Shown: positions 1 to 64,000 of the stretch, one piece after another
How positions within the stretch are numbered: the stretch's first letter is position 1
Layout: the number at the start of each line of letters is the position of its first letter
DNA from: Sphingobacteriales bacterium
Lineage (GTDB): Bacteria; Bacteroidota; Bacteroidia; Chitinophagales; Chitinophagaceae
Assembly (NCBI GenBank): GCA_016185185.1
Contig: JACPOD010000026.1
Span: 1,790 to 65,789, forward strand
Reading direction: 5' to 3'
Length of the DNA: 64,000 nt
The notes under the pieces: generated by a model
Told to the model about the DNA's origin: nothing
Databases searched by the model: none
What the model saw: the letters and a program-made list of their open reading frames with translations, nothing else
Translations under genes and position numbers: made by a program

Positions 1-199
1 CATACGTTGAATCTGAATTCAATATTATGGTAACGCCATTTATATTGTTCCATGCACCACCATTACCGGGACTCATGAACGATTGATACTCTTTCCATGT
101 CCCGGGTAAAGTATTATCATATTTCCTGTCATTGTTTTTTTCACAACCAATTACAAAAACAAGTGCGGTAGCAACGGCCGATAAAAAAAGATTCTTCAT
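1..199 (-). CDS. putative lipoprotein, N-terminal part (gene runs off the window start)
   Basis: Own translation from ATG at 199-197: MKNLFLSAVATALVFVIGCEKNND... The frame has a signal peptide with a lipobox-like VIGC and stays open to position 1. Confidence 0.45.
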   Translation of the reverse strand, partial: MKNLFLSAVATALVFVIGCEKNNDRKYDNTLPGTWKEYQSFMSPGNGGAWNNINGVTIILNSDSTY

Positions 200-254
200 T
201 TTTCTGTCTTTATATAATGTTGACCGCATATGTTTAATTAACGTTGCATACAAA

Positions 255-288
255 ATTAAAAAAACGGATGAATAATTTCATCCGTTTT
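255..288 (-). terminator. rho-independent terminator downstream of mdh
   Basis: Stem acggatgaa (264-272) pairs with ttcatccgt (277-285). The A-run at 255-263 gives a T-run on the minus strand. Confidence 0.6.
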
Positions 289-303
289 AAACTATCGTTG
301 GCT

Positions 304-364
304 AACCTGTCAGGTGACTTTATACCTTTTAAGATTTAGGTTGCTATGTGTCACCTGACAGGTT
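304..364. repeat. perfect 15-bp inverted repeat with 31-nt loop
   Basis: aacctgtcaggtgac (304-318) is the exact reverse complement of gtcacctgacaggtt (350-364). Confidence 0.8.
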
Positions 365-373
365 TTGATATTT

Positions 374-1309
374 TTATAAACTTAAAGTGCTTAAAACATT
401 GTTCATGTTTCTTACTGCATCGGCACTTTTGTTGAAGGTAGCTTGTTCTTCTTCATTGAGTTTGTAGTCAATAATTTTTTCCCAGCCATTTCTTCCAATC
501 ACTACAGGAACACCCAGGCAAATATCTTTTTGTCCGTATTCACCATCCAGAGAAACACAACAGGGAACTACACGTTTTTCATCTCTTAAAATACTTTCTA
601 CTAAAAAAGCTCCCGCAGCACCCGGTGCATACCAGGCAGAAGTTCCTAATAAACCAGTAAGCGTTGCGCCGCCCACCATCGTATCAGACGCTACTTTCTT
701 TAAAGTATCAGCATCAGCAAAATTGCTTACAGGCATGCCCATGTATGTTGCTAATCTTGTTAATGGAATCATGGTAGTATCACCATGGCCACCAATAACA
801 CTTGCCTGCAAATCGTTTGAAGAACAACCAAGGGCCTGGCTTAAATAGTAACGGAACCTGGCACTATCCAACGCACCACCCATACCAATCACCCGGTTCT
901 TTGGTAAACCACTTGATTTTAACGTGAGGTAAGTCATCGTATCCATCGGGTTACTGATGATGATGAGAATTGTATTAGGAGAATGTTGTAATAAATTTTG
1001 TGTAACTGTTTTTACAATACCGGCGTTAATGCCAATCAACTCTTCACGGGTCATACCCGGTTTGCGGGGAAGACCGGAAGTTACCACACATACATCACTG
1101 CCGGCTGTTTTGCTGTAATCGTTCGTGCTGCCAACGATCTTGGTATCAAAACCTTCGATCTGGGATGTCTGCATCAGGTCCATAGCTTTACCTTCGGCCA
1201 CACCTTCTTTAATATCGAGAATTACTAATTCGCTGCACAATTGTTTACGGGCAATATTATCGGCACAGGTTGCTCCCACGGCACCGGCACCCACTACTGT
1301 AACTTTCAT
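374..1309 (-). CDS. mdh: malate dehydrogenase (LDH-like MDH family)
   Basis: MKVTVVGAGAVGATCA Rossmann motif, plus GLPRKPGMTREELIGINAGI and IGGHGDTM motifs. ORF 374..1321, with the likely start at the internal ATG at 1309. Confidence 0.93.
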   Translation of the reverse strand: MKVTVVGAGAVGATCADNIARKQLCSELVILDIKEGVAEGKAMDLMQTSQIEGFDTKIVGSTNDYSKTAGSDVCVVTSGLPRKPGMTREELIGINAGIVKTVTQNLLQHSPNTILIIISNPMDTMTYLTLKSSGLPKNRVIGMGGALDSARFRYYLSQALGCSSNDLQASVIGGHGDTTMIPLTRLATYMGMPVSNFADADTLKKVASDTMVGGATLTGLLGTSAWYAPGAAGAFLVESILRDEKRVVPCCVSLDGEYGQKDICLGVPVVIGRNGWEKIIDYKLNEEEQATFNKSADAVRNMNNVLSTLSL

Positions 1310-1348
1310 TTTTAAAAACATTTATAAGTAAGAAAATTATTTGCGGTG

Positions 1349-1356
1349 CAAAGGTA
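1349..1356 (-). promoter_or_regulatory. Bacteroidota -7 box (TAccTTTG on minus strand) for mdh
   Basis: caaaggta is the reverse complement of TAnnTTTG and lies about 30-40 nt upstream of the mdh start. Confidence 0.45.
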
Positions 1357-1367
1357 GGGGAGCGGGG

Positions 1368-1416
1368 TGAATTAGGGAATGAGAAATTAAGAATTAGAAA
1401 TAAGGAATAAGAAAGC
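1368..1416. repeat. heptad-phased word array (7 units, GAAATTA/GGAATAA words)
   Basis: Sequence reads tgaatta gggaatg agaaatt aagaatt agaaata aggaata agaaagc. It uses the same word family as the arms at 41025-41114. Confidence 0.75.
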
Positions 1417-1452
1417 GTACAATTTTTTCAACAAGTAAAAATGAAATGGTAA

Positions 1453-1947
1453 TTATTTCAGTGCTTCCAGTAAGTTTTTGATGGTAGTGCCACCGTCCCA
1501 GCCTTTTACTAATTCTCCTTTCTTATTATAAACAGCAACAAAAGGTATATAATGCGCCTGGAAATAAGTGCCAAAGAAATAGAGGTCATCTTTTCCCATT
1601 TTAATGGAGGAATAATTTTCTATATGGTACTGTTCATAAAACTCTTTGATTTTATTCATAGGCAAAGGGGAGATCATTATGAATTGGGTTTTCTTAAAGT
1701 CTCCAATCTGACCGGTAAGTGTTTCTGTGAATTTCTTACAATGCTCACAATCCGGACTGAAATAAACAATAACAGTGGCAGTTTTTTTCTTCAGGTCACT
1801 TTTATAAAAAAGAGAACTGTCGGTCATCATCATTTTAAAAAAAGGGATCTTTTTGTCCATCAGGTACGGTGTCTTGCTGCTGTCAGCATCCTGGCTATGT
1901 GCCAGGGAATTCAGGAACAGGAAAAAAACGGTAACGGCATATTTCAT
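1453..1947 (-). CDS. thioredoxin-fold thiol-disulfide oxidoreductase (TlpA-like), exported
   Basis: N-terminal signal peptide, SPDCEHCKKF CxxC motif, size about 160 aa. Confidence 0.6.
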   Translation of the reverse strand: MKYAVTVFFLFLNSLAHSQDADSSKTPYLMDKKIPFFKMMMTDSSLFYKSDLKKKTATVIVYFSPDCEHCKKFTETLTGQIGDFKKTQFIMISPLPMNKIKEFYEQYHIENYSSIKMGKDDLYFFGTYFQAHYIPFVAVYNKKGELVKGWDGGTTIKNLLEALK

Positions 1948-2029
1948 CCCTCAAATCTAAACTTTATCAATGTTTTTTTGCTGTTAAAAAAAGGGGATCA
2001 AACAGTTTCAGCGGTAGGGCGAAGAACCG

Positions 2030-2037
2030 TATCTTTG
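2030..2037 (+). promoter_or_regulatory. -7 box TAtcTTTG upstream of efp
   Basis: tatctttg lies 65 nt upstream of the efp ATG. Confidence 0.4.
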
Positions 2038-2101
2038 CGGCCTTAATAAATTTAAAAAAACAGGCTATCAGCCAACCGCTAATAGCTAAAAGCATTTTCA
2101 A

Positions 2102-2665
2102 ATGGCAAATACTTCAGACATCAGCCGGGGAATGATCATTAAACTTGATGGCAGTTTATACTCCGTAGTGGAGTTTGGCGAAAACAAAACGGCCCGTGCC
2201 GCCGCTAAAGTGTGGGCTAAACTAAAAGGCGTGGATAATAACCGTTCCATTGAAAAAACATGGAACAGCGGTGATAATATTTACCCCGTTCGTGTGGAAA
2301 GAAAGAGTTACCAGTATTTGTATAAAGATGATACCGGTTACAATTTTATGGATACCGAAACTTTTGAACAATTGGCCGTAAACGAAAATATGGTGGATGC
2401 CCCGCAGTTTTTAAAAGACGGACAGGAAGTAAGTATGCTCATCAATACAGAAACAGAATTACCCATGAGTGTGGAACTGCCTGATAAAATTGTTTTGCAG
2501 GTTACCTATAGTGAGCCCGGAGTAAAAGGAGATACGGCTACCCGTACTTTAAAAGCCGCCACTGTAGAAACAGGAGCTACCGTAATGGTTCCTTTGTTTG
2601 TAAATGAAGGGGAGATGATTCGGGTGAATACCAAGAGCGGGGAATATGTGGAGAGGGTGAAGTAA
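2102..2665 (+). CDS. efp: translation elongation factor P
   Basis: 187 aa with the typical EF-P N-terminus MANTSDISRGMIIKLDGSLYSVVEF. The efp-accB-accC order is a common synteny. Confidence 0.95.
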   Translation: MANTSDISRGMIIKLDGSLYSVVEFGENKTARAAAKVWAKLKGVDNNRSIEKTWNSGDNIYPVRVERKSYQYLYKDDTGYNFMDTETFEQLAVNENMVDAPQFLKDGQEVSMLINTETELPMSVELPDKIVLQVTYSEPGVKGDTATRTLKAATVETGATVMVPLFVNEGEMIRVNTKSGEYVERVK

Positions 2666-2686
2666 AATTATTCTACTTTATAGATA

Positions 2687-2718
2687 AGCCCAAAATCAAC
2701 TGATTTTGGGCTATTTTA
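2687..2718 (+). terminator. rho-independent terminator after efp
   Basis: 12-bp stem agcccaaaatca / tgattttgggct with a 2-nt loop, followed by attttat. Confidence 0.75.
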
Positions 2719-2826
2719 TGTTGTTTTCACTTCATTTTGCCCTAAAAATGAAAAAATAGCCCAAATCTGAATTGGTTTTCCCTATCTTAGCCGTCCATAA
2801 TTTTTATCTAACGAAAAATCTTCCAA

Positions 2827-3300
2827 ATGGATTTTAAACAAATTCAGGAGTTGATCAAAATGGTCAACAAGTCCAACTTAAGTGAGGTAACGATTGAAGA
2901 AAAAGGGTTCCGTTTAACGATCAAGCAAAAAGAAGATAATGTAACACAGGTAATGGCTGCGGCTCCTGTATATGCACCTGCTCCGGCGCCTGCCGCCGCC
3001 CCGGCTGCAGCAGCTGCAACTCCAGCACCCGCTCCAAAAGCGGAAGCAAAAACTGATAATTTAATTACTATTAAGAGCCCGATGATCGGTACTTTCTACC
3101 GTCGTCCTTCACCCGATAAACCCATATTTACAGAAGTAGGTGATGAGGTTACTCCGGGTAAGGTAGTTTGCATTATTGAAGCTATGAAGCTCTTTAATGA
3201 AATTGAAAGCGAAGTAAAAGGTAAGATCGTAAAAGTGCTGGTAGAAGATCAGTCACCGGTAGAATATGATCAGCCTTTATTTTTAGTAGATCCCAGTTAA
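2827..3300 (+). CDS. accB: acetyl-CoA carboxylase biotin carboxyl carrier protein
   Basis: Ala/Pro-rich linker and the biotinylation motif EAMKLFNEIE. Confidence 0.93.
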   Translation: MDFKQIQELIKMVNKSNLSEVTIEEKGFRLTIKQKEDNVTQVMAAAPVYAPAPAPAAAPAAAAATPAPAPKAEAKTDNLITIKSPMIGTFYRRPSPDKPIFTEVGDEVTPGKVVCIIEAMKLFNEIESEVKGKIVKVLVEDQSPVEYDQPLFLVDPS

Positions 3301-3311
3301 TTTGGCAATTT

Positions 3312-3400
3312 GAAAATATGCTGCTTTGAAAATGAATAAACAATTTCAATATCAGCAGCGTTTAATTTTCAAATTTCCAAATCATCAAATCATCAAATCG
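3312..3400. repeat. imperfect inverted repeat plus 8-bp tandem words in the accB-accC spacer
   Basis: gaaaatatgctgct (3312-3325) pairs imperfectly with agcagcgtttaattttc (3354-3370). Tandem caaatcat caaatcat caaatcg follows at 3378-3400. Confidence 0.6.
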
Positions 3401-3405
3401 AATTC

Positions 3406-4743
3406 ATGTTTAAAAAAATATTAATTGCCAACAGGGGAGAAATTGCATTACGGGTAATACGTACCTGTCGTGAAATGGGTATTAAAACCGTAGCGGTTTA
3501 TTCCACTGCTGATAAAGAAAGCCTCCATATAAAATTTGCAGATGAAGCAGTTTGTATTGGTAAACCTGCCGGTGCAGATTCTTATCTCAACATACCGCAC
3601 ATCATGGCAGCTGCTGAAATTACCAATGCCGATGCCATTCATCCAGGGTATGGTTTCCTGGCAGAAAATGCAAGGTTCTCACAAATATGTGCAGAGCATG
3701 GTATTAAATTTATAGGGCCCACGCCGGAGATGATTAATGCTATGGGTGATAAAATAACGGCTAAGGAAACCATGATAAAAGCAGGCGTTCCTGTTGTGCC
3801 GGGTGGTGGTGGTTTATTGCAGAGTGTGGAAGAAGCAAAAGTGTTAGCAAAAGAAATTGGCTATCCTGTAATATTAAAAGCAACGGCCGGTGGTGGTGGT
3901 AAAGGTATGCGCCTGGTATGGGAAGAAAGTGAAGTAGAAAAAGCATACAGTACCGCTAAAGCAGAAGCTGCTGCATCTTTTAAAAACGATGGTATCTATA
4001 TGGAAAAATTTGTGGAAGAACCACGCCATATTGAGATACAGGTTGCCGGTGACCGTTATGGAAAAGTTTGTCACTTAAGTGAAAGAGACTGTTCCATTCA
4101 GCGTCGTCACCAAAAACTGGTGGAAGAATCACCCTCTCCTTTTATGACTGCTGAGTTAAGGGAACGTATGGGCGAAGCAGCAATTAAAGCAGCCAGCGCC
4201 ATTAATTATGAAAGTGTGGGAACCATTGAGTTCCTTGTTGATAAGCACCGTAACTTCTATTTCATGGAAATGAATACGAGGATACAGGTGGAACATTGCG
4301 TTACAGAAGAAGTAACCAATTTCGATCTGATTAAAGAGCAAATAAAAATTGCGATGGGTGAACCCATCAGCGGTCAAAATTATATACCGGAAGGACATGC
4401 GATCGAATGCCGCATCAATGCAGAAGATCCTTACAATGATTTCCGTCCTTCACCGGGCAGAATTAATGTATTGCATCAGCCGGGTGGCCATGGTATCCGT
4501 ATTGACTCGCATGTGTATGCTGGGTATGTTATCCCTCCTTACTACGATTCAATGATCGCCAAGATCATTGCTGTGGCAAGAACCAGGGAAGAAGCCATTA
4601 ATACCATGAGCCGTGCACTGGCAGAATATGTGATAGAGGGTGTGAAGACAACCATTCCTTTTCACCAGCAACTGATGAAAGATGAAAATTTCCGCAAAGG
4701 AAACTTTACCACTAAGTTTTTGGAATCCTTCCAGTTAAAATAA
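3406..4743 (+). CDS. accC: acetyl-CoA carboxylase biotin carboxylase subunit
   Basis: 445 aa with [24 protein letters not shown] and [10 protein letters not shown] motifs. Confidence 0.96.
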
Positions 4744-4789
4744 TTTGTATTGACATGAGAAAAACAAGGCCTCTTCTTTTGAAGGGGCT

Positions 4790-5566
4790 TTATTTTTTTA
4801 TCCGCACCTGCATGGCATAGTGGTATGTATCCAGCGGTGTAAAAACAATCTTTTCTTTTGGAACAAAAGACAGGTAATGATATAATTTTTCTTTGGTAAA
4901 GCGTTGCGACCAGAAACGTTCTTTCGTAGCCGTGAAACTATCGTCCTTAGAAGTAATGACGGACATTCCTATTTTGGCATAGAAATCTTCCTGTTTTTTC
5001 CGGGTGTTGTCGTTATCAATATAACAGGCGCCGATCACCACTTCACCTCCATCATTTAGTAACTGGTATGCATTAAAAAAAATAGATTGAAATTTTTTAT
5101 TTTCCGTGAGGTCGAGTTTTATCCCGGAGTCTTTATAAGTTTCAAAAGGGAAATCATCCGGGTAAAAATTACCGGCGGTAAACCAGGTGGTGATGACAAG
5201 ATCGTATTTTCTTTTCCATTCATTTAGGTTGATGGCATCAAAAAAATGAACAGTTACTTTATCCTGTATGTTTAGGGAACGGATCACTTCATTGGAAATA
5301 TCGATGCAGGGCATGGCATTATCCGTACCATCATACTGACCGATCATATCCCACATGTCTTTAACGCCGCTCAGGTGCCGGGCAATACGGGCATTGCCAA
5401 TACCAATATCTAATATGGAAAGGGGAGATTGTTTGGCAGCATAAATTTCTGTGATCACTTTTTTTAGTTCAATGAATTCTGCCCACTGTGCCTGTATCTG
5501 TTCTTCGGGGAGATGGCTGGTATCAAAAGATTTTTTTACCGTATTCTCGTTATCATACATTTCCAT
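4790..5566 (-). CDS. class I SAM-dependent methyltransferase
   Basis: ILDIGIGNARIA matches SAM-binding motif I. ORF 4790..5584 begins with TTG; the first ATG is at 5566. Confidence 0.55.
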   Translation of the reverse strand: MEMYDNENTVKKSFDTSHLPEEQIQAQWAEFIELKKVITEIYAAKQSPLSILDIGIGNARIARHLSGVKDMWDMIGQYDGTDNAMPCIDISNEVIRSLNIQDKVTVHFFDAINLNEWKRKYDLVITTWFTAGNFYPDDFPFETYKDSGIKLDLTENKKFQSIFFNAYQLLNDGGEVVIGACYIDNDNTRKKQEDFYAKIGMSVITSKDDSFTATKERFWSQRFTKEKLYHYLSFVPKEKIVFTPLDTYHYAMQVRIKK

Positions 5567-5660
5567 GCGGGAAATTTTTGGCAATAGTACAAATTTTCAA
5601 CTATACTGATTAATTGCTGAGGTATTGTTGATCGGGTGATTGGTAATTGTAAAATATTTT

Positions 5661-5984
5661 TTACACTAACAATCTCCATATTCTTGCAAAAACGATTATA
5701 ATTGCTAGTAGACTTAATGAAATAGCTATATAAAGATGCCTTTTTCTATCTGGCGACTTGATGCTAAACATTGCTAAAGTAAATGAAATAATCCCTAAAA
5801 AAATAACATAATATTGATATCCAAATTGAAATAGTTCTTTAATTCCAAAAAGTAATTGAGTTTTTCTATCAACTCTTATGTATTCTTTTGCTATTTGATA
5901 ATTAACAAGCAAGGAAATAGCTATAGAAACAACACTAATTATAATAGAAGCTATTATAAAATTATTTCTTCTTACTTGGTTCAT
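5661..5984 (-). CDS. small integral membrane protein, unknown function
   Basis: 107 aa with about 3 predicted TM helices. The gene is visibly more AT-rich than its neighbours. Confidence 0.4.
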   Translation of the reverse strand: MNQVRRNNFIIASIIISVVSIAISLLVNYQIAKEYIRVDRKTQLLFGIKELFQFGYQYYVIFLGIISFTLAMFSIKSPDRKRHLYIAISLSLLAIIIVFARIWRLLV

Positions 5985-6070
5985 TAAAAAAGAATGATGT
6001 GTTAGAAAAGTGTTGATTTTTGATTAAAGAGCCAAAAATGATAAGTGCCAATACTTGAGTATATTAAATC

Positions 6071-6961
6071 CTATCTAAACCTCTCACTCACCACCATCTC
6101 CTTACTCCCCGCAGTATAAACATAAAATCCTTCACCAGCTTTTACGCCTAATTTGCCAGCAGTAACCATGTTCACCAATAAAGGACAGGGGGCATATTTA
6201 GGATTTCCAAACCCATCGTGCAGTACTTTTAATATGGCCAGACAAACATCCAGTCCAATAAAATCAGCTAACTGTAATGGTCCCATCGGGTGGGCCATGC
6301 CGAGTTTCATTACTGTATCAATTTCTTCCACACCAGCAACGCCTTCGTACAAACTGTAGATGGCTTCGTTGATCATCGGCATCAAAATGCGGTTGGCAAT
6401 AAAGCCAGGATAATCATTTACCACACAGGGTACTTTTCCAAGGTTCTTACTTAGCTCTACTATTGTATCCGTCACTTCTTTTTTAGTAGCATAACCATTA
6501 ATGATCTCCACCAGTTTCATCACCGGTACAGGGTTCATAAAATGCATTCCTATAACCAGCTCTGGTCTTTTGGTAACAGCTGCAATTTTTGTAATGGAAA
6601 TAGAAGAGGTATTGGTGGAAAGTATGCAACCTGCCGGTGCTGCCTCATCCAGTTGTCTGAATATTTTTAATTTAAGTTCTGTATTTTCTGTTGCAGCTTC
6701 TACCACTAACTGCGCATTTTTTACACCGGCTGCTACATCTGTATTCACCGTAATATTGGCAAGCGCTGCATTCTTTTGTTCTTCGGTAATACTTCCTTTG
6801 GATAACTGGCGGTCAAGATTTTTGCTGATCGTTTGTATGGCTTTATCCAGTTGCGCTGCATTTACATCTATAAGTGTAACCGGGTAACCACTTTGTGCAA
6901 ATACATGTGCGATGCCATTACCCATTGTGCCGGCTCCAATAACTGAGACTGTCTGAACCAT
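6071..6961 (-). CDS. 3-hydroxybutyryl-CoA / 3-hydroxyacyl-CoA dehydrogenase
   Basis: VIGAGTMGNGIAHV NAD-binding motif and GFIANRILMPMINEA motif, 296 aa. Confidence 0.9.
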   Translation of the reverse strand: MVQTVSVIGAGTMGNGIAHVFAQSGYPVTLIDVNAAQLDKAIQTISKNLDRQLSKGSITEEQKNAALANITVNTDVAAGVKNAQLVVEAATENTELKLKIFRQLDEAAPAGCILSTNTSSISITKIAAVTKRPELVIGMHFMNPVPVMKLVEIINGYATKKEVTDTIVELSKNLGKVPCVVNDYPGFIANRILMPMINEAIYSLYEGVAGVEEIDTVMKLGMAHPMGPLQLADFIGLDVCLAILKVLHDGFGNPKYAPCPLLVNMVTAGKLGVKAGEGFYVYTAGSKEMVVSERFR

Positions 6962-7114
6962 GATTTACGGGATTTATCTGATTATGTTGAAATAGTTGTT
7001 TATGAAATACAAAAGTAGGTTTATGCTTTTACTGCAAAAACAAACTTGCAATCAAAATATTTTCTATATTTCAGCTCTGATTAAATGAGCTTTTACCTCT
7101 AAACCCCGGCGCCA

Positions 7115-7558
7115 ATGCGCAGCGTACAGGCACAAATTGAAATAAAAACATCCCCATTGCGGATCATCCAGGCATTTTTAGATGCAGAAGACCTGCGTCG
7201 CTGGTGGGGGGTAGCCCGTTCGCTGGTACAACAAAAACCCGGCGGAATGTGGGTGCTTGCCTGGGAAGTTACTTCCAGCGGTATGAAATATGTTACCTCG
7301 GGTATTATTGAAACAGTACATGCTGACGGTTATTTAAAGATCACACACCTGGTTTACCTGCATCCGCAAAAACATATATTGGGCCCCATGGAAATGGAAA
7401 TAAATGTGCAGGCTATTGATGCTAATACCAGTTTATTAAGAGTAGAACAATCGGGCTATTTATTTGGCGGCGATTGGGATTGGTATTATGAAGCGGCGGC
7501 ACAGGGATTTCCGCATTCATTAAACTTATTAAAAACGTATTTGGAGAAGGGTTCTTAG
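7115..7558 (+). CDS. SRPBCC (AHSA1/START-like) family protein
   Basis: 147 aa. The pattern EDLRRWWG...W resembles Aha1-domain proteins. The call is by recollection only. Confidence 0.5.
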   Translation: MRSVQAQIEIKTSPLRIIQAFLDAEDLRRWWGVARSLVQQKPGGMWVLAWEVTSSGMKYVTSGIIETVHADGYLKITHLVYLHPQKHILGPMEMEINVQAIDANTSLLRVEQSGYLFGGDWDWYYEAAAQGFPHSLNLLKTYLEKGS

Positions 7559-7567
7559 TTGGTGTAT

Positions 7568-8206
7568 TTACTTCTTCTTAAAATCTCCCCGCTTCCATGC
7601 TTTTATAAACTCACTCCAGGCGGCAGGGTTTAATAAATTAATAGGAGGTTGCTGACCTGCATAATAAAGTTTTTGAGCCTGCTGGCGTAACTGCCTGTTA
7701 ACGGCTTCTCTTCCATCTGCCGGCAATACTGATGCCAGTGCACGAAGGGTAGCAGCATCATTATTTTTTCTTGCAATCGCTATATCATCATCGGGAACTG
7801 GCGTATTTACAAAATCCCTTTCAAACTGCTCTCTTGTGGGTCGTTGCTTTATAATAGTGGCGGGTAAATAAACAGTATCTGCCACCATTAACTGAATGAG
7901 GCTGTACTGATTGCCCTGTATATTTTTAGCTATAGATACCGTAACCGGCTTGTAACTCACATGGGTAAACTCCACCACATCACCTTTAAGTACAACGATT
8001 GAAAATACCCCCTGGTTGTTGGTGATGGTTCCCCTGTTTTGTCCTTTTATCATGATGGTGGCGCCGGGTATTGCTTTCAGGCTATCACTGGTCATAACTA
8101 CCCCATAAAGCTGAACCACAGAGTCCTGCATGGTTTCAAATTGTGCGAGTACTGATTTGGGTACAAAAAAAAGCAGCAATAAAAGGTATCGTAGAAATTT
8201 GTTCAT
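7568..8206 (-). CDS. carboxypeptidase-regulatory-like domain protein, exported
   Basis: Signal peptide MNKFLRYLLLLLFFVPKSVLAQ. LYGVVMTSDSLKAIPGATIMIKGQNRGTITNNQGVFSI matches the CarboxypepD_reg pattern. The start is taken at ATG 8206. Confidence 0.55.
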   Translation of the reverse strand: MNKFLRYLLLLLFFVPKSVLAQFETMQDSVVQLYGVVMTSDSLKAIPGATIMIKGQNRGTITNNQGVFSIVVLKGDVVEFTHVSYKPVTVSIAKNIQGNQYSLIQLMVADTVYLPATIIKQRPTREQFERDFVNTPVPDDDIAIARKNNDAATLRALASVLPADGREAVNRQLRQQAQKLYYAGQQPPINLLNPAAWSEFIKAWKRGDFKKK

Positions 8207-8262
8207 CCGGTCAAAAATAATGGTATTACCCGAATGAGTAAACAATTACGGCTGCGAATGGT

Positions 8263-8270
8263 TAAATTTG
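8263..8270 (+). promoter_or_regulatory. -7 box TAaaTTTG upstream of apbC
   Basis: taaatttg lies 35 nt upstream of the ATG at 8305. Confidence 0.45.
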
Positions 8271-8304
8271 CGGCCTGATATTTCTTTTTTAACAAATTAT
8301 TGAA

Positions 8305-9402
8305 ATGACTGAGCAAAAAATACTGGAAGCGCTGAGCAATGTACAGGAGCCCGACCTTGGCAAAGACCTTGTTACGCTAAACATGGTAAAGGATATTGTA
8401 ATTGATGGTAACAATGTTTCTTTTACCGTTGTGTTAACAACACCGGCTTGCCCCTTAAAAGATATGATCCGTAATGCCTGTATCAACGCCGTAAAATTGT
8501 TAGTGAAAAAAGAAGCTGATGTTACGGTAAATTTTACTGCTAATACCAGCAGCAACCGTAAAGATGCTGCTACTATTTTGCCTAAAGTAAAAAATATTAT
8601 TGCGGTGGTGAGTGGTAAAGGTGGTGTAGGTAAATCAACTGTAAGTGCAAACCTTGCATTAGCATTAGCGCAGGGTGGCGCAAAAGTTGGTTTGATGGAC
8701 GCTGATATTTACGGACCAAGTGTTCCGATTATGTTTGGCATCCGTGGCCAAAGACCGGTGATGATGGAGATTGAAGGAAAAGGGATGATTGTGCCGATTG
8801 AAAAGTTTGGAATAAAACTGATGAGTATCGGTTCATTGGTTGATGATAAGAACGCAGTAGTATGGCGTGGTCCGATGGCAAGCAGTGCCATCCGCCAGTT
8901 CGTTACGGAAGTATTGTGGGAAGAACTGGATTATTTAATTATTGATATGCCACCGGGTACTGGTGATATTCATTTAACATTAGTGCAAACAGTTCCCGTT
9001 ACAGGGGCAATCATTGTTACTACTCCGCAGGATGTTGCTTTGGCTGATGCAAAGAGAGCAGTTGCTATGTTTGGACAGGCACAAATAAAAGTTCCAATCA
9101 TTGGTTTAGTGGAGAACATGAGTTATTTTATTCCGGCAGAGTTACCCGATAATAAATATTACATCTTTGGTAAAGATGGGGGCAGGCGTTTGGCAGAAGA
9201 ATATGATATTGCCTTCCTGGGGCAAATTCCATTGGTACAAAGCATAAGGGAGGGTGGTGATAGTGGATTGCCCATAATGATGAGTGAAGATAAAATTACC
9301 CGTAAAGCATTTGAAGATTTTGCCGGATTAGCTGCACGGAGTATTGCCATGCGGAATGCACAATACCCATCAACAAAGCCGTTGGAAGTTTTTAGTTCTT
9401 AG
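8305..9402 (+). CDS. apbC: Mrp/NBP35-family Fe-S cluster carrier ATPase
   Basis: N-terminal DUF59-like region followed by the deviant Walker A GKGGVGKST. Its stop codon lies inside the first heptamer units of the array at 9393. Confidence 0.92.
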   Translation: MTEQKILEALSNVQEPDLGKDLVTLNMVKDIVIDGNNVSFTVVLTTPACPLKDMIRNACINAVKLLVKKEADVTVNFTANTSSNRKDAATILPKVKNIIAVVSGKGGVGKSTVSANLALALAQGGAKVGLMDADIYGPSVPIMFGIRGQRPVMMEIEGKGMIVPIEKFGIKLMSIGSLVDDKNAVVWRGPMASSAIRQFVTEVLWEELDYLIIDMPPGTGDIHLTLVQTVPVTGAIIVTTPQDVALADAKRAVAMFGQAQIKVPIIGLVENMSYFIPAELPDNKYYIFGKDGGRRLAEEYDIAFLGQIPLVQSIREGGDSGLPIMMSEDKITRKAFEDFAGLAARSIAMRNAQYPSTKPLEVFSS

Positions 9403-9455
9403 TTTTAAATTCTTAGTTCTTAGTTCTTAGTTCTTAGTTCTGGGTTCTTGGTTCT
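9393..9455 (+). repeat. heptad-phased array, 9 units of TAGTTCT-type words (left arm)
   Basis: Sequence reads tagttct tagtttt aaattct tagttct tagttct tagttct tagttct gggttct tggttct. Confidence 0.9.
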
Positions 9456-9887
9456 GTTTTTTTGTTGCTTATCTGTCTTTAAACTTTGCACCTTTAAATT
9501 CCGCTTGTTTAAATAGTTTATTAAACCTATCAGCATCTTTTGTATTTCTTCTGCAATTGAGTAGAGGCTGTTTAGTTTTTCTTCCGGAATATAATGCCGG
9601 TCAAATATTCTGTACAGCTGTGATTGCGATTCGCAAACAGAACCATGAGCTATTTCAAGAAACTGAATGAATTCTTTATTCCCCCCTCTGCCAAAACCTT
9701 CAGCAATATTGTCCATAACTGAACCACTGGAATTATTAATTTGATCTCTTAATTTAAAATCTGTTTTAAGGCTTGTTTCTGTACAAATAACAAATATTTT
9801 CTTACAAAAAAATCTTGCTTTTTGCCAAACTTCAACGTCTTCAAATTTTTTAAAAGTAGCCAAATGAAAACGTTTAATTATACTCAA
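9420..9887 (-). CDS. four helix bundle protein (23S rRNA intervening-sequence protein family)
   Basis: FEDVEVWQKARFF...NIAEGFGRGGNKEFIQFLEIAHGSVCESQSQL matches the TIGR02436/PF05635 pattern. It has a TTG start, and its C-terminal tail is encoded by the left repeat arm. Confidence 0.8.
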   Translation of the reverse strand: MSIIKRFHLATFKKFEDVEVWQKARFFCKKIFVICTETSLKTDFKLRDQINNSSGSVMDNIAEGFGRGGNKEFIQFLEIAHGSVCESQSQLYRIFDRHYIPEEKLNSLYSIAEEIQKMLIGLINYLNKRNLKVQSLKTDKQQKNRTKNPELRTKN

Positions 9888-9893
9888 ACAATA

Positions 9894-9935
9894 AAACTTA
9901 GAACTTAAAACCCAGAACTAAGAACTAAAAACTCA
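9894..9935 (-). repeat. heptad-phased array, 6 units of AGAACTA-type words (right arm, inverted relative to 9393-9455)
   Basis: Sequence reads aaactta gaactta aaaccca gaactaa gaactaa aaactca, the reverse-complement word set of the left arm. Confidence 0.9.
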
Positions 9936-9941
9936 AAACAT

Positions 9942-11924
9942 TCAATAATAGTACTTCCATCCATAAGCCTGGTAAATCTTTTTGGGTGAATAGATATTAC
10001 CTTCTTTGATGGTTAGATAAATGTTACGGATGTCTTTAATATTTTTCTTTGGATCGCCATCAATTAAAATAAGATTAGCGATTTTACCTGCTTCAATGGT
10101 TCCATACTTATCCAGCATGTTATATTGTTTTGCCGGAAAATAAGTTGCCATTCTTAATACATCGTAATTAGGTATTCCTATTTCACTGTAAATTTCTAAT
10201 TCATGCTGAAGGATGCCACCATCGGTGCCTGAAAGAATGGTGATGCCATTATCATACAAAGCCTTTAATAATTTCTTCATCACTTCGTAAGAATGTGCAT
10301 AGGATTTTGCATAGGATTCATCATCAATAAATCCACCCGTCATCGCATTTCTTTTATCATTTGCAGCCATGTATTTTGCAATGGGTACAAACGCTTTGGC
10401 AATTTTACCCGGCATATCGGTAAACATGTTCTCAAAAATGTTGATGGTTGGGTCAACGGAAATATTCTTATCGTTCATCTTCTGAATAAAACTTTTTACA
10501 ACATCACTATTAACATCAATAGTATTTCCTTTTTTGCCAACCAGTTTAAAACGGGTCATATTTCTTGTATCCACTGTATCTCCAAAAAAGTTTAGCATCA
10601 GCATATTCAAATGTGTTACTTCATTGTAACCGGCATCAATTGCCTGCGAAGCCGTCATAAAAGCCGGTATATGTCCGCAAACCCGCATGCCCAAACTATG
10701 TGCTTTATCTGCCAATGGTTTTACCCATTCAGGATTAATAGAACTGTAGAGTTTTATTTGCTGGCATCCTTTGTCGTGATATTTCTGCACCCATTGCAAA
10801 CCTTCATCCAGTGAATTTATTAATGCTCCGGTGGGTGCTGCAAATTCACCTGCTTTATCAATAAAACCGGAAATAACATTTATTTCCGGCCCAAGTATGC
10901 TGTCTTCTTCAATTCGCTTTTTAAGGTTCCATAATTCATCACCATTGCCCATATCTCTTAAGTTGGTAACACCCTGTGCAATCATTTGCGGACCAGCTTC
11001 CATAAAAAAGTGACCATGCATTTCCCATAAGCCAGGCATTAAAAATTTATTGGTGCCATCAACTATTTTATATCCTGCAGGTATTTTGATAAAAGAAGAG
11101 TTTCCCACTTTCTCGATGAGATTGTTTTTTATTAATACCGTTCCATTGATGAAAGTGCTTCCTTCGGCAGCATTAAATACCGTGACATTTTTTATAGCAA
11201 TCCCATTAGAATATTTTTCAGTGGCTGCTGCTGATAAATCAGTATAGAATTTTTTCTCAAACACTTTTTGAACTGACAGTAATTCATCAATGTTTTTTTC
11301 AAATCCTTTTTTGATAACCGACATCCAGTCGCTTAAACTGCCAAAGAAATTGCTGTTAACATCATACCATGTGTAAAATGGAGGTCCGCCCAACCCGGAA
11401 AAGCCGATTAACTGGATAGAAAGTTTACTGTTGTTATCATCAGTAACCGTTACTTCTTTTACTACTTTGAATTCAAGATTTCCGGAAGGGAGAATGCTGA
11501 TTTTTTTGGTGGGCGACTGTTTAAGCAGTTTTAATATTAACTCATTTTCAGCCGGTGTTCCGTTTATGTTTGAATACACTTCTCCTTTATAGGGAACCGT
11601 TTCATTTTCAAATTTATTTTTCCAGGAAGCTTTGCTTTTTTTTACTTCAAATCTTTCATCCACTTTAGTTTTATAATAATCTACACCAGTAATATGCTGC
11701 GTAATAATATTCCCTTTCGCATTGGTTGTGATGTGCGAGTTGATAGATGGGCCACGGCCACGGTCATTATACTCGTAGTGATAATAGAAATCATTACTGC
11801 CGTTTTTCCACGTAAGTTGCTTGCCCACAGGTTTGCCGAACCTTACTGCATTATAATAAGTGGTATCCTGTGCGGGGCAAAAATTAACAATGACCAGTGT
11901 AATAAACGAAAGAAGCAGTTTCAT
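9942..11924 (-). CDS. amidohydrolase family protein, exported
   Basis: Signal peptide MKLLLSFITLVIVNFCPAQ. The C-terminal half has metal-dependent hydrolase patterns (MPGLWEMHGHF, CGHIP, SGTDGG). Confidence 0.75.
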   Translation of the reverse strand: MKLLLSFITLVIVNFCPAQDTTYYNAVRFGKPVGKQLTWKNGSNDFYYHYEYNDRGRGPSINSHITTNAKGNIITQHITGVDYYKTKVDERFEVKKSKASWKNKFENETVPYKGEVYSNINGTPAENELILKLLKQSPTKKISILPSGNLEFKVVKEVTVTDDNNSKLSIQLIGFSGLGGPPFYTWYDVNSNFFGSLSDWMSVIKKGFEKNIDELLSVQKVFEKKFYTDLSAAATEKYSNGIAIKNVTVFNAAEGSTFINGTVLIKNNLIEKVGNSSFIKIPAGYKIVDGTNKFLMPGLWEMHGHFFMEAGPQMIAQGVTNLRDMGNGDELWNLKKRIEEDSILGPEINVISGFIDKAGEFAAPTGALINSLDEGLQWVQKYHDKGCQQIKLYSSINPEWVKPLADKAHSLGMRVCGHIPAFMTASQAIDAGYNEVTHLNMLMLNFFGDTVDTRNMTRFKLVGKKGNTIDVNSDVVKSFIQKMNDKNISVDPTINIFENMFTDMPGKIAKAFVPIAKYMAANDKRNAMTGGFIDDESYAKSYAHSYEVMKKLLKALYDNGITILSGTDGGILQHELEIYSEIGIPNYDVLRMATYFPAKQYNMLDKYGTIEAGKIANLILIDGDPKKNIKDIRNIYLTIKEGNIYSPKKIYQAYGWKYYY

Positions 11925-12030
11925 ATTAGTTGGTTTATGCACAAAAGGTAGGAAGTTTTTCAGAATCTGCTTTTATTTCCTTTCATACTTTTTCTGCTTC
12001 CATCTCTGGGCTATTAATTAACTTCGCCGC

Positions 12031-12669
12031 ATGTACAGTTTGCCTTACTTCAAAGAAAATGATGCGGCCGTGGTGCTGCAATTTATAAAGGATAATCCTT
12101 TTGCTTTTTTATGTGGTGTGGATAAGGATAATAAGCCTGTTGCATCGCAGATACCGGTTTTTATTGATGAGAGAGATGGAAAGTTATTTCTCACCGGTCA
12201 TATTATGCGGAGCACAGACCATCATAAAGCATTTGAAGTAAATCCAAATGCACTGGCGGTTTTTACCGGTGCACATACTTATGTAAGTGCAGGCTGGTAC
12301 ACGGAACCTAAACAGGCAAGTACCTGGAACTATATGAGTGTGCATGCAAAAGGTGTATTGCGTTTTTTGAGTTATGATGAATTGCTGGAAGTATTAAAAA
12401 GAACTACCAATCATTTTGAAAACAACCCGCATTCACCGGCTAATTTTGAAGCATTGCCTGAAGATTATGTGCATCGTCTTGCCAAAGCTATTATTGCATT
12501 TGAAATAGAAGTTAAAGAAATGGATAATGTATTTAAGCTGAGTCAGAACAGAGATGAAAAAAGTTATCACAACATCATGCATAAATTACAGGAGCAGAAA
12601 GGAGATGGGGAGGTGATTGCAGAAGTGATGAGCAGAAGAAAAGACATGCTGTTCGATACTTCAGAATAA
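12031..12669 (+). CDS. FMN-binding negative transcriptional regulator (PaiB family)
   Basis: 212 aa. The patterns PFAFL...HIMRSTDHHK and FKLSQNR are typical of the PaiB family. Confidence 0.75.
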   Translation: MYSLPYFKENDAAVVLQFIKDNPFAFLCGVDKDNKPVASQIPVFIDERDGKLFLTGHIMRSTDHHKAFEVNPNALAVFTGAHTYVSAGWYTEPKQASTWNYMSVHAKGVLRFLSYDELLEVLKRTTNHFENNPHSPANFEALPEDYVHRLAKAIIAFEIEVKEMDNVFKLSQNRDEKSYHNIMHKLQEQKGDGEVIAEVMSRRKDMLFDTSE

Positions 12670-12717
12670 CTGCTCCTTTTATAAGTTTATTTTGTAATTT
12701 TATAGAAATCGTTTCGT

Positions 12718-13095
12718 ATGTCAGTTATAAAAATCCCGTTATTATTTATTGGCTCTAAAGGAGAGAAAAACCTGTACACTCTTTTTGATAGCGGGGCAAA
12801 TCTTTCCTGTGTGCATCCCGAATTTGTAAAAGACGTAGCTGAAGCTCAACACCTGGGGAGAATAAGAAAGATTTCTACAGCCAGCGAGGGGCATTTTATA
12901 GAAGTAAGTTATCGGGTGGTTTTAGATTTTTATATTAATGATGTATTATTAAGTGATGAATTTTTGGTAGTGCCGGGTTTAAGCGAAGAAGCTATCATCG
13001 GCGCAGCTACTTTACAAAAATGGAGGATCAAACTAAATTTTGAAGACGATAAAGTGGAGGTTGATCCTAAAGTAGCAAAACTTCAGTTGATTTAA
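12718..13095 (+). CDS. retropepsin-like (clan AA) aspartic protease, single domain
   Basis: LFDSGANLS contains the D-S-G-A active-site motif. AIIGAATLQKW is a flap/dimer motif. Length is 125 aa. Confidence 0.7.
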   Translation: MSVIKIPLLFIGSKGEKNLYTLFDSGANLSCVHPEFVKDVAEAQHLGRIRKISTASEGHFIEVSYRVVLDFYINDVLLSDEFLVVPGLSEEAIIGAATLQKWRIKLNFEDDKVEVDPKVAKLQLI

Positions 13096-13107
13096 TATCT
13101 TGCCTCA

Positions 13108-14391
13108 ATGCAGTTTCAAAATACTATTCAATTTTCTCAATCTTTAGATGAACAGGATGTATTAAGAAAGTTTCGTAATGAATTTATTATTCCTGTAGAG
13201 AACGGGAAAGAGCAAATTTATTTTTTAGGAAATTCTCTCGGACTACAACCCAACCAAACTGCTGCTTATATTCAAAAGATATTAGATGGCTGGTCAAAAC
13301 ACGGTGTAGAATCTTTTTTTATGGGCGATGACCCATGGATGGATTATCATGCGCATCTCACTAAAACATTTTCAATCATATTGGGAGCAAAGCCATCAGA
13401 GATTACAGTGATGAACAATCTTACGGTGAATCTGCATTTGATGATGGTGAGTTTTTATCGTCCGCAGGGAAAAAGAAATAAAATTATTTGTGAAGGCAAA
13501 GCTTTTCCCAGTGACCAGTATATGTTGGAATCGCATATCAAACATCATGGCTTTAATCCTGATGAGGCGCTGATTGAAATCAATTCACGGGATAGAGAAC
13601 ATTGCTTGCATACAGAAGATATTCTGCAAGCCATTGATGAGCATAAAGATGAACTGGCATTAATCTTATTTGGTGGCATCAACTATTATACCGGCCAGGT
13701 TATGGATATGAAAACAATTACTGAAGCCGGGCACAAAGCCGGAGTAAAAGTTGGTTTTGATTTGGCGCATTGTGCCGGTAATATTCCATTGCAATTACAT
13801 GAATGGGATGTTGATTTTGCCTGCTGGTGTAATTACAAGTATTTGAATTCAGGTCCCGGTGCTGTGGGTGGTGCTTATGTGCATGAACGGTTTCATACAG
13901 ACAAAAACATTAATCGTTTTGCCGGTTGGTGGGGTTATAAAAAAGAAACCCGTTTCAAAATGGAAAAAAGGTTTCAGCCAATAACATCAGCTGAAGGATG
14001 GCAACTGAGTACTCCGCACATGATGTTGTGGGCGGCCGTTCGGTCTTCTATGGATATTATTGAAAGAGCCGGATGGGACAGAATGCAGAAGAAAAGAAAA
14101 TCATTGAATGCTTATTTATGGTTTGTGCTGGATGAAATCAATGCTTCACAAAAAGAAAAGCAAATTGAATTTATTACCCCAAGAGAAGAAGAGCAGCATG
14201 GATGCCAGGTATCGATGCTGATGCTGCAGAAAGGAAAAGAAGTATATGATAAATTGATGAGCAACGGCATTTATGTGGACTGGCGGGAGCCGAATGTAAT
14301 CCGGTTGGCACCTGTTCCATTGTATAATACATTTGAGGAAGTCTGGAAATTTGGTAATACTTTGCATTTAATTTTACAAGGAGATATATAA
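13108..14391 (+). CDS. kynU: kynureninase
   Basis: 427 aa with FAGWWG and the PLP-region pattern [16 protein letters not shown]. Confidence 0.9.
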
Positions 14392-15242
14392 TGAATCGTC
14401 AACAACTGGTTGAGCAAATTTTCAAAAAACAATCTTACCTCTGTGTGGGATTAGATACAGACATTGCTAAAATTCCTAAGCATTTATCATCACACCCCGA
14501 CGCAATATTTGAATTCAATAAACAAATCATTGATGCTACGAGAGATTTATGTGTAAGTTATAAAATCAATACCGCTTTTTATGAAGCATTAGGATTGAAA
14601 GGATGGGAGGCAATGGAGAAGACGGTTAATTATATCGGTAATGAACATTTTAAAATTGCGGATGCTAAAAGAGGCGATATTGGTAACACTTCTTCACAAT
14701 ATGCCAAAGCTTTTTTAGAAACACTTCCTTTCGATTCCATCACCGTCGCTCCATATATGGGTGAAGACAGTGTAAAACCATTTCTGCAATATGAAGGTAA
14801 ATGGGCGATTGTACTTGGTTTGACTTCCAATAAAGGTGCTAATGATTTTGAGCTCAAACAAATCATCACCGAAAATGGCGAAGAACATTTAAGAGCGGAG
14901 TATTTGTATGAAAGAGTTTTAAGAACGGTTGCTCACTGGGGTTCACCGGATAATTTAATGTTTGTAGTAGGCGCCACGCAAGCAGAAGAGTTTGTGAATA
15001 TTCGCTCCATTACACCCAATCATTTTTATTTAGTTCCCGGTGTAGGTGCACAGGGCGGAAGTCTAAAAGATATTTCAGAGAAAGCAATGATAAAAGATTG
15101 CGGCATATTAGTAAATGCCAGTCGTGCTATCATTTATGCATCAGAGAAAGAAGATTTTGCTGAGGAAGCAAGAACTATTGCCCAGCAATACCAATATGAA
15201 ATGAAAGGATACTTGCCCCCTGCCCCTAAAGGGGTGTTATGA
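14391..15242 (+). CDS. pyrF: orotidine 5'-phosphate decarboxylase (type 2)
   Basis: LCVGLDTD and [13 protein letters not shown] motifs. The last roughly 10 codons (LPPAPKGVL) are encoded by a GC-hairpin repeat module. Confidence 0.9.
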
Positions 15243-15842
15243 AATTAATTGTGGAATTATTTTTTCTGAAAGTTTGATTGCCCACTTTGAGTATTCTTTA
15301 TCGGAAGGATGTAGTTTATCAGCAGCTAAAAATGCTTCTTTATTCCCGTCGTTTCTTTGTGAAGGGGTGATGTTGATGAAATGACTTCCGTAATTTAATG
15401 CCGCAGATTCGCAGATTTGATTATATGCGTCTATTTCAGTTGCAATTTGCTTTTGATTTCTTTCAGCAGCAAAGGGCGTTACTCCCCAATCAGGAATGGA
15501 TAGGACTATTACTTTTTCAGCATTTTCACCGGATAAGTGTATTGCTTTCTTCAATAAAAAATCAAAATCATTTTTAAAACCCTCAATGGATAAGCCACGA
15601 TATTGATTATTGACACCAATTAACAAGGTGACAAAATCATATTGTTTTTCTAATTGTGTATGAATTAAATGTTCCGCTAATTCAAATGTTGTCCAGCCTG
15701 TTTTAGCAATAATTTCAGGTGCATGAAAATGTAAACCTGCTTTGCGGAGTAGTTGAATAGTTTGGTAAGGAAAACTTTCATGCAAAGGAACTAATTCCCC
15801 AATGGTATAACTATCGCTCAGGCAAAGCAATGTGTTTGTCAT
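15237..15842 (-). CDS. SGNH/GDSL-type hydrolase
   Basis: [11 protein letters not shown] is block I with the catalytic Ser. GVNNQ matches block III. DKLHPS matches block V. Confidence 0.7.
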
Positions 15843-15880
15843 AATACAAAATTAGGAAAGTCATAAGCTATTAGCTTCAG

Positions 15881-15925
15881 GCTACAAGCAAAACAACCAC
15901 AAACTACAAACCACAAACCATAAAC
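15881..15925. repeat. heptad-phased array (ACAAACC-type words)
   Basis: Sequence reads gctacaa gcaaaac aaccaca aactaca aaccaca aaccata, abutting the stop of the 15926 gene. Confidence 0.75.
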
Positions 15926-16345
15926 TTATTCGGGTTTTCCCGGTTTAAAACTTCCCATTGGTGCCGTGTACCAGGGATGAATATCGTATGCTAATCTTCC
16001 CGCAGCAATGGCAGGATCTGTATCGAGCAGTTTCTTTACTTCTTCTTCTGTTTCACAATCGAAAATAAAAATGACCCGCCAGTTACCATCATCACCAAAC
16101 GGACCGGCAACTTTTAATTTTCCTTCTTTGTACAAACGGCCTATGTTTGCCATATGACCTTCCTGTAGTTTAGCGGCAGTAACAGAATCCTGTGAACGGT
16201 TAGTTCCTTTCAATAACATTACCAAATAATATTTCCGTATTTGCTCTTCAGGATTCTTTTCTTTTTTAGCTGTTTGTTGTGCTGTGCCTGCTATTGCGAA
16301 AAGCAAAACGACAGATAATAATGCGGCCGGTAGTGAATGTTTCAT
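15926..16345 (-). CDS. exported YciI-like domain protein
   Basis: Signal peptide, then HMANIGRLYKEGKLKVAGPF and DPAI..G patterns that resemble the YciI/DGPF fold. Confidence 0.45.
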   Translation of the reverse strand: MKHSLPAALLSVVLLFAIAGTAQQTAKKEKNPEEQIRKYYLVMLLKGTNRSQDSVTAAKLQEGHMANIGRLYKEGKLKVAGPFGDDGNWRVIFIFDCETEEEVKKLLDTDPAIAAGRLAYDIHPWYTAPMGSFKPGKPE

Positions 16346-16527
16346 AATTGAAATATAAAAAAAGATTCTGTTTCAGTAAAACAAGAAAGGATGAAACTAT
16401 ACTATTCAATGATGGCTGTAAATAAAAAGTGTCCAACATCCCGTTGAACCCCCTTATTTACGACTTGTATGTACTTGTTACTTTGCGAATAGCAAAAGGA
16501 AGTGATGTGCAAAAAATATACAATATC

Positions 16528-16737
16528 TTATTTAAAGATACTATCACAAAGATTTGCACAATAAATTCCGGCCTGTTTATCGCAATAGCTTTTACTAAGG
16601 CCTGCATCTGAACATCCGCCATAGTACTGTACATAGCAATTAGTTTTGCATGTTAAACCTGGATCAGTAACACCGCCATTAATGTTTTTCATTTCATTTC
16701 TTGAGAGTGGTTCACCAATTAATTTAATTTTTTTCAT
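16528..16737 (-). CDS. double-glycine-leader peptide precursor, Cys-rich core (putative bacteriocin/RiPP-like)
   Basis: Leader MKKIKLIGEPLSRNEMKNINGG fits the bacteriocin-type LSxxEMKxIxGG signal. The 47-aa core has 6 Cys. Confidence 0.6.
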   Translation of the reverse strand: MKKIKLIGEPLSRNEMKNINGGVTDPGLTCKTNCYVQYYGGCSDAGLSKSYCDKQAGIYCANLCDSIFK

Positions 16738-16850
16738 GTTTAATTAACTAAAGTTTAAAAGTTGTTATGCTATAAAGCTATTGCAATTAAAATAAAAAAT
16801 TGAATTTTTAAGGTTGTAAAATACAACCACGGTTGGTATCTTTTTAGGAC

Positions 16851-17882
16851 TTAAGATATTTTTATTGTACCAAAGCTGGATTTTACTTTAATTCTTACAT
16901 CACCATTACCAATCTTACCGGAATATTTATGGTCAAACTTTGGTCCATGGTCATCATCATCTTCTTTTTCTTCTTCTATTTTGGCACTGGAATGATTTTT
17001 AAAATCTCCAAAGCTTGTTTTGATATCAAATTCAGCAGAAATGTCTTTTGATAATTCCAATTCTATAGTTGAATACGAATTATACAACTTTAGCCCTTTT
17101 AAAGTATTATCAAGATTGATGTAAGCACCAGCACCAAATTCAAAATTTAAGATTATGTTTCCTGACAGATGGTGTAGCTTTACTTTTTCAGTTGAAAAAC
17201 TAATTTTCACTTCGCCGCCGTTTATGTGTTCAATATCACCCTTACCAAACTCCACACTTACTTCTTTGTTGTTGCTGAGCTTACCACATTTCAAACTTCC
17301 GAATTTGCTGGCAATTTCTGCTTCACCGGTTAAATCAGGTACAATCATAGAGCCAAATGAATTCATTGCTTCTATAGGGTTACCCGCCGGCATATATACA
17401 ATCATATTTATTTCCATGCTGGTACTGTAACTTTTATGCTTGCTTTTACTTTTGTTGTTATCATTGTCATCGTCGTCATCATCGCCATTTTCGTTGTCGT
17501 TATTATTATTGTTTTTATTTTTCCAGTTACCTCTTTTATCATTCATGCTGGTTCTGAAGTAAACACTATTAGCTTCTTTGCCTTCTTCAAACTTAATATT
17601 GTCTAACAATTGTTTTGCCCTTTCTTCTGTGTTGGCTTTAACTGTTATATCCACATCTACCTTTACTTCGCTCTTATCCCAGGTAATGATTTTCATTTCA
17701 CCAAAGGAATTTTCCAGTTTAATTTTAGTGCTGGCAGAAACGGGATAACTTTTAGAATAGTTTTTCTTCTTCTCTACTTTAAAGTCACCATCATCATGTG
17801 CTTTTACTAATGCGGGAGCAAATAATAAGGCTGAAAAAAGCAAGTACAAAGGGCCATTTTTAAATTGTTTTAGAGATTTCAT
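16851..17882 (-). CDS. DUF4097-like beta-strand repeat protein, exported, with N/D-rich low-complexity insert
   Basis: Signal peptide and repeated beta-strand segments. The tract NKNNNNNDNENGDDDDDDNDNN is present. It is the last gene of the sigma/anti-sigma operon. Confidence 0.55.
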   Translation of the reverse strand: MKSLKQFKNGPLYLLFSALLFAPALVKAHDDGDFKVEKKKNYSKSYPVSASTKIKLENSFGEMKIITWDKSEVKVDVDITVKANTEERAKQLLDNIKFEEGKEANSVYFRTSMNDKRGNWKNKNNNNNDNENGDDDDDDNDNNKSKSKHKSYSTSMEINMIVYMPAGNPIEAMNSFGSMIVPDLTGEAEIASKFGSLKCGKLSNNKEVSVEFGKGDIEHINGGEVKISFSTEKVKLHHLSGNIILNFEFGAGAYINLDNTLKGLKLYNSYSTIELELSKDISAEFDIKTSFGDFKNHSSAKIEEEKEDDDDHGPKFDHKYSGKIGNGDVRIKVKSSFGTIKIS

Positions 17883-18621
17883 TTGCTTTATCTTTTTTAG
17901 TTTTATTTAATTGACGCACCACCTTTAATTGTTCGTTTAATAAGTCGATTTGCCATTGCAGATTTACAATCATTTTTTCAAGTAGTACTTCCTTGTTAGG
18001 ATTCGTCTTCATCTCATCTTTCAAATCATTGTAAGACTTATCCAGTTTGCTGTAATCTGCCACAAAATGCTCGTACAATTCGGGGCTGTATTTTTTAATC
18101 GTTATTAATTGCTTTTGTTTGTTATGTATGATTTTGGTAAAATGGACCAACACACCCATTTCATCATCTGCTTCTGTATTTTCATTTTTAGGGATATTGT
18201 TGCTGGCAAGCTCTGCTGGTTGCTGTTGTGGTGTTTCAGTGCCTTCAGCAGGTAGTTGTTTTGCTGTTGAAGTTTCTGGTGTAACAGCAGTAACATTTGT
18301 TTTAGGTTGCTCAGTTGTTTTTGCTACGGTGTCTTCAGTTGGGTTATCCGTATTCTTGTTAATCATTTTAATTGTTATCAAACCAACTGCTAAAATAACT
18401 GCTGCAGCTGCCGCCATCTTCACCCATCTCATTTCTATTACGAGTGATTTTCCTGCAGTGCTGCCACCTGCGTTAAAATTTCGGCGCACAGTTTTTTTGG
18501 GTTGAATTTGCTGTTCTATCTTATCCCACAAACCAGCCGGAACAGGCGCATCATCAAATTCATCCCGGTTATTTTTTACAAACCCTTCCAGTTCATTACT
18601 CGTGTTATCCATGTTACTCAT
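17860..18621 (-). CDS. anti-sigma factor (single-pass membrane protein)
   Basis: Its start overlaps the upstream ECF sigma gene by 4 nt. It has one central TM helix (MAAAAAVILAVGLITI) and a Pro/Thr/Glu-rich linker. Confidence 0.55.
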   Translation of the reverse strand: MSNMDNTSNELEGFVKNNRDEFDDAPVPAGLWDKIEQQIQPKKTVRRNFNAGGSTAGKSLVIEMRWVKMAAAAAVILAVGLITIKMINKNTDNPTEDTVAKTTEQPKTNVTAVTPETSTAKQLPAEGTETPQQQPAELASNNIPKNENTEADDEMGVLVHFTKIIHNKQKQLITIKKYSPELYEHFVADYSKLDKSYNDLKDEMKTNPNKEVLLEKMIVNLQWQIDLLNEQLKVVRQLNKTKKDKANEISKTI

Positions 18622-19244
18622 AGCATTACTCTTTGTTTTAACTGTTGTAACAATTTTTGTTTTGCTCTCATGTATTGTGTGCGGGCCGTGCTGTGCGAAA
18701 TATTCAGCGTGGTGGCCACTTCTTCGTGACTGTAATCTTCCAGTAAATACAAACTGAGGACGGTTCTGTAGCCTGCCGGTAAATCATTGATCGCCTTTTT
18801 TACTTCATCTACTTTAAATTCAAACTCTGCTTCGTTTATCGGTTCGTCATCACTCAGGTTGGTATGTACATTATCAATATCCAGTACGTTTATTTTTTTC
18901 CGTTTAATGCTGTTGATGGATTTATTCACCACTATCCTTTTTAACCAGGCCCCAAAACTGCTTCGCCCTTCAAATCCGCCGATGTGTTTAAAAGCATCTA
19001 TAAAAGCTTCCTGTATCACATCTTCTGCTTCGGCTGTATTGTTTACGATACGCAGGCTGGTATTGTACATAGCCTTTGCATATTTGTTATACAATTGTCT
19101 GTAGCTCGTGGCATCACCCTGCTTGCATCGTTCTACCAATTCGTCGTAATAATCTGTCTTAGTAAGCTCCAATCGTCTGGTTTTATTCGGTTTACAGTAT
19201 AAGGACATCCACTTACATGGACTGTTGCATAAAAGGTCGAACAT
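18618..19244 (-). CDS. ECF-type RNA polymerase sigma-70 factor
   Basis: Region 2 is AEDVIQEAFIDAF and region 4 is YRTVLSLYLLEDYSHEEVATTLNISHSTARTQ. An alternative ATG is at 19208. Confidence 0.85.
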   Translation of the reverse strand: MFDLLCNSPCKWMSLYCKPNKTRRLELTKTDYYDELVERCKQGDATSYRQLYNKYAKAMYNTSLRIVNNTAEAEDVIQEAFIDAFKHIGGFEGRSSFGAWLKRIVVNKSINSIKRKKINVLDIDNVHTNLSDDEPINEAEFEFKVDEVKKAINDLPAGYRTVLSLYLLEDYSHEEVATTLNISHSTARTQYMRAKQKLLQQLKQRVML

Positions 19245-19269
19245 TTTTTTCAGGATAGGAAATTTTAGT

Positions 19270-19417
19270 GAAAGTCCGGAAGTCGGGAAGACCGAAAGTC
19301 CGGAAGAAAACCCTGTTTATATTAATATGATAAGCTTTCTTTGCTGCTTACATTCTTTCCTTAAACTCTTTCCTTAATTCTTTCTTTCGGACTTCCCGAC
19401 TTTTCCGACTTTCGGAC
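19270..19417. repeat. paired inverted heptamer arrays (AAGTCCG words) around a 77-bp core, no gene inside
   Basis: Left arm gaaagtccggaagtcgggaagaccgaaagtccggaag (19270-19306). Right arm ctttcggacttcccgacttttccgactttcggac (19384-19417). The core itself contains CTTTCCT-type heptamers. Confidence 0.85.
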
Positions 19418-19547
19418 TATGGTCCACAGAATTACCGAACGTACAAGTGAGTGACACAACAGGTGATGCTATGAAAAACTGATGCTGGTATCAAAAAAAC
19501 AACACATATAACAGCAGAAATTTTAGGCTAAAAGAAGGGCTTCTTGC

Positions 19548-19555
19548 TATCTTTG
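19548..19555 (+). promoter_or_regulatory. -7 box TAtcTTTG upstream of the acyl-CoA dehydrogenase gene
   Basis: tatctttg lies 23 nt upstream of the ATG at 19578. Confidence 0.45.
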
Positions 19556-19577
19556 CGCCACTTAAAAACGATTTGCT

Positions 19578-20762
19578 ATGGCCGCACGGACAGATTTATT
19601 TCAAAGCCCCGATTACTTTAATGTAGATGAATTACTCACCGAAGAACATAAACTGATACGGGAAACCGTGAGGGCTTATGTGAAGAAAGAAATCAGTCCC
19701 ATTATTGAAGATTATGCTCAAAGGGCGGAGTTCCCGGTACTAATTGTAAAGCAGATGGGTGAGTTGGGTTGCTTTGGCCCAACCGTACCGGTGGAATATG
19801 GTGGCGGCGGATTAGATTACATAAGTTATGGTTTAATGATGCAGGAATTAGAAAGGGGCGATAGTGGTGTACGTTCTACTGCATCGGTGCAGGGTTCGCT
19901 GGTGATGTTCCCCATCAATGCTTATGGCAGCGAAGTACAAAAGAAAAAATATTTGCCCAAACTGGCGAGTGGCGAATGGCTGGGTTGCTTTGGATTAACA
20001 GAACCTAACCATGGCAGCGACCCCAGCAGCATGCTCACTAATTTTAAGGATGCGGGCGACCATGTAATTTTGAACGGCGCCAAAATGTGGATTAGCAATG
20101 CGCCTTTTGCACAAGTGGCTGTAGTGTGGGGCAAAAATGAAAATGGTGAGATACAGGGATTGATTGTAGAAAGAGGGATGGAAGGTTTTAGTACACCCAC
20201 CACGCATGGTAAATGGAGTTTGCGGGCCAGTGCTACCGGCGAACTGGTTTTTGATAATGTAAAAGTTCCCAAAGAAAATATATTACCGGGTGTAAAAGGA
20301 TTGAAAGGACCATTGAGTTGTTTAACCAAAGCCCGTTATGGTATTGCCTGGGGTGCTGTGGGTGCGGCGATGGATTGTTATGACACGGCTCTTCGATACA
20401 GTAAAGAGAGAGTACAGTTTGATAGACCTATTGGCGGTTTTCAATTGCAACAAAAGAAACTGGCTGAAATGGTTACTGAAATTACTAAAGCACAGTTGCT
20501 CAACTGGCGTTTGGGTGTATTGATGAATGAAGGAAAAGTGACACCCCAGCAAGTAAGCATGGCCAAGCGAAATGCCTGCGAAATTGCAGCCGATATTGCC
20601 CGCAATGCAAGACAGATGCTGGGTGGTATGGGTATTACCGGTGAGTACAGTATCATGCGTCATATGATGAATCTTGAAAGTGTGATCACTTATGAAGGTA
20701 CACATGACATTCATTTGCTGATTACGGGTATGGATGTTACAGGGTTTAATGCGTTTAAGTAA
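19578..20762 (+). CDS. acyl-CoA dehydrogenase, glutaryl-CoA dehydrogenase-like
   Basis: 394 aa with GCFGLTEPNHGSDP and YEGTHDIH motifs. Confidence 0.85.
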   Translation: MAARTDLFQSPDYFNVDELLTEEHKLIRETVRAYVKKEISPIIEDYAQRAEFPVLIVKQMGELGCFGPTVPVEYGGGGLDYISYGLMMQELERGDSGVRSTASVQGSLVMFPINAYGSEVQKKKYLPKLASGEWLGCFGLTEPNHGSDPSSMLTNFKDAGDHVILNGAKMWISNAPFAQVAVVWGKNENGEIQGLIVERGMEGFSTPTTHGKWSLRASATGELVFDNVKVPKENILPGVKGLKGPLSCLTKARYGIAWGAVGAAMDCYDTALRYSKERVQFDRPIGGFQLQQKKLAEMVTEITKAQLLNWRLGVLMNEGKVTPQQVSMAKRNACEIAADIARNARQMLGGMGITGEYSIMRHMMNLESVITYEGTHDIHLLITGMDVTGFNAFK

Positions 20763-20797
20763 GTTAAAAGGTTTAATGGTTTAAAAGTTTAAGGGTT
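20763..20797. repeat. heptad-phased array (GGTTTAA words), starts right after the stop codon
   Basis: Sequence reads gttaaaa ggtttaa tggttta aaagttt aagggtt. Confidence 0.7.
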
Positions 20798-20867
20798 TAT
20801 TGACAGGAAGTAAATAATAGCAGCACAACTTTTTTATGCTGATTATTCATTTGCTAAATATTATACC

Positions 20868-21350
20868 ATGCAGATTATTGCTTTTACCCAACCTTACCAG
20901 CAGCAGGTTATTGATTTAATACTTTCCATACAGGTGGGGGAATTTTCTGTTCCCATTACTGCTGAAGCACAACCTGATTTAAAAATCATTCCGGAGTTTT
21001 ATCAAAAACAAAACGGCAATTTCTGGATTGCTGTGGATGACAATGATAAAGTGATTGGCACCATTGCGTTGGTTGATTTTGGTGATGCTTCTGTTGCTTT
21101 GCGAAAGATGTTTGTACATAAAGACTGGCGGGGGAAAGATAAAGGAGTAGCACAGCAATTACTTAATATTGTTTTTAATTGGTGTAAAGAAAGAAATGTT
21201 CAACATATTTATTTAGGAACGATAGAACGCCTGCATGCTGCCCGGCGGTTTTATTTAAAGAATGGATTTGTGGAGGTGCCTAAAGCATCTTTGCCTGCGT
21301 CTTTTCCTTTGATGGCGGTGGATACACTGTTTTATAAATATTCGTTTTAA
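20868..21350 (+). CDS. GNAT family N-acetyltransferase
   Basis: LRKMFVHKDWRGKDKGVAQQLL is an acetyl-CoA binding motif A-like segment. Length is 160 aa. Confidence 0.8.
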   Translation: MQIIAFTQPYQQQVIDLILSIQVGEFSVPITAEAQPDLKIIPEFYQKQNGNFWIAVDDNDKVIGTIALVDFGDASVALRKMFVHKDWRGKDKGVAQQLLNIVFNWCKERNVQHIYLGTIERLHAARRFYLKNGFVEVPKASLPASFPLMAVDTLFYKYSF

Positions 21351-21435
21351 CTAGTATGTGATTATTTGATATTGATTCCGTAACAATATTTTTATACTGG
21401 TATATTTGCTATTCAATTATTTAACAGAGAAACGG

Positions 21436-22713
21436 ATGGTTGCTGCTTTAATTATAACTGTTTTTATACTGGGATACCTTGCCATTGCATTTGAACATCC
21501 CTTAAAATTAAATAAAGCAGCATCGGCATTAATGACCGGGGTAATTTGCTGGACAATTTATATTGTTAAAAGCGAAACACCTCAGGATATTACAGGACAA
21601 CTGCTGCATCACCTCGGTGAAATAGCTTCTATACTCTTTTTTTTATTAGGCGCTATGACCATTGTTGAATTAATTGATTCGCACAATGGCTTTGAGATCA
21701 TCACCCAAAAAATTAATACCAACAGTAAAAGCAAATTATTTTTTATAATAACAGTACTTACTTTTTTTCTTTCCGCCCTGTTGGATAATTTAACCACAGC
21801 AATAGTGATGACATCACTCTGTTCTAAACTATTGAGCAAAAAAGAAGACCGGCTATGGTTTTGCGGAATGATTATAATTGCGGCTAACACCGGGGGAGCA
21901 TGGTCACCTTTAGGAGATGTTACTACTACCATGCTATGGATTGGCGGACAGATTACTGCATTAGCAATTATTAAACAATTAATATTACCAAGCATTATTG
22001 CCTGTATTCTGCCAGCGTTAATTATTGCGAGGCAATTTAAAGGACAAACTTTTTATATAAAACCTGAAAAAGCAAGTACTGCCAGGGAACAAAGAGATGG
22101 TAAGATTATTCTTATTTCAGGATTAGGGTTTTTAATTTTTGTACCGGCATTTAAAACAATCACCCACTTGCCTCCATTTATGGGTATGCTTTTGGCACTT
22201 GGTTTTATGTGGGTAATTACCACTATCATCCATAAGAGTAAAGAACCGGAAATAGCCGAGAAATTTACAGTTGCCAAAGCGCTGCAAAAAGTTGACAGCC
22301 CCAGCATTCTTTTCTTCCTAGGAATATTACTGGCTGTATCAGCCTTACAGTCTGTTGGGCTGTTAAAAGATATGGCTGCCGTATTAAATCATACTTTTAA
22401 GAATGATTATCTTATCGGAATTGCGTTAGGCTTAATATCTTCCGTTGTGGATAATGTACCGCTGGTAGCAGCCTCACAGGGTATGTATGATTTATCTGTT
22501 TATCCAACGGATCATTCGTTCTGGGAATTTTTAGCATTAACAACCGGTACGGGCGGCAGTGCGGTTATTATAGGCTCAGCTGCCGGCGTAGCTGTAATGG
22601 GTATTGAGCAAATTAATTTTATGTGGTATTTAAAGAAGATCAGCTGGCTGGCATTACTGAGTTTTACTGCGGGTATATTGATGTTTCTTTTGCAGAGATT
22701 TATAATGAATTAA
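21436..22713 (+). CDS. nhaD: Na+/H+ antiporter NhaD-type (ArsB/NhaD permease superfamily)
   Basis: About 11 TM helices with LDNLTTAIVM and VDNVPLVAA motifs. The ORF track starts at TTG 21406; the ATG is at 21436. Confidence 0.75.
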   Translation: MVAALIITVFILGYLAIAFEHPLKLNKAASALMTGVICWTIYIVKSETPQDITGQLLHHLGEIASILFFLLGAMTIVELIDSHNGFEIITQKINTNSKSKLFFIITVLTFFLSALLDNLTTAIVMTSLCSKLLSKKEDRLWFCGMIIIAANTGGAWSPLGDVTTTMLWIGGQITALAIIKQLILPSIIACILPALIIARQFKGQTFYIKPEKASTAREQRDGKIILISGLGFLIFVPAFKTITHLPPFMGMLLALGFMWVITTIIHKSKEPEIAEKFTVAKALQKVDSPSILFFLGILLAVSALQSVGLLKDMAAVLNHTFKNDYLIGIALGLISSVVDNVPLVAASQGMYDLSVYPTDHSFWEFLALTTGTGGSAVIIGSAAGVAVMGIEQINFMWYLKKISWLALLSFTAGILMFLLQRFIMN

Positions 22714-23356
22714 GCACATTATCATTAAACTCTTCCAGCGATTTCAATTGTAAATCCGCTGCTTTCCATTTTATTTCCTGCTGCTGCTGATCAACAGGTA
22801 TTACCACACATTTCATCCTCGCTGCTTTGGCGGCTATCATACCGTTAAATGAATCTTCAAACACCAAACATTGTATTGGTGCTGCTGATAATTCAACAGC
22901 ACAATTAATGAATACCTGCGGATGCGGTTTACCAAATGGTAAATGTTCCGCCGAAGTAATAGTTTGTAAATACGAACGGATATTCAGCTTATCAATAACC
23001 GGGTTTGCTAATGACATGGGAGAGGATGTTGCCAGCCCGATATTAAAATTTCGTTCCTTAAAAAACTCCATTATATAATTTATTCCAGGCATAGCCACAC
23101 CGTGTGCTACAATTTTTTCAATGGCTTTTTGCACCACCACTTCTTCAGCCTCAGCAATATGTGTTTCATCAATATTAAAATGATGAAACCAGTTCTGGAG
23201 CCACTCCTGGGTTCGTAAACCGGTAGAGGAAGCATATTGCTCCGGGGAAAGGCTTACATTAAATTTTTCTAATGTTTCTTTTCCTGCTTCTTCCCAAAAA
23301 GGTTCGCTGTCGATAAGCAAACCATCCATATCAAAAATTACCGTATTTAATTTCAT
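22700..23356 (-). CDS. HAD-superfamily hydrolase (beta-phosphoglucomutase-like subfamily IA)
   Basis: FDMDGLLIDSEP is motif I. VFEDSFNG is motif IV. Confidence 0.8.
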   Translation of the reverse strand: MKLNTVIFDMDGLLIDSEPFWEEAGKETLEKFNVSLSPEQYASSTGLRTQEWLQNWFHHFNIDETHIAEAEEVVVQKAIEKIVAHGVAMPGINYIMEFFKERNFNIGLATSSPMSLANPVIDKLNIRSYLQTITSAEHLPFGKPHPQVFINCAVELSAAPIQCLVFEDSFNGMIAAKAARMKCVVIPVDQQQQEIKWKAADLQLKSLEEFNDNVLNSL

Positions 23357-23465
23357 GGCCGCAAATATACTTTCAACTGTTCTTTTTAAATATTAAACAC
23401 AGAAGTACAGTTTATTTACTATTCCTTATATTCGGCGTCCGATTGCAACCAAAACCAACTTTGCC

Positions 23466-24236
23466 ATGTCATCATTCGTTGACAGACTAAAACATTTTCG
23501 CTTTGTAAGGGCCATGGTTTATACCGTGGTGGGAGCAATTACTTATCCAGGCCTGGCATTGATCAACCGCATAAAAATTACCGGCACTGAAAATTTAGAA
23601 AATCTTCCCAAACGAAATGTACTGTTTGTAAGCAATCATCAAACTTATTTTGCTGACGTTATTACGTTCATTCATATTTTTTGCGCCGTTAAATGGCGAA
23701 AGAAAAATAAACTGGGTATTCCCTATTATTTACTCAATCCATTTACCAGAATTTATTATGTGGCCGCGGAAGAAACGATGAAAGGAAGTTTCATTAGTCG
23801 GTTATTTACACTGGCCGGTGCATTAACCGTAAAAAGAACATGGAGAGCGGAAGGGAAAGAAGTTAGAAGAGGACTGGACCCATCTGATACCAGGAAAATT
23901 GAAAGAGCTTTAAGAGACAACTGGGTTATAACATTTCCACAAGGAACAACTAAACCATTTGCACCCGGAAGAAAAGGAACCGCACACATCATCAAATTAA
24001 ATCAACCCATTGTTGTGCCTGTGGTCATTAATGGTTTCTGGAGGGCTTTTAATAAAAAAGGATTGAAATTTAAAAAGAAAGGTTCGTTGATCTACGTTCA
24101 TTTTAAAGCTCCATTAGATATCAACTACAATGATCCGGTGGATATAATTTTAGAACAGGTAATGGATGCCATTGAACAAAGTAAAAAATTCATGATGAAG
24201 GGGAGGCACCATTTGATGAATGTGATTGATAAATGA
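23466..24236 (+). CDS. lysophospholipid (1-acyl-sn-glycerol-3-phosphate-type) acyltransferase
   Basis: SNHQTYFAD is the HX4D motif. FPQGTT matches block III. Confidence 0.75.
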   Translation: MSSFVDRLKHFRFVRAMVYTVVGAITYPGLALINRIKITGTENLENLPKRNVLFVSNHQTYFADVITFIHIFCAVKWRKKNKLGIPYYLLNPFTRIYYVAAEETMKGSFISRLFTLAGALTVKRTWRAEGKEVRRGLDPSDTRKIERALRDNWVITFPQGTTKPFAPGRKGTAHIIKLNQPIVVPVVINGFWRAFNKKGLKFKKKGSLIYVHFKAPLDINYNDPVDIILEQVMDAIEQSKKFMMKGRHHLMNVIDK

Positions 24237-24263
24237 AACCCCCAAACCCCCTGAAGGGGGCTT
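24237..24263 (+). repeat. 27-bp repeat with internal GC hairpin (left copy)
   Basis: aacccccaaaccccctgaagggggctt starts immediately after the acyltransferase stop codon. Confidence 0.95.
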
Positions 24264-24340
24264 TTGAGTTTTATCAGGTATTTGAATTATCGATAAACCT
24301 TGAAATAGAAATAAATCCACAATAAAACTTAAACTTTAGC

Positions 24341-24853
24341 ATGAAAAGAATATTGACACTTCCAACTTGGCAGGTTTTTATTTTGTTTATTATTCCCGCA
24401 ATTTTCCCATCATCTTATTTGGGGTTAATATTGACATTGGTCTGGGCGTCATTCATCGGGGTTTGTGTATATACAGTTGCAAACAGTTTACATAAAAAAC
24501 TTCCCGAATATCATGAACTTAAAATTAAACGGTTTAACTTTTATCTTTTATTTGCGCTTGTTTATTTCATAATAGTAGTTATTGTGTTTGAAGGAGGTTA
24601 TGAAATTAACCAGGACAATTATAAAGATTATGGTTGGGCAATAGCTGTAATTATTCCCCTTCATCTGTTTATGATGTATTGTGTTTTTTATTTGATATGG
24701 TTTATAGCGAAAGCAATAGCGACTGTTGAAAATAAAAGAGTAGTTTTTTTTGAAACGTATGCGGCTAATTTTTTCTTATTATGGTTTTTCCCGATAGGTG
24801 TGTGGTTTGTGCATTCAAAAATTCTAAAAATCTTTTCTGAGACGACTCAATAA
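24341..24853 (+). CDS. integral membrane protein, unknown function
   Basis: 170 aa, 4-5 TM helices, AT-rich. It is bracketed by the perfect 27-bp inverted repeats. Confidence 0.45.
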   Translation: MKRILTLPTWQVFILFIIPAIFPSSYLGLILTLVWASFIGVCVYTVANSLHKKLPEYHELKIKRFNFYLLFALVYFIIVVIVFEGGYEINQDNYKDYGWAIAVIIPLHLFMMYCVFYLIWFIAKAIATVENKRVVFFETYAANFFLLWFFPIGVWFVHSKILKIFSETTQ

Positions 24854-24918
24854 AAAAACTCAGCGGCATTTCACTAAGTTTTTATTTTATACAGTTTAAC
24901 AGAATTACAAAAGTTGAT

Positions 24919-24945
24919 AAGCCCCCTTCAGGGGGTTTGGGGGTT
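24919..24945 (-). repeat. 27-bp repeat (right copy, exact reverse complement of 24237-24263)
   Basis: aagcccccttcagggggtttgggggtt. It also encodes the last codons (NPQTP) and the stop of the convergent thioesterase. Confidence 0.95.
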
Positions 24946-25458
24946 AAACAACGCCTTCAATTCCTCCGCTTCTTCCGGTTTCATTTTCCCGCCCAAAATC
25001 AGGCGTATTTGTCTTCTTCTCAATGCGCCATCAAACAATCGTTTTTCATCTTCCGTTTCAGGTATTAAAGATGGTACAGGTCTGGGTTTACCATTAGGGT
25101 CCAAAGCAACAAATGTATAATACGCCTCATTACTTTTATAACGGTATTGCTGTGTTGGATCTTCGCCCCAAACATTCATATGTACTTCCATGCTCGAATT
25201 AAAGGAACGGGTAACCCTGGCTTCTATATGCACTGCATTGCCCAGTTTAATGGGGCTTTCAAATGAAATATTATCCACGGAGGCTGTTACAACAGGAGCA
25301 GCACAATGTTTCATTGCAGCCAGTGCAGCAGCAATATCCATCCAATACATCAGGCGACCGCCCATTAAATTGCCATACGTATTAGTATCGTTAGGCAATA
25401 CCAGCTCGGTCATTACTACATGCGAATCAGATGGTTTTTTTTCTAAACGGGTTGTCAT
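24928..25458 (-). CDS. acyl-CoA thioesterase (hotdog fold)
   Basis: NTYGNLMGGRLMYWMDIAAA and VTASVD are patterns typical of YciA/Acot-type thioesterases. Confidence 0.85.
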   Translation of the reverse strand: MTTRLEKKPSDSHVVMTELVLPNDTNTYGNLMGGRLMYWMDIAAALAAMKHCAAPVVTASVDNISFESPIKLGNAVHIEARVTRSFNSSMEVHMNVWGEDPTQQYRYKSNEAYYTFVALDPNGKPRPVPSLIPETEDEKRLFDGALRRRQIRLILGGKMKPEEAEELKALFNPQTP

Positions 25459-25469
25459 ACAAATTGTTT

Positions 25470-25495
25470 AAAAAAAGTCCCGCATGTTGCGGGAC
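25470..25495 (-). terminator. rho-independent terminator after queA
   Basis: Stem gtcccgca / tgcgggac with a 3-nt loop. The minus strand has a T-run (A-run on plus at 25470-25476). Confidence 0.7.
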
Positions 25496-25508
25496 GTGAG
25501 TAAGAATG

Positions 25509-26558
25509 TTATATCACCAGCATCGCATCCCCGTAACTGAAGAAACGATACTTGTCTTTAATAGCTTTTTTATACGCTTCCATCGCCAGGTCATAACCGG
25601 CAAATGCGCAGGTCATGATCAGTAAACTTGTTTTTGGTAAATGAAAGTTGGTGATCAGGGAATCTGCTATATTAAAATCATAGGGGGGATGAATAAAAAT
25701 ATTCGTCCATCCCTCAGATGGTTTTAAAAGTTTTTGTGCCGTAAATGACGATTCCATTGCTCTCATAGTAGTAGTTCCTACAGAGCAGATACGGTTACCA
25801 TTTTCCCTTGCTTTGTTTACGATTTTGCAGGCAAAATCATCGATCTTATAATATTCAGCATCCATCTTATGTTTACTGAGGTCTTCCACTTCAATCGGAC
25901 GGAAAGTGCCCAATCCTGTATGAAGGGTAACTTCAGAAAAACGGATACCCTGTATTTCCAGCCGTTTAATTAATTCTTTACTGAAGTGTAATCCTGCGGT
26001 TGGGGCTGCAACGGCACCTTCGTGTTTGGCATATACAGTTTGGTATCTTTCCTTGTCTTCTTCATCTGGTTTCCGCTTGATGTATTTTGGTAACGGGGTC
26101 TCACCCAGTTTTTCTAAAATAGCACGGAACTCATCATCATTGCCATCAAATAAAAAGCGGATGGTGCGGCCACGGCTGGTGGTATTGTCAATGACTTCAG
26201 CTACCAAATCATCTGTATCTCCGAAATATAATTTATTACCCACTCTTATTTTACGGGCCGGATCCACGATCACATCCCACAGTCTGTTGGGTTTGTTAAG
26301 CTCTCTCAGTAAAAAAACTTCAATTTTGGCACCTGTTTTTTCTTTACGTCCGTACATACGGGCCGGAAACACTTTTGTATTGTTAACAACAAATACATCC
26401 TTGTCGTTAAAGTATTCCATGATGTCGCGGAACGTACGGTTTTCAATGATGCCTGTTTTACGGTGAACGACCATTAACCGGCTTTCGTCACGTTGTTTGG
26501 CGGGGTGTTGTGCAATAAGATTGAGGGGCAGATCAAACGTAAATTGAGATAATTTCAT
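25509..26558 (-). CDS. queA: S-adenosylmethionine:tRNA ribosyltransferase-isomerase
   Basis: 349 aa with [22 protein letters not shown] and VGTTTMR motifs. Confidence 0.95.
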
Positions 26559-26848
26559 GTATTACCGGGTTTTAATGTGAAAGCCTTATGCAACAAACCC
26601 TGGAGAGAAGATGGTTACAGGATATTTCCTGGTGGAACCGAACCTGGTCTTACGGCACCAGGTTTGTTTCATTTATAAAGGCTCTTTATAAAGTGCGCAA
26701 AGGTATTGATTTTCTCAATTCAAAATTCAGCGCCTTTATTTTGAATAAAATGATTCTTTTAACGTTTCAGGGTCAACGGAATTTTGAAATCCCCCTTCTT
26801 TTATGCAATTTGTAGCGTATAACATCTTAGTACACAGACAATCTTAAT

Positions 26849-29800
26849 ATGAAAGCACATCATCCGGCAGGCCGTATCTTATCAGTAATTGCAGCTACCA
26901 TCGTTTTGTTCAGCAGCATTGCAACAGCACAAACAAAAAAAGGGAAAGGGAAATATCCAAGCCTCTTATGGGAAATTACCGGTAACGGCATAAAAAAGCC
27001 TTCCTATTTATTTGGTACGATGCATGTGAGCAGTAAAGTAGTATTTCATTTATCCGATTCTTTTTATCATGCCATTAAATCGGCAGAGGTAGTAGCATTG
27101 GAAACAAACCCTGAAAACTGGCAGGATGATTTTACCAATTCCAAAATGATGAATGCGCAAAACGGAATTGGCTTACGTGGTTTATCATCAGGATTTGCCG
27201 GTGGAATGGATATGATGAATGATTATCTCACCATCAACACTTTTGCCTTTCGTAAATACGAAAAAGCTATCGCTACTGCTTTATCAGCACAACCTGAAAT
27301 AATAAATAACCTTTTGTACCGGAATTTTGCAGGTGCTGAGGATTTTGAAGAAGATACTTTTCTTGATATGTATATTTTCCAGGCCGGCAAAAAATTGGGA
27401 AAAACAGTAACGGGTGTTGAGAATTTTGAAGAGAGTGAGAAACTGGTTATGGAAGCATACCGTGATGCAGCAAAAGACAGGAATACAAAAAGAAGAAGTT
27501 ACGATTTTAATAATTATGCTGACCCCCAAAAGTTACAGGATGCATACCGCAGGGGTGATTTGGATATGCTGGATTCGTTAAATAAGCTTAATACTTATTC
27601 CGAAGCTTTTGAAGAAAAATTTTTATACAGGAGAAACGATATCCAGGCAAAGTCAATTGATTCTATTATAAAATCGGGTTCTTCATTATTTGTAGGAGTA
27701 GGCGCCGCTCATTTGCCCGGTACAAGAGGCGTAATTGAATGGTTGCGTAAGCATGGCTATAACTTAAGACCCGTATTGATGGGAGAGAGGGACAGTAATC
27801 AAAAAGACCAGGTAGATAAAATCAGGATCGCATTGAACTTTAGCAAAAGATGGGCGGAAGACAGTGCATTTAGTGTAAACCTTCCCGGTAAATTATACCG
27901 TTTTTCACCAATACAGTTTATAAACCAGTTGCAGTTTGCTGATATGGTCAACGGGGCTTACTATATGGTCACACGATTAAAGACAAACAGTTTTTTGTGG
28001 GGGCAAAATATATCCATAGTAAGTAAAAAAGTGGATAGTATGCTTTATGAAAATGTGCCGGGAAAAATTATCAGCAAAAAAGATATTATTGTTAACGGGT
28101 ATAAAGGGTTTGATATTATTAACAAAACAAGAAGAGGCGATTTTCAACGGTACAATATTATTATTACACCATTTGAAATTTTCTTTTTTAAAATGAGCGG
28201 CAACAGTGAATTTGTAACTACTGGTGATGAAGCCAGGAAATTTTTTGAATCTATACAAATTAAATCAGACAGGTCTGGTGAATGGACAATTTATTCTCCG
28301 CCTTATGGTGGTTTCACCGTTTCCATGCCGGGTAAACCTGTGTTAAATAAAGTATATCCCGGTGGCATTAACCGGTTTGAATACGAAGCCGTAGATGAAA
28401 AAGAAGGAAGCAGTTATTTGATCATGAAAACAAATGTGCATAACATCAGTTTTATTGAAGAAGATACGTTTGACCTGAATCTGATAGATGAAAGTTTTGC
28501 CAGCAGCAGTTTTATAGACAAAACACTCAGCCGGAAACCCGGAGTTTTTAAAGGTTACCCATCCCTCGATGTAAAATACAAACATAAAGACGGATCAATA
28601 ACACAGGCAAGATATATTATACAGGGGCCGCATTATTATGCATTACTGGCGCATGGCAAAAAAGAATCGGCAGCCCAAACAGTTTTCCTGAATTCTTTTT
28701 CTGTATCACCATTTACATACCCGGAAGTAAAGAAAAGAACAGATACAACGCTTGGAATAACGGTAATCTCACCTGTTTATCCTGAAGACAAAAGTAATGA
28801 CTTACAAAACTGGATGAAGGAATTAATGGAAGATTACGGCGAAAATGAAGCTGGAAATAATGCTGATTTCCCTTCATCTTTTAAAATGATAACAGTTGGT
28901 AATGACACTGCAGGCGAAAAGATAATGGCGATGTATTATAAGCTTCCGAAGTATAAATATTTTAAAGATTCTTCTTCTTTTTGGGATAAGGGAGAGATTG
29001 CCTTGCACGACAGTGATTTTATTTACAGGAAATTTGAAAAAAATAATTTGCCGGGTGGATTTATTAATTATGATATTCAATTATCGGATACCAACAGCAG
29101 CCGTACGATCTTAGGGAAAGTATTCTATCATGATGGTGTGGTACATCTTATTACAGCAATTACTGATACGCTAACACCCATGAGTTCCTTACTCACTAAT
29201 TTCTTTTCTTCTTTCAAACCATCCGATACTATTAAAGGCTATTCCCCTTTCATAAAAAAATCAGCCATTTTTTTAGCGGATTACTATAGTACAGATTCGG
29301 CTACAAAAAAGAAAGCCATAAAATACCTGGACAACATGTATTTTGATTCATCCGATGTACCTGCCATTAAAAAGGCCATACAGGAACTTACCTGGAAGGA
29401 TAAAGATTACCTGGAGTTGAAAAAAGAATGGATACAACATCTCGGTAAAATGAAAGATACCACGGTTAGTTATTATTTAAAAGATATGTATAAAAATTCT
29501 GGCGACACTGTTGAATTGCAAAATACCATCCTGGAAACCTTGTTGTCGCAAAAAACCACTACTGCTTACCGGTTGTTTAAAGACATTATGCTGGAAGAAC
29601 CTCCGGTGCTTGAAAATAATAATGGTTACGGATTAAATGTGCCCCGCCGTTATTATGATATTACAATTAAGGGCAGAGGCAGTTATTATAAATCTGGTTT
29701 ATTTAGTTATTTGTACGACTCAGCACAACTTACTAAAACGCTTTTCCCCGAATTTCTTGCACTGATGACGCTGGATGATTATAAACCGAAAATAATGGAT

Positions 29801-30667
29801 TTGCTGAGCAGCCTCGTAGACAGCGGATTTATTAAAGCAACAGATTACCAGGAATACTACAATAAATTCTGGCTGGAAGCAAAACAGGAACTCCGGAAAC
29901 AATCCATCGCTGAAAAAACAAAGTCCATTGAAAAGAAACAGGAAGAACTGGATGATAAGAAACCAGTGGTAACTTTTACAACCGACGATGAATCATCAAG
30001 AGGAAATGATGAACTGGATTTATATGGCGTATTACTGATGCCATTTTGGGATAAGAACGAAAACATACCCTCTTTTTATAACCGGCTGTTACAAACCAAT
30101 GATAATAAAATTAAGTATCACACTGCTTTATTATTGCTTCGAAATAATAAACCTGTTCCGGATAGTATATGGAAATATTTTGCTGCAATGGACACTTACA
30201 GAAGTGATTTGTTTGACGACCTGGAAGAAATTAAACATCTTGACAAATTCCCGGCACAATACAAAACACAGGCTGATATTGCCAGGAGTTTACTCATCAA
30301 TTCAAGAAGCTATGATAAAGCAGATACCATTATTTATCTCGACAAACTTCCTGTTAATTACAAAGGTGACAAGGGCTGGCTTTATTTTTATAAGTATAAG
30401 GATAAAAAAGATGATGCTGTATGGGAATTCGCTACTTCCGGTTTGCAGCCTGAAAATTTAAAAGAAGTGAATACAGACGATGATTTTACTTCTTTTATGG
30501 AAAACAATATGGATGAAGAAAAACCGGTTAAAGAACAATTGCAAAAACTGCTTAAAGAAATTCTATACTCCAGGAGGAAGAGTGCCCGTTCATTTTATGA
30601 AAAGGGGTATAGCCCGGGAAATATGTTTGGTGGCGGATATGTTGCGCCAACTGAAGAAGATAATTAG
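26849..30667 (+). CDS. large exported TraB/GumN-family protein (1272 aa)
   Basis: Signal peptide, then LLWEITGNGIKKPSYLFGTMHV and VGAAHLPG, which are typical of TraB/GumN. The long C-terminal extension has unknown function. Confidence 0.65.
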   Translation: MKAHHPAGRILSVIAATIVLFSSIATAQTKKGKGKYPSLLWEITGNGIKKPSYLFGTMHVSSKVVFHLSDSFYHAIKSAEVVALETNPENWQDDFTNSKMMNAQNGIGLRGLSSGFAGGMDMMNDYLTINTFAFRKYEKAIATALSAQPEIINNLLYRNFAGAEDFEEDTFLDMYIFQAGKKLGKTVTGVENFEESEKLVMEAYRDAAKDRNTKRRSYDFNNYADPQKLQDAYRRGDLDMLDSLNKLNTYSEAFEEKFLYRRNDIQAKSIDSIIKSGSSLFVGVGAAHLPGTRGVIEWLRKHGYNLRPVLMGERDSNQKDQVDKIRIALNFSKRWAEDSAFSVNLPGKLYRFSPIQFINQLQFADMVNGAYYMVTRLKTNSFLWGQNISIVSKKVDSMLYENVPGKIISKKDIIVNGYKGFDIINKTRRGDFQRYNIIITPFEIFFFKMSGNSEFVTTGDEARKFFESIQIKSDRSGEWTIYSPPYGGFTVSMPGKPVLNKVYPGGINRFEYEAVDEKEGSSYLIMKTNVHNISFIEEDTFDLNLIDESFASSSFIDKTLSRKPGVFKGYPSLDVKYKHKDGSITQARYIIQGPHYYALLAHGKKESAAQTVFLNSFSVSPFTYPEVKKRTDTTLGITVISPVYPEDKSNDLQNWMKELMEDYGENEAGNNADFPSSFKMITVGNDTAGEKIMAMYYKLPKYKYFKDSSSFWDKGEIALHDSDFIYRKFEKNNLPGGFINYDIQLSDTNSSRTILGKVFYHDGVVHLITAITDTLTPMSSLLTNFFSSFKPSDTIKGYSPFIKKSAIFLADYYSTDSATKKKAIKYLDNMYFDSSDVPAIKKAIQELTWKDKDYLELKKEWIQHLGKMKDTTVSYYLKDMYKNSGDTVELQNTILETLLSQKTTTAYRLFKDIMLEEPPVLENNNGYGLNVPRRYYDITIKGRGSYYKSGLFSYLYDSAQLTKTLFPEFLALMTLDDYKPKIMDLLSSLVDSGFIKATDYQEYYNKFWLEAKQELRKQSIAEKTKSIEKKQEELDDKKPVVTFTTDDESSRGNDELDLYGVLLMPFWDKNENIPSFYNRLLQTNDNKIKYHTALLLLRNNKPVPDSIWKYFAAMDTYRSDLFDDLEEIKHLDKFPAQYKTQADIARSLLINSRSYDKADTIIYLDKLPVNYKGDKGWLYFYKYKDKKDDAVWEFATSGLQPENLKEVNTDDDFTSFMENNMDEEKPVKEQLQKLLKEILYSRRKSARSFYEKGYSPGNMFGGGYVAPTEEDN

Positions 30668-32391
30668 GTCATTATTGCTTTGGGGATAGAGGCAATTAAT
30701 CTTTGTGTATATTCTTTTTTTGGATGGTTATAAATATCATCTGCGTTTCCCTCTTCTTCAATAATGCCTTTATTCATTACTATAATGCGATCGCTGATAT
30801 AACGTACCACAGAAAGATCGTGTGAAATAAAGATGGAGGTAAAGCCCATTTCTTTCTTAAGATCATTCAGCAGGTTCAGTACCTGTGCCTGCACACTTAC
30901 ATCAAGCGCAGATACCGATTCATCACATATAATGAAGGAAGGATTTAATGCCAGAGCCCTTGCGATACAGATCCGTTGCCGCTGACCTCCGCTAAATTCA
31001 TGCGGATACCGGTTAAAATGATCCGCTTTTAAATTTACTTTCTCCAGTAATTCTATCGCTTTTTCTTTGCGCTGTTTGCTGCCGTTTAAAATGCTGTGCA
31101 CCTGCATTGGTTCTGTTATGGCAGAACCAATAGTTAATCTGGGATTAAGAGATGAATAAGGATCCTGGAAAATGATTTGAATTTCTCTTCGCATTACACG
31201 CATATCTTCTTTAGCGATTGATAGCAGATCTGTTCCATCAAAAAATAATCTGCCAGAAGTAGGTTCTATTAATCGCAATAAAGTTCGTCCCAAGGTTGTT
31301 TTGCCGCAACCACTTTCTCCAACCAGCCCAAGTGTTTCGCCTTTGTAAATTTCAAAACTCACGTTATTAACAGCCTTTACATAGTCAAGAGGTTTCCCTA
31401 AAAATGATTTCCTGGAGGGGAACCACACGTTTAAATTATCAGTTTTAATAAATGGTATGTTTTTCTTACCAGATAATTGTTGATTATCGTTGTGTGAAGA
31501 AGATAATTCACGACTAATTACAGCAGGTGTGTTTTCACTCACTAATAAATTAAAATCGGCCACCGTTGGCAATCTCTCTCTTTTCTTATGCAACCCGGGC
31601 CTGCAAGCCAATAAGGCTTTGGTGTACCAGTGTTGGGGTTGTTTAAATATTGCTTCAACAGATCCTTTTTCTACTACTTCTCCCTGGTACAATACAATCA
31701 CTTCATCTGCTATTTCTGCAACCACACCAAGGTCGTGGGTAATAAAAATTACACCCATATTTTCCTGTTGCTGTAATTCTTTTAATAAATTAAGGATCGT
31801 TTTTTGAACAGTTACATCCAGTGCAGTAGTGGGTTCATCAGCAATTAATAAAGAAGGTTCGCAGCTCATGGCCATGGCAATCATCACCCGTTGTTTTTGT
31901 CCACCACTTAACTGGTGCGGATAACGGTTAAATATGCCGGCGGGATCAGGCAACTTTACTTTTTCAAATAATTGAATAGTTTTTTGAATAGCTTCTTTTT
32001 TCGTTACGCTTTGATGTAATTGAATAACTTCCATTACCTGGTTGCCACATGTATATACCGGGTTCAGGGATGTCATTGGCTCCTGGAATATCATGGCAAT
32101 TTCGTTGCCACGTATTTGCTGTAAAGCAGCGGTATCAATTTTTAGTAAATCAATTGTTTCATTATTTTTTTTGGTAAACAAAATTTCTCCAGAAGAGTAT
32201 TTAACCGGAGGAGAGGGGATGAGCTGCATCACCGATAAGGAGGTTACTGATTTTCCCGAGCCACTTTCGCCAACAATAGCCGTTATTTTTCCTCTGTACA
32301 CATCCAGCGAAATATTTTTTACAGCTGAGGTAATGTTTCCGTCAGCAATAAAATCAACCTGCAGGTTTTTTATTTGCAGTAAAGGCTGCAT
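30664..32391 (-). CDS. ABC transporter ATP-binding protein with two fused ATPase domains (Dpp/Opp D-F type)
   Basis: Two Walker A motifs ([16 protein letters not shown]) and two signature motifs ([16 protein letters not shown]). No permease gene is adjacent. Confidence 0.9.
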
Positions 32392-33161
32392 TAAAATTTA
32401 AGATGACGAACAGTCATGCCGTCGTTTATCAATTGTTTGAGTGAGTCTATACCAATGCGTAAATGATTTTCTACAAAATCGGCGGTTACTTTTTTATCGC
32501 TCTCTTCTGTTTTTACTCCTTCTGGAATCATGGGCTGATCACTCACCAGTAATAAAGCGCCTGTTGGAATTTTATTATAGAAACCCACGGTAAAGATGGT
32601 AGCTGTTTCCATGTCAATGGCATACGCTCTTACCTTTTGTAAATATTCTTTAAAAGGTTCATCATGTTCCCATACCCTGCGGTTTGTTGTATATACAGTG
32701 CCTGTCCAGTAATCCACTTCATAATCCCGGATGGTGGTGGAAACAGCTTTCTGCAAAGCAAAGGCAGGTAATGCCGGTACTTCTGCCGGAAAATAGTCAT
32801 TGGAAGTACCTTCACCTCTTATAGCTGCAATCGGCAATATCAGGTCGCCTATCTTATTTCTTTTTTTAAGACCACCGCATTTTCCTAAGAATAATACGGC
32901 TTTGGGTTCAATAGCAGTTATCAGGTCCATTACAGTTGCAGCAGTAGGGCTGCCCATTCCAAAATTAATGATGGTTATATCGCCTGCTGTTGCACATTGC
33001 ATGGGTTTATCTTCCCCAATAATTTCAACACCGTTCCATTTGGCAAACATCTTTACATAATTACTGAAATTGGTGAGTAAAATGTACTTGCCAAAGTTTT
33101 CTAATTTTTCTCCCGTATAGCGGGGCAACCAGTTTTGAACAATTTCTTCTTTTGTCTTCAT
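32391..33161 (-). CDS. nucleoside phosphorylase family 1 protein (AMP nucleosidase-like short form)
   Basis: 256 aa with a PNP_UDP_1-like pattern: GMGSPTAATVMDLI, FLGKCGG, DMETATIF. Confidence 0.65.
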   Translation of the reverse strand: MKTKEEIVQNWLPRYTGEKLENFGKYILLTNFSNYVKMFAKWNGVEIIGEDKPMQCATAGDITIINFGMGSPTAATVMDLITAIEPKAVLFLGKCGGLKKRNKIGDLILPIAAIRGEGTSNDYFPAEVPALPAFALQKAVSTTIRDYEVDYWTGTVYTTNRRVWEHDEPFKEYLQKVRAYAIDMETATIFTVGFYNKIPTGALLLVSDQPMIPEGVKTEESDKKVTADFVENHLRIGIDSLKQLINDGMTVRHLKF

Positions 33162-33211
33162 ACAAATAATTGTGCAGTTAATCTGTAAATTTAAGCATTA
33201 GTTTTGTTTTA

Positions 33212-33709
33212 ATGATAAAGATTACTTATCCCGAATATCCTTATAAGATAAAAAAAGAAAAGGACAGGGAATTTATTTTTGATGAGATACGCAAACTATG
33301 GGTAAGGCTTACTCCCGAAGAATGGGTGCGGCAAAATTTTCTTCGCTATTTACTGGATGAGATGAAATACCCGTCTTCATTAATTGCAGTGGAAAAAGAA
33401 ATCAAACTTAATGAGCTGAATAAACGGGTTGATATTATTGTGTATAATCAAAATACAGAACCCTGGCTGATGATTGAATGTAAAAGTATGGATGAGGTAT
33501 TAGACGGGAAAGTGGCCATGCAGATTTTAAGATACAATATAGCACTCCCTGTTGTTTATTGCCGTAGTTTTAAGGCGCCTGTTTTTAAACCTGTTAAAAT
33601 AATAATGATAAAGAAGTTTTTTAACTTCACTGCAATAAATATTTTTCCTATCATTACAACTGTTTACCAACTCTTGCATTATGGACAACCTGGATGCCCA
33701 ATTAAATGA
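33212..33709 (+). CDS. type I restriction enzyme HsdR N-terminal domain-like protein, C-terminus atypical
   Basis: The first ~115 aa fit the stand-alone HsdR_N family (LTPEEWVRQNFLRYL, VDIIVY, LMIECKS, ILRYN). The last ~50 aa are low-complexity and overlap the next gene. Confidence 0.5.
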   Translation: MIKITYPEYPYKIKKEKDREFIFDEIRKLWVRLTPEEWVRQNFLRYLLDEMKYPSSLIAVEKEIKLNELNKRVDIIVYNQNTEPWLMIECKSMDEVLDGKVAMQILRYNIALPVVYCRSFKAPVFKPVKIIMIKKFFNFTAINIFPIITTVYQLLHYGQPGCPIK

Positions 33710-36014
33710 TCTCCGTAAAAAGATTGAAGCCATTTTGTACAAGCAACAATCCTTAAATGATGAAGTAGTACAATTAATGAATGAATTTGACCGGCTGAAG
33801 GCGGAAGCATCCGGTAAGCTAACTTTATCTAAACCTGACGAGAAAAAAGAAACGATAATTACGAGAGCAGTTGAAAAAAAAGTTATCGCTGCTCAGGGGG
33901 CTGTAAAGGAGTTTGTATCTCCCAATTCTAACCAGGATGCTACGCAGAAAAAGGTTGGTACAAAACCGGGGCAAAATACTCTGGAGCAGTTTGTTGGGGA
34001 AAATTTAATTAGCAAAATAGGAATTATTGTTACCATCATCGGGGTTTTTATCGGGGTAAAATATTCTATTGATCATAACCTGGTGAGTCCGCTTGTTCGA
34101 ATTATTACCGGGTATATACTGGGTGCAGTCTTAGTGGGTATTTCGCTGAAATTACAGAATCGATATGAGGCGTTCAGTAATGTTCTGATGGGTGGTGGCA
34201 TTGCTGTATTTTATTTTGTTACCTATGTTGCTTATAGTTTTTATAACCTGTTACCGGCAACACTTGCATTTATTATTATGCTGCTTTGCACGGGTGCAGC
34301 TATTGGTGCTTCCCTGAAATACAAAAACCAATTAATTGCCCTGCTTGGTCTGCTGGGTGCTTATGCTATCCCTGTTTTATTAAGCGATGGAAGCGGCCGC
34401 TATTATATCCTCTTTAGTTATATTGCTATTATTAATGTGGGGATAATGGTCTTATCCTTCCGGCAAAACTGGAAACTGCTTTTTTATTCAGCTTTTGGAT
34501 TAACATGGATGATTTTTCTTGCCTGGTTTATCTTCACATACGATCCCGGTAAACATTTTTTCATGGGATTATTCTTCCTCTTAGTATTTTTTCTGACTTT
34601 CTATATCACCTTTCTTTCATATAAGCTTATTAAAAAAGAACAGTATGATGCTGCTGATGTAATCATTCTTTTGATGAATTCATTTTTATTTTATGGCATT
34701 GGATATGGAATGTTTGATGGAAGGCAGGAAACTGCCCAAATGATGGGATTATTTACAGTAGTTAATGCAGCCATTCACTTTTGTGTATGCCTTTTAGTAA
34801 AAAAAATGCAGCTTGCTGATAAGGCATTATTTTATTTGCTGCTTGGCCTGGTATTTATTTTTATAACCATTGCAGTACCCGTACAGTTTGATGGTAATTG
34901 GGTTACATTATTATGGGCAGGGGAAGCTGCATTGTTGTTTTGGATCGGGAGAAAACAATCAGTTGGCTGGTATGAAAAGATCGCTATGCCATTGCTGATA
35001 ATAGCAATTATCAGCTTGTTGCAGGATTGGGACGCTTCTTATCGGTACTTACAGGTATTGGGCTATGGTAACAGCGGGGTTACACCTTTTTTTAATATTA
35101 ATTTTATCAGCAGTGGTTTGATTTTGGGAGCATTGACTTTTATTGTATTTACAGAAAAGAGAACGGCGCCGTCACCCGTATTTCATAAAGATTCATTGGT
35201 TGTTACTTTTTTTAAAGGGATAGTGCCATTGATTTTATTAATTATCAGCTACCTGTGTTTGCTGCTGGAGATAAATGAATACTTTGATGTGTACCGGGTT
35301 TTGAAAGGTTTTGAAAATGAATCTGCTGCTATCAAAAATTTATGGTTGATGAATTACTCGTTTGCTTTCCTCTCTGTTCTTGGACTTTTAAATCAGAAAT
35401 ATTTTAAACAAAGGGCACTTGCATTGATCAATGTTGCTGCAGGCACAATAATGCTGGCCGTTTTTGTTTTTCAGGGATTTATTTTATTGGGCGAATTAAG
35501 GGATAGCTATACCCGCCAGGTATATAATGGCTTTGAAGCTTTATACCTGAGGTATATTTGTTTTGCATTTACCGGAATTTGGATATGGGTGATGCGTGAG
35601 TATAAAAGCTGGCAGTTATATGATGGTGCATTCACTAAATATTTTGGACTTGTATTACACGCAACTATTCTCAGTGTTATTTGCAATGAGTTTGTTCACC
35701 AGATGGATCTTTTGGGATATAAAAATCAGTATAAACTTGGGCTCAGTATTATTTGCGGGTTCTATGCTGTATTATTAATTGTGCTGGGCATCTGGAAGAA
35801 AAGACAATATTTACGTATTACAGCAATCGTTTTATTTGGGTTAACCCTGGTAAAACTGTTCTTTTATGATATTGCACATCTTTCCACTATTTCAAAAACC
35901 ATTGTTCTGATTATTTTAGGAGCACTACTGCTGCTTGTGGCATTTCTGTATAATAAGTTCAAAGATGTAATTGTGGGTGAAGCTGAGAAGATTCAGGAGG
36001 ATCATTCTTCATAG
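33681..36014 (+). CDS. DUF2339-like polytopic membrane protein
   Basis: 777 aa with an N-terminal coiled-coil followed by more than 20 TM segments. The family call is by recollection. Confidence 0.6.
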   Translation: MDNLDAQLNDLRKKIEAILYKQQSLNDEVVQLMNEFDRLKAEASGKLTLSKPDEKKETIITRAVEKKVIAAQGAVKEFVSPNSNQDATQKKVGTKPGQNTLEQFVGENLISKIGIIVTIIGVFIGVKYSIDHNLVSPLVRIITGYILGAVLVGISLKLQNRYEAFSNVLMGGGIAVFYFVTYVAYSFYNLLPATLAFIIMLLCTGAAIGASLKYKNQLIALLGLLGAYAIPVLLSDGSGRYYILFSYIAIINVGIMVLSFRQNWKLLFYSAFGLTWMIFLAWFIFTYDPGKHFFMGLFFLLVFFLTFYITFLSYKLIKKEQYDAADVIILLMNSFLFYGIGYGMFDGRQETAQMMGLFTVVNAAIHFCVCLLVKKMQLADKALFYLLLGLVFIFITIAVPVQFDGNWVTLLWAGEAALLFWIGRKQSVGWYEKIAMPLLIIAIISLLQDWDASYRYLQVLGYGNSGVTPFFNINFISSGLILGALTFIVFTEKRTAPSPVFHKDSLVVTFFKGIVPLILLIISYLCLLLEINEYFDVYRVLKGFENESAAIKNLWLMNYSFAFLSVLGLLNQKYFKQRALALINVAAGTIMLAVFVFQGFILLGELRDSYTRQVYNGFEALYLRYICFAFTGIWIWVMREYKSWQLYDGAFTKYFGLVLHATILSVICNEFVHQMDLLGYKNQYKLGLSIICGFYAVLLIVLGIWKKRQYLRITAIVLFGLTLVKLFFYDIAHLSTISKTIVLIILGALLLLVAFLYNKFKDVIVGEAEKIQEDHSS

Positions 36015-36131
36015 AATTTCACATTCTTTTCTTTGAGGAAACGTTTTATGATGTCAACATGCACACACTGGCCTAAATGAAGAAAGGAATAGTCGGTGAC
36101 TTTTTTAGGTTTGTTATTGATGAGGATTTCT

Positions 36132-36623
36132 TTATCCATCATATACCCTGCAAAGCAATTTGCCCTGTTTGATAGCGGAACCGTCTTTTAAAAAACGGGC
36201 AATTCCTTTATATAATGTTTTGCTATATCCGTTAAAACGAATAATACCCAAATCATATTCAGGATGCAGATCGCAACTGAAGCTATCAAACCTGTCAACA
36301 CAGTCAACAAAAGTATTTTTCATTTGAATAATAGTACTTTCATTGTAATGATACTTTAGCTCTAACCCCTGCAATGCTTTTTTAAACTTATTGTCTTTGG
36401 GCAACAGGGATCTTTCCTTTACAAATTCCCGGTAGTGTTTGTTTTTGTTTTCTGAATCGATCAGGATTTCAATTACATGTTTACAGGTAATGGCACAGGC
36501 TTCTTCATTTACAAAAAATAATGTTCCCGAACCGGGAATGATTTGTTTGCCGCCATACGTTCGCATGATGGAATGAACCGGACGGGTAAACTGCAGTGCA
36601 GTTTCAATGGCGTTTACAAACAT
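36132..36623 (-). CDS. hypothetical protein, possibly the 5' part of a disrupted gene
   Basis: GSGTLFFVNEEACAITCKHV resembles the His-region of trypsin-like peptidases, but no Ser motif follows. A 46-codon ORF (36002-36142) continues in a different frame, overlapping the stop. Confidence 0.35.
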   Translation of the reverse strand: MFVNAIETALQFTRPVHSIMRTYGGKQIIPGSGTLFFVNEEACAITCKHVIEILIDSENKNKHYREFVKERSLLPKDNKFKKALQGLELKYHYNESTIIQMKNTFVDCVDRFDSFSCDLHPEYDLGIIRFNGYSKTLYKGIARFLKDGSAIKQGKLLCRVYDG

Positions 36624-36629
36624 GGTATG

Positions 36630-37412
36630 TTATTGGTGTATTGCCAGTACCGGAATGGTGCTGTGGTACACGAGTTCTTTGGTATGCGTATTGCCCAATA
36701 CCCTGCTTAGCATGGAATGATATTTAGGCACCGTTAATATCATATCAATATTATAATCGGCAGCAAACTGGTTTATGGCTTCGTGAAAAACATGCCAGCG
36801 CATAAAATAAAATTCAGGATTATAATTGCCCAGCATTTCTTTTATCTGCTGCTTTGTGTTTTCATAGGTTTCATCCAGCGAAATATAATGTTCACTATCT
36901 ACATTGATAATATGTAAACTGGCTTTAAATAAATCGAGCATTTTTGTAATAAATAAAACCGGCATCATTTCCACATCCTTAAAGTCTGATGTAAAGGCAA
37001 TATTATTAATGCCATTATATTTGGCATCGGGTGGAATAATTAAAACGGGGCAAACATTTTTTTCTGCCATTTTTAAGGTGTTGCTCCCAATTAGCGTTTG
37101 CGCTATGGATGAACGCCCGGTAAGCCCCATTACAATCAGGCTGGATGCTTTTTGAAATGCAAGCCTGTCAAGACTGTCTATCAAATCATCTCCCAGTTCT
37201 TTAATTATTTCCGTATTTACAACACCTTTATCATTGAATTCTTTGGCAAGGCTTTCCAGGTTTTCGGTAGAAGTGTCAGCATCTTCCAGTTTCGTAAACA
37301 TATTGTACAGGATCACGTTTGCAGCAGGTTGACCTGCCAGCATACTGGCTGCATAACGGGCAGCATTTAAAGATGTCTCCGAAAAATCAACGGGGATAAT
37401 CACGTTTTTCAT
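36630..37412 (-). CDS. universal stress protein (tandem UspA domains)
   Basis: 260 aa with MKNVIIPVDFSE and the C-terminal ELVYHSTIPVLAIH. Confidence 0.85.
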   Translation of the reverse strand: MKNVIIPVDFSETSLNAARYAASMLAGQPAANVILYNMFTKLEDADTSTENLESLAKEFNDKGVVNTEIIKELGDDLIDSLDRLAFQKASSLIVMGLTGRSSIAQTLIGSNTLKMAEKNVCPVLIIPPDAKYNGINNIAFTSDFKDVEMMPVLFITKMLDLFKASLHIINVDSEHYISLDETYENTKQQIKEMLGNYNPEFYFMRWHVFHEAINQFAADYNIDMILTVPKYHSMLSRVLGNTHTKELVYHSTIPVLAIHQ

Positions 37413-37445
37413 TGCCGTAAATTTGTTTCTATTAGTTGGTTGAGC

Positions 37446-37474
37446 GATAAATTTAGCACTATCTGGCGATATAT
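37446..37474 (-). promoter_or_regulatory. conserved 29-nt promoter block shared with the paralogous USP gene
   Basis: gataaatttagcactatctggcgatatat begins 34 nt upstream of the ATG. On the minus strand it reads TATC-N4-GATA followed by TAAATTTA. Confidence 0.4.
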
Positions 37475-37576
37475 ATACAACTGGTTGAAGATTACTTACC
37501 CGGATGAAATCCGGAGTACTTCAAACGTCCTAATAAACTTATTTTAAACAATAGCAAATGAAATCAGATCATTTGA

Positions 37577-38359
37577 TTACTGGTGGATGGCCAGTACAGG
37601 AACGGTGCTGTGATATACCAGTTCTTTGGCATGCCCGCTGCTCACCACCCTGTTGATTAAAGTATGGTGTTTGGGAGTGATAAGGATCAGGTCAATATCT
37701 TTATCAATAGCAAACTGGTTTACGGCTTCGTGCACATTGTTCCAGTGCATGAAATAAAAATCAGGTTCATATTCCTCAAACATTTTTTTAATCTGTTCCT
37801 CAGCAGCTGCATAATCTTCATTTATAGAAATATAGTGATCGCTGTTTACATTAATGATATGCAGATTGGCTTTAAATAAAGAAAGCACTGACTTAATAAA
37901 TAAAACAGGAGTAGCCTCCAGGTTTTTAAAATCTGATGTAAAGGCAATATTGCTGATGCCATTGAATTTGGCAGATGGTGGAATGATAAGTACAGGGCAA
38001 ACGTTTCTTTCTGCTATTCGTAAAGAGGTACTTCCTTTTGTGGAAAGAGCTGCCGGGGCATGCCCGCTAATACCTAAAATAATTAAGGTTGCTGCTTTTT
38101 GAAAGGCTAATCGTTCAATACTGTCAATGAGATCTTCGCCGGCTTCTTTTACTACTTCAACCCGGCTAAGCCCATTTCCTATAAATTCATCTTTCAGACT
38201 GTCCAGGTATTCCCTTGTTGTATCAGCTTCGGTGAGTTTGGTGAACATGTTGTACAAAATAACATTGGTATCCGGCTGGCCTGCCAGCAAATTGGCTGAA
38301 TACCGGGCGGCATTTAAAGAAGCTTCGGAGAAATCAACAGGAATAATTACATTTTTCAT
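37577..38359 (-). CDS. universal stress protein (tandem UspA domains), paralog of 36630-37412
   Basis: Same 260-aa length and colinear with the paralog. By eye about two-thirds of residues are identical. Confidence 0.85.
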   Translation of the reverse strand: MKNVIIPVDFSEASLNAARYSANLLAGQPDTNVILYNMFTKLTEADTTREYLDSLKDEFIGNGLSRVEVVKEAGEDLIDSIERLAFQKAATLIILGISGHAPAALSTKGSTSLRIAERNVCPVLIIPPSAKFNGISNIAFTSDFKNLEATPVLFIKSVLSLFKANLHIINVNSDHYISINEDYAAAEEQIKKMFEEYEPDFYFMHWNNVHEAVNQFAIDKDIDLILITPKHHTLINRVVSSGHAKELVYHSTVPVLAIHQ

Positions 38360-38391
38360 TGCCGTAAGTTTTGGTTCGGTTGTGGTTGAAA

Positions 38392-38420
38392 GATAAATTT
38401 AGCATTATCTGGTGATATAT
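38392..38420 (-). promoter_or_regulatory. conserved 29-nt promoter block (second copy)
   Basis: gataaatttagcattatctggtgatatat has 2 mismatches to 37446-37474 and the same spacing to the ATG. Confidence 0.4.
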
Positions 38421-38489
38421 GGAGCACTGGTTTTGTAAATTCCCATGATATAGTTTTAAGCCCGGATAAAATGCATTGGTTATCCCAAT

Positions 38490-38514
38490 AAAAAATCCCG
38501 CCTGCAGGCGGGAT
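38490..38514 (-). terminator. rho-independent terminator after the Glu/Leu/Phe/Val dehydrogenase gene
   Basis: Stem atcccgcc / ggcgggat with loop tgca, and a T-run on the minus strand. Confidence 0.75.
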
Positions 38515-38545
38515 CTGTATATAAATATTGGTAAGCATTTTATAC

Positions 38546-39967
38546 TTATGGAAATATTCCCAGTTCGGCATAAGAAGTACCCACTTTCTTAATAGCTACC
38601 ACATAAGCGGCAGTACGCATGTCAGGTATTTCAGGATTGGCTTTCCACACCTCCATAATTTCTCTTGTAGCAGCGATCATGGTTTCTTCCAGGCCACTAT
38701 AAACCAAATCGGCCTCATCTGGTCCGTGTATTATTGTTTCCCTGTCTTTTTCGCTTACTTTTTTACCGGTTGATTCTTCAATCTGCTCCAGCATCTGGCG
38801 GTTCTGGTTTTCAGTAAAGCGTTTTTCCATGCGACCGTAACGAACGTGGCTTAAGTTTTTCAACCATTCAAAATAACTTACGGTAACACCACCGGCATTC
38901 AAATACATATCGGGTATAACCAATACTCCTTTAGCTGCAAATACATCATCTGCTTCGGGAGTTAAGGGTCCGTTAGCTGCTTCACCGATCATTTTGGCTT
39001 TTATACGAGGAGCATTTTCTCCATTAATTACATTTTCCAGTGCTGCAGGAATTAATATATCACACTCCAGTTCTATTGCTTCATTACTGGTAGCAATCGT
39101 TTTTGCACCCGGATAATTTTTTATGGAGCCTGTTTTCTTTTTGTATTGAAAAACATCTTCTTCATTTAATCCATCGGCATTATATATTGCCCCGTCATGT
39201 TCGGCAAGACAAATAACTTTTGCACCACCTTCTCTAAAGAATTTGGCAGCATGGTAACCCACATTACCCAATCCCTGTACAATAACGGTTTTACCTTCAA
39301 CCCCTATTGTCATACCTAACTTGCTCATCACATCGGGCATATTACATACTTCCCTTATACCGTAAAAAACACCAAGCCCAGTGGCTTCCCTTCTTCCTCT
39401 TACACCGCCTTGTGTTACGGGTTTACCGGTTACACAACCCAAAGCATCAATTTCTCCGGGGCGCATGCTGGCATAGGTATCAACAATCCACGCCATTTCT
39501 CTTTCGCCGGTACCGTAATCAGGAGCCGGTACATCAATGCCGGGGCCAATAAAATTTTTCTTTATTAATTCAGAAGTATAACGGCGGGTAATTTTTTCCA
39601 GTTCGTATGGTGTATATTTTTTGGGGTCGATAGTGATGCCACCTTTGGCGCCTGCAAATGGAACATTTACAATGGCGCATTTGTACGTCATTAATGCGGC
39701 CAGCGCCATCACTTCATCCAAATTAACACTCATGGCAAAACGGATACCTCCTTTACAGGGAAGTTTGTGATGCGAGTGCTGTACCCGGTAGGCTTTAATT
39801 ACTTCTATGTTATCGCCAATTTTTACGGGGAAATGCATACGGTAAACGGCATTGCATTGTTTGATCTGCTCTAAAAGACCCTTATCGAGGTTGGTAAACT
39901 TAGCCGCTTTGTCGAAGCTTTTTTCTACTGCGCCAAAGAAACTATACTGCTGTTGTTGATCTGACAT
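38546..39967 (-). CDS. Glu/Leu/Phe/Val dehydrogenase family (glutamate dehydrogenase-like)
   Basis: 473 aa with [15 protein letters not shown] and [10 protein letters not shown] motifs. Confidence 0.88.
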
Positions 39968-39994
39968 GATATTATCATTTTATTTTTAGAAAGG

Positions 39995-40231
39995 TTATTC
40001 CTTATTTTTTTCCAGGCGGGAAATTTTGCGGTCGAGACTTACAAGATATAATATCAAACCTGTAAGAATGGTAACCAGTACGGCTACTACCACATAAATT
40101 TTTCCGTTGCTATACAAAAGACCTCTTGTTTCCTCAGCGGTTTTAACAACATCATTTCCCTGTGCTATGGCAGCAATAGAAAAAAATGTGCTGATAACCA
40201 CTAAGACCGTTTTGCTGAATAATTTACGCAT
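39995..40231 (-). CDS. ccmD: CcmD-like small membrane protein
   Basis: 78 aa, directly downstream of and overlapping ccmC. It has a single TM helix followed by LDRKISRLEK. Confidence 0.55.
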   Translation of the reverse strand: MRKLFSKTVLVVISTFFSIAAIAQGNDVVKTAEETRGLLYSNGKIYVVVAVLVTILTGLILYLVSLDRKISRLEKNKE

Positions 40232-40898
40232 GCATTAAATGTTTGTCTTTAAGATTTTTTAGCCGGATGAATAAAGTGGTGATCCATACACCCAGTAAAC
40301 TCCAGCCAAGTACAGCAGGCCAGAATATTATCCGCATGGCCGGATCGAGATCGCTGCCATTGATACCGGGGTTTCCTTCCACACCTTTTCCGCCCGGGTG
40401 AAGGGATTCTTCCAGTCTTGGCATGATCCATATAGCTGGTATTAAAATAAAGAATGCAAAAATGTTATACACGGCGCTTATCCTTGCTCTTTTGTCAAGA
40501 TCGGTAATGGAGTTACGCAGCACCATATAGGCAAAATAGATGAGCAGGCCGATGGCTGCCCCGTTTTGTTTGGGGTCATTGCTCCAGGGTTCGCCCCAGG
40601 TATAATTAGCCCATATCATTCCGGTGGTAATACCCAGTACGCCAAATACAATACCACTGCGGGCATAAGCTTCGGCCCTGATATCAAACTTAAGGTCTTT
40701 TTTTCGCAGGTAATTAATAGCATTCACCAATGAAACGGTGTACAGTACCATCATTCCAAACCACATGGGCACATGGAAGTAAAGGTTGCGGATGCTTTCT
40801 CCAAGATTACTTAAATACGGAACGGGTTTTAAAAATCCGGCAACAAACGTATAGACCAGTAAAACAACCGCTGCTATTTTCCACCAGTTTTTCTTCAT
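40224..40898 (-). CDS. ccmC: cytochrome c biogenesis heme exporter protein CcmC
   Basis: 224 aa, 6 TM helices, Trp-rich motif WANYTWGEPWSNDPKQ. Confidence 0.85.
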   Translation of the reverse strand: MKKNWWKIAAVVLLVYTFVAGFLKPVPYLSNLGESIRNLYFHVPMWFGMMVLYTVSLVNAINYLRKKDLKFDIRAEAYARSGIVFGVLGITTGMIWANYTWGEPWSNDPKQNGAAIGLLIYFAYMVLRNSITDLDKRARISAVYNIFAFFILIPAIWIMPRLEESLHPGGKGVEGNPGINGSDLDPAMRIIFWPAVLGWSLLGVWITTLFIRLKNLKDKHLMHA

Positions 40899-41024
40899 AA
40901 AAAGAATTCAGGTCGGGCCATTTATTGGGGAGTTTTTTTGGCAAGCAACTCAGCGATAGAATGGCCAAATGAGACGCAAAAATAAGGGAAGCAGTTTATC
41001 TGGTAAACAATTTTTTATGGAACC

Positions 41025-41114
41025 GGATAATAAGGAATAAAGAATTAAAAATGAGAAAGTAATAATCACCCTTTCTTATTCCCTATTTCAATTTCTGATT
41101 TCTTATTTCTCATT
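41025..41114. repeat. paired inverted heptamer arrays (GGAATAA/GAAATTA words) with 11-bp spacer
   Basis: Left arm ggataataaggaataaagaattaaaaatgagaaag. Right arm ctttcttattccctatttcaatttctgatttcttatttctcatt. The reverse complement of the right arm closely resembles 1368-1416. Confidence 0.85.
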
Positions 41115-41127
41115 GTACTTTCGCCCC

Positions 41128-41925
41128 ATGTATTCCAAAGGTCAGTTAGCTGCTAAATATTTTTCCTACTATCTTAAAGCTTCTAATGGAAAAGGCCATG
41201 GAACACATTCTCCCTATGTGTACGATTTTATTGAACAGGTACTCAATGATGACCGTGATTTTTACGCCTATAGTGAAATTGAAAACCTGCGCAAAACATT
41301 ATTAAAAGAGGAACGTACGATTGAGGTACAGGATTTTGGTGCCGGCTCAGCACTAATCAATACAAAACAAAGGAAAGTGGCAGATATAGCCCGGTATTCT
41401 TTGAAACCTAAAAAGTATGCACAATTATTATTCCGGATGGTGAATTATTACCAGCCCAAACATATCCTGGAAATAGGAACTTCTTTAGGTATCACTACCT
41501 GTTACCTCGCAAAGCCCGGCAACAATACCAAAGTAACTACAATGGAAGGGGCAGATTCAATTGCTGCAATCGCACAAGAAAATTTTAAAAAACTTGCATT
41601 AAAGAATATAGAATTAGTGCAAGGCAACTTTAATGAAACACTGTCATCTGTCATCCGTCAACTGTCAACTTTGGATTTCATTTTCATTGATGGCAACCAC
41701 CGCAAGGAACCAACCTTACGTTATTTCGAACAGCTGTTACCCTTAACACATAACGACACCATTTTAATATTTGATGATATTCACTGGAGTGAAGAAATGG
41801 AAGCTGCGTGGAAACAAATAAAAAAGCATGAGCAGGTAAGAACAACTATAGATTTATTTTTTATTGGAATTGTGTTGCTGAGAAAAGAGTTTAAGGAGAA
41901 ACAACATTTTACGATAAGATTTTAA
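41128..41925 (+). CDS. class I SAM-dependent O-methyltransferase-like protein
   Basis: ILEIGTSLGITT is motif I. FIFIDGNHRKEPT and IFDDIHWS follow. The start is at ATG 41128. Confidence 0.7.
   Translation: MYSKGQLAAKYFSYYLKASNGKGHGTHSPYVYDFIEQVLNDDRDFYAYSEIENLRKTLLKEERTIEVQDFGAGSALINTKQRKVADIARYSLKPKKYAQLLFRMVNYYQPKHILEIGTSLGITTCYLAKPGNNTKVTTMEGADSIAAIAQENFKKLALKNIELVQGNFNETLSSVIRQLSTLDFIFIDGNHRKEPTLRYFEQLLPLTHNDTILIFDDIHWSEEMEAAWKQIKKHEQVRTTIDLFFIGIVLLRKEFKEKQHFTIRF
41641..41668 (+). repeat. 4 x 7-bp array (CTGTCAT/CTGTCAA) inside the methyltransferase coding sequence
   Basis: Sequence reads ctgtcat ctgtcat ccgtcaa ctgtcaa, translated in-frame as LSSVIRQLS. Confidence 0.8.
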
Positions 41926-41951
41926 ACCCTAAATCCCTAAAGGGACTTTGC

Positions 41952-41959
41952 TACATTTG
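41952..41959 (+). promoter_or_regulatory. -7 box TAcaTTTG upstream of the rRNA methyltransferase gene
   Basis: Perfect TAnnTTTG 22 nt upstream of TTG 41981. This argues against the annotated ORF start at 41948. Confidence 0.45.
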
Positions 41960-41980
41960 TTGTCTAATTATCTTTATCAA

Positions 41981-43366
41981 TTGAATTCAACTTTACCAGA
42001 AAAATTATTAGCATCTCTTGAAGGAATAAAAGGTTTCGATAAAGAAGCGTTTGTTGCCGTGCATGAAAAAGCAGAAGTAATTACTTCAATCAGGTTAAAT
42101 CCTGTTAAACAGTCAATGGTCAATGGTCAATCGTCAATAAAAGATGGCATTCACTATTCACTATTCACTATTCACTCAAAAGTTCCCTGGAGCTCTAACG
42201 GTTACTATCTTCCCGAACGTCCATCTTTTACCTTAGACCAATTATTCCACGCCGGTACTTATTATGTGCAGGAAGCCAGCAGTATGTTTTTGGAGGAAGC
42301 GGTGCGGCAAACTGTTGATGTATCAAAACCAATAAAAGTACTGGACTTATGTGCAGCACCGGGTGGAAAATCAACGTTACTGCAAAGCATTATTTCGGCG
42401 GATAGTTTACTGGTGAGTAATGAAGTGATACAATCAAGAGCATCGGTGTTAAGAGAAAATATAATAAAGTGGGGAGCAGCTAATGTAGTGGTGACGAATA
42501 ATGATCCGAAAGATTTTCAGCAGTTGCAGGGATTTTTTGATGTGATTGTGGTAGATGCGCCCTGTAGTGGCAGTGGTTTATTCAGGCGGGATGAAGAAGC
42601 CATTGCTGAATGGAGTGAGAATAATGTACAGCTGTGCAGTCAGCGGCAGCAACGGATTTTAGCAGATGTATTACCGGCGTTGAAAGAAGAAGGTGTGTTG
42701 ATTTATTCTACCTGCTCTTATTCAAAAGATGAAGACGAAAAAATAATCGATTGGTTAATCAATCACTGTCAACTGTCAACCATCAACTGTCAACTCAAAG
42801 AAGAATGGAATATTGTTGAATCAAATGGCGGCTATCGTTTCTGGCCCGATAAAATTAAAGGTGAAGGGTTTTTTATTGCTTGTTTTAAAAAGAATGAAGG
42901 AGTGGAATTTTCTTATCCAAGGGTGAGAGCCTTTAATAAAGCCACTAAACAGGAAGCAGAAGTATTAAGCTGTTTTTTGGATAAACCACAGCAGTTTGAA
43001 TTTCTTCCGCTCACGGATCATTTATTTGCTGTGCCGGTTGAATTAGTTCAGGATATAATGCTGCTGAAAAGTTTATTACGCATCCGTTATGCAGGCATTG
43101 AAATGGGTGTAATCAATAAAAACGATTTGATACCGGAACATACACTGGCTCTTTCTGTTCATATCAATAAAACATTACCTGCTGTTCAGCTCAATAAAGA
43201 ACAGGCTTTACAATATTTACGCAAGCAGGATAATCTTCAACTGGAATTAAATGGTATGAAAGGATGGTGTTTGATGCAGTATGAAGGGATTAATCTTGGA
43301 TGGGCCAAGCTATTGCCTAACCGTATTAATAATTATTATCCTAAGGAGTGGAGGATATTAAAGTAG
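41981..43366 (+). CDS. RsmB/RsmF-family rRNA cytosine-C5 methyltransferase
   Basis: YYVQEASSM, DLCAAPGGKST, VDAPCSGSG and YSTCS motifs. The start is uncertain (TTG 41981 or TTG 41948). It contains in-frame repeat elements. Confidence 0.82.
   Translation: MNSTLPEKLLASLEGIKGFDKEAFVAVHEKAEVITSIRLNPVKQSMVNGQSSIKDGIHYSLFTIHSKVPWSSNGYYLPERPSFTLDQLFHAGTYYVQEASSMFLEEAVRQTVDVSKPIKVLDLCAAPGGKSTLLQSIISADSLLVSNEVIQSRASVLRENIIKWGAANVVVTNNDPKDFQQLQGFFDVIVVDAPCSGSGLFRRDEEAIAEWSENNVQLCSQRQQRILADVLPALKEEGVLIYSTCSYSKDEDEKIIDWLINHCQLSTINCQLKEEWNIVESNGGYRFWPDKIKGEGFFIACFKKNEGVEFSYPRVRAFNKATKQEAEVLSCFLDKPQQFEFLPLTDHLFAVPVELVQDIMLLKSLLRIRYAGIEMGVINKNDLIPEHTLALSVHINKTLPAVQLNKEQALQYLRKQDNLQLELNGMKGWCLMQYEGINLGWAKLLPNRINNYYPKEWRILK
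42112..42176 (+). repeat. composite element: 4 x GTCAATG + 9-bp spacer + 4 x ATTCACT, in-frame in the methyltransferase gene
   Basis: Sequence reads gtcaatg gtcaatg gtcaatc gtcaata aaagatggc attcact x4. It is homologous to 46088-46159 (reverse complement). Confidence 0.9.
42766..42793 (+). repeat. 4 x 7-bp array (CTGTCAA) in-frame in the methyltransferase gene
   Basis: Sequence reads ctgtcaa ctgtcaa ccatcaa ctgtcaa, translated as CQLSTINCQL. Confidence 0.85.
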
Positions 43367-43748
43367 TTTTTTGTTTCGTAATGGCGAGGTATGAAGCCAT
43401 CTGCTTTGTGAATAACACACTCTTCGCTATTGTTAGCTGTTAATCCACAAATGTGTTGGTGGATGCGTTAGACCAGCATTTTAAAGCGACCGACCTGAGG
43501 CCACAATTTGTTACCTCAAGTTTCATAAACATTATGAGTAGCCATCTTTCATCAATTTCATAGACTCTCTACTTTCTTTTGTTTGGCCAAAAGAAAGTAG
43601 CAAAGAAAAGGCCCCCGAATTCGATATACAGCACGAATTCGGTTGAATGACTTTTGAGCTTTGGTACTACTGTGGTGAAGAACTGCTGTTCCTTGATTTT
43701 AGATTTCTTCTTTACAATTGTTGATAGCAGATCAACAACGGGAGAAGT

Positions 43749-44102
43749 TTATTTCTTCCATTCTTCTATTTTGAAATCTTTTACTACTGAATCGCTGTTT
43801 AACTGAAAGGAAAGATATTTGGTGTAAATTGGATCAATGTCAGTTCCATAATCTTCATCAATTAAATATAGCATAATACTATCTGTTGGATAATCAGGCT
43901 CACCTAGAAGATTTACTAAATCATTTTTAGATACTCCAATTAATTTATAGTTGGTTATTAGATCTTTGAACATTTTCTTTCTATTTTGTGGAGGAGCTTC
44001 TGGATATTCTTTTGTTTTCCATTTTGTACTTTCAAACTTTATTTGGTTCTGACAAGAAAGAAGTGCTGTAAATAGAAGTAAAAGCAACAAAGGTTTTATC
44101 AT
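43749..44102 (-). CDS. small exported protein/lipoprotein, unknown function
   Basis: Signal peptide MIKPLLLLLLFTALLSC. The gene is AT-rich. Confidence 0.4.
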   Translation of the reverse strand: MIKPLLLLLLFTALLSCQNQIKFESTKWKTKEYPEAPPQNRKKMFKDLITNYKLIGVSKNDLVNLLGEPDYPTDSIMLYLIDEDYGTDIDPIYTKYLSFQLNSDSVVKDFKIEEWKK

Positions 44103-44211
44103 AATATTCTATTGAAGGAATAACTCATAATACTTTTTCAATAATCAGATATTGTAATAACATCCTTCTCCTCCCAATCCATTCAATCCAATAAATCGTG
44201 GTTCAGACAAA

Positions 44212-44847
44212 TTACTTCCTCCCAAAATCAGCAGGATTTTCGCCCCAGGCACTGGTTTCCCATTTTAAAATTTTATTGGGATAAGTATTTTGCTGCAACC
44301 ATTGTTCGGCCCGTTCAATTAATTCAAATATCATTTCATTCCTGCCGGTTCTTTCTAATTTGGTTTTTGCTTTCTTTCCCTTCACCCATAAAATAGCATT
44401 GCGGCTATCGCTGTAAATGGGCAGCAAAAGATTTTTGTTTTTGCAATAACCGAGTGCATGTACAATAGCGAGGAACTCGCCAATATTATTGGTGCCATCA
44501 GTAAACGGCCCTTGTTTGAAAATAAGTTTATTTGTTTTGTAAAAAATCCCCTGGTACTCCATCGGTCCTGGCATACCACTGCAGGCAGCATCTACAATAA
44601 TACTATCGTGAATGGGGTTACCAACATTTTTTAACTCCTTTTTACCAACTGAGGCATCAACGATAAGATCTTCATTGTAACCCGCCGTTCCTTTGTGGAA
44701 TGCCGTGGTGGCTGCATCTTTTGTCTTGAAAGAGCGGTAAAGAGCACCGGTAAAACCATGAATTTGTTTTTTGCAGTCGTCCCAATTGTCGTAAATACCG
44801 GGCTGTTTACCTTTCCAAACCACGTAATATTTTTGTTCTTTGGCCAT
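44212..44847 (-). CDS. rnhA: ribonuclease HI with N-terminal hybrid-binding (caulimovirus viroplasmin-like) domain
   Basis: YYVVWKGKQPGIYDNWDDCKKQIHGFTGALYRSF is the HBD motif. The RNase H core follows (DAAC, NNIGEFLA, IYSDS). The start is at ATG 44847. Confidence 0.85.
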   Translation of the reverse strand: MAKEQKYYVVWKGKQPGIYDNWDDCKKQIHGFTGALYRSFKTKDAATTAFHKGTAGYNEDLIVDASVGKKELKNVGNPIHDSIIVDAACSGMPGPMEYQGIFYKTNKLIFKQGPFTDGTNNIGEFLAIVHALGYCKNKNLLLPIYSDSRNAILWVKGKKAKTKLERTGRNEMIFELIERAEQWLQQNTYPNKILKWETSAWGENPADFGRK

Positions 44848-44888
44848 TATTGGCACAAGTTTAGCAAAAACAAAATTATTCTGCATCT

Positions 44889-45686
44889 TTGCTCACGATT
44901 AAATTTAATATTCATGAAGTTGATTCTTGGTTTATTGGTTTCCTTATTTATATCGTTCAGGAAAAAGAAGGGTTGATGAAAGTGGGCAAATATTTTGGCA
45001 TTAGTGCAGAGGATTTGAAGAAATTAAATGGATTGAAAGCTGATGCAGTAAATATGGGTGATAAACTGGTGATTGGTTATTTGAAAGTGCTGAAGGAACA
45101 ATCTCCATTAGCAGCTAATGCAAAAGCGGGTAAGCCGGTGGTGAAGACGCAAGGGGCAAATGACAAGGCACAAGAAGTTGCTAAAACGGAAGTAAAGAAA
45201 GAAGATAAACCAATAGTTAAACAACCAGAAGTTAAGCCCGAAGAAAAACCAGTGGTAAAAGCTCCTGAAGTGAAGAAAGAAGAGAAGCCTGTTGTAAAAC
45301 AGGAAATACCAAAAGTAGAAGAAAAGAAACCTGTGGTGAGTAGTACAGTAAACAGCTCTGCATCGAAAGAAGGGGTGTTTATGAATGAATATTTTTCACA
45401 AACGAATAATGGAAGTAATACCCAATCATCTGAAACGATGTGCGGCGTATTTAAAAGCAGCAGCGGCTGGAACAATGGAAAATATTATGCCCTGATGAAT
45501 GGCGTAGAAAGAGGAACCATTGTAAAGATTATGGTGAATGGCCGGGCCGTTTATGCAAAAGTTTTAGATGCTGTACCCAATGTAAAGGAGAATGCAGGGT
45601 TGAATGTACTCATCAGTAATGCAGCTGCGGCACAGTTAGCCGTAAGTGAGCAGAAGTTTAATGTGGGAGTGATGTGGAGTAAGTAA
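44889..45686 (+). CDS. LysM domain + Lys/Pro/Glu-rich linker + RlpA-like double-psi beta-barrel protein
   Basis: LysM-like YIVQEKEGLMKVGKYFGISAEDLKKLNGL, followed by KPVVK/EEK repeats. The C-terminus GTIVKIMVNGRAVYAKVLD is RlpA-like. The 5' end is unclear (see finding). Confidence 0.55.
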   Translation: MLTIKFNIHEVDSWFIGFLIYIVQEKEGLMKVGKYFGISAEDLKKLNGLKADAVNMGDKLVIGYLKVLKEQSPLAANAKAGKPVVKTQGANDKAQEVAKTEVKKEDKPIVKQPEVKPEEKPVVKAPEVKKEEKPVVKQEIPKVEEKKPVVSSTVNSSASKEGVFMNEYFSQTNNGSNTQSSETMCGVFKSSSGWNNGKYYALMNGVERGTIVKIMVNGRAVYAKVLDAVPNVKENAGLNVLISNAAAAQLAVSEQKFNVGVMWSK

Positions 45687-45719
45687 ATGAAAAATGAAAA
45701 GTGAATAATGAGAAATGGG
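45685..45719. repeat. heptad-phased array (AATGAAA/AGTGAAT words)
   Basis: Sequence reads aaatgaa aaatgaa aagtgaa taatgag aaatggg, starting within the stop codon of the LysM gene. Confidence 0.75.
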
Positions 45720-45745
45720 ATGCAGTAGTTGTATCCCATTTTTAT
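45714..45745 (+). terminator. rho-independent terminator after the LysM/RlpA-like gene
   Basis: Stem aatgggat / atcccatt with an 11-nt loop, followed by ttttatt. Confidence 0.6.
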
Positions 45746-46659
45746 TGAAAACGATAGCCTCTTAAAAAATCTTCTACATTCATTTTCTTTTTTCCTTCCA
45801 GCTGAAGTTCGATTACATGTACATAACCATCGGCACAGGCGAATTTTAGAAATGTTTTGTTATCGGTTTCAAATTCACCGGTATTGCTTTTAGATGATGT
45901 GATTTCTTTTTTACTCCGGTATATCTTCAGCATCTTTCCCTGCCCGACTTCGTCATTCAGGCGGGCATCTAAATAAGTAAACGCTCCGGGAAAAGGAGAG
46001 AGGCCTCGGATGAGGTTATGTACTTCAGTTGTTGTTTTGGTAAAATCTATTTTGCAGGTGTCGGTGAAAATTTTGGGGGCATGTTTGAGTGAATGGTGAA
46101 TAGTGAATGGTGAATTGCCATCTTCTTTTTCCATTGACCATTGACCATTGACCATTGACAACTGGGGAACTTCATTAAGAGACCTATCCGCTAACCCTTC
46201 CACTGTTTTTACTAACAACGCTGCTCCAATTTCTTTCATTTTATCATGCACTTCACCGGCGGTTTCATTTTCATCTATGTTGATAGGAGCGGCGCCACGG
46301 TATTGTGGTAATAAACTACCATGTAAGTTAACTGTTCCCATTGGCGGCATATTCCAAACAACTTCGGGTAACATGCGGAAGGCAACCACAATTTGTAAAT
46401 CGGCATTGAGTGCTTTTAGTTGTTCCAGGAATTCAGCATTCTTTAATTTTTCCGGTTGCAGGATGTTTAAGTTATGTTCAACAGCATATTTCTTTACAGC
46501 ACTTTCATTGAGCTTCATTCCACGTCCGGCAGGTTTATCGGGTGCAGTGATTACACCCACAATATTACATCCAGCTTTTACCAATGCATCCAGAGAAGCT
46601 ACGGCAAAATCCGGTGTGCCCATAAAAACAATTCGCAGCGATTGAAAATCTTTCATCAT
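45742..46659 (-). CDS. fmt: methionyl-tRNA formyltransferase, atypical (internal gap plus repeat insertion)
   Basis: RIVFMGTPDFAV and NLHGSLLPQYRGAAPI motifs, with C-terminal domain LSPFPGAF...LQLEGKKKM. The segment expected after RGAAPI seems missing, and element 46088-46159 is inserted. Confidence 0.8.
   Translation of the reverse strand: MMKDFQSLRIVFMGTPDFAVASLDALVKAGCNIVGVITAPDKPAGRGMKLNESAVKKYAVEHNLNILQPEKLKNAEFLEQLKALNADLQIVVAFRMLPEVVWNMPPMGTVNLHGSLLPQYRGAAPINIDENETAGEVHDKMKEIGAALLVKTVEGLADRSLNEVPQLSMVNGQWSMEKEDGNSPFTIHHSLKHAPKIFTDTCKIDFTKTTTEVHNLIRGLSPFPGAFTYLDARLNDEVGQGKMLKIYRSKKEITSSKSNTGEFETDNKTFLKFACADGYVHVIELQLEGKKKMNVEDFLRGYRFQ
46088..46159 (-). repeat. composite element: 4 x GTCAATG + 16-nt spacer + 4 x ATTCAC(C/T) (as read on the minus strand), in-frame in fmt
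   Basis: The plus strand reads agtgaat ggtgaat agtgaat ggtgaat tgccatcttcttttt c cattgac x4. Confidence 0.9.
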
Positions 46660-46704
46660 CGCTGCGAAGGTAAGAGAAGCAATTATACTTCTCAATAGTT
46701 CGCA

Positions 46705-47964
46705 CTATTCAAAATCCCTATACAGCAAATATTTTTTTCTTATCTCTTTAAACTTTTTCAGGTCTGGTTCCCAGCTTTTGCGTATTTCCTCTTCAGTCAA
46801 ACCATCTTTTATCTGCTGCATCAGCTTAGCATTACCGGCTAATTTATTAAAGAAATATTCTTCCGGCTTTGGATTGCTGCCGGCTGGTTTTAAAAAGAAA
46901 TTTTCCTTATCAGGGAAAAGTTTATAGGCATTAATAAGCCAGCTTAACTGTATATGATTATTTATTTTCTTTATCACTTTATCTGCGGAATCAAATAAAT
47001 TCCAGCCATAGCAACGTTTGCCGTTAAGCTTTGGTTCTTTAGCGCCAACATTTGGTTTGGGTGTAAATGAATAGAGCGTATCCGGTAATGAAGGATGACC
47101 AAAAATCTGGAACGGTTTATCTGTTCCTCTCCCTTCACTTAAAACAGTTCCTTCAAAAAAACAGGTGGAAGGATACCAGTAAATACTTTGCATCGAATTT
47201 AAATTGGGGGAAGGAGTAACCGGCAGGGGATATTTATCCCTGTGATCATACTTATTGCAGGGTACAACGGTAAACTCAAAAGTACCACCGCTGGTAGTAG
47301 TGATGGGAGGTGAATAAAACCATCCTTCACCCAACAGCATACCTGCATATTCACCCATCGTCATACCATACACAACAGGAATGGGCTGCATGCCAATAAA
47401 AGAGCTGAATTTTCTTTCGAGCACAGGACCGTCAACATAATAACCATTAGGATTTGGCCGGTCTAAAATCATAAGGTGTTTATTGAATTCCAATGCAGCC
47501 TCTAAATAATATTGCAGTGATGATATGTAAGTATAAAACCGGGCACCCACATCCTGGATATCAAAGATCATCACATCTACATCTTTCAGATCTTCTGCTG
47601 TTGGTTTTTTATGATCACCATATAAAGAAATGATGGGCAATCCTGTTTTAGCATCTTTCCCATCTGTAATATGTTCTCCGGCATCAGCGTCTCCCCGAAA
47701 GCCATGTTCGGGCGAAAATATCTTTACCACATTTATATGATTTTTCAGCAGCAGATCTACTGTATGTATTTTCCCCGCCATAGAAGTTTGGTTGGCAAAT
47801 ACCGCTACAGATTTCCCGATTAACAGGTTAATATATTGATCGGTTCGTTCCGCCCCCACCATAAATGTCTTCCCTTTATTACTGATGCCACCCCTGTTAT
47901 ACTGGGCACAGGCAGTAGTAATTGCGAATACAAACAGAATAGGGAGAAAACGGGTTACATTCAT
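46705..47964 (-). CDS. DUF1343 family protein (NamZ-like exo-beta-N-acetylmuramidase)
   Basis: VFANQTS, IFSPEHGFRGDADAG and DIQDVGARFYTY motifs. Signal/lipobox ITTACA. The ATG is at 47964. Confidence 0.78.
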   Translation of the reverse strand: MNVTRFLPILFVFAITTACAQYNRGGISNKGKTFMVGAERTDQYINLLIGKSVAVFANQTSMAGKIHTVDLLLKNHINVVKIFSPEHGFRGDADAGEHITDGKDAKTGLPIISLYGDHKKPTAEDLKDVDVMIFDIQDVGARFYTYISSLQYYLEAALEFNKHLMILDRPNPNGYYVDGPVLERKFSSFIGMQPIPVVYGMTMGEYAGMLLGEGWFYSPPITTTSGGTFEFTVVPCNKYDHRDKYPLPVTPSPNLNSMQSIYWYPSTCFFEGTVLSEGRGTDKPFQIFGHPSLPDTLYSFTPKPNVGAKEPKLNGKRCYGWNLFDSADKVIKKINNHIQLSWLINAYKLFPDKENFFLKPAGSNPKPEEYFFNKLAGNAKLMQQIKDGLTEEEIRKSWEPDLKKFKEIRKKYLLYRDFE

Positions 47965-48067
47965 GTGTATTATTTTACTCAAATGTCAACAAATATTTGT
48001 GATGAAATCGTGAAAATTTATCTCACCTCGCAAATATAGTTTACCTTGTGCGCCTTAAATTATAAAT

Positions 48068-48520
48068 ATGAAAGCAGCAAAGGGTAGTAAAGTTAAAGTG
48101 CATTATACAGGTCGCTTAAACAGTGGCGAACAATTCGATTCTTCTGCAGGTCGTGAACCCCTTGAATTTGAAGTGGGTGCTGGTATGATGATCAAAGGTT
48201 TTGATGATGCCGTGGTAGGTATGGTAGTAGGCGATAAAAAAACAATAACCATTGCACCACAGGATGGTTATGGTGAAGCGAATTCCGATATGATCGTAGA
48301 ATTTCCAAGAGACCGTTTTCCTGAGGATATGATGCCTGAAGTGGGTATGCAGTTAAACATGAGCAATGGTGCCGGGCAAAATTTTCCTGTAACCATTGTT
48401 GAAGTAAAAGAAGAGACAGTAACACTTGATGCCAATCATTTTCTTGCCGGTAAAGATCTCATCTTCGATATTGAAATGGTAGAAGTGAGCGGGGGCAGTC
48501 CGTTAATAATAATGCCTTAA
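48068..48520 (+). CDS. slyD: FKBP-type peptidyl-prolyl cis-trans isomerase (SlyD-like, no His tail)
   Basis: VKVHYTGRL..G..FDSS...PLEFEVGAGMMIKGFDDAV, plus an IF-domain insert. Confidence 0.85.
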   Translation: MKAAKGSKVKVHYTGRLNSGEQFDSSAGREPLEFEVGAGMMIKGFDDAVVGMVVGDKKTITIAPQDGYGEANSDMIVEFPRDRFPEDMMPEVGMQLNMSNGAGQNFPVTIVEVKEETVTLDANHFLAGKDLIFDIEMVEVSGGSPLIIMP

Positions 48521-48541
48521 TTAGTTTTAAGTAATAAGCGT

Positions 48542-48587
48542 TAAGTCAGAAGTTGTACTGGGTACGGTTTCTGACTTATTTATTTTG
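48542..48587. terminator. hairpin terminator between convergent slyD and CPBP genes
   Basis: 10-bp stem taagtcagaa / ttctgactta with a 17-nt loop, followed by tttattttg. Confidence 0.6.
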
Positions 48588-49479
48588 CCTGAATAGCTAA
48601 AGCTTTCCTTGTTTTTTTATGATAACTTAGTCCAAGAATAACAGTAAATATGATGACCAGCACAGAAGCGATAATACTTCCCTCAAATCCAAACTTTCCA
48701 CCGGTTATTATTTCATTGCCATGAATATCCAGTTGAAAAATACTTTGAAAATTCAGTCCGCTCACTTCGTATCCCATAACCGGGCCCTGAAAAAAATTCC
48801 ACGCAAAATGCAGCACAACCGCATACCATAAATTTTGTGTATAAATATAATTGATGCCTAAAATGAGTCCTGCAAGGATAATATTGATAAAAGCCAGCCA
48901 GCTAAAACTGGGATTGGTGGCATGAGCAATTCCGAAGATCAGCGCTGACAGGATCAATGCTACATACCGGTTAGTGGATTGCATCAGGTTATGAAGTATA
49001 TAACCTCTGAATACACTTTCTTCAGCAATCGCAACTAAAACCATAATGCCGAATGATATAAAGAGATCCTCCCCGTTAATGAACCAGCCGGTGAACCGTA
49101 CATAATTAAAAGCAATAAGAATAAATGTTCCGGTTCCGATAATGGCAATGGCTGTACATAATCCAATCAATGCATGTGAAACATGATTTTGTAATTCCCA
49201 GCCAAGACTGAAAATACTTTTCCGGTCAATATATTTTCTGAAAAGAAAAACAAATAAAATGCTGACAGTAAAGTTGTACAAAACAATATAGAGGATAGGC
49301 ATAATACTGTCCTGTGCATTCAGTTGCTTTAGTGCATCCTGCATGTTACCGGCAACATTCGTTACCATCATCATTAATAAAATTAAAAAGGACCCGGTCA
49401 CCAGTACTGAAAAATAGAGTACACAAAATACCAGCACACGTATCCAGCCCTGTTTAATTAATGGTTCTTTCTGATTCAT
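48580..49479 (-). CDS. CPBP (CAAX) family intramembrane glutamic endopeptidase
   Basis: EESVFRG is motif 1. FGIAHATN is motif 2. HFAWNF is motif 3. The protein is polytopic. Confidence 0.8.
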   Translation of the reverse strand: MNQKEPLIKQGWIRVLVFCVLYFSVLVTGSFLILLMMMVTNVAGNMQDALKQLNAQDSIMPILYIVLYNFTVSILFVFLFRKYIDRKSIFSLGWELQNHVSHALIGLCTAIAIIGTGTFILIAFNYVRFTGWFINGEDLFISFGIMVLVAIAEESVFRGYILHNLMQSTNRYVALILSALIFGIAHATNPSFSWLAFINIILAGLILGINYIYTQNLWYAVVLHFAWNFFQGPVMGYEVSGLNFQSIFQLDIHGNEIITGGKFGFEGSIIASVLVIIFTVILGLSYHKKTRKALAIQAK

Positions 49480-49551
49480 ACAACCAAATTAAATTAAGTT
49501 TTGGTAAGTTGATAAACTTTACAAAAGTTTGCATCCACAAAATTTCAGCAC

Positions 49552-50808
49552 ATGTTTATACAGGTAAATGAAAACCAGCTGGCCGAACGTTTTATGCGGT
49601 ATGTAAAAGTGGATACACAAAGTGATCCGCTGAGTAATACGTATCCCACTACCGAAAAGCAAAAGGATCTTTCCCGCATCCTCGTGCAGGAATTACAGGG
49701 CATGGGTATAAGCGATGCACACCTGGATGAACATGGCTATGTGTATGCTACGATACCATCCAACAGCAGTAAAAAAAATATTCCGGTTATCTGTTATTGT
49801 GCCCATGTGGATACAGCGCCTGACTGCAGTGGCACGGATGTTAAACCCATCCTACATAAAAATTATGATGGTGCAGCTATTGTGTTGCCCGATGATAATT
49901 TACAGGTATTAACATTGGAAGCTTATCCTTATTTGAAAAATCATATAGGAGCTGATATCATTACTGCCAGTGGAAAAACATTACTCGGCAGTGATGATAA
50001 AGCCGGTGTGGCAGAGATCATGGAGTTTGCCTATTATGTAATGACGCATCCTGAAATTAATCATGGTGAAATAAAATTATTGTTTACACCGGATGAAGAA
50101 GTGGGCAAAGGGACAGCGAATGTGGATCTGAAAAAGTTAGGAGCACAATATGGTTATACATTGGATGGTGGTGAAGCCGGTGATCTGGAAGACGAAACCT
50201 TTAGTGCAGATGCAGCACATATTATTGTAAATGGTGTTATCTCACATCCCGGTTATGCCAAAGGGAAGATGGTGAATGCTTTGAAAATCGCCGGTGAAAT
50301 TTTAGCAGCGTTACCGAAGAATGAATTTAGTCCGGAGACTACGGAAAAACGGGAAGGTTTTGTGCACCCAACAAGAGTGGATGGTATAGCAGAAAAAGCA
50401 ACCATTGAATTTATAGTTCGTGATTTTGATACAGCGAGGTTAGCCCAACATCAAGCAAGACTAAAATCCATTGCAGAAAAAGTATTGAGTAATTATCCCA
50501 ACTGCAATATGGAGTTCCATGTACAGGAACAATACCGCAACATGAAAGAAATACTGGATCAAAACCCTCATGTAGTAACTAATGCTGAAGAAGCTATTAA
50601 ACGGGCAGGTTTATCGGTAAGAAAAGAAGCCATCCGTGGCGGTACCGATGGCAGCCGCTTAAGTTTTATGGGGTTGCCTTGCCCCAATCTTTTTGCAGGT
50701 GAACAAGCGATTCACTCCAAATTAGAATGGATAGGTGTAAAGGACATGGTTAAAGCTGTGGAAACACTTTTGCATCTTTCAATGATTTGGGAAGAGAAGA
50801 GTGAATAG
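49552..50808 (+). CDS. pepT: peptidase T (tripeptide aminopeptidase, M20B)
   Basis: RFMRYVKVDTQSD, CAHVDTAPD, LGSDDKAG and FTPDEEVG motifs. Its stop codon lies inside the repeat arm. Confidence 0.92.
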   Translation: MFIQVNENQLAERFMRYVKVDTQSDPLSNTYPTTEKQKDLSRILVQELQGMGISDAHLDEHGYVYATIPSNSSKKNIPVICYCAHVDTAPDCSGTDVKPILHKNYDGAAIVLPDDNLQVLTLEAYPYLKNHIGADIITASGKTLLGSDDKAGVAEIMEFAYYVMTHPEINHGEIKLLFTPDEEVGKGTANVDLKKLGAQYGYTLDGGEAGDLEDETFSADAAHIIVNGVISHPGYAKGKMVNALKIAGEILAALPKNEFSPETTEKREGFVHPTRVDGIAEKATIEFIVRDFDTARLAQHQARLKSIAEKVLSNYPNCNMEFHVQEQYRNMKEILDQNPHVVTNAEEAIKRAGLSVRKEAIRGGTDGSRLSFMGLPCPNLFAGEQAIHSKLEWIGVKDMVKAVETLLHLSMIWEEKSE

Positions 50809-50873
50809 TGAAAAATGAAAAATGAATAATCGGGTCTTTATATTTTTCACTTTGCTCTTTTCATTTTTCATTT
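50800..50873. repeat. paired inverted heptamer arrays (AGTGAAT/AATGAAA words) between convergent genes
   Basis: Left arm agtgaat agtgaaa aatgaaa aatgaat aat. Right arm atttttcactttgctcttttcatttttcattt. The stop codons of both flanking genes fall in or at the arms. Confidence 0.85.
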
Positions 50874-51219
50874 AAATCTCTTCTTTCCAAATGCGCATAT
50901 ACCAGTAAATGGGGAAGCCTATGCCACCGGTAAAAATAAATACCAGTACCCATATTACTCTTTCACCACCCTGCACCAGTTTATTATTGATCATATGTAC
51001 GATAAAATAAATAAGTGCTGCCAGTTTTAGTACAGCAGTAATAATGGCCACTATAACAAGGGGCCACATAGTATTCCATACGGTAAAAAAATCTGGCTCC
51101 GTATGATCCCAGTAAGCAAACTGCGGTATCATGGTCAGCACCATGATGATGATAACAAAGGCAGAAAGGATGGGCAGGAAACTAAATATCCCTGACAGTA
51201 TTTTTGAATTGCGGCTCAT
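50872..51219 (-). CDS. small membrane protein with PLD-nuclease-N-terminal-like (PLDc_N) motif
   Basis: 115 aa, 3 TM helices, C-terminal GGIGFPIYWYM. Confidence 0.5.
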   Translation of the reverse strand: MSRNSKILSGIFSFLPILSAFVIIIMVLTMIPQFAYWDHTEPDFFTVWNTMWPLVIVAIITAVLKLAALIYFIVHMINNKLVQGGERVIWVLVFIFTGGIGFPIYWYMRIWKEEI

Positions 51220-51363
51220 GTCTTATGATTTATGCTAAAGATATTTCAAAATTCAGTCAGGTATAGCTGATTTTCGTCAAGCGTTGTTTTTACTGCGTCA
51301 AACATCCTGTACAGTGGGTGAGTGGAAAGAGGGTTTTAAAAGGAAAAAGAGGTTAGCTCGTCA

Positions 51364-51458
51364 TTTTGAACCACAGAGACACTCCGGACACAGAGCAGCA
51401 CAGCACAGAGATATTTCTCCGTGATAACTTAGTGTCTCCCTGTCTCCGTGGTTCAAAA
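51364..51458. repeat. palindromic element with TTTTGAACCAC(A/G)GAGAC termini
   Basis: The 18-nt termini match 17/18 as an inverted repeat (51364-51381 vs 51441-51458). The interior is rich in CACAGAG-type words. Confidence 0.85.
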
Positions 51459-51518
51459 AAAATCAAAACAGCGGCACTTGCTGTTTTCTTACTACTTTAG
51501 CCTTATAAATGATTCTTT

Positions 51519-52466
51519 ATGCAAAACTTAATTTTTGAATACTGGTGGTTGATCCTTTTATTCTTTGTTGTAATGAGCGGATTCTTTACCATCAACCAGG
51601 GCTTTGTTGGCGTTATTACCATGTTTGGAAAATACAGGAGAGCAGTGGGGCCCGGCTTACACTTTAAAATTCCTTTCTTTGAAATGGTAACCAAAAAGAT
51701 CTCCATTCAAAACCGTTCGGTGGAATTAGAGTTCCAGGCGGTAACTATGGATCAGGCCAATGTATATTTCAAAAGCATGTTACTCTATTCCGTACAAAAC
51801 CAGGAAGAGGAAACCATCAAAAGAGTAGCTTTTAAATTTATTGCTGATCGTGACCTGATGCAGGCGTTGACAAGAACCATCGAAGGTTCTATCCGTGCTT
51901 TTGTAGCTACTAAGAAACAAGCGGAAATCCTCGGACAACGAAGAGAGATCGTTGAATATGTAAAAGACCAGATCGATCAAACATTGGAGAACTGGGGTTA
52001 TCACCTGCAGGACTTACAAATCAACGATATCACTTTTGACCAGGCCATTATGGATAGCATGAGTAAAGTAGTTGCCTCTAACAACTTAAAAGCTGCTGCT
52101 GAAAATGAAGGCCAGGCTTTATTGATTACGAAAACAAAAGCCGCCGAAGCAGAAGGTAATGCCATCAAGATCGCTGCCGAAGCAGAGAGAGAAGCAGCAA
52201 GATTGCGTGGACAGGGTGTGGCTTTGTTCCGCCAGGAAGTGGCTAAGGGTATGACCGAAGCAGCCGAGCAAATGAAGCAAGCCAATCTCGATACCAATGT
52301 AATTCTCTTTAGCATGTGGACAGAAGCCATTAAAAACTTTGCTGAGTTTGGCAAAGGCAATGTCATCTTCCTCGACGGCAGCAGCGAAGGCATGGAAAAA
52401 ACCATGAAACAAATTTGCTCAGCATTTGTAATACAGCTCATCAAGGCTTCGACAAGCTCAGCCTGA
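51519..52466 (+). CDS. SPFH/band-7 (stomatin/prohibitin-like) family protein
   Basis: N-terminal TM helix, then the band-7 core INQGFVGVITMFGKYRR. The C-terminal region is Ala/Glu-rich. Confidence 0.85.
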   Translation: MQNLIFEYWWLILLFFVVMSGFFTINQGFVGVITMFGKYRRAVGPGLHFKIPFFEMVTKKISIQNRSVELEFQAVTMDQANVYFKSMLLYSVQNQEEETIKRVAFKFIADRDLMQALTRTIEGSIRAFVATKKQAEILGQRREIVEYVKDQIDQTLENWGYHLQDLQINDITFDQAIMDSMSKVVASNNLKAAAENEGQALLITKTKAAEAEGNAIKIAAEAEREAARLRGQGVALFRQEVAKGMTEAAEQMKQANLDTNVILFSMWTEAIKNFAEFGKGNVIFLDGSSEGMEKTMKQICSAFVIQLIKASTSSA

Positions 52467-52527
52467 CATTTACTAAAAGAAAGATTTAATGTCTGATTGA
52501 TATTACTTTCTTTTTAAAATCAACCAT

Positions 52528-53253
52528 ATGAACCGTAAACAATTTTTATCCGCTTCAGGTGTACTGGCTGCTACCAGTATTTTGCCAACATCATCTGTAT
52601 TAGCACAACATTATGATGATAACGGATTGGATAAACTCACCGATGCAGCCGGTAATTTTCAGCACCTTCCATTGCCTTACAATAAAAACTTTTTGGAACC
52701 TCATATGGATGAAGAAACCGTTTACCTCCATCACACCTTCCATCATGGTGGGGCTGTAAAAGCAGCGAACGGCGATCTGCAAAAGATAAGAAAGGCCATG
52801 GATGAAAATAATTTAGAAACGGTGGACTACTGGACAAAGAAACTATCCTATCATTTTTCTTCGCATGTACTGCACACTATTTTCTGGACCAATCTCACCA
52901 ACAAAAAAACAGATCCATCCGGTGAACTGATGAAACGGATGGAAAAAGATTTTGGCAGCTACGATAAATTAAAAGGCTATCTCGCCAAAACATCCAAAGA
53001 TGTGGATGGGAATGGTTGGGGAATATTGGGTTACCAGCCATACTCCAATAAACTAACGGTAATGCAGTGCGAAAATCATGAACGCCTTACCCAATGGGGA
53101 GTAATTCCTTTACTGGTGGTGGATATATGGGAACATGCGTACTATCTTAAATACAAAAACAAAAGAGCCGATTTTGTAGATACCATGTTCCAGATCATCA
53201 ACTGGGATAATGTGGCCGATCGCCTCAACACCGCCACCAAATTTGCGATGTAA
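52528..53253 (+). CDS. Fe/Mn superoxide dismutase with N-terminal export (Tat-like) signal
   Basis: YLHHTFHH and DIWEHAYYL are metal-ligand motifs. They are preceded by MNRKQFLSASGVLAATSILPTSSVLA. Confidence 0.9.
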   Translation: MNRKQFLSASGVLAATSILPTSSVLAQHYDDNGLDKLTDAAGNFQHLPLPYNKNFLEPHMDEETVYLHHTFHHGGAVKAANGDLQKIRKAMDENNLETVDYWTKKLSYHFSSHVLHTIFWTNLTNKKTDPSGELMKRMEKDFGSYDKLKGYLAKTSKDVDGNGWGILGYQPYSNKLTVMQCENHERLTQWGVIPLLVVDIWEHAYYLKYKNKRADFVDTMFQIINWDNVADRLNTATKFAM

Positions 53254-53292
53254 GCAATGAAGTCAAAAGTAAAAATTCAAAATAAAGAATCC

Positions 53293-53524
53293 CACAGGGA
53301 TTCCTTACCAATTCAACATTCAAAATTCATCATTCAGCATTCAAAATAATCCACCCCGCAGGGGATTCCTCATTCATTCAAAATTCATCATTCAGCATTC
53401 AAAATAATCCACCCCGCAGGGGATTCCTCATTCATTCAAAATTCATCATTCAGCATTCAAAATAATCCACCCCGCAGGGGATTCCTCATTCATTCAAAAT
53501 TTATAATTCAAAATTTAAAATAAT
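53293..53524 (+). repeat. tandem array, 4 units of 58 bp (two central units identical)
   Basis: The unit is ccaccccgcaggggattcctcattcattcaaaattcatcattcagcattcaaaataat, with copies at 53351 and 53409 (identical) and diverged copies at 53293 and 53467. Each unit is a GC mini-hairpin plus ATTCANN heptamers. Confidence 0.92.
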
Positions 53525-53525
53525 A

Positions 53526-53546
53526 AAGCGGCTTTGCCGCTTTTTG
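53526..53546 (+). terminator. rho-independent terminator downstream of SOD gene and repeat array
   Basis: Stem agcggc / gccgct with loop ttt, followed by ttttt. Confidence 0.7.
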
Positions 53547-53649
53547 CATTTTTATAACATACCAAAACGCTGTTCTTTCGTTCTATGGCGGGATTTTTGG
53601 CTGTAAAGATTAATTTAAGGATCAATACGGTTAAAAGCACTGATTGATT

Positions 53650-53657
53650 TACATTTG
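53650..53657 (+). promoter_or_regulatory. -7 box TAcaTTTG upstream of exbB
   Basis: tacatttg lies 20 nt upstream of the ATG at 53677. Confidence 0.45.
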
Positions 53658-53676
53658 TCAATAAACTTACACCCAC

Positions 53677-54369
53677 ATGAAGTTTTTTTTATTGCAGGTA
53701 GTTACCGACTCGTTACAGAAAGCAGCAGAAACGGCCAACGGAACCGGTAAAGAGTTAAGCATGCTGGAATTGCTGATGAAAGGTGGCTGGATCATGCTCC
53801 CACTCCTGGTACTCAGTCTCATCGCTGTATATGTGTTTGTAGAAAGATGGATGGCCATCAACAAAGCCTCCCAGATTGATGAAAATTTTATGAACATCAT
53901 CCGGGATCATATTGTGAGTGGCAATGTTACCGCCGCCCGTTCGCTGGCCAAAAATACCAATAACCCCGTGGCCAGAATTATTGATAAAGGTCTGCAGCGT
54001 ATTGGCAAACCCATTGAAGCCATTGAAAAAAGTATGGAGAATGTGGGCAAACTGGAAGTATATAAATTAGAAAAAAATACAGGCGCCTTATCCGTTATCA
54101 GCGGTATTGCGCCGATGTTTGGATTCCTTGGTACCATTGTAGGGATGGTGCAGTTGTTTATGAAGATCAATATTACCAATGAATACAACCTGGCGATTAT
54201 CTCCGGTGGTATCTATACCAAGATGGTGACCAGTGCCGTGGGATTGATCATTGGGTTGATGGCTTATGTGGCCTACAACTTTTTAAACTCACAAATCAAT
54301 AAAACGGTGAACAAGATGGAAAGTGCCAGCGCCGAGTTTATTGATGTGCTGTATCAACCAACGCATTGA
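53677..54369 (+). CDS. exbB: MotA/TolQ/ExbB proton-channel family protein
   Basis: 230 aa, 3 TM helices, IAPMFGFLGTIVGM motif. Confidence 0.85.
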   Translation: MKFFLLQVVTDSLQKAAETANGTGKELSMLELLMKGGWIMLPLLVLSLIAVYVFVERWMAINKASQIDENFMNIIRDHIVSGNVTAARSLAKNTNNPVARIIDKGLQRIGKPIEAIEKSMENVGKLEVYKLEKNTGALSVISGIAPMFGFLGTIVGMVQLFMKINITNEYNLAIISGGIYTKMVTSAVGLIIGLMAYVAYNFLNSQINKTVNKMESASAEFIDVLYQPTH

Positions 54370-54441
54370 TGAGTCGTGAATCGTGAGGCGTGAGTGGCAG
54401 GAGGCAAATAATTTATAATTTAAAATTCAGCATTTAAAATT
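54370..54441 (+). repeat. composite element in the exbB-exbD spacer: 4 x TGANNCG + spacer + 5 x TAAAATT-type heptamers
   Basis: Sequence reads tgagtcg tgaatcg tgaggcg tgagtgg (54370-54397), then aataatt tataatt taaaatt cagcatt taaaatt (54407-54441). Confidence 0.85.
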
Positions 54442-54445
54442 TCCA

Positions 54446-54844
54446 ATGAATTTCAGAAAACGATTAAAAGACAAGCCCGAAATGCATACCAGTGCACTGA
54501 ATGATATCCTGTTCATTCTGCTGCTGTTCTTTTTAATTGTTTCTACCCTGGCCAATCCCAATATTGTAAAAGTGAATACACCCAAAGGCAAGAGCGACAG
54601 TAAGGCCAAACAAAGTATAGTAGTCTCCATTGATAATAAACATAACATTTACATCGGGCAGAAGGCAGTTCCTTTATTTGCCATTGATAGTTTGCTGAAA
54701 GAAGCTACTAAGAAGATGGGAATAGATACACCGGTAATTACCATTAATGCCGATACTTCTGCCATGTATGGCGAATTCTTTAAAGTGCTGAATGCTGCTA
54801 AAAAAGCCGGTGCAAAAGTTACGGCGAATGTTACGGCAAATTGA
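54446..54844 (+). CDS. exbD: biopolymer transporter ExbD/TolR
   Basis: 132 aa, with LNDILFILLLFFLIVS as the TM helix. Confidence 0.85.
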   Translation: MNFRKRLKDKPEMHTSALNDILFILLLFFLIVSTLANPNIVKVNTPKGKSDSKAKQSIVVSIDNKHNIYIGQKAVPLFAIDSLLKEATKKMGIDTPVITINADTSAMYGEFFKVLNAAKKAGAKVTANVTAN

Positions 54845-54846
54845 GT

Positions 54847-55785
54847 TTATTTCTTATTGTTAATGCTAATATTACTTGTCTTTCTTATTACAACTCCCTT
54901 GCTGTAGTCAATTTTAATTTTCGATATTCCTTTATCTGAATAATACAACCAGATACCATCTTTAACAGAGTTTATATTACTACTAACGGTTCCGTAGGCG
55001 CTTGTAGCATATCTATTCTTTTTCTTGATTGGGGGAGTGACTTTCTGTGTATGATTAGGGATATTGGTATTTATAACCACATAATTACCTTTTACCTTTA
55101 CTTGCCCATTTGGATAATATTCTAAATACTCCCCTGATAATCTGCCATCCCTGTAATTCTCTTTTTTTATCATAGTACCATCTGAATCGTAATAAGTCCA
55201 TACTCCTTCATTATAATAACCCGTCTTAAATCCCTTTTCTTTAATTTGTCCGTTTTCATAATATAAGGTACACTCCCCATTTTCTTTATCATCAATAAAG
55301 TTTTGGATTAGTTTAGTTTTCCCGGAGGCATAATAAATAGTTTCGGTACCCTGCCTCAATCCATACTTATAAGTTCCGGAAGAAACTTTTTTGTAAACTC
55401 CGTTAATTGGTATATAAGAAAGAAATTCACCATTCTTTACGCTGTCTTTTATTTCAAATACAGTGATGTCATATTCTCTAAATTCCCATGTTTTAAACAT
55501 TTTCCCCCTGCCATCTTTAAGAATCTGAATTCCATCAGCAGTCCAACATCTTAAATATTTGGTACGGCCTGTGTCACTTTGAATTTCTTCTGACATTTTC
55601 TGGCCATTCTCATACCAATAAGTCCATAGTCCAAAAGACGTTTCAGAAACGCTGTCAATTCTTTTAAAGTAGCCTCTTGAGTATAGACGGCCGCTTTGAT
55701 AAAAATCATCTTCCATTCTAAGTTGCTGGGCAGATATAGAAACAGTAGTAAGTGTAAGTAATAGTATAATAAAATTAAATCGCAT
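54847..55785 (-). CDS. MORN-variant repeat protein (YwqK-family-like), exported
   Basis: Signal peptide and repeated G.W..YYENGQ.K..G.Y..G...G.W motifs. Confidence 0.6.
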   Translation of the reverse strand: MRFNFIILLLTLTTVSISAQQLRMEDDFYQSGRLYSRGYFKRIDSVSETSFGLWTYWYENGQKMSEEIQSDTGRTKYLRCWTADGIQILKDGRGKMFKTWEFREYDITVFEIKDSVKNGEFLSYIPINGVYKKVSSGTYKYGLRQGTETIYYASGKTKLIQNFIDDKENGECTLYYENGQIKEKGFKTGYYNEGVWTYYDSDGTMIKKENYRDGRLSGEYLEYYPNGQVKVKGNYVVINTNIPNHTQKVTPPIKKKNRYATSAYGTVSSNINSVKDGIWLYYSDKGISKIKIDYSKGVVIRKTSNISINNKK

Positions 55786-55848
55786 AAATGATAGATGGCT
55801 TTACTATCCCGGCAGGGTCTGGCTCGTCCGTCCCTGCGCAGAGAGAAT

Positions 55849-56883
55849 TTATTTATTTTGCCTGATTTTAATAATTACACCAAACATTTTATCAGCAATA
55901 TGATAATCAGCTTTAAGCTGTTTTTTACTTATTAGCGTTAACTCAATAAAGTTTGAATCATTTATACTGAAAAGATCTGATTCATAATTTTCTACAAGTG
56001 GTTTACCATTTACGATGTAAGCTACGGTTGCTTCCGTTTCAAGATTAGGTATTTTTTTTAAGTAATCAGCAGATTTTTCTTTAAAAAATGACCAATAATG
56101 ATTCCGTGCAAAAGATTTTGTAATAATATATATAACACCATTTTTTGCCTGAGGGCCTGCCAGCTTAATGGCTCCAGCATCTTTATAAACTGATACTAAT
56201 GCAATATCTGTGGGTTGATACGCCTCTTCTATAAAAGCTTTGTTTGTTCTGATGCTGTCAACAAAATACATTGGCTCGTCTGCTGAAAACAAACTAAAAG
56301 AATTATTCTTATTATAGATGCTGTAACACGAAACAACAAGATCAATAGCTTCAACTGGTTTTTCTGCATAATAAGCCTCATCAACGGGATATTGGGGTTG
56401 TTTCGTTTTATCAATTTTTACAAAAAAATAAAGTGTATCGTTGCTCAGGCTCCAATAATCAGAACAGCCACGGGAGCCCCATGTGTTGCGTTTAGGGTAT
56501 AATTTTAATACATCTTTGGCAAGTAATACCTTCATATTTACTTCATTGCCATCAGGAAGTTTGCCGGCAAAATCTTTCGTCAACCGTATTTTGCTAATAT
56601 ATCCCTCTCTGTCTTTTTGAAAGATTATGCCCGGGTATTTAGGCGAATAATATCCTTTTCTGTTTTCAAACCGTGAGTCTTCTACAAACCCATCGTTGCA
56701 AGGACCCATTTCTTCAACAGTTACTTCTTTTAATTCATTATCTATAGCTTTTATTTCTGCCAGGGTTGTTTTGCAAAGACAAAAACCGGAAATAGTTATT
56801 TTATTTGCAAGTAAAGAATCTATCTGGGCAAAAGAACTGAGTCGGAGTGTAAGAAGGATAATGATAAATAGTTTGTGATACAT
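55849..56883 (-). CDS. exported hypothetical protein
   Basis: Signal peptide MYHKLFIIILLTLRLSSFAQ. The gene is AT-rich and has no recognisable catalytic motif. Confidence 0.4.
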   Translation of the reverse strand: MYHKLFIIILLTLRLSSFAQIDSLLANKITISGFCLCKTTLAEIKAIDNELKEVTVEEMGPCNDGFVEDSRFENRKGYYSPKYPGIIFQKDREGYISKIRLTKDFAGKLPDGNEVNMKVLLAKDVLKLYPKRNTWGSRGCSDYWSLSNDTLYFFVKIDKTKQPQYPVDEAYYAEKPVEAIDLVVSCYSIYNKNNSFSLFSADEPMYFVDSIRTNKAFIEEAYQPTDIALVSVYKDAGAIKLAGPQAKNGVIYIITKSFARNHYWSFFKEKSADYLKKIPNLETEATVAYIVNGKPLVENYESDLFSINDSNFIELTLISKKQLKADYHIADKMFGVIIKIRQNK

Positions 56884-56976
56884 GATTATTGGTTATAGAA
56901 GCTAAAGTTACCTATTTCCCTCCACGGACCAGCTATATATGATGCATGCGTCATACCCTGCGGGGAAAGGAGAGGA

Positions 56977-57279
56977 CTAGATACACAGTTCAACTTTTAT
57001 GTTGTGGCCAACTTCAATGATTTCTTTTTTTCTGATAGCTGCTTTCAGCGGAAGTAAATAGGTGTTCAATTTCGTGTCGAACCAGATGGCTGTTTTCCAT
57101 TCACTCTTTCCAATTTTTGCTAATGCCTTTAATCGCCCCCAACCTTCTTCTTCAGATCGGAGGGCCGCTCTTATTTCTTTTGACAATGCTTTGGGAAGTG
57201 AAACAAAATACCCGCCGTTAGGTCCGGTATATTGCCAGGGTTTGCCGGTAAATGCATATTTTATTTTTCCACCTTTCAT
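56977..57279 (-). CDS. DUF1905 domain protein
   Basis: 100 aa with WQYTGPNGGYFVSLP, WGRLKA and WKTAIW patterns. Confidence 0.65.
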   Translation of the reverse strand: MKGGKIKYAFTGKPWQYTGPNGGYFVSLPKALSKEIRAALRSEEEGWGRLKALAKIGKSEWKTAIWFDTKLNTYLLPLKAAIRKKEIIEVGHNIKVELCI

Positions 57280-57344
57280 TCAAAACAATTTAGTGCAGTA
57301 GGATTTTTTTCTGTTCAGTATCCTTACAAACCAGCATTCAGTAT

Positions 57345-57677
57345 TTATTTCTTGCGATTGAATATTTTGCTGAGCAGGAAATAAAGCACCAATGCCATCA
57401 CTGTCCAGTACAAAGTAAATATTATTGGCAAAAGAGGTGGAGGAGGATCAGGGTCCTGGCCTAAAACCGTAAGGGGACCAATCAAAATAAACTTAACAGG
57501 ATATATAATGTGGGCCAGTATGTTTTTCCAGGCCACAGGAGATCCCATTCCCGGGAACCACTCACCATGTACAGGCCAGCACTGTACTTTAGGACCTAAA
57601 AGCGAATTAGTGATAAATTGAAACGCAAACGCTGAAACAAGAAAGATGATAACAAACTTTTTTTTGGAGACCTGCAT
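57345..57677 (-). CDS. small membrane protein, unknown function
   Basis: ORF 57345..57746. The start is taken at the internal ATG 57677 to avoid overlapping prmC. It has 3 hydrophobic segments. Confidence 0.35.
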   Translation of the reverse strand: MQVSKKKFVIIFLVSAFAFQFITNSLLGPKVQCWPVHGEWFPGMGSPVAWKNILAHIIYPVKFILIGPLTVLGQDPDPPPPLLPIIFTLYWTVMALVLYFLLSKIFNRKK

Positions 57678-57738
57678 ACTGCTGCGTTTGTAATTGTGTA
57701 AAATATATAGTACTTCAAATAAAAAACGAATACTGATT

Positions 57739-58674
57739 TTATACAACTGCTTTCACCATCCGGTCTTTTCCCTGCATATCTTTCTTTACTTCTATACTGG
57801 TAAATCCTTTTGCTGTAAATAAAGCTATCATATCATTACCCAATGCTTCATTAATTTCCAAAAACATCATTCCAACCGGTTTTAAATGCGTTAAGGCAAA
57901 ATCAGCTATCTGTTTATAAAAGATCAATGCATCATCATCGGGTACAAAAAGTGCTAAGGATGGTTCAAAGTCTAAAACGCCTTTACGCATGGCTGCGGCT
58001 TCACTTCTTTTTACATAAGGTGGGTTACTTACAATAATATCAAACTGGCCTAATTCATTCCATTTAGTTCTGTCTAAAAAGTCAAGCAACTTGAAATCTA
58101 TCTCTGTTTCATTACTCATGGCATTTTGAACGGCTATACTTAATGCTTCACTGCAAACATCAATAGCCGTTACTTTAGCAGCAGGTAACTTCTTTTTCAA
58201 CGCAATGGGTATGCAGCCGCTGCCTGTTCCAATGTCAATTATTTTGAATTTTGAATTTTGAATGTTGAATAAATCGTTGGTAGTCGGCTGTTGTTCATTG
58301 GCCGGAGGATTATCAGGTTTTAATTTTTCATTTTTCATTTTCCACTTTTCACTTTCAATTATCCACTCCACCAGCTCTTCTGTTTCCGGTCTTGGTATCA
58401 GTACTTTTTCATTTACATAAAATTTCATTCCGGCAAACCAGGCTTCACCCAATACATATTGTACAGGCCGGTGGGCTAATAATTCTTTTGTGTATTTTTC
58501 TAACTGCCCCTGCTTTTGTGGAGATAAAGGAAATTCTTTGTTTACGATGCGGTCAATTCGTTTCCATTCTGTAATATGCTCCATCACCCAGTCGGCAATA
58601 TTATGCGCCTCTCTGTCATCATAAATCTCAAACAGCTGAAACAATAACTGCTGGTATGCCCGGTGAATGGTCAT
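57739..58674 (-). CDS. prmC: peptide chain release factor N5-glutamine methyltransferase, with in-frame repeat insertion
   Basis: LIPRPETEELVEW, DIGTGSGCIPIAL and SNPPY motifs. At 311 aa it is about 30 aa longer than I recall for PrmC, and the extra residues map to 58241-58358. Confidence 0.88.
   Translation of the reverse strand: MTIHRAYQQLLFQLFEIYDDREAHNIADWVMEHITEWKRIDRIVNKEFPLSPQKQGQLEKYTKELLAHRPVQYVLGEAWFAGMKFYVNEKVLIPRPETEELVEWIIESEKWKMKNEKLKPDNPPANEQQPTTNDLFNIQNSKFKIIDIGTGSGCIPIALKKKLPAAKVTAIDVCSEALSIAVQNAMSNETEIDFKLLDFLDRTKWNELGQFDIIVSNPPYVKRSEAAAMRKGVLDFEPSLALFVPDDDALIFYKQIADFALTHLKPVGMMFLEINEALGNDMIALFTAKGFTSIEVKKDMQGKDRMVKAVV
58241..58358 (-). repeat. composite element in-frame in prmC: 5 x GAAAA(G/A)T-type + 55-bp spacer + 4 x ATTCAAA (as read on the coding strand)
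   Basis: The plus strand reads attttga attttga attttga atgttga (58241-58268), then tttttca tttttca ttttcca cttttca ctttcaa (58324-58358). Confidence 0.85.
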
Positions 58675-58686
58675 GGGGCAAAAATA

Positions 58687-58802
58687 CTGGTTTCTGGTTG
58701 GGGTTGGTTACTGGTTCCTTGTTCTTATAACCAGCAACCAGTAACTTGTAACCAGCAACCAGTAACTTGTAACCAGCAACCAGTAACTTGTAACCAGCAA
58801 CC
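58687..58802. repeat. heptamer arrays in inverted orientation; right arm is a 21-bp tandem repeat (3.5 copies)
   Basis: Left arm ctggttt ctggttg gggttgg ttactgg ttccttg ttcttat. Right arm (aaccagc aaccagt aacttgt) x3 + aaccagcaacc, at 58729-58802. Confidence 0.9.
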
Positions 58803-58855
58803 TATATATTTGCACCCTACATTCACGACTCCGATTGACGACTCACGAAACATAC

Positions 58856-59905
58856 ATGCATCGTTGCATTGAACTGGCAAAGCTGGGAGCAGGCAAGGTA
58901 GCACCTAATCCTATGGTGGGAGCAGTACTGGTGCAGGATGGAAAAATTATCAGTGAAGGGTATCACCAGCAATATGGTGGTCCGCATGCAGAGGTGAATG
59001 CGATAACCCGTCTGAATATCGCCAACGGCGGTAGTCTGCCGGGTAACGAAGTGATGACACAAAGTACTCTTTATGTTTCTTTAGAACCCTGTGCCCATTA
59101 TGGTAAAACACCACCCTGTGTCAATTTGATTATTGAAAAGAAAATACCCAAAGTTGTTATTGGTTGCCGTGACCCTTCTACAGAAGTAAATGGAAAAGGC
59201 ATTGAAAAACTAAAAGCCGCCGGGGTGGAAGTAGAGTTGGGTATATTGGAAAATGAATGTAAAGAACTGAATAAACGATTCTACACTTTCCACACACAAT
59301 ATCGTCCGTATATCATTTTAAAATGGACCGAAACTGCAGATAGTTTTATTGGCAATACCGATCATTCAAGATTGCTCATCAGCAATCCATACACCAACCG
59401 CTTAGTGCATCAGTGGAGAAGCGAGGAAGCTGCGATACTGGTTGGAACCAATACGGCGCTGTATGATAATCCTGGATTAACAGTAAGATTAGTGGAAGGA
59501 AATAACCCGGTACGGTTGGTAGTGGATATGGATTTATCATTACCACCACAGTTGAAGTTATTTGATAAACAAACAAAAACCATCGTGTTTAATACCATTA
59601 AACAGGAAGAAGAGGAGAACCTGTTGCATTATCAAATCACTAATGATGTAAGTGTGGTGCATCAGATAGCAAATGCTTTGTATAAACTAAAACTGCAAAG
59701 TGTTTTGATTGAAGGCGGTGCCAAACTGTTACAATCCTTTATTGATGCTGGTTATTGGGATGAAGCAAGAGTAATTACCAATAGAGAATTAAAGATAGCA
59801 GAAGGAATTGCTGCGCCGCAATTACGGTATCACAAAAAACTAAAAGAAGATCAATTATTATCAGACCATATTGTTTTTTATCAACCAGAAAAGAATAGCC
59901 ACTAA
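58856..59905 (+). CDS. ribD: bifunctional riboflavin biosynthesis protein RibD (deaminase/reductase)
   Basis: HAEVNA and SLEPCAHYGKTPPC are zinc deaminase motifs. The C-terminal reductase domain follows. The start is taken at ATG 58856 rather than TTG 58835. Confidence 0.9.
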   Translation: MHRCIELAKLGAGKVAPNPMVGAVLVQDGKIISEGYHQQYGGPHAEVNAITRLNIANGGSLPGNEVMTQSTLYVSLEPCAHYGKTPPCVNLIIEKKIPKVVIGCRDPSTEVNGKGIEKLKAAGVEVELGILENECKELNKRFYTFHTQYRPYIILKWTETADSFIGNTDHSRLLISNPYTNRLVHQWRSEEAAILVGTNTALYDNPGLTVRLVEGNNPVRLVVDMDLSLPPQLKLFDKQTKTIVFNTIKQEEEENLLHYQITNDVSVVHQIANALYKLKLQSVLIEGGAKLLQSFIDAGYWDEARVITNRELKIAEGIAAPQLRYHKKLKEDQLLSDHIVFYQPEKNSH

Positions 59906-59910
59906 AGAGT

Positions 59911-60801
59911 ATGCTTATATTATTAATTGGCAGTATTGTATTAACATCGTATCTCACTCTTTCTTTTAAAGTGTGTCACCGCTTTGGTATCAGTACTTTC
60001 CAGGCCATTATTTTTAATTATATAACCTGTGTAATAACCGGCAGTATAGTTAATGGTTCATTCCCGGTGGTGCCGGGTAATTTTCAACAAGACTGGTTTA
60101 AATGGGCCATGCTGATGGGTACTATGTTTATTTCCATTTTTAACCTGGTGGCTTTTACAACACATAAAGCAGGCGTTGCGGTTACTTCTGTTGCCAATAA
60201 ATTATCAATGGTAATACCGGTTGCTTTTTCGGTGTGGTTGTACAACGAGTCGATGGGCTGGATAAAAATTGCTGGGATTTTGATTGCACTGGTAGCGGTA
60301 ATATTAATCAGCATCCGGGAAAAAGATGATGAGAAACATTCCATTAACTGGTTAATACCGGTATTGGTGGGTGGTTTATTTATCAGCTCCGGTTTATTGG
60401 ATACGGCTATTAAATATGTGGAGTATCATTTTTTAAATGAAGAAAATAAAAACGATTACCTGGTATCTGCCTTTTTCTTTGCAGCCGTTATAGGTACTGT
60501 ATTGTTATCCGCTCAGTTGCTTACTGATAAGCAAAAATTACAGCCAAAAGCAATACTGGCAGGAATATGTATTGGTGTTCCTAATTATTTTTCCATCTGG
60601 TGTTTGGTAAAAGTATTAAAGAACCCACCCTATGGATTACAGAGTTCAGCAATTATACCTGTAAATAATATGGGTATTGTATTGTTCAGCGCCATGGTTG
60701 CCTTGCTGCTGTTTCATGAAAAGCTGAGCAAAAAAAACTGGATTGGAATTGTGTTGTCTGTTTTGTCCATTGCACTTATTGCCAGCGGAGATAAATTATA
60801 A
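59911..60801 (+). CDS. DMT (EamA-like) superfamily transporter
   Basis: 296 aa with about 10 TM helices in two halves. Confidence 0.55.
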   Translation: MLILLIGSIVLTSYLTLSFKVCHRFGISTFQAIIFNYITCVITGSIVNGSFPVVPGNFQQDWFKWAMLMGTMFISIFNLVAFTTHKAGVAVTSVANKLSMVIPVAFSVWLYNESMGWIKIAGILIALVAVILISIREKDDEKHSINWLIPVLVGGLFISSGLLDTAIKYVEYHFLNEENKNDYLVSAFFFAAVIGTVLLSAQLLTDKQKLQPKAILAGICIGVPNYFSIWCLVKVLKNPPYGLQSSAIIPVNNMGIVLFSAMVALLLFHEKLSKKNWIGIVLSVLSIALIASGDKL

Positions 60802-61406
60802 TGGAAGAAAAAGATTTTTTTTATACAGTGGATAAAGAAGCAGCGGCTGAATTTAAAGACCGTGGCAGCAAGTTTATTGCTTATGCTTTTGCCATTACCA
60901 AAGTGGAAGATTTTAAAAAACGCCTGGATGAATTAAAGAAAGAACATCCCAAAGCCGTGCATCATTGTTTTGCTTATCGCATAGGATTAGATGGAAATAC
61001 TTTTCGGGTGAGTGATGATGGGGAACCCTCCGGCAGTGCCGGCCGGCCCATACTGGGACAAATTGATAGTAAACAACTCACCAATACCGCCATTATTGTA
61101 GTAAGATATTTTGGCGGAACGTTGTTGGGTGTGCCCGGTTTAATTAATGCATATAAAACTTCATCAGCACTGGCCTTACAAATAACACCCATTGTACAAA
61201 AGCAGGTTGAAGTTCATTATCAATTAGAGTTTGATTATACCAGGATGAATGAAGTGATGATGATCCTTAAGCAATGTAATTGCCGTATTACGGAACAGCA
61301 GTTACAATTATTTTGTGTAATGAAAATTGCTGTACCAAAACAAAGTTTGGAATTAACAGTTCAGCGATTAAATAAGATACAGGGGTTGGTATTTAAAAAA
61401 CAATAA
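60801..61406 (+). CDS. yigZ: YigZ / IMPACT family protein
   Basis: KGSKFIAYAF, HHCFAYR, DDGEPSGSAG and VVRYFGGTLLG motifs. Confidence 0.85.
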   Translation: MEEKDFFYTVDKEAAAEFKDRGSKFIAYAFAITKVEDFKKRLDELKKEHPKAVHHCFAYRIGLDGNTFRVSDDGEPSGSAGRPILGQIDSKQLTNTAIIVVRYFGGTLLGVPGLINAYKTSSALALQITPIVQKQVEVHYQLEFDYTRMNEVMMILKQCNCRITEQQLQLFCVMKIAVPKQSLELTVQRLNKIQGLVFKKQ

Positions 61407-61426
61407 AAAACCCCGCCGGAGCGGGG
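61404..61426. terminator. bidirectional hairpin terminator between yigZ and the GS type III gene
   Basis: Stem ccccgc / gcgggg with loop cgga. An A-run precedes it on the plus strand, giving a T-run on the minus strand. Confidence 0.7.
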
Positions 61427-61473
61427 CTCTAACGTTGAGGCGGATAATATCAACGTAAGAAACAACAGCATCT

Positions 61474-63666
61474 TTATCTTAAGAAAAGCATTTCACGGTA
61501 CTTGGGTAATAACCAGTATTGATCGTCTATCAGTAATTCTAATTTGTCCACACTGTAACGGATGGCATCAAAGAAAGGGGCTTTTACCTGGCTTTCATAG
61601 GCAATGGCTTTGGTTCTTGTATTATCCATCGCATTGCAAATTTTTCTAGCTTCAATCATCTTACTCACCAAATCGCTCACTTTACTGATATGTTCAGAAA
61701 TTTTTACCAGGATTTGTTTTTGATTGGCATAGGAAGCTTCATCTAGTCCAACTTCTTTCAGCCCTTTAATATTGCTGATAAGAACGTTCTGGTATTTTAC
61801 GGCTGCCGGTAAAACATGGCTGGTACACAGTTCGCCCATTATACGGGCTTCAATCTGAACTTTCTTAATGTATTTCTCGAGCTCAATGTCGTGACGGGCT
61901 TCTAACTCAACATGAGTTAGAACGCCATTGCTTTCAAATAACTCTTTGGATTTATCAGTTATCATACCATCCAAAGCAAGCGGCGTAGTTTTTACATTGG
62001 GCAGACCCCTCTTCTCAGCTTCCTTCGCCCATTCTTCACTGTAACCATCGCCCTCAAATAAAACTTTTTCACTGGCCACAATGTATTCACGGATAACATG
62101 CATGATAGCAATCTCCTTCTTTTCACCTTTCTCCATCAGCGCATCCACATCCTCTTTAAATTTCTTTAATGTTTCTGCCATGATGGTGTTCAGCACCGTC
62201 ATGGGATTAGCACAGTTAGCTGTAGAACCCACCGCTCGGAATTCGAATTTATTTCCTGTAAAGGCGAATGGAGAAGTACGGTTACGGTCAGTATTATCTA
62301 ACAGCAATTCTGGTATGCTTCTGTGCAGATCTAATTTTAAAATGGCTTCATCCTGCTCATCAAACTTGGCACTCACTCTTTCTTTAATATCCTGTAATAC
62401 TTTATTGAGATACTGACCAATGAATACGGAGATGATAGCAGGAGGTGCTTCATTGGCACCCAGGCGGTGATCGTTACCCGCTGAGGCAATAGATGCTCTT
62501 AACACATCAGAATAATCATAAACAGCTTTGATGGTGTTTACAAAAAAGGTTAAGAACATCAGGTTTGTTTTGGGCGTTTTACCGGGTGCTAATAAATTAA
62601 CACCGGTATCTGTTGCCATACTCCAGTTGTTGTGTTTACCACTTCCGTTGATACCGGCAAATGGTTTTTCATGCAACAGCACTCTTAATTTATGCCGGCG
62701 TGCAACCCTGTCCATTACATCCATTAATAAGATATTATGATCTACTGCTACACTTACTTCTTCAAAGATGGGAGCACATTCAAATTGTGCAGGCGCCACT
62801 TCGTTATGCCGGGTACGTAAAGGGATGCCAAGTTTGTATGATTCTTCTTCAAAATCTCTCATAAAAGCATATACTCTTTCGGGAATAGAACCAAAATAAT
62901 GATCTTCCAATTGCTGACCTTTTGCAGGGGCGTGACCAAAAACAGTTCTTCCGCTTAATACAATATCCGGACGGGCATTGGACAGTCCTTCATCAATAAT
63001 AAAATATTCCTGCTCCCAGCCTAATGTAGCCGCTACTTTCGTTACGTTTTTATCAAAGTAATTAGCAACATCAACTGCAGCTTTATTTAAGGCTTCTAAA
63101 GATTTTAATAAAGGTGCTTTATAGTCTAACGTTTCGCCGGTATAAGAAACAAATATGGTTGGGATACATAATGTTTTTCCATTGCCGATCTCCATAATAA
63201 AAGCAGGAGAAGAAGGATCCCATGCAGTATAGCCACGGGCTTCAAAAGTTGCACGGATACCGCCACTGGGAAAGGAAGAAGCATCGGGCTCCTGTTGAAT
63301 AAGGGCACCGCCATCAAATTCTTCCAGCGAAGAACCATCGCTTTTCAATGTAAAAAAGGAATCGTGTTTCTCAGCAGTTGTGCCTGTTAATGGTTGAAAC
63401 CAGTGTGTAAAATGGGTAACCCCTTTGCTTTCGGCCCAATGACGGATACCGGCTGCAATTTGATTGGCAACAGCCCTGTCAATTTTTTTTCCACCTTTAG
63501 TTGATGCGACCAGACTTTTATAAGCTTCATCGCTTAAATGTTCCCGTGCGACTTTAAGAGTAAATACATTTTCACCAAAAATGGCAGTGATCTTGGAAGA
63601 ACCACTAACCTCATTTGTTTTACGTTGAGATAGTGAATCCAGTGCATTAAATCGTAAGGATGTCAT
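61474..63666 (-). CDS. glnN: glutamine synthetase type III
   Basis: 730 aa. The typical GSIII N-terminus FGENVF is present, along with RHNEVAPAQFE and NGSGKHNNWS motifs. Confidence 0.93.
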   Translation of the reverse strand: MTSLRFNALDSLSQRKTNEVSGSSKITAIFGENVFTLKVAREHLSDEAYKSLVASTKGGKKIDRAVANQIAAGIRHWAESKGVTHFTHWFQPLTGTTAEKHDSFFTLKSDGSSLEEFDGGALIQQEPDASSFPSGGIRATFEARGYTAWDPSSPAFIMEIGNGKTLCIPTIFVSYTGETLDYKAPLLKSLEALNKAAVDVANYFDKNVTKVAATLGWEQEYFIIDEGLSNARPDIVLSGRTVFGHAPAKGQQLEDHYFGSIPERVYAFMRDFEEESYKLGIPLRTRHNEVAPAQFECAPIFEEVSVAVDHNILLMDVMDRVARRHKLRVLLHEKPFAGINGSGKHNNWSMATDTGVNLLAPGKTPKTNLMFLTFFVNTIKAVYDYSDVLRASIASAGNDHRLGANEAPPAIISVFIGQYLNKVLQDIKERVSAKFDEQDEAILKLDLHRSIPELLLDNTDRNRTSPFAFTGNKFEFRAVGSTANCANPMTVLNTIMAETLKKFKEDVDALMEKGEKKEIAIMHVIREYIVASEKVLFEGDGYSEEWAKEAEKRGLPNVKTTPLALDGMITDKSKELFESNGVLTHVELEARHDIELEKYIKKVQIEARIMGELCTSHVLPAAVKYQNVLISNIKGLKEVGLDEASYANQKQILVKISEHISKVSDLVSKMIEARKICNAMDNTRTKAIAYESQVKAPFFDAIRYSVDKLELLIDDQYWLLPKYREMLFLR

Positions 63667-63716
63667 GGCTGTTGTTTTAATTAAATTTGGAAAATTTAGT
63701 ATCCGCTAATGAATTC

Positions 63717-63724
63717 CAAATGTA
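63717..63724 (-). promoter_or_regulatory. -7 box (TAcaTTTG on minus strand) upstream of the GS type III gene
   Basis: caaatgta lies about 50 nt upstream of the start at 63666. Confidence 0.4.
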
Positions 63725-63787
63725 CAGTTTCAATAGATAAAAATATTTATGGATTTAATGGTATGATGAAATCCATAAGCAATAAGT

Positions 63788-63821
63788 TAAAAAGGGAAGA
63801 AGTTGTTATCAACTTCTTCCC
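63788..63821 (-). terminator. rho-independent terminator after the GS type II gene
   Basis: 12-bp stem gggaagaagttg / caacttcttccc with loop ttat, and a T-run on the minus strand. Confidence 0.75.
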
Positions 63822-63832
63822 TCTGATATTAA

Positions 63833-64000
63833 TTAAGCTTTAACCGACTTAACTGTTGCAATAATCCTTGCTGCAACTTTATAAGGATCAGCAGCAGAAT
63901 TTGGACGACGATCTTCCAGGTAACCTTTCCATCCTTTGGCAGGAACAGTAACAGGGATACGAATAGAAGCTCCACGGTCAGACACACCATAGCTGAAATC
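63833..64000 (-). CDS. glutamine synthetase type II (eukaryote-like), C-terminal part; gene continues beyond window
   Basis: Own translation: [55 protein letters not shown]. This matches the GSII C-terminal signature ([17 protein letters not shown]). Confidence 0.75.

Follow-up and report, generated by a model that had tools for sequence, protein, structure and literature searches.

Heptanucleotide tandem arrays and their association with PF05635 intervening-sequence genes in Chitinophagaceae

Short tandem arrays built from 7-bp units recur along the 64-kb stretch of Chitinophagaceae DNA analysed here (the window), raising the question of what kind of element they represent and how they came to occupy both spacers and the interior of genes. 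Arrays were listed with Tandem Repeats Finder (TRF) and, independently, by a lag-p scan with shuffle and Markov controls. At a score of at least 9 the scan detects 21 period-7 arrays in the window against 0.35 expected from second-order Markov simulations, and one to three arrays for each of periods 5, 6, 8, 9 and 10; at a score of at least 12 it detects nine, against 0.03 in dinucleotide-preserving shuffles (30 shuffles), with none or one for each of periods 2-6, 8-13 and 15, and seven for period 14, the second harmonic of 7. A sequence-only reading had proposed that the arrays are a non-random, heptad-phased class with degenerate units, present in spacers and inside genes; this description stands in each respect, other periods not being enriched. 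Its suggested comparison of the lag-7 signal with shuffled controls gives a strong excess in the window, and the same bias is seen in 80 Chitinophagaceae genomes (1.36 Mb), with 90 period-7 arrays versus 0-7 for periods 5, 6 and 8-11. TRF places period-7 arrays at 1376-1414, 9387-9455, 9893-9939, 15895-15925, 41072-41114, 41640-41670, 42112-42138, 42149-42176, 42765-42795, 45685-45717, 46089-46115, 46131-46159, 50809-50873, 53311-53524, 54370-54395, 54410-54442, 58241-58270, 58318-58367 and 58724-58802. Of the 18 loci to which 7-bp units had been assigned, 16 coincide with one of these arrays or lie only a few bases away; at the other two the unit length did not hold, 19272-19306 having period 8 and 20736-20799 irregular units of 7-9 bp.

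The gene that explains the architecture was overlooked in that reading: a PF05635 ORF lies between two AGTTCTT arrays, forming the only complete cassette of the window (9387-9939), in the order array, PF05635 gene, inverted array. The ORF (9420-9887, minus strand) matches Pfam PF05635 (E=6.9e-34) and NCBIfam TIGR02436 (E=4.6e-32), the class of 23S rRNA intervening-sequence, four-helix-bundle, S23p or Avd-like proteins. Relatives in the PDB (2GSC, 2RLD) have five chains of one sequence per entry, and the Xanthomonas protein is described as a homopentameric torus (Lin 2006, as quoted in PMC4990558). The downstream arm (9387-9455, minus strand; TRF period 7, 9.9 copies), which is (AGTTCTT)n on the plus strand and (AAGAACT)n when read along the gene, overlaps the stop of an apbC-like ORF (8305-9402, plus strand) and also provides the PF05635 ORF with its C-terminal tail and stop. 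The upstream arm (9893-9939, minus strand; TRF period 7, 6.7 copies) consists of AGTTTTG/AGTTCTT in gene sense and is of the GTT-core type described below. Together the arms (9387-9455 and 9886-9939) constitute an inverted repeat of 45-53 nt that is 75-82% complementary. L163 has the gene at this site, and L161 and L162 lack it. AGTTCTT is found nowhere else in the window, which counts against the reading favoured below.

Bracketing of PF05635 genes by such arrays, which is new here, is found in metagenomic loci and in Xanthomonas. Inverted same-word arrays of period 7-9 bracket 37 of 58 metagenomic PF05635 genes (64%), compared with 1 of 142 other genes in those loci (0.7%) and 7 of 1186 genes in Chitinophagaceae loci, counts that are not phylogenetically independent because the metagenomic loci belong to one sequence-related subfamily and include some near-duplicates. 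The arms carry a polar core, kept at periods 7, 8 and 9: 42 of the 60 upstream arms have sense-strand GTT and 44 of the 64 downstream arms have AAC, and only 51 of 222 generic arrays contain either core. Among arrays located 0.3-2.3 kb from a PF05635 gene, 45% have the arm word of that gene, where the null gives 10% (0 of 500 permutations as high). A Xanthomonas PF05635 gene between accB and accC is flanked by (GGGAATC)n and an inverted array, and this flanking word is also that of the genome-wide arrays (~185 heptamer arrays per genome; Rehm 2015). Arms change copy number in whole units, close cassettes differing by unit-step indels of 7 nt, 48 nt (6x8) and 54 nt (6x9). Arm words usually differ between empty and occupied sites, so that direct derivation of one from the other is shown at only one site. 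In the RsmF-centred relatives 222 arrays were detected in 1.43 Mb as against about ten PF05635 genes; most arrays therefore do not adjoin the gene, a further point against the favoured reading.

A gene-less hairpin at 41025-41114 (plus strand), composed of (AATAAGG-type)n, an 11-nt loop and (TTCTTAT-type)n, lies directly upstream of a SAM-methyltransferase gene. In five relatives (L005, L010, L013, L053 and L066) arrays with the words of this hairpin bracket a PF05635 gene and are followed by more such arrays, the methyltransferase ortholog lying ~0.6 kb downstream. In L005 a DHFR gene separates the PF05635 gene from the ortholog, which is directly preceded by a further array of the same word, as in the window. 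The window hairpin corresponds in both position and word to the PF05635 cassette arms of these five relatives.

The arrangement of an array, a spacer and a second, often inverted array was likewise confirmed in the window, and most arrays of this lineage are inverted pairs predicted to fold as hairpins, which is also new here. Five of the seven window pairs folded as RNA have z-scores of -2.9 to -6.6, the other two being weaker (-1.4 and -1.9). Between convergent genes, the hairpin at 50796-50873, (AGTGAAT/AATGAAA)n, loop, (TTTTCAY)n (-27.5 kcal/mol, z -4.2), contains the stop of an M20 peptidase ORF and touches that of ORF 50872-51219 (minus strand). Between the divergent prmC and ribD, the hairpin at 58687-58802 (-39.7 kcal/mol, z -2.9) consists of (CTGGTTN)n, a loop and (AACCAGC AACCAGT AACTTGT)3.8, with TRF periods of 7 and 21. 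A TRF-detected period-8 inverted pair (19272-19418) has the arms (AAGTCCGG)4.4 (19272-19306) and (CTTTCCGA)4.2 (19384-19418), 78 nt apart (-51.7 kcal/mol, z -6.6), and the accB-accC spacer (3300-3399, plus strand) holds a hairpin of period-8 inverted arrays (-29.6 kcal/mol, z -5.6), followed by (CAAATCAT)2.8. Some arrays are single, which counts against the favoured reading. Spacer arrays include (GGAATAA/GAAATTA)5 between a thioredoxin-like gene and mdh (1376-1414), (AACCACA)4.4 abutting the stop of a YCII-domain gene (15895-15925), and a higher-order repeat 3' of sodA (53311-53524, plus strand) in which a 58-bp unit, made up of four ATTCANN heptamers and a small GC hairpin, is present 3.6 times. 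The exbB-exbD spacer (54370-54442, plus strand) is filled by (TGAGTCG)3.7, which begins one base past the exbB stop, and (AATTTAA)4.7, which ends 4 nt before the exbD start; these arrays (54370 and 54408) are not complementary to each other, again counting against the favoured reading.

Arrays had been said to begin at or within stop codons (apbC, pepT, acyl-CoA dehydrogenase and LysM genes), which proved correct when ORF ends were checked, and exbB can be added: ORFs end inside or directly before arrays at 9402 (apbC-like), 50808 (M20 peptidase), 20762 (acyl-CoA dehydrogenase, whose stop is spanned by GGTTTAA-type units of 7-9 bp at 20736-20799, plus strand), 45686 (LysM) and 54369 (exbB). 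At the LysM gene (AAATGAA)4.7 runs from the stop and is followed by a GC hairpin (45685-45717, plus strand), and L001 and L002 have a related word at this site. The sense strand of each of these words carries TAA, TAG or TGA, and since 7 is coprime to 3, three units of such a word place a stop in every frame. Stop-containing words terminate any ORF entering the arrays, and stop-free or stop-broken variants persist in frame, in rsmF, fmt, prmC and the methyltransferase gene, the degenerate unit positions coinciding with stop avoidance.

The in-frame arrays are located only in variable linkers. In rsmF, (GTCAATG)4 - AAAAGATGGC - (ATTCACT)4 (42112-42176, plus strand) encodes residues 56-77 (QSMVNGQSSIKDGIHYSLFTIHS) and folds at -14.7 kcal/mol (z -5.0) with one mismatch per 7 nt. 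Most of ~60 Chitinophagaceae genomes have 7-nt periodicity in this linker, built from a wide range of words, and four of seven tested linkers from other genomes have z-scores of -2.6 to -6.1, including hairpins of different words. That of L003 is predicted to form a 20-bp perfect stem inside the mRNA, which should be harmful if cut and so counts against the favoured reading. In the window the rsmF hairpin is repeated in fmt (46088-46159, minus strand), in frame in the interdomain linker (residues 180-203, QLSMVNGQWSMEKEDGNSPFTIHHSL) and with a loop sharing AAGATGGCA, whereas L001 and L002 have hairpin arrays of other words exactly at the fmt site; a single hairpin, loop included, in both genes is evidence of intragenomic copying. 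Two further arrays arose at constant length: (CTGTCAN)4.4 in the methyltransferase gene (41640-41670, plus strand; residues 177-187), where CTGTCAN of the window and CCATCGT of L001 and L002 indicate concerted change, nearly every unit differing at the same two positions, and (ACTGTCA)4.4 in rsmF (42765-42795, plus strand; residues 273-283), a site occupied by (AAAGTTG)n in other genomes, the length in each case being that of the orthologs. Finally, prmC has two in-frame arrays between its PrmC_N and methyltransferase domains (58241-58367, minus strand; residues 135-145, LFNIQNSKFKI, and 103-119, EWIIESEKWKMKNEKLK), with one TGA-bearing unit broken to TTA; these arrays (58241 and 58318) are not mutually complementary, a point against the favoured reading. 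The likening of the coding arrays to in-frame Rickettsia palindromic elements is fair as regards architecture, both being hairpin-forming elements translated in frame where a housekeeping protein tolerates them.

Comparison of orthologous loci shows array sites kept, words differing, and presence or absence of the PF05635 gene among close relatives at three sites. Within an array the units are homogenised to a common word; between species that word turns over, yet the locus is retained, as often is the complementarity of the arms. The word families do not form one sequence family, the 222 arrays comprising 113 distinct canonical words, and word sharing within a genome (11.7%) exceeds that between genomes (7.3%; 1 of 2000 permutations as high). 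Nor can it be maintained that no repeat class with 7-bp phasing has been described, as published work describes heptanucleotide tandem repeats in cyanobacteria, Xanthomonas, Beggiatoaceae and some Bacteroidetes. According to the summaries in PMC4679880 and PMC4692102, Mrazek (2007) found that heptanucleotide repeats are the most frequent long SSR of many genomes, and period 7 dominates in unrelated phyla; PMC4692102 also cites a report of such repeats in Calothrix. Beggiatoaceae, Cyanobacteria and five Bacteroidetes carry TAACTGA repeats, ORF interiors included. Already reported for the GGGAATC arrays of Xanthomonas (Rehm 2015) are a usual count of about four units, 70-75 inverted pairs in each genome, and conserved positions at which sequence and length are variable.

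On balance, the arrays, which are heptanucleotide tandem repeats and mostly in inverted pairs, are probably the arms and orphaned arms of intervening-sequence-type cassettes, changing by unit-step slippage and homogenisation. The complete element would be that of 9387-9939, and gene-less hairpins and single arrays would be arms without the gene. ORF-bearing 23S rRNA intervening sequences have the same design as the window cassette. In Coxiella, three GACAGAT heptamers (two or three copies by strain) precede the S23p ORF and sit in the inverted-repeat stem, which RNase III cleaves where the first repeat begins, and the S23p protein is probably not made (PMC4990558), the last point counting against the favoured reading. 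By analogy with the intervening sequences of Coxiella, Leptospira and Salmonella, the two arms may pair in RNA as a long imperfect stem that would be cut by RNase III, allowing the element to be tolerated at low cost in transcribed spacers and operon junctions. New copies may arise by short-patch templated copying between arrays and not through a classical transposase, with the PF05635 protein as the element's own trans-acting partner. PF05635 is not known to have catalytic or mobilising activity, which weighs against this proposal.

Alternatively, the arrays could be neutral by-products of replication slippage in lineages whose replication or repair machinery favours 7-nt slips (Mrazek's polymerase-footprint idea), accumulating wherever selection is weak, as in spacers and protein linkers, with no function and no relation to PF05635. 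The period of 7 in cassette arms would then reflect nothing more than a general drift of unconstrained DNA. Whole-unit indels, the large word diversity, a nine-fold higher array density in intergenic than in coding DNA, the confinement of coding arrays to variable linkers and the literature summaries of period-7 dominance in unrelated phyla all agree with this. We nevertheless consider it unlikely, since it does not account for the 64% versus 0.7% bracketing, the polar arm core, the sharing of one genome-wide word by the Xanthomonas arrays and PF05635 flanks, or the retention of arm complementarity as words are replaced; moreover, the intergenic lag-7 signal disappears once discrete arrays are masked, and slippage alone is insufficient where two coding segments (41640-41670 and 42765-42795) became periodic without change in length. 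The coding arrays might also be ordinary protein sequence, that is, 7-residue peptide repeats under amino-acid selection with the DNA periodicity secondary. A 7-nt repeat always encodes a 7-residue peptide repeat and some peptides (LKVESIKLKVE) look structured, but the heptamer word at one orthologous site (rsmF, fmt, methyltransferase) differs between genomes and yields unrelated peptides, the period is 7 nt and not merely 21 nt, non-coding spacers contain the same words, and degenerate positions coincide with stop avoidance, which makes this highly improbable and bears out the earlier view that the arrays are not ordinary protein sequence.

RAYT genes lie between inverted REPs, and REPINs without a gene are numerous; a comparable layout could mean that the arrays are MITE-, REPIN- or RPE-type mobile elements moved by a dedicated enzyme from elsewhere in the genome, PF05635 being cargo or a lander that prefers hairpins. 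The recurrence of one hairpin and loop in two unrelated genes 4 kb apart, the gene's variable presence at three sites and the within-genome sharing of words would fit. Such an origin is rather improbable given that the compared sites allow no conserved terminal sequence or target-site duplication to be defined, that words differ between elements of a single genome, and that a motif scan of ORFs of at least 200 aa found no reverse-transcriptase motif (the transposase search being a Pfam scan of genes adjoining arrays); array positions conserved across species with changing words, as also reported by Rehm (2015), point instead to in-place evolution rather than repeated insertion. The arrays might instead be iteron-like sites bound by a DNA- or RNA-binding regulator, acting on translation initiation or termination and not as element arms; MacGregor proposed binding sites of this kind for TAACTGA repeats that lie shortly before start codons. 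This idea draws on the arrays that end a few bases before start codons (41091-41114, methyltransferase gene; 54410-54442, exbD), the conserved core and variable spacing of PF05635 arms, and the match of pentameric homologues to arrays of typically 4-5 units, but is distinctly doubtful with some ten unrelated words within 64 kb, arrays in ORF interiors and between convergent genes, array orientation not fixed with respect to genes, and no regulator identified. For the reading of the arrays as arms of intervening-sequence-type cassettes, the link to PF05635 gives an unexplained class of heptamer repeats a testable origin.

Tandem Repeats Finder assigned a period of 7 to nearly all of the loci listed as heptamer arrays in the sequence-only reading, confirming that the arrays are real; the exceptions are 19272-19306, which has a period of 8 and an inverted partner at 19384-19418, and 20736-20799, where units of 7-9 bp are mixed. 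The expected lag-7 enrichment over shuffled controls was likewise recovered. In our own lag-p scan, a strict score detected nine period-7 arrays in the window against 0.03 expected from dinucleotide-preserving shuffles; other periods from 2 to 15 gave 0 or 1 array each, except period 14, a harmonic of 7. A looser score gave 21 period-7 arrays against 0.35 in Markov simulations, and 0-3 arrays at other periods. The units are degenerate, and arrays have a median length of ∼30 nt, corresponding to ∼4 units (median ∼4.2).

The window was assigned to Chitinophagaceae (Bacteroidota) by a scan with the rsmF product, and the nearest genomes, L001 and L002, encode RsmF proteins 87-89% identical to that of the window and are syntenic with window 29-48 kb at a DNA identity of 75-83%. 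Across 80 Chitinophagaceae genomes (1.36 Mb), 90 strict period-7 arrays were found, against 0-7 at periods 5, 6, and 8-11, and the 222 arrays detected in relatives (∼1.4 Mb, all centred on one locus) comprise 113 distinct canonical words. Array density is nine-fold higher in intergenic DNA than in coding DNA (0.68/kb versus 0.077/kb); nonetheless, 95 of the 222 arrays lie within ORFs. When arrays are masked, intergenic lag-7 identity is 0.280, equal to that at adjacent lags, so that the arrays are discrete elements rather than a diffuse compositional property, and a general drift of unconstrained DNA toward period 7 does not suffice as an explanation. An Rfam search of the whole window at gathering thresholds returned no families, rRNA included. 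Short Logan contigs matching two window proteins exactly are 100% identical to the window over their overlaps, and one of them stops just short of an array.

Heptamer repeats have a longer history, STRR heptamers of Calothrix/Anabaena having reportedly been described by Mazel in 1990. The suggestion that no described repeat class shows 7-bp phasing was mistaken, since such arrays have been published (PMC4679880, PMC4692102) and have been known in cyanobacteria since 1990 (first report as cited in PMC4692102). Among long simple sequence repeats (SSRs) of 5-11 bp, heptanucleotides are the most abundant in most repeat-rich genomes (Mrazek 2007, as cited in PMC4679880). Xanthomonas genomes each carry ∼185 GGGAATC arrays, mostly of four units and including 70-75 inverted pairs, without a link to known mobile elements; 83% of array positions are common to two species, length and sequence differing, and GGGGAYT arrays occur in Nostoc (Rehm 2015, PMC4692102). 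In the window, at least three head-to-tail units occur at many loci, there is an excess of period 7, and the arrays are mainly intergenic. The resemblance to the Xanthomonas and Nostoc repeats extends to the ∼4 units per array, the lack of an IS link, the frequent inverted pairs on opposite strands, and intergenic positions that are kept as length and sequence change. Those genomes, however, use one or a few G-rich words each, whereas the window has about ten AT-rich words in 64 kb, for most of which the G-quadruplex reading offered for Xanthomonas and Nostoc is impossible. In-frame arrays in housekeeping proteins and a link to PF05635 genes, both seen here, are unreported for the Xanthomonas and Nostoc repeats. 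TAACTGA arrays in marine Beggiatoaceae, Cyanobacteria, and five Bacteroidetes (MacGregor 2015, PMC4679880) similarly have 2-6 heptamer units and 7-nt indel steps between strains; in one direction they carry stops in all three frames, at which ORFs end, and in the reverse direction they are translated at protein peripheries. They differ from the window arrays in using a single word, mostly as direct repeats just 5′ of start codons (with one indirect repeat), and in lacking both a hairpin architecture and an associated gene. Because the window shares the properties of published heptamer arrays, the class-level finding is a new lineage of a known kind.

Most of the window arrays come in inverted pairs and fold into hairpins, bearing out the architecture of array, spacer, and inverted array. 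Such hairpins lie at 41025-41114 (z -1.4), 42112-42176 (z -5.0), 46088-46159 (z -1.9), 50796-50873 (z -4.2), and 58687-58802 (z -2.9), and period-8 examples at 3300-3398 (z -5.6) and 19272-19418 (z -6.6). The words found at gene ends, AGTTCTT, AGTGAAT, GGTTTAA, AAATGAA, and TGAGTCG, each contain a sense-strand stop triplet and, because 7 and 3 are coprime, an ORF entering a stop-bearing array terminates within three units, which is why arrays seem to begin at stop codons. Words within genes are stop-free (GTCAATG, ATTCACT, ACTGTCA, TCAAAAT) or else have the offending unit broken, as in prmC, where an ATGAAAA unit has become ATTAAAA. ATTCACC has GGTGAAT as its exact complement; the latter contains TGA, and this explains the periodic G-to-C mismatch of the rsmF and fmt hairpins.

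The arrays do tolerate coding contexts: the rsmF hairpin is translated as amino acids 56-77, within a variable loop, the fmt hairpin is placed in the interdomain linker, and two arrays occupy the region of prmC that joins the N-terminal domain to the methyltransferase domain. Since the rsmF and fmt elements are palindromic, in frame, and hairpin-forming, the likening of the arrays to Rickettsia palindromic elements (RPE) holds for part of their architecture. RPE, reportedly described by Ogata in 2000, are likewise translated in frame in housekeeping genes as an extra surface segment, but they form conserved families of 100-150 bp restricted to Rickettsia and lack 7-bp phasing, whereas the window elements span 65-115 bp and have unrelated words. 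Furthermore, RPE are true insertions, whereas two of the window coding arrays substitute sequence at unchanged length.

Hairpins unrelated to the heptamers are translated in this lineage too, as indicated by a 27-bp palindromic in-frame insertion in fmt (45941-45967, TGCCCG ... CGGGCA), which is not found in L001 or L002, and by an unrelated 72-bp hairpin insertion in L002 fmt ∼50 bp from the corresponding site. The window fmt gene (45742-46695, minus strand) also lacks 99 bp (33 codons, in frame) relative to L001 and L002, at 46269-46287 with the junction at 46278/46279. The missing segment encodes WAxINGEKxTGVTTFKLKHEIDTGDILLQ, and the Pfam Formyl_trans_N match in the window ends at profile position 122 of 181. 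In E. coli Fmt, this region contains the catalytic Asp loop.

Comparison of orthologous sites shows how the arrays change. Between near-identical cassettes, each an array, a PF05635 gene, and an inverted array, array indels measure 7, 48 (6 × 8), and 54 (6 × 9) nt, i.e., whole units; for the window's own strain, the matching contigs were all identical. At orthologous sites the word can be replaced entirely and the hairpin kept. The fmt linker has AGTGAAT/CCATTGA in the window, GACGACT/GTCTGTG in L001, and TGAATGC in L002; most of ∼60 genomes have a 7-periodic rsmF linker, built from many different words, and the linkers tested that fold significantly represent three word-distinct types. In the methyltransferase array, the difference between the window and L001/L002 falls on two positions of the unit and recurs in nearly every unit, a concerted change. 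With different words at the same orthologous sites in fmt, rsmF, and the methyltransferase gene, protein-level selection on the coding arrays is excluded. Words are also shared within a genome: the words and loop (AAGATGGCA) of the window fmt hairpin are common to the window rsmF hairpin 4 kb away and not to the fmt hairpins of L001 and L002, and among arrays more than 700 bp apart word sharing is 11.7% within genomes versus 7.3% between them, a value reached by one of 2000 permutations. Two coding segments, one in the methyltransferase gene (41640-41670) and one in rsmF (42765-42795), have become 7-periodic with their length unchanged relative to dozens of orthologs, which looks like templated overwriting and for which slippage alone is insufficient.

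Other repeats in the window were noted. At 53311-53546, a 58-bp unit consisting of four ATTCANN heptamers and a small hairpin AATCCaCCCCGCAGGGGATT is repeated 3.6 times at 96% identity, and a classic GC-stem/T-run terminator closes the run. A heptamer block seems to have been amplified recently together with its hairpin. The LysM-domain gene (44889-45686, plus strand) lacks, at ∼44951, an in-frame segment of 252 bp (84 codons) found in L001 and in L171, a same-species Logan contig otherwise 100% identical to the window. The segment comprises the end of the signal peptide and the first LysM-like segment, and its junction lies between the short direct repeats TTATTTAT and TTGTATTAT. Either a true deletion or a collapse in the assembly could explain the difference. 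In the same gene, a 39-bp repeat (45189-45301, 2.9 copies) encodes the KPVVK-rich linker of the LysM protein and is a conventional in-frame repeat with no relation to the heptamers.

Between two AGTTCTT arrays of the window lies an ORF (9420-9887, minus strand) encoding a 23S rRNA intervening-sequence (IVS) protein (PF05635, Pfam E = 6.9e-34; TIGR02436). The arms of this cassette, 9387-9462 and 9886-9939, are inverted repeats of 45-53 nt with 75-82% complementarity, able to form a stem, and the neighbors are an apbC-like gene and an amidohydrolase gene. Relatives of the protein in the PDB are 2GSC (Xanthomonas) and 2RLD, each entry containing five chains, and the Xanthomonas protein is a homopentameric torus (Lin 2006, as quoted in PMC4990558). 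L001 and L002 have a different PF05635 gene, surrounded by inverted GAC-type arrays, at a site occupied in the window by a simple spacer of 50 bp. A metagenome scan with three PF05635 proteins yielded 80 loci with G+C contents of 0.30-0.69. Inverted same-word arrays of period 7, 8, or 9 bracket 37 of the 58 metagenomic PF05635 genes with complete flanks, these loci being one related subfamily with near-duplicates included in the counts, as against one of 142 other genes in the same loci and seven of 1186 in Chitinophagaceae loci. A first PF05635 HMM, built from the metagenomic subfamily, overlooked divergent members, which were found as ORFs between inverted arrays.

The cassette arms are polar: 42 of the 60 upstream arms contain GTT and 44 of the 64 downstream arms contain AAC on the sense strand, and one or other triplet is present in only 23% of generic arrays. 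Arrays within 2.3 kb of a PF05635 cassette carry the cassette word in 45% of cases versus 10% expected. Xanthomonas has homologues with 84-88% identity to XCC0516, the protein that was crystallised. They are located between accB and accC, and the gene (L167-L170) is preceded by GGGAATC GGGAGTG GAGAATC GGGAATC and followed by an inverted array. The flanking word is thus that of the genome-wide arrays, in whose description a neighboring PF05635 gene is not mentioned (Rehm 2015, PMC4692102). The accB (2827-3300)-accC (3406-4743) spacer of the window contains a gene-less, period-8 inverted-array hairpin (3300-3399, -29.6 kcal/mol, z -5.6) at the junction occupied by the PF05635 cassette in Xanthomonas. 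In two loci of relatives (L009, 4503-5603; L005, 4687-5763), a dihydrofolate reductase (DHFR) gene adjoins the PF05635 gene and has same-word arrays at its own boundaries, so that a housekeeping gene, too, can be bracketed in this way. In the searchable literature, the only link found between PF05635, S23p, or four-helix-bundle genes and heptamer arrays was the Coxiella IVS, though the association may be noted in database family descriptions or in other papers. A "23S rRNA IVP" appears among CRISPR-array-linked proteins in a figure legend of a large CRISPR-discovery screen (PMC10910872), and short-period arrays beside PF05635 genes might perhaps be what the CRISPR array finder picked up.

The relationship between cassettes and gene-less hairpins can be followed among relatives. 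In L005, L010, L013, L053, and L066, AATAAGG and TTTCTTA/TTCCTTA arrays bracket a PF05635 gene and are followed by more such arrays, with the methyltransferase ortholog ∼0.6 kb downstream; in L005, DHFR comes after the PF05635 gene and an array of an AATAAGG-type word lies immediately before the methyltransferase ortholog. At 41025-41114 these words recur in the window with unchanged polarity, as a hairpin with an 11-nt loop immediately upstream of the methyltransferase gene; this hairpin is also present in L001, and L002 has arrays of other words there. Between the apbC-like and amidohydrolase genes, the PF05635 gene is present in the window and in L163, and L161 and L162 have only a 75-bp hairpin; its words differ, leaving direct derivation from the window cassette arms unsupported. 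At three sites, close relatives differ in whether they have the PF05635 gene, and an array hairpin tends to be retained. The gene-less hairpins are probably cassette arms; for one of them, homology to such arms in both position and word was seen. Another small bracketed cassette, of a different kind, may be present at 24237-24945, where a 36-nt inverted repeat (24237-24272 and 24910-24945, 89% complementary), each arm with its own CCCCCTGAAGGGGG hairpin and a short AAACCCCC × 2 repeat, brackets an ORF (24341-24853, 170 aa) without a Pfam match.

The cassette recalls the ORF-bearing IVS of 23S rRNA. In Coxiella burnetii, three GACAGAT heptamers (two or three copies by strain) precede the S23p ORF (Warrier 2016, PMC4990558). 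As in the window cassette, the ORF lies inside stem-forming inverted repeats; the GACAGAT repeats are within the stem, RNase III cleaves at the first of them, and the S23p protein is probably not made (PMC4990558). Leptospira has another ORF-bearing IVS (Ralph and McClelland 1993, as cited in PMC4990558), and IVS share with the cassettes a sporadic presence that suggests mobility. The Coxiella and Leptospira IVS, however, are located in helix 45 of 23S rRNA and excised by RNase III, whereas the window cassette lies between two protein genes and, being outside a 23S rRNA gene (helix 25 or 45), is called IVS-like rather than an IVS. The IVS literature examined describes neither gene-less hairpins nor in-frame copies. 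By analogy with the Coxiella IVS, the two cassette arms may pair in RNA, and the resulting stem would be a substrate for RNase III.

Two further systems invite comparison. REP/REPIN elements and their RAYT genes, reportedly described by Nunvar in 2010 and by Bertels and Rainey in 2011, likewise comprise many short intergenic palindromes, typically in inverted pairs and in genome-specific families, with a small gene between two inverted copies. The flanking geometry is that of the window cassette, but RAYT is an HUH Y1 transposase, whereas the PF05635 protein, a four-helix bundle, is not known to have a catalytic site, and REPs are not tandem arrays and are conserved in sequence within a family. 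Avd, an accessory protein of diversity-generating retroelements (DGRs), is a pentameric four-helix bundle of the same family as the window protein. DGR homing overwrites a target segment at constant length and requires a nearby hairpin. PF05635 is named in a DGR review (PMC10053308). DGRs consist of a reverse transcriptase, a template repeat, and a variable repeat, none of which adjoins the PF05635 genes here. A local DGR at the window cassette is rejected, given the apbC and amidohydrolase neighbors, the absence of a YxDD reverse-transcriptase motif from all window ORFs of at least 200 aa, and a PADLOC defence-system search of the PF05635 protein that gave no matches.

For heptamer repeats, the literature examined offers only a conjectured polymerase footprint, G-quadruplexes, or sites for a binding protein (PMC4679880, PMC4692102), and polymerase slippage has been proposed as their cause (Mrazek 2007, as cited in PMC4679880). 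Slippage accounts for the period, the unit-step indels, and the word diversity; taken alone it is unlikely, failing on the bracketing of PF05635 genes (64% versus 0.7%), the polar GTT/AAC core, the single genome-wide word that in Xanthomonas also flanks the PF05635 gene, the persistent complementarity of arms, and the length-neutral overwriting. Copying and gene presence/absence would fit a classical MITE or REPIN-type element, but comparison of occupied with empty sites yielded no common termini or definable target-site duplication, no candidate enzyme was found among the array-adjoining genes scanned with Pfam, and array positions are too conserved, making this quite improbable. That the arrays bind a regulator is very improbable: arrays abutting start codons fit such a role, whereas ten words in 64 kb and arrays inside ORFs are at odds with it.

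We tentatively raise the possibility, at low confidence, that the heptamer arrays of cyanobacteria, Xanthomonas, Beggiatoaceae, and Bacteroidota are not generic slippage products but the arms, and orphaned arms, of one widespread family of selfish PF05635 cassettes, seen also as ORF-bearing 23S rRNA IVS. The PF05635 protein might bind, process, or mobilise the arrays, or might merely travel along. Under the selfish-cassette reading it would be the cognate trans-acting partner of the arrays, by analogy with RAYT and REPINs, or perhaps a ring protein reading a repeated core such as GTT; arrays would be spread or rewritten by short-patch templated copying, which could overwrite coding segments at unchanged length. 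Judging by the searchable literature, two findings are new: short-period arrays are generally coupled to PF05635 cassettes, and arrays are present, translated and length-neutral, in conserved enzymes.

In many non-pathogenic bacteria, no long simple repeat is more frequent than the heptamers, and their origin and function have awaited an explanation for decades. A specific tie across phyla to one small gene family, with a stem known as an RNase III substrate in rRNA, would open the question to direct experiments. Across a bacterial family, the essential enzymes RsmF, Fmt, and PrmC carry translated repeat hairpins in their linkers, which matters for gene annotation, for protein alignments, and, because contigs break at arrays, for assembly.

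Follow-up and report, generated by a model that had tools for sequence, protein, structure and literature searches.

Genes and repeat arrays at the locus

The window (the whole 64,000-nt stretch of DNA analysed here) contains a gene for the apbC/Mrp Fe–S carrier on the plus strand (8305–9402; PF10609, 3.4e-96, and PF01883) and a gene for an amidohydrolase on the minus strand (9942–11942; PF01979, 2.3e-18), which converge as the initial annotation described. Between them, on the minus strand, lies a 554-nt cassette (9388–9941) whose extent is defined by comparison with the empty site of relatives and whose GC content is 30.5%, compared with 38.3% for the window. The cassette is composed of a PF05635/TIGR02436 four-helix-bundle ORF (9420–9863, minus strand; 147 aa, TTG start) enclosed by two inverted arrays of heptamers. 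The ORF is co-directional with the amidohydrolase gene and lies directly downstream of it, a relationship absent from the initial annotation.

Read in gene sense, along the minus strand, the cassette begins with a 5′ arm (9893–9939) that starts 2 nt past the amidohydrolase stop codon and consists of the units GTTTTGA, GTTTTTA, GTTCTTA, GTTCTGG, GTTTTAA and GTTCTAA, heptamers of the GTTYNWR type. A 29-nt leader (9864–9892, minus strand) connects this arm to the TTG start. The 3′ arm (9387–9462, minus strand) is an (AGAACYA)n array of ~10 units, with inverted-repeat arms that reach 9462, and the stop codon of the present ORF (9420–9422) lies inside it. Three-frame translation against the C-termini of the family places the stop codon of the ancestral frame (…AEFKGAKFKDR*) at 9469–9471 on the same strand.

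Analysis with TRF gives a period of 7 for the left array (9387–9455), with 9.9 copies and 83% matches, and for the right array (9893–9939), with 6.7 copies and 77% matches, in good agreement with the nine left units and six reverse-complement right units counted originally. The left array contains AGTTCTT-type units and the right array their reverse complement, and each includes the three or more tandem 7-nt copies by which heptanucleotide tandem repeats are recognized. The two arms are 45–53 nt in length, 75–82% complementary and 423–469 nt apart. A two-unit probe, TAGTTCTTAGTTCT, finds nine matches when up to two mismatches are allowed, every one of them within the two arrays, compared with a mean of 0.45 matches in shuffled controls, none of which (0/100) reaches nine. 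A chance origin of the arrays is excluded by these shuffles together with the control-gene comparison described below. A phmmer search of the six-frame ORFs of the window revealed no PF05635 paralogue besides the cassette gene.

The junction of the amidohydrolase and apbC genes is kept in 19 metagenomic relatives, and in all 19 the cassette gene is absent; at seven of these gene-less junctions the stop codons of the two host genes overlap. On the apbC side, homology with the relatives extends through …CTGGAA (9387); on the amidohydrolase side, it is picked up again from TCAATAA (9942). These alignments show the cassette to be an insertion, on the best reading at a site where the convergent stop codons formerly overlapped. 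Relative to the empty sites, no target-site duplication is present at 9387/9388 and 9941/9942, and ~8 nt of ancestral sequence are replaced. None of the genes flanking the cassette encodes a transposase, recombinase or reverse transcriptase. The initial view of the locus as an insertion module is borne out by these relatives, where empty sites at apbC are found and the spacer gene is not universal.

The amidohydrolase C-terminus (…GWKYYY*) is the same as in the relatives. The apbC product ends in …PLEFVNQ* in the relatives and in …PLEVFSS* in the window, where its final residues and stop codon (9400–9402) fall in the left array, the last five codons with the stop occupying 9388–9402. This comparison of C-termini indicates that the 3′ end of apbC is remodelled by the insertion and agrees with the earlier proposal that the repeat supplies its stop codon.

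In the predicted fold of the sense RNA, the two arrays form a closing stem of ~38 bp (26+6+6 pairs) that loops out the ORF. The 5′ arm, a member of inverted repeats I3–I7, is paired in this fold, which has a ΔG of −133.5 kcal/mol (z = −4.45) and is more stable than all of 100 shuffles. The long stem envisaged from the flanking arrays at the outset is therefore recovered in the prediction. A wobble test across loci, meant to tell pairing of the sense RNA from symmetry at the DNA level, lent no support to selection on the sense RNA: it counted 82 transition mismatches that would be G·U in the sense RNA and 119 in the antisense RNA, the reverse of the expected asymmetry, although the numbers are confounded by the many registers in which the arms can pair. 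Many of the arm mismatches are transversions. No sigma-70-like promoter was detected upstream of the ORF on the same strand, and the combined promoter and terminator scan, which does not model Bacteroidota promoters, returned nothing above shuffles. No Rfam family, rRNA included, matches the whole window at the gathering threshold or the 9250–10050 region at a permissive one.

The encoded protein

The protein belongs to the family to which it was initially assigned, matching the PF05635 profile with E = 6.9e-34 (116.7 bits; cutoff 33.8) and the TIGR02436 profile with E = 4e-32 (110.7 bits; cutoff 24). The 155 codons first reported correspond to the mechanical ORF, which opens with a TTG at 9887. 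Because the homologues all open with Met-Ala-Thr and align at the second TTG (9863), we place the start there, giving the 147-aa product that is also annotated by NCBI. The final 28 residues of this product are outside the family frame, and the family-typical ending AEFKGAKFKDR* sits in another frame. The C-terminal tail does lie in the array, as had been noted, and it enters the repeat because of a frameshift after …INYLNK, a cause that the original description of a repeat-supplied tail did not include. The TTG start and the frameshifted tail suggest that the window copy may be decaying.

The AlphaFold2 model (pLDDT 85.5) contains four long helices and a 4-residue helical turn, with helices distributed across residues 11–128 and a disordered tail (residues 126–147). 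Foldseek matches the model to PDB entries 2gsc and 2rld with target-normalised TM-scores of 0.79–0.94 and rmsd values of 1.4–1.9, as expected for the four-helix-bundle fold. Those two structures contain five chains each, and the Xanthomonas S23p protein is a toroidal homopentamer (PMC4990558). By analogy, the cassette protein is probably an S23p/Avd-like pentamer.

The relation to Avd, the accessory protein of diversity-generating retroelements (DGRs) to which the gene was compared at the outset, finds support in the same model, which matches Avd (4dwl) with target-normalised TM-scores of 0.80–0.84, rmsd values of 2.1–2.5 and a weak E-value. Sequence identity to 4dwl is ~10%, and the sequence profile search did not reach it at E ≤ 0.01. 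Homology between PF05635 and Avd has been asserted (PMC10053308), and cyanobacterial PF05635 proteins give sub-threshold matches to PF22296. The window protein and Avd (PF22296 bAvd-like; 4dwl, 8ub7) share the four-helix bundle, but the window gene has no adjacent reverse transcriptase or template/variable repeats. A DGR at the locus was considered and rejected, since the adjoining genes do not encode a reverse transcriptase and the heptamer arrays are the sole repeats there, with no template/variable repeat pair beside the gene. The profile yields 20,515 representatives of 50%-identity clusters. A search of the IMG/VR viral collection returned no relatives and a phage collection one weak match; within these collections there is no sign that the modules are carried by phages.

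Occurrence in Bacteroidota, cyanobacteria and 23S rRNA

The same architecture recurs across the family. At 77% of 74 homologue loci in Bacteroidota, the inverted repeats around the gene score higher than the 95th percentile of controls, compared with 4% of 483 control ORFs (p ~ 2e-32), and the same is true of 17 of 24 cyanobacterial loci, so that other copies of the gene share the arrangement on which the initial annotation was based. At least three tandem heptamers occur on both sides in 50 of 75 modules, with modal copy numbers of four upstream and three downstream. The Bacteroidota unit has the consensus GTTYNWR (logo G-T-T-T/c-N-W-R) and ~4 copies per arm. Since the number of units varies and any column-wise alignment of the arms would be arbitrary, we compared arms by 7-mer sharing, which is 0.38 within the same locus and 0.058 across loci (0/2000 permutations). 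Viewed from the repeats, 76 of the 107 period-7 arrays (71%) in 834 kb adjoin a PF05635 gene, and array density is 26-fold higher there.

Most Bacteroidota modules occupy tight spacers of conserved mRNA operons, mainly suf; purEK, cysDN, cas and RNR operons also serve as hosts. The upstream neighbour is co-directional with the module gene at 62 of 65 loci, and both neighbours are at 57. The arms have a median length of 27 nt. The 5′ arm starts a median of 3 nt past the upstream stop codon, and the 3′ arm begins at the ORF stop and finishes a median of 10 nt ahead of the next ATG. Presence among relatives is sporadic: in addition to the 19 cassette-free junctions described above, a single suf spacer in Flavobacterium can be empty (1 or 10 nt), be occupied by a hairpin without a gene (78 or 125 nt) or contain a full module.

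The inverted arrays of cyanobacterial loci are built from other words, e.g. TCAGGAG, TAGGGAG and GCAGAGG. Direct rather than inverted arrays flank the gene at two cyanobacterial loci and at the sole Gemmatimonadota locus (L122, L140 and L136). One locus is located within an rRNA gene. This locus, L129 of Azospirillum lipoferum AZO_p2, scores 2131 bits as LSU rRNA, and its insert is an intervening sequence (IVS) in helix 45 of 23S rRNA with an ORF that matches PF05635 (E = 1.6e-33). The arms of this IVS are of the GACRGAN type, with TCAGAG, GACGGAT, GACAGAG, GACGGAG and GACAGAA on the 5′ side and the reverse complement opposite. The Coxiella IVS likewise contains three to four tandem GACAGAT heptamers, whose number differs among strains, within a 28-bp terminal stem that is cut internally by RNase III (PMC4990558); the predicted stem of the window cassette is longer than this substrate. 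The link to rRNA IVSs that was drawn initially is thus supported by the PF05635 ORF and inverted heptamer arrays in Azospirillum and by the heptamer stem of Coxiella.

The cassette resembles the ORF-bearing 23S rRNA IVSs (Coxiella, Leptospira and Azospirillum L129) in its size (~430–560 nt), in its sporadic presence among relatives and in the location of a PF05635/S23p ORF within a loop. In both cases the loop with the ORF is closed by terminal inverted repeats of at least ~28 bp, a stem that is predicted for the window, and the arms consist of tandem heptamers (GACAGAT in Coxiella, PMC4990558; GACRGAN-type in Azospirillum). The window cassette differs in its word, GTTYNWR, and in its position between protein genes rather than in rRNA helix 9, 25 or 45; RNase III cleavage is demonstrated for the rRNA version only (PMC4990558).

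Possible origin and processing of the cassette

We consider it fairly probable that the cassette is a selfish element of IVS type that resides in mRNA spacers and is expressed by read-through from host genes, its stem probably being an RNase III or insulation structure. The PF05635 ORF, apparently without a promoter of its own and enclosed by the two inverted GTTYNWR arrays, would be transcribed by read-through, the likely source being the upstream co-directional amidohydrolase gene. In the transcript, the arrays may zip into a stem of ~28–40 bp, which would leave the ORF in a loop and set the host flanks side by side again. Such a stem would be long enough for RNase III, as for the rRNA version (PMC4990558), and the cassette would probably be excised from the host RNA or structurally insulated within it, so that the insertion could be tolerated by the host. 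With tandem repeats in both arms, pairing would be expected to survive gain or loss of units by slippage. The protein may function in maintenance or mobility of the cassette.

A different order of events is suggested by gene-less hairpins and by hairpins that precede the ORF, which could mean that the arrays are primary and the gene a later arrival. The inverted heptamer hairpins would then be an independent intergenic element, either terminators or stabilisers grown by slippage or small mobile repeats, with the PF05635 gene as a passenger. Gene-less hairpins with a GTTYNWR-type word are indeed found at orthologous sites, in the sufC/sufD spacer of L063 (78 nt) and the sufB/sufC spacer of L043 (125 nt), and gene-less GATGNNN inverted arrays occupy the amidohydrolase/apbC junction in three relatives (L100, L103 and L112). 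At L063, L065, L073 and L044, the ORF is preceded by a whole GTT/AAC hairpin and followed by another AAC array. The window itself contains ~14 more heptamer arrays away from the PF05635 gene, among them a hairpin without a gene at 50795–50884. These arrays had been suggested to be gene-less relatives of the cassette, which is doubtful: their words are different, several are inside ORFs and two pairs are 3.9–4.9 kb apart. We regard the passenger scenario as unlikely in view of the 26-fold array density beside PF05635 genes, the 71% of period-7 arrays that adjoin one and the association itself, which spans three phyla with unrelated words and extends to rRNA helix 45. In addition, the array ends of the 125-nt L043 element match those of a full module in the same genome, and the alignment outside the arrays is suggestive; the element could have arisen from a module by internal deletion.

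The heptamers could also be a phased RNA or DNA platform for the pentamer, in which a GTT core and a 4-nt spacer repeated ~4–5 times bind the protein in a TRAP-like manner for autoregulation or RNP assembly, and pairing of the arms is secondary. Features consistent with such a platform are the GTT core in ~85% of units, the variability of positions 5–7, copy numbers that cluster at 3–5, the five chains of 2gsc and 2rld and the toroidal homopentamer of Xanthomonas S23p (PMC4990558). Avd, which ranks next after 2gsc and 2rld in similarity of fold, is found in an RNA–protein complex with reverse transcriptase (8ub7). However, the repeat period in Bacteroidota may be 7, 8, 9 or ~10–11 nt, and the words are wholly different between phyla, where arm complementarity is the constant. 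The arms also bear opposite strands of the word, so that a binder of single-stranded RNA would meet two motifs, and we find this explanation quite improbable. Finally, a short segment between inverted repeats has the anatomy of an inverton, and antisense modules do occur (3/65 in Bacteroidota; L123 and L126 in cyanobacteria), but a DNA switch, in which recombination at the arrays would turn the small gene around with respect to its operon, is very hard to credit when 62 of 65 modules point the same way as the gene upstream, no invertase or recombinase gene flanks the window cassette and the same design is present within an rRNA helix, for which an inversion would make no sense.

Foldback transposons and MITEs have terminal inverted repeats built of short tandem repeats, and their short gene-less derivatives occur beside longer ORF-bearing copies. 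The IVS-type cassette differs from these elements in that it has no transposase and no target-site duplication at the window junctions, and in that the modules are strongly biased in orientation relative to host transcription. Classical STRR words are CCCCAGT, TTGGTCA and CAACAGT, none of which was seen among the arrays here. Heptanucleotide repeats described in cyanobacteria (STRR), Beggiatoaceae and some Bacteroidetes (TAACTGA; PMC4679880) resemble the cassette arrays in being tandem 7-nt units of variable copy number that occur in the same phyla, mostly between genes and close to start or stop codons. In their description they form direct arrays with a constant word and without a gene (PMC4679880), whereas the arrays here are inverted pairs around one gene family and have a locus-specific word.

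A broader and more speculative proposal, which we hold to be rather unlikely, is that PF05635 cassettes constitute a single class of selfish elements with structured RNA, ancient and spread across bacteria, able to colonise any conserved, well-expressed transcript, from 23S rRNA helices to the suf, purEK, cysDN, cas and RNR operons. Their propagation would be served by the encoded Avd-like pentamer, which might, e.g., bring in a reverse transcriptase in trans in the manner of Avd in DGRs. Such cassettes would be a major source of the STRR-like heptamer arrays of cyanobacteria and Bacteroidota, for which an explanation has long been lacking, and gene-less hairpins would be their non-autonomous derivatives.

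IVS elements, ORF included, have been treated as an oddity of rRNA genes for more than 30 years. Our full-text literature search, which mostly covered sources other than subscription journals, returned no link between non-rRNA PF05635 genes and flanking heptamer arrays. If the cassette is a regular resident of spacers in protein operons, and this in two or more large phyla, the copies in rRNA would be the visible tip of a bigger class, and the cassette would provide a testable origin or function for some of the heptanucleotide arrays found in cyanobacteria and Bacteroidota. The suf operons of cultivable Flavobacterium offer a tractable place in which to study an Avd-like pentamer outside DGRs. 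PF05635 has been scored as ‘CRISPR-linked’, possibly because cassettes are located between cas genes and carry repeat arrays. The repeats also affect annotation by rewriting the ends of host genes and generating spurious tails, as exemplified here by the repeat-derived stop codon of apbC.

The amidohydrolase/apbC junction

The window comes from a contig of a metagenome-assembled Sphingobacteriales genome. The cassette (9388–9941) is composed of an ORF that matches both the PF05635 and TIGR02436 profiles (9863–9420, minus strand) and two inverted heptamer arrays that form its arms, as the initial annotation had proposed. That annotation also placed the gene between a convergent pair, apbC (8305–9402, plus strand) and an amidohydrolase gene (11942–9942, minus strand; PF01979 profile match). 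This is correct, and we add that the ORF is co-directional with the amidohydrolase gene and lies directly downstream of it. Two bases separate the amidohydrolase gene from the 5' arm (9939–9893, minus strand), a run of GTTYNWR heptamers (GTTTTGA GTTTTTA GTTCTTA GTTCTGG GTTTTAA GTTCTAA) followed by a 29-nt leader and the ORF. The 3' arm (9462–9387, minus strand) contains about 10 AGAACYA units, which the 3' end of apbC enters from the opposite side. The arms span 45–53 nt and are 75–82% complementary. The window arrays are far beyond chance: a two-unit heptamer probe finds 9 matches in the window where 0.45 are expected, and 0 of 100 shuffled sequences reach 9.

The family assignment of the gene stands, with a revised length of 147 residues in place of 155 codons if translation starts at the TTG at 9863, the likely start because M-A-T opens all homologues. 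The protein is 99% identical to a 147-aa NCBI ‘four helix bundle protein’. It does have the repeat-encoded C-terminal tail noted earlier, which is owed to a frameshift that follows ...INYLNK; AEFKGAKFKDR*, the ending typical of the family, is encoded in another frame, with its stop at 9469–9471. In the AlphaFold2 model (pLDDT 85.5) the protein forms a four-helix bundle whose tail (residues 126–147) is disordered; the model aligns to the relatives 2gsc and 2rld with target-normalised TM scores of 0.79–0.94. The next best structural match is Avd, the accessory protein of diversity-generating retroelements (4dwl; TM 0.80–0.84, with a weak E-value). The protein is clearly under constraint: in an alignment of 32 sequences (~60% identity), 26 columns are invariant.

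The cassette is a discrete insertion at this junction. A metagenome scan with the C-terminal half of the amidohydrolase as query returned 40 loci. The convergent pair is kept in 19 of these (identity 57–83% for the amidohydrolase, 77–83% for apbC), and none of the 19 carries a PF05635 gene, in agreement with the insertion module first suggested. The stop codons overlap in seven (spacer −7), four have a 23–25 nt spacer, five contain an unrelated palindrome of 85–97 nt (L081, L083, L085, L086 and L107; AACACGGATGACACTGATCAAA...TCAAATCCGTGTCATCTGTGTGC) and three contain inverted arrays of a different heptamer, GATGNNN, with no gene between them (L100, L103 and L112). This convergent junction is a hot spot for hairpins. 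ApbC ends in ...PLEFVNQ* in the relatives and in ...PLEVFSS* in the window, so the array supplies its last residues and, as first suggested, its stop codon. The inserted block is 554 nt long, with a GC content of 30.5% versus 38.3% for the window; no target-site duplication was seen at its ends.

Arrays and operon positions of PF05635 genes

PF05635 is a large family, its profile being matched by 20,515 representatives of 50%-identity clusters. A genome-collection scan with a homologue alignment yielded 80 Bacteroidota loci from many families, from which 74 PF05635 modules were compared with 483 control ORFs of the same loci. The inverted-repeat score of the flanks exceeds the control 95th percentile in 77% of modules and 4% of controls (Mann–Whitney p ~2e-32), and the period-7 score does so on each side in 59% and 3–5%, respectively. 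At least three tandem heptamers are present on both sides in 50 of 75 modules, the window included, with modal copy numbers of 4 upstream and 3 downstream. The 5' unit has the logo G-T-T-T/c-N-W-R and the 3' arm its reverse complement. Arms are matched locus by locus: the share of common 7-mers is 0.38 within a locus and 0.058 between loci (0/2000 permutations). Unit number varies among close relatives (L043 and L066 versus L072), and more distant paralogues (~31% identity) are likewise flanked by inverted arrays, built from different words with a period of 8 or 9. The inverted-array design is a property of the gene family. At one locus (L047, 4600–5500) module polarity is reversed, with AAC-type units upstream, GTT-type units downstream and additional GTT arrays further upstream, suggesting nested or rearranged arrays.

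Plasmid-borne cyanobacterial PF05635 genes, sampled in two batches, have inverted arrays at 17 of 24 loci, so that both samples bear out the expectation that other copies would be array-flanked. Their 5' arms are purine-rich (TCAGGAG, TAGGGAG, GGGAAAA, TAGGGTG, GCAGAGG, ACAGGTG) and their 3' arms pyrimidine-rich. Two loci have direct arrays, namely L122 from Pseudanabaena (1050–1700; 15 AAAGCTA units upstream and 10 AAAGCCA units downstream) and L140 (long purine-rich arrays on both sides); the remainder have a single-sided array only. Upstream and downstream arrays are also in direct orientation at a Gemmatimonadota locus (L136). Cyanobacterial modules occupy cas6/cas4, cas10/cmr3, the space between ribonucleotide reductase subunit genes and positions beside integrases. 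Array-flanked cassettes lie among cas genes in L122, in Anabaena sp. 90 (L139) and in Picosynechococcus (L134), which may explain why a large clustering study scored ‘23S rRNA IVP’ as CRISPR array-linked (PMC10910872).

Bacteroidota modules lie in sense orientation within tight operon spacers. At 57 of 65 loci the ORF points the same way as both of its neighbours; five have the window-like arrangement of a co-directional upstream and a convergent downstream gene, and none of the 65 is antisense to both neighbours. The 5' arm begins a median of 3 nt past the upstream stop codon, and the 3' arm runs from the stop codon of the ORF to a median of 10 nt short of the next ATG. With a median arm length of 27 nt, the arrays fill the spacers. 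Among the closest modules with recognisable context, 37 of 57 are in the suf operon (sufA/sufB, sufB/sufC or sufC/sufD), and a single Flavobacterium operon (L073, 4070–7654) has three modules; purK/purE and cysD/cysN are further sites. The window cassette itself abuts the gene for an Fe-S carrier, ApbC, and suf is an Fe-S assembly operon; the association could be functional, or such sites could simply act as a safe haven.

The same Flavobacterium spacers occur in three states: empty (1 nt at sufC/sufD in L030, 10 nt at sufA/sufB in L044), occupied by a hairpin that has the same type of word but no gene (L063, 78 nt; L043, 125 nt), or filled by the full module. Such hairpins, together with those at the amidohydrolase/apbC junction and the L063-type layout, with a complete hairpin ahead of the ORF, would fit arrays that arose as independent elements with the PF05635 gene as a passenger. 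We consider this unlikely, given that the design is constant across phyla and that 76 of 107 period-7 arrays in 834 kb adjoin a PF05635 gene, a 26-fold higher density. Still less probable is that the heptamers are phased binding sites for a pentameric protein: the conserved GTT core and the 3–5 copies would suit a pentamer, but repeat periods span 7 to 11 nt and the words are wholly different between phyla. Arrays acting as recombination sites that flip the gene are very improbable in view of the orientation bias (62/65).

Relationship to rRNA intervening sequences

The same design of gene and arms is also found in a genuine 23S rRNA intervening sequence (IVS). A tblastn match without an annotated CDS proved to be a 23S rRNA gene on the Azospirillum lipoferum chromid AZO_p2 (L129; Rfam LSU 2131 bits), which is broken at helix 45 (...CCGAAGCTGCGGAT / IVS / GTGGTAGCGGAGCGTTCC...). 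The IVS encloses a PF05635 ORF (E=1.6e-33), and its ends read TCAGAG GACGGAT GACAGAG GACGGAG GACAGAA and the reverse complement. The helix-45 IVS of Coxiella, a selfish element of 428 nt whose origin and mobility are unexplained, has an S23p (PF05635) ORF, a 28-bp terminal stem containing mapped RNase III cleavage sites, and three or four tandem GACAGAT heptamers, their number varying by strain (Warrier et al. 2016, PMC4990558). Apart from not lying in an rRNA gene, the window cassette therefore matches the ORF-bearing IVS in all structural features.

We propose that the ORF, whose flanks seem to leave too little space for a promoter, is expressed by read-through from the host gene and that the two arms pair within the read-through RNA. 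The predicted fold of the window sense RNA has a closing stem of ~38 bp (dG −133.5 kcal/mol, z = −4.45; antisense z = −2.87). A stem of 27–40 bp would be an RNase III substrate, as it is in the IVS, and the cassette could therefore be excised from the host RNA or, failing that, looped out, which would return the upstream stop and downstream start to a distance of ~13 nt. Arms made of repeats would also withstand slippage, since pairing can resume in a shifted register. The counts do not support an excess of wobble pairs on the sense strand (82 versus 119 antisense), a comparison confounded by the many registers that repeat arms allow.

ORF-bearing rRNA IVSs and the heptamers of the Coxiella IVS are known (PMC4990558), as are heptamer arrays in cyanobacteria, Beggiatoaceae and Bacteroidetes (PMC4679880). 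Earlier work also covers PF05635 proteins and the resemblance they bear to Avd. In the full-text literature, where coverage was incomplete and an earlier description is possible, we found no account of non-rRNA PF05635 genes as being, as a rule, array-bracketed and located in conserved operons; nor, with the same incomplete coverage, of one design common to these genes and the IVS.

Other repeats in the window

A 76-nt inverted repeat (42112–42187 and 46077–46152; 79% complementary, arms 3.9 kb apart) carries four GTCAATG and four ATTCACT units on one side and four AGTGAAT and four CATTGAC units on the other. One arm, at 42112–42187, falls within an ORF (41948–43366, plus strand), where it reads ...KQSMVNGQSSIKDGIHYSLFTIHS..., and the second within another (45742–46695, minus strand); the 3.9-kb segment could be invertible or formerly mobile. 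Direct ACTGTCA arrays (41640–41670 and 42765–42787) lie inside two coding regions, so the heptamer arrays of this genome are not limited to spacers. A gene-less heptamer hairpin (50795–50884; AGTGAAT/AATGAAA ... TTTTCAT, 36-nt loop) between convergent ORFs (49552–50808, plus strand; 50872–51219, minus strand) may serve as a bidirectional terminator, or it may be a relative of the cassette that has no gene.

A 58-bp tandem repeat (53311–53524; 3.6 copies, 96% matches) combines, in each unit, ATTCAAA-type heptamers with the palindrome CCCCGCAGGGG and is complementary to an ATTTTGA array (58238–58274) 4.7–4.9 kb distant. A 36-nt inverted repeat (24237–24272 and 24910–24945; 89% complementary), each arm with its own palindrome, CCCCCTGAAGGGGG, again encloses a small gene, a 170-aa membrane-like ORF (24341–24853), here with non-heptameric repeats. 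Finally, a 21-bp tandem repeat, CTTGTAACCAGCAACCAGTAA, is present in 3.8 copies at 58724–58802 (98% matches).

Follow-up and report, generated by a model that had tools for sequence, protein, structure and literature searches.

Why do two unrelated genes of one bacterium carry the same composite repeat, read in frame in both? The question is posed by a 64,000-nucleotide stretch of the genome of a soil Bacteroidota (Sphingobacteriales) bacterium (the window), in which element 1 (42112-42176, plus strand) and element 2 (46088-46159, minus strand) are copies of a single composite in which a short loop joins (GTCAATG)n to (ATTCACY)n. Element 1 consists of a left arm (42112-42139; units GTCAATG, GTCAATG, GTCAATC, and GTCAATA, read as (Q)SMVNGQSSI in an RsmF-like gene), a 9-nt loop (42140-42148; AAAGATGGC, read as KDG), and a right arm (42149-42176; ATTCACT x4, read as IHYSLFTIH). 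On the minus strand, element 2 has a left arm at 46132-46159 (GTCAATG x4, read as SMVNGQWSM in fmt), a 16-nt loop at 46116-46131 (GAAAAAGAAGATGGCA, read as EKEDGN), and a right arm at 46088-46115 (ATTCACC, ATTCACT, ATTCACC, and ATTCACT, read as SPFTIHHS). The arms of both are 28 nt (4 x 7). We confirmed that both copies are in frame inside long ORFs and that their peptides match those given in the original prediction. The four GTCAATG units claimed for each left arm are all perfect in element 2 (4/4) but not in element 1 (2/4). Likewise, one reading frame is shared along the left arms and the loop core AAGATGGC but not along the right arms, which are offset by one base (GGC ATT CAC versus GGC AAT TCA), so that each right-arm peptide is a cyclic permutation of the other and the two are not identical. 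The core, AAGATGGC(A), is common to elements 1 and 2 and is absent from the orthologous loops of other genomes, which would fit an exchange between copies of one genome.

Both elements fold as imperfect hairpins. The arms of element 1 pair with one mismatch per 7 bp, and its RNA has a minimum free energy of -13.5 kcal/mol (z -2.8); the whole of element 2 reaches -18.7 kcal/mol (z -3.3) and its antisense strand -22.4 kcal/mol (z -4.3). Tandem Repeats Finder detects all four arrays. At ≤2 mismatches, GTCAATGGTCAATG has 6 matches (0.76 expected) and ATTCACTATTCACT has 9 (0.80 expected), counts that no shuffle reached. Hence, chance is excluded for both elements. No direct repeats flank either copy in the two element sequences that we inspected.

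The two host sites differ. Element 1 lies in a gene for an RsmF-type rRNA cytosine-C5 methyltransferase (41981-43366, plus strand; ORF 41948-43366; Pfam RsmF_N, RsmB-F, and PUA), whose intact ORF gives a 461-aa product identical to P0001 of a Sphingobacteriales MAG. It had been expected to occupy an inter-domain linker; instead, the site falls inside the N-terminal domain (Pfam RsmF_N, residues 16-110), in a lineage-variable segment where the element stands in place of ~17 residues of 3M4X, the closest solved homolog. The same expectation was borne out for element 2, which maps to the linker between residues about 200 and 202 of E. coli Fmt. Its host (45742-46623, minus strand; ORF 45742-46695; P0121, 293 aa; Formyl_trans_N and Formyl_trans_C) is annotated as methionyl-tRNA formyltransferase. 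In this gene, 33 conserved N-terminal-domain residues are missing, among them the catalytic Asp region (deletion junction 46279/46278), so the label "housekeeping" may not fit this allele. In fmt, prmC, and hemC alike, heptamer elements sit at domain boundaries. The element segment has no predicted secondary structure (pLDDT below 50), and both AlphaFold models have low confidence around the elements, so that a placement in surface loops is weakly supported.

One scan of species-representative genomes for the exact composite pattern matched 85 loci, mostly in Chitinophagaceae; the window holds 2 copies of the composite. The two copies are not private insertions: the same element occurs at the same sites in distant orthologs and in at least 12 other gene families. 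Thirty loci are clearly coding (ORFs ≥150 aa) and 45 non-coding, with another 10 ambiguous; the scan demanded two C-type units per arm, so this catalogue is biased to ORF-compatible copies and its coding fraction is not a genome-wide estimate. Coding hosts span at least 12 gene families without a functional theme: HemC (10 genomes, one common site), Ile/LeuRS (4), ValRS, ArgRS, RsmF, RibF, TilS, Lhr, a glutamine amidotransferase, dihydroorotate dehydrogenase (pyrD), sulfite reductase, and FecR. AT-rich GTSAATG hairpins (S, C or G) also turned up in genomes with 56-70% GC from other phyla, which, judged from record names and GC content, are apparently Acidobacteriota, Gemmatimonadota, and Alphaproteobacteria. 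An Rfam search matched no family, and there is no rRNA within the window. The family has the architecture (GTSAATR)n, a loop of about 3-30 nt, and (YATTSAC)n, and is defined at the nucleotide level, not as a protein motif, with both intergenic and intragenic copies.

We noted three features of the coding copies. First, their antisense strand has stops in all three frames, with stop-free frames in 0/30 copies; the common orientation is therefore forced. Second, in the codon phase that reads TSA (variable base at codon position 2), the variable base is C in 31/31 left-arm and 38/38 right-arm units, whereas in the other two phases G occurs in 20/73 and 9/77 units, near the non-coding frequencies of 34% and 15%. 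Third, a 7-nt unit does not divide into whole codons, so every frame of a heptamer array translates to the same cyclic peptide (SMVNGQW or IHHSPFT). The common orientation and frame pointed out in the original prediction are no evidence for a common mode of insertion. To survive in a gene, a copy would need the sense orientation, a C-type unit at each TSA codon phase (where G gives TGA), and a site able to bear about 20 added, probably disordered, residues. Such a filter would account for the common orientation, the related peptides, and the C·C mismatch of coding hairpins. The regular C·C mismatch is what remains after exclusion of TGA-creating units, and stop avoidance fully explains the mismatch pattern.

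The host sites (the fmt linker, the variable N-terminal segment of RsmF, the prmC linker, hemC, and others) are old common hot spots with turnover, because some close relatives hold other heptamer arrays there. In the fmt linker, the place of the GTCAATG/ATTCACY arrays of the window is taken by ACAGACC/GTCTRTN in L174 (also a hairpin), (CAACCAG)4 in L173, and (ATTCAGC)4 in L088; perfect (GTCAATG)4 is found at this linker in the more distant Lacibacter sediminis and Flavisolibacter. The rsmF gene of the window carries a second in-frame heptamer array (42765-42795, plus strand; (ACTGTCA)x4.4, read as CQLSTINCQL), and in L088 this ACTGTCA family occupies the element 1 site itself, as (TGTCAAC)x4 instead of the GTCAATG arm. 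A further ACTGTCA-type array lies in frame at 41640-41670 (plus strand) in the neighboring SAM-dependent methyltransferase ORF (41113-41925). In prmC, an in-frame composite between the PrmC_N and methyltransferase domains (58241-58355, minus strand; (RTGAAAA)n, 47 nt, (TTCAAAA)n) belongs to a heptamer family unlike that of elements 1 and 2, and lineages differ in the 7-residue-periodic peptides of this linker. The prmC composite has no hairpin fold (z 0.0) and the L173 array in the fmt linker forms none, so palindromy is not universal among in-frame heptamer arrays.

Taken as a whole, these observations make it probable that elements 1 and 2 belong to one dispersed family of short DNA palindromes, whose in-gene copies are filtered by stops and occupy hot-spot sites with turnover. 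Arrays at host sites would be kept homogeneous or swapped for other heptamer families instead of decaying, perhaps via re-insertion or gene conversion between genomic copies, aided by slippage within arrays. We infer an essentially selfish or neutral element, and its distribution suggests that it is mobile; no transposition event, target-site duplication, or clean empty site was seen at the loci examined, and no associated transposase among the part of the window ORFs that was scanned.

The constraint on the element acts on its nucleotides rather than on its peptide. Where RsmF orthologs of 58-90% identity share an amino acid, they also share its codon in 180/209 comparisons (86%) inside the element, versus 2016/3928 (51%) in the rest of rsmF. 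The original prediction would have failed had distant orthologs encoded the peptide in non-repetitive DNA; they do carry the peptide, but through the same repetitive heptamers. Such conservation across family-level divergence could equally mean that an RNA or DNA hairpin function is selected. The hairpins might then be functional mRNA cis-elements held at these sites: entry points for RNase III or another nuclease that set mRNA half-life, inter-domain ribosome pauses that aid co-translational folding, or binding-site arrays for a heptamer-recognizing protein. A fmt-site hairpin that persists with different units in the window, L174, L175, and L022, the domain-boundary location in fmt, prmC, and hemC, an arm length equal to the 28-bp RNase III stem of the Coxiella intervening sequence (PMC4990558), and the binding of heptamer units by cold-shock proteins (PMC4679880) would all fit. 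We nevertheless regard this alternative as unlikely. Many close relatives (P0004, P0005, P0007, P0008, P0124, and L173) have lost the element or one arm and retained the gene, and coding copies form, if anything, the weaker hairpins (-0.327 kcal/mol per nt, against -0.369 in non-coding copies; p = 0.12). Moreover, stop avoidance alone accounts for the mismatches, the host genes lack a functional theme, and Rfam offers no match. This alternative overlaps with the dispersed palindromic family that we favor, since a selfish origin can precede domestication.

Heptamer arrays are not confined to the two elements. The window contains 13 period-7 arrays; every other period between 4 and 12 yields 0-1, and shuffles yield none. 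Elsewhere in the window are an intergenic hairpin that directly follows an M20 peptidase ORF (50796-50873; inverted arrays GTGAATA/GTGAAAA/ATGAAAA and TTTTTCA/TTTTCAT) and intergenic inverted arrays at 58680-58802 ((CTGGTTN)n, then (TAACCAG/CAACCAG)n). The CAACCAG family of the latter is also the array family in the fmt linker of L173. Across the fetched loci, we counted 258 arrays with 64 different canonical units, and adjacent pairs ≤1.5 kb apart were inverted complements in 70/126 cases and direct in 10/126. An excess so specific to period 7, the diversity of units, and the concerted switching of whole arrays among close relatives could be read as local polymerase slippage that favors 7-nt units in this lineage, with no dispersed element and with convergence behind the similarity between genes; both heptamer over-representation and an explanation of it by polymerase slippage have been published (PMC4692102). 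However, slippage is unable to make the same pair of 7-mers, the inverted arrangement, and a common loop core in unrelated genes, or to place AT-rich GTSAATG hairpins in GC-rich genomes of other phyla, and three closely related units make up 162/258 arrays, although the loci had been selected for that family. We therefore hold slippage alone to be highly improbable. A further reading, in which selection maintains SMVNGQW...IHHSPFTIH as a protein module common to these enzymes (for instance, a tag for interaction or localization), is close to refuted, even though the peptide is recognizable in many RsmF, Fmt, HemC, and IleRS orthologs: its synonymous sites are conserved and not free, 45/85 copies are non-coding, its residues vary (Q/E, H/D, and F/L) exactly where the C/G position of the unit permits, and the segment is predicted to be unstructured.

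Heptamer arrays also enclose a gene in the window. At 9387-9939 (minus strand), an S23p gene (ORF 9420-9887) lies between the inverted arrays (AGTTCTT)n (9387-9455) and (AAGAACT)n (9893-9939). S23p, the 23S-rRNA-intervening-sequence protein, is a four-helix bundle, and the cassette has the arm architecture of the elements with a gene in the loop. All five S23p genes inspected in Chitinophagaceae loci (5/5) are placed between inverted heptamer arrays, as are 39/72 metagenomic relatives of the window S23p. One of the five, that of L080, has GTSAATN/CATTCAC arms; it was the only S23p cassette of this kind found across about 640 kb of loci that bear the GTSAATG family. The Coxiella 23S rRNA intervening sequence, called a selfish element, contains an S23p ORF and strain-variable tandem heptamers, and RNase III cuts its 28-bp terminal stem (PMC4990558). 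Hence the heptamer arrays around S23p genes point to a link with bacterial intervening sequences, and the short hairpins may be gene-less counterparts of S23p-bearing, intervening-sequence-like cassettes with similar arms. Intervening sequences (S23p, PF05635; Coxiella and Leptospira) share with our elements terminal inverted repeats (a ~28 bp stem, 28-nt arms here), strain-variable tandem heptamers in the stem region, and a sporadic distribution at conserved host sites, and are likewise regarded as selfish (PMC4990558). They differ in sitting in rRNA helices 25 and 45 rather than in protein-coding ORFs, and in having an S23p ORF in the loop, where elements 1 and 2 have 9 and 16 nt and no ORF. 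Intervening sequences are also excised from RNA by RNase III, whereas elements 1 and 2 must be translated for an intact host ORF; such excision would destroy the host mRNA. A bolder proposal, which we consider doubtful, is that heptamer-array hairpins are the non-autonomous, gene-less form of S23p (Avd-like four-helix-bundle) cassettes, one cross-phylum mobile class homing to existing hairpins or arrays (rRNA helices, intergenic hairpins, and protein linkers). If true, this class would account for the long-noted bacterial heptamer-repeat excess, for sporadic intervening sequences at fixed rRNA sites, and for heptamer-family swaps at fixed sites in housekeeping proteins.

The palindromic elements of Rickettsia (Ogata et al. 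2000; summarized in a MITE review, PMC10969869) are among the nearest known parallels; they are about 100-150 bp, of complex sequence, and found in Rickettsia only. The original prediction drew this parallel, and it is upheld: here too, one palindromic repeat family is read through in frame in unrelated housekeeping genes. Both are short dispersed palindromes, a large share of which lies in frame in such genes and contributes a conserved peptide where the protein structure tolerates it; for neither is a transposase known. The long-hairpin palindrome (-13.5 and -18.7 kcal/mol; z -2.8 and -3.3) and the dispersed, largely in-frame, peptide-encoding copies (30 clearly coding among the 85 loci) are present here as well. 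However, our elements are about 60-75 bp, their arms consist of tandem heptamers in which one position wobbles between C and G, their hosts are Bacteroidota and apparently other phyla, and their sites are re-used by different heptamer families. Because the arms and host phyla differ, we liken the family to Rickettsia elements by behavior, expect no relationship in sequence, and do not file it as a member.

Heptamer repeats are known as short tandemly repeated repetitive sequences of cyanobacteria, GGGAATC in Xanthomonas, GGGGAYT in Nostoc, and TAACTGA in Beggiatoaceae, cyanobacteria, and five Bacteroidetes (PMC4692102, PMC4679880). They share with our arrays a heptamer-specific tandem excess (in the 64-kb window, ≥3 tandem 7-nt units with an excess specific to period 7), some inverted pairs, differences in length and sequence among close relatives, patchiness across phyla, and an ORF orientation set by stop codons (PMC4692102, PMC4679880). 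Unlike our elements, they are reported chiefly from intergenic DNA, as single arrays for which a regulatory or G-quadruplex role has been proposed (PMC4692102, PMC4679880); the heptamer-repeat literature that we examined describes no specific two-arm composite that recurs in frame across many housekeeping genes with conservation at orthologous sites. MITEs and REPINs are also small, non-autonomous-looking palindromic repeats in many copies, and ERIC, BOX, and Correia elements are occasionally fused in frame within genes (PMC10969869, PMC2229807). At the two elements, we found no target-site duplications or IS-derived terminal repeats, and among the window ORFs scanned no cognate transposase or REP-associated tyrosine transposase. 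Their units do not carry the GTAG or CGTC heads of REP/REPIN sequences, and their arms are internally repetitive where those of MITEs and REPINs are unique sequence. In Nostoc, very small mobile repeats, 21-27-nt unique sequences inserted into heptamer arrays, many nested in tandem heptamers or hairpins and sometimes intragenic, were reportedly described by Elhai and colleagues in 2008; here, the heptamer arrays themselves are the repeated unit.

Limited literature searching returned no account of such in-frame palindromic elements in Bacteroidota, and a 2024 review only speculated on Rickettsia-type in-frame palindromic insertion outside Rickettsia (PMC10969869). A structurally simpler family does likewise in free-living soil and water Bacteroidota, and apparently in other phyla too; it touches aminoacyl-tRNA synthetases, heme and pyrimidine biosynthesis, and translation factors. 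Because these arrays make gene length differ among close relatives, and a slip of a single unit moves the reading frame, they can confuse the alignment of orthologs, the assembly of MAGs, and the calling of pseudogenes. The family offers a natural record of where essential enzymes accept insertions of about 20 residues, and a clean example of the genetic code filtering which repeat variants can live in genes. It also provides a concrete, testable link among three phenomena that have lacked an explanation, namely the excess of heptamer repeats, the multi-copy genes for S23p four-helix bundles, and the intervening sequences of rRNA.

Direct reading of the sequence confirmed two related, in-frame composites in unrelated genes, each made of a left heptamer array, a short loop, and a right heptamer array. 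Element 1 (42112-42176, plus strand) lies in an RsmF-like methyltransferase gene (rsmF; Pfam domains RsmF_N, RsmB-F, and PUA) and reads GTCAATG GTCAATG GTCAATC GTCAATA, loop AAAGATGGC, and four ATTCACT units. Element 2 (46159-46088, minus strand), 3.9 kb away, lies in fmt (Formyl_trans_N and Formyl_trans_C) and reads four GTCAATG units, loop GAAAAAGAAGATGGCA, and ATTCACC ATTCACT ATTCACC ATTCACT. Both are inside long ORFs. The original prediction had the right arm of element 1 correct but gave its left arm four perfect GTCAATG units, of which there are only two; it also placed both copies in the same reading frame, which does not hold for the right arms, whose registers differ by one base. The arrays gave 6 and 9 matches where 0.8 were expected by chance, and no shuffle attained either count. 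Both elements form long hairpins with 1 mismatch per 7 bp (MFE -13.5 kcal/mol, z -2.8, for element 1; -18.7, z -3.3, for element 2). Their loops have AAGATGGC(A) in common, and this core is absent from the orthologous loops of other genomes, which suggests recent exchange between the two window copies. The CAAA past the last unit of both copies was discarded as flanking similarity, being a host-encoded Lys codon.

The two insertions are neither private nor recent: distant orthologs carry them at the same sites, and a single scan of species-representative genomes with the pattern GTCAATGGTCAATG N{0,30} ATTCACYATTCAC returned 85 loci. An assembly artefact can be rejected outright, since the composite is present in >80 independent assemblies; isolate genomes with it include Lacibacter sediminis CP060007, Niabella ginsengisoli, and Flaviaesturariibacter amylovorans. 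The window itself comes from a Sphingobacteriales MAG related to Chitinophagaceae. Most of the loci are from Chitinophagaceae or Sphingobacteriales, nine belong to MAGs of Pyrinomonadaceae or other Acidobacteriota, and others come from Mesorhizobium, Gemmatimonadales, and Nitrospira records. Loci of these non-Bacteroidota phyla have 56-70% GC, which rules out Bacteroidota contamination as their source. Among contigs in this GC range (fetched loci L001, L007, L030, L039, L042, L044, L058, L062, L072, L009, L046, L043, and L050, placed in Pyrinomonadaceae, Mesorhizobium, Nitrospira, and Gemmatimonadales) there are AT-rich GTSAATG hairpins (S = C or G) as well as other inverted heptamer arrays, namely GTGACAG/CTGTCAC, AGCTAAC/GTTAGCT, and GGCGACA/TGTCGCC. 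Their presence there points to horizontal spread or to a sequence-specific mechanism that acts across phyla. Rfam returned nothing relevant for the whole window at gathering thresholds or for 41900-46400 at E up to 5.

Thirty of the 85 copies clearly belong to ORFs of 150 aa or longer, 45 are non-coding, and 10 are ambiguous. Coding copies recur in HemC (ten genomes, all at the same site) and in Ile/LeuRS (four genomes, two elements per gene); further hosts include ValRS, ArgRS, a glutamine amidotransferase, dihydroorotate dehydrogenase, TilS, Lhr, sulfite reductase, FecR, RibF, and RsmF. The two in-frame GTSAATG-family elements in the Ile/Leu-tRNA synthetase genes of several Chitinophagaceae are ~500 bp apart (L020 6337-6939; L027 883-1451; L066 5693-6260). 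One of them is directly upstream of the conserved DEDVLDTWFSS motif, the same relative position as that of the ValRS element (L052).

A common orientation and frame had been read as a sign of element behaviour; both are forced by stop codons and heptamer arithmetic. Because 7 is not a multiple of 3, three units (21 nt) cover all three phases and encode the same cyclic peptide whatever the phase: (GTCAATG)3 invariably yields SMVNGQW in some cyclic order, and (ATTCACC)3 does so with IHHSPFT. The reverse strands hold CAT TGA and GAA TAG, which leaves a single orientation that can stay open, and the antisense frame was open in 0/30 coding copies. Pairing between GGTCAAT and ATTCACY extends over 6/7 positions with a single C·C mismatch; a fully complementary partner would be ATTGACC or GTGAATG, either of which makes one TGA in every 21 nt. 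Where the variable C/G base is the second of its codon (TSA), it was C in 31/31 left-arm and 38/38 right-arm units of coding copies. The other two phases had G in 20/73 left-arm and 9/77 right-arm units, close to the 34% and 15%, respectively, of non-coding copies. In these non-coding copies, GTGAATG and GTCAATG units occur together, as do ATTGACC and ATTCACC units, and perfect hairpins are found among them. Amino acid variation among orthologs (Q/E, H/D, and F/L, plus GTC/GTG for Val) corresponds exactly to the C/G wobble. Stop avoidance explains the coding variant of the repeat. Hairpin stability differed between coding and non-coding copies in the expected direction, but not significantly (p = 0.12).

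RsmF orthologs at only 58-62% identity (among them Puia, Lacibacter, and MAGs) have the peptide at the same position, whereas in some at 83-88% identity the element is missing or reduced to a remnant. In the distant orthologs, the DNA at the site is built from identical heptamer units and not from non-repetitive sequence. Where the amino acid was identical among RsmF orthologs, the codon was also identical in 180/209 comparisons (86%) inside the element versus 2016/3928 (51%) in the rest of the gene; these pairwise comparisons are not independent, and the effect was present in every pair. This difference places the conservation in the nucleotide sequence, not in the peptide. In the rsmF gene of a relative at 88% identity (L088), the site of element 1 is taken up by (TGTCAAC)x4, with the right arm missing, and the same heptamer family is in frame at 42765-42795 and 41640-41670 of the window. 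Heptamer slippage was considered for a frameshift in the rsmF of L068, a further fetched locus, and rejected: the position is an A/T run, and the frameshift is probably a sequencing error.

An element-like linker segment, of differing composition, is present in nearly all Fmt orthologs from Chitinophagaceae. The window carries (GTCAATG)4 ... (ATTCACY)4, a hairpin; the fmt of L174 (89% identity) has (ACAGACC)3 ... GTCTRTN, also a hairpin (z -2.2), and that of L088 has (CATAACN)2-3 ... (ATTCAGC)4, a weak one (z -1.9). More distant genomes hold a perfect (GTCAATG)4 in a hairpin, both in the isolate Lacibacter sediminis (z -1.9) and in Flavisolibacter. In L173 (90% identity), the fmt linker is a single array, (CAACCAG)4, with no hairpin, of the family found in the intergenic array at 58724-58802 of the window. 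The window prmC (57739-58674) has a different in-frame heptamer composite, RTGAAAA/TTCAAAA (arrays 58241-58355), in the linker that joins the PrmC N-terminal and methyltransferase domains. At this site, other lineages carry peptides with a 7-residue period, of the GAAGTCN/NGACTTC type or of others, and these lineage-specific peptides at one site account for the length range of PrmC orthologs, 285 to 353 aa. Simple descent with decay cannot give the pattern observed at the rsmF, fmt, and prmC sites; the arrays have been replaced or re-homogenised.

Both inserts had been expected in inter-domain linkers. This holds for Fmt, where the element is inserted at the inter-domain linker, between about residues 200 and 202 of the E. 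coli protein; in RsmF, it stands in place of ~17 residues of 3M4X, the closest solved homolog, within the N-terminal domain. The AlphaFold models (mean pLDDT 73.5 for RsmF, <50 for residues 31-95; mean 59.7 for Fmt, <50 for element residues 152-187) give both elements pLDDT <50 and no secondary structure. The surrounding regions are poor too, and neither model is good enough there to prove that the insert is a surface loop. From its N-terminal domain, the window fmt is missing 33 nearly invariant residues, equivalent to E. coli positions of about 125-151 (junction 46279/46278); in E. coli Fmt, this stretch includes the catalytic Asp146. The window copy could be a pseudogene or otherwise defective, a strain variant, or an error in the MAG consensus. 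At 45940-45966, it further carries an insertion of 9 residues that is private to it, ARLNDEVGQ, whose DNA (GCCCG...CGGGC) is a small palindrome.

The window holds 13 period-7 arrays, compared with 0-1 for any other period between 4 and 12 and none after shuffling. Among neighbouring array pairs in all fetched loci, 70/126 are inverted complements, mostly with loops of 3-30 nt, and only 10 are direct. Long-range inverted pairs failed as cassette detectors, being mainly neighbouring independent hairpins of the same family, such as the two IleRS elements. Several arrays are at gene boundaries (45685-45717, 41072-41114, 15892-15925, and 54370-54442), between convergent gene ends or immediately 5' of start codons. 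An intergenic 58-bp unit is repeated x3.6 at 96% identity (53317-53524), each unit combining ATTCAAA-type heptamers with a GC-rich hairpin (GGAATCCCCTGCGGGGTGGATT, minus strand), of which an extra copy is directly upstream of the array (about 53288-53305). The 39-nt unit repeated x2.9 (45189-45301) in a LysM-domain ORF (44889-45686) encodes a 13-residue Lys/Glu/Pro/Val-rich repeat (KPEEKPVVKAPEV-like), an ordinary low-complexity linker with no relation to the heptamer arrays.

The sole PF05635 gene of the window (23S rRNA intervening-sequence protein, S23p, an Avd-like four-helix bundle) is between (AGTTCTT)n and (AAGAACT)n, in a cassette at 9387-9939. In 5/5 local cases inspected, the S23p gene is in the loop of a long inverted-heptamer-array hairpin, and the four cassettes besides that of the window (L080 3355-3888, L088 3650-4215, L090 8095-8530, and L092 4965-5520) each have their own heptamer. 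The L080 arms, GTSAATN/CATTCAC, belong to the family of elements 1 and 2; this is the one GTSAATN-armed cassette in about 640 kb of loci. S23p cassettes show presence/absence between syntenic relatives: the window has no counterpart of the L088 cassette in its orthologous intergenic spacer. Metagenomic relatives (L093-L172) were found by a single-protein search with the window S23p, as four proteins were too divergent for a conserved stretch. Inverted repeats well above shuffled controls flank 39/72 of those with enough flank, and their arms are heptamer arrays, mostly NGTTYNN, which is typical of this S23p clade. Coxiella has a 23S intervening sequence that is described as selfish; it contains an S23p ORF, tandem GACAGAT heptamers that vary between strains, and a terminal stem of 28 bp that RNase III cleaves (Warrier et al. 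2016; PMC4990558). From this parallel and the position of S23p genes between heptamer arrays, the gene-less hairpins may relate to S23p cassettes as MITEs do to IS elements. Apart from the Coxiella paper, a limited literature search gave nothing specific on S23p genes with heptamer arrays (PMC4990558).

By composition, the elements belong to the heptamer simple-sequence repeats, whose excess in many bacteria is already known (PMC4692102; also PMC4679880) and on which a 2015 paper noted no detailed literature (PMC4692102). Their closest analogue in architecture is the S23p-type intervening sequence, and in behaviour it is the Rickettsia palindromic element; the proposed likeness to the latter held up for in-frame palindromic behaviour. 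In a 2024 review, the Rickettsia element remains the prime example of in-frame palindromic DNA (PMC10969869), and a limited literature search gave no specific report of such elements in Bacteroidota, in line with the original prediction. Elements 1 and 2 are not an rRNA intervening sequence, being outside rRNA and without an ORF, and no target-site duplication or cognate transposase that would mark a MITE was found. We therefore call them a previously undescribed variation on the in-frame palindromic-element kind. Quite probably, they are palindromic heptamer elements that exist at the nucleotide level, are screened by stop codons, and undergo turnover at old, tolerant sites; a regulatory function for the hairpin as RNA is less likely. 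On the more probable reading, stop codons filter which heptamer hairpin copies survive inside genes, and arrays at such sites are replaced or re-homogenised rather than decaying.
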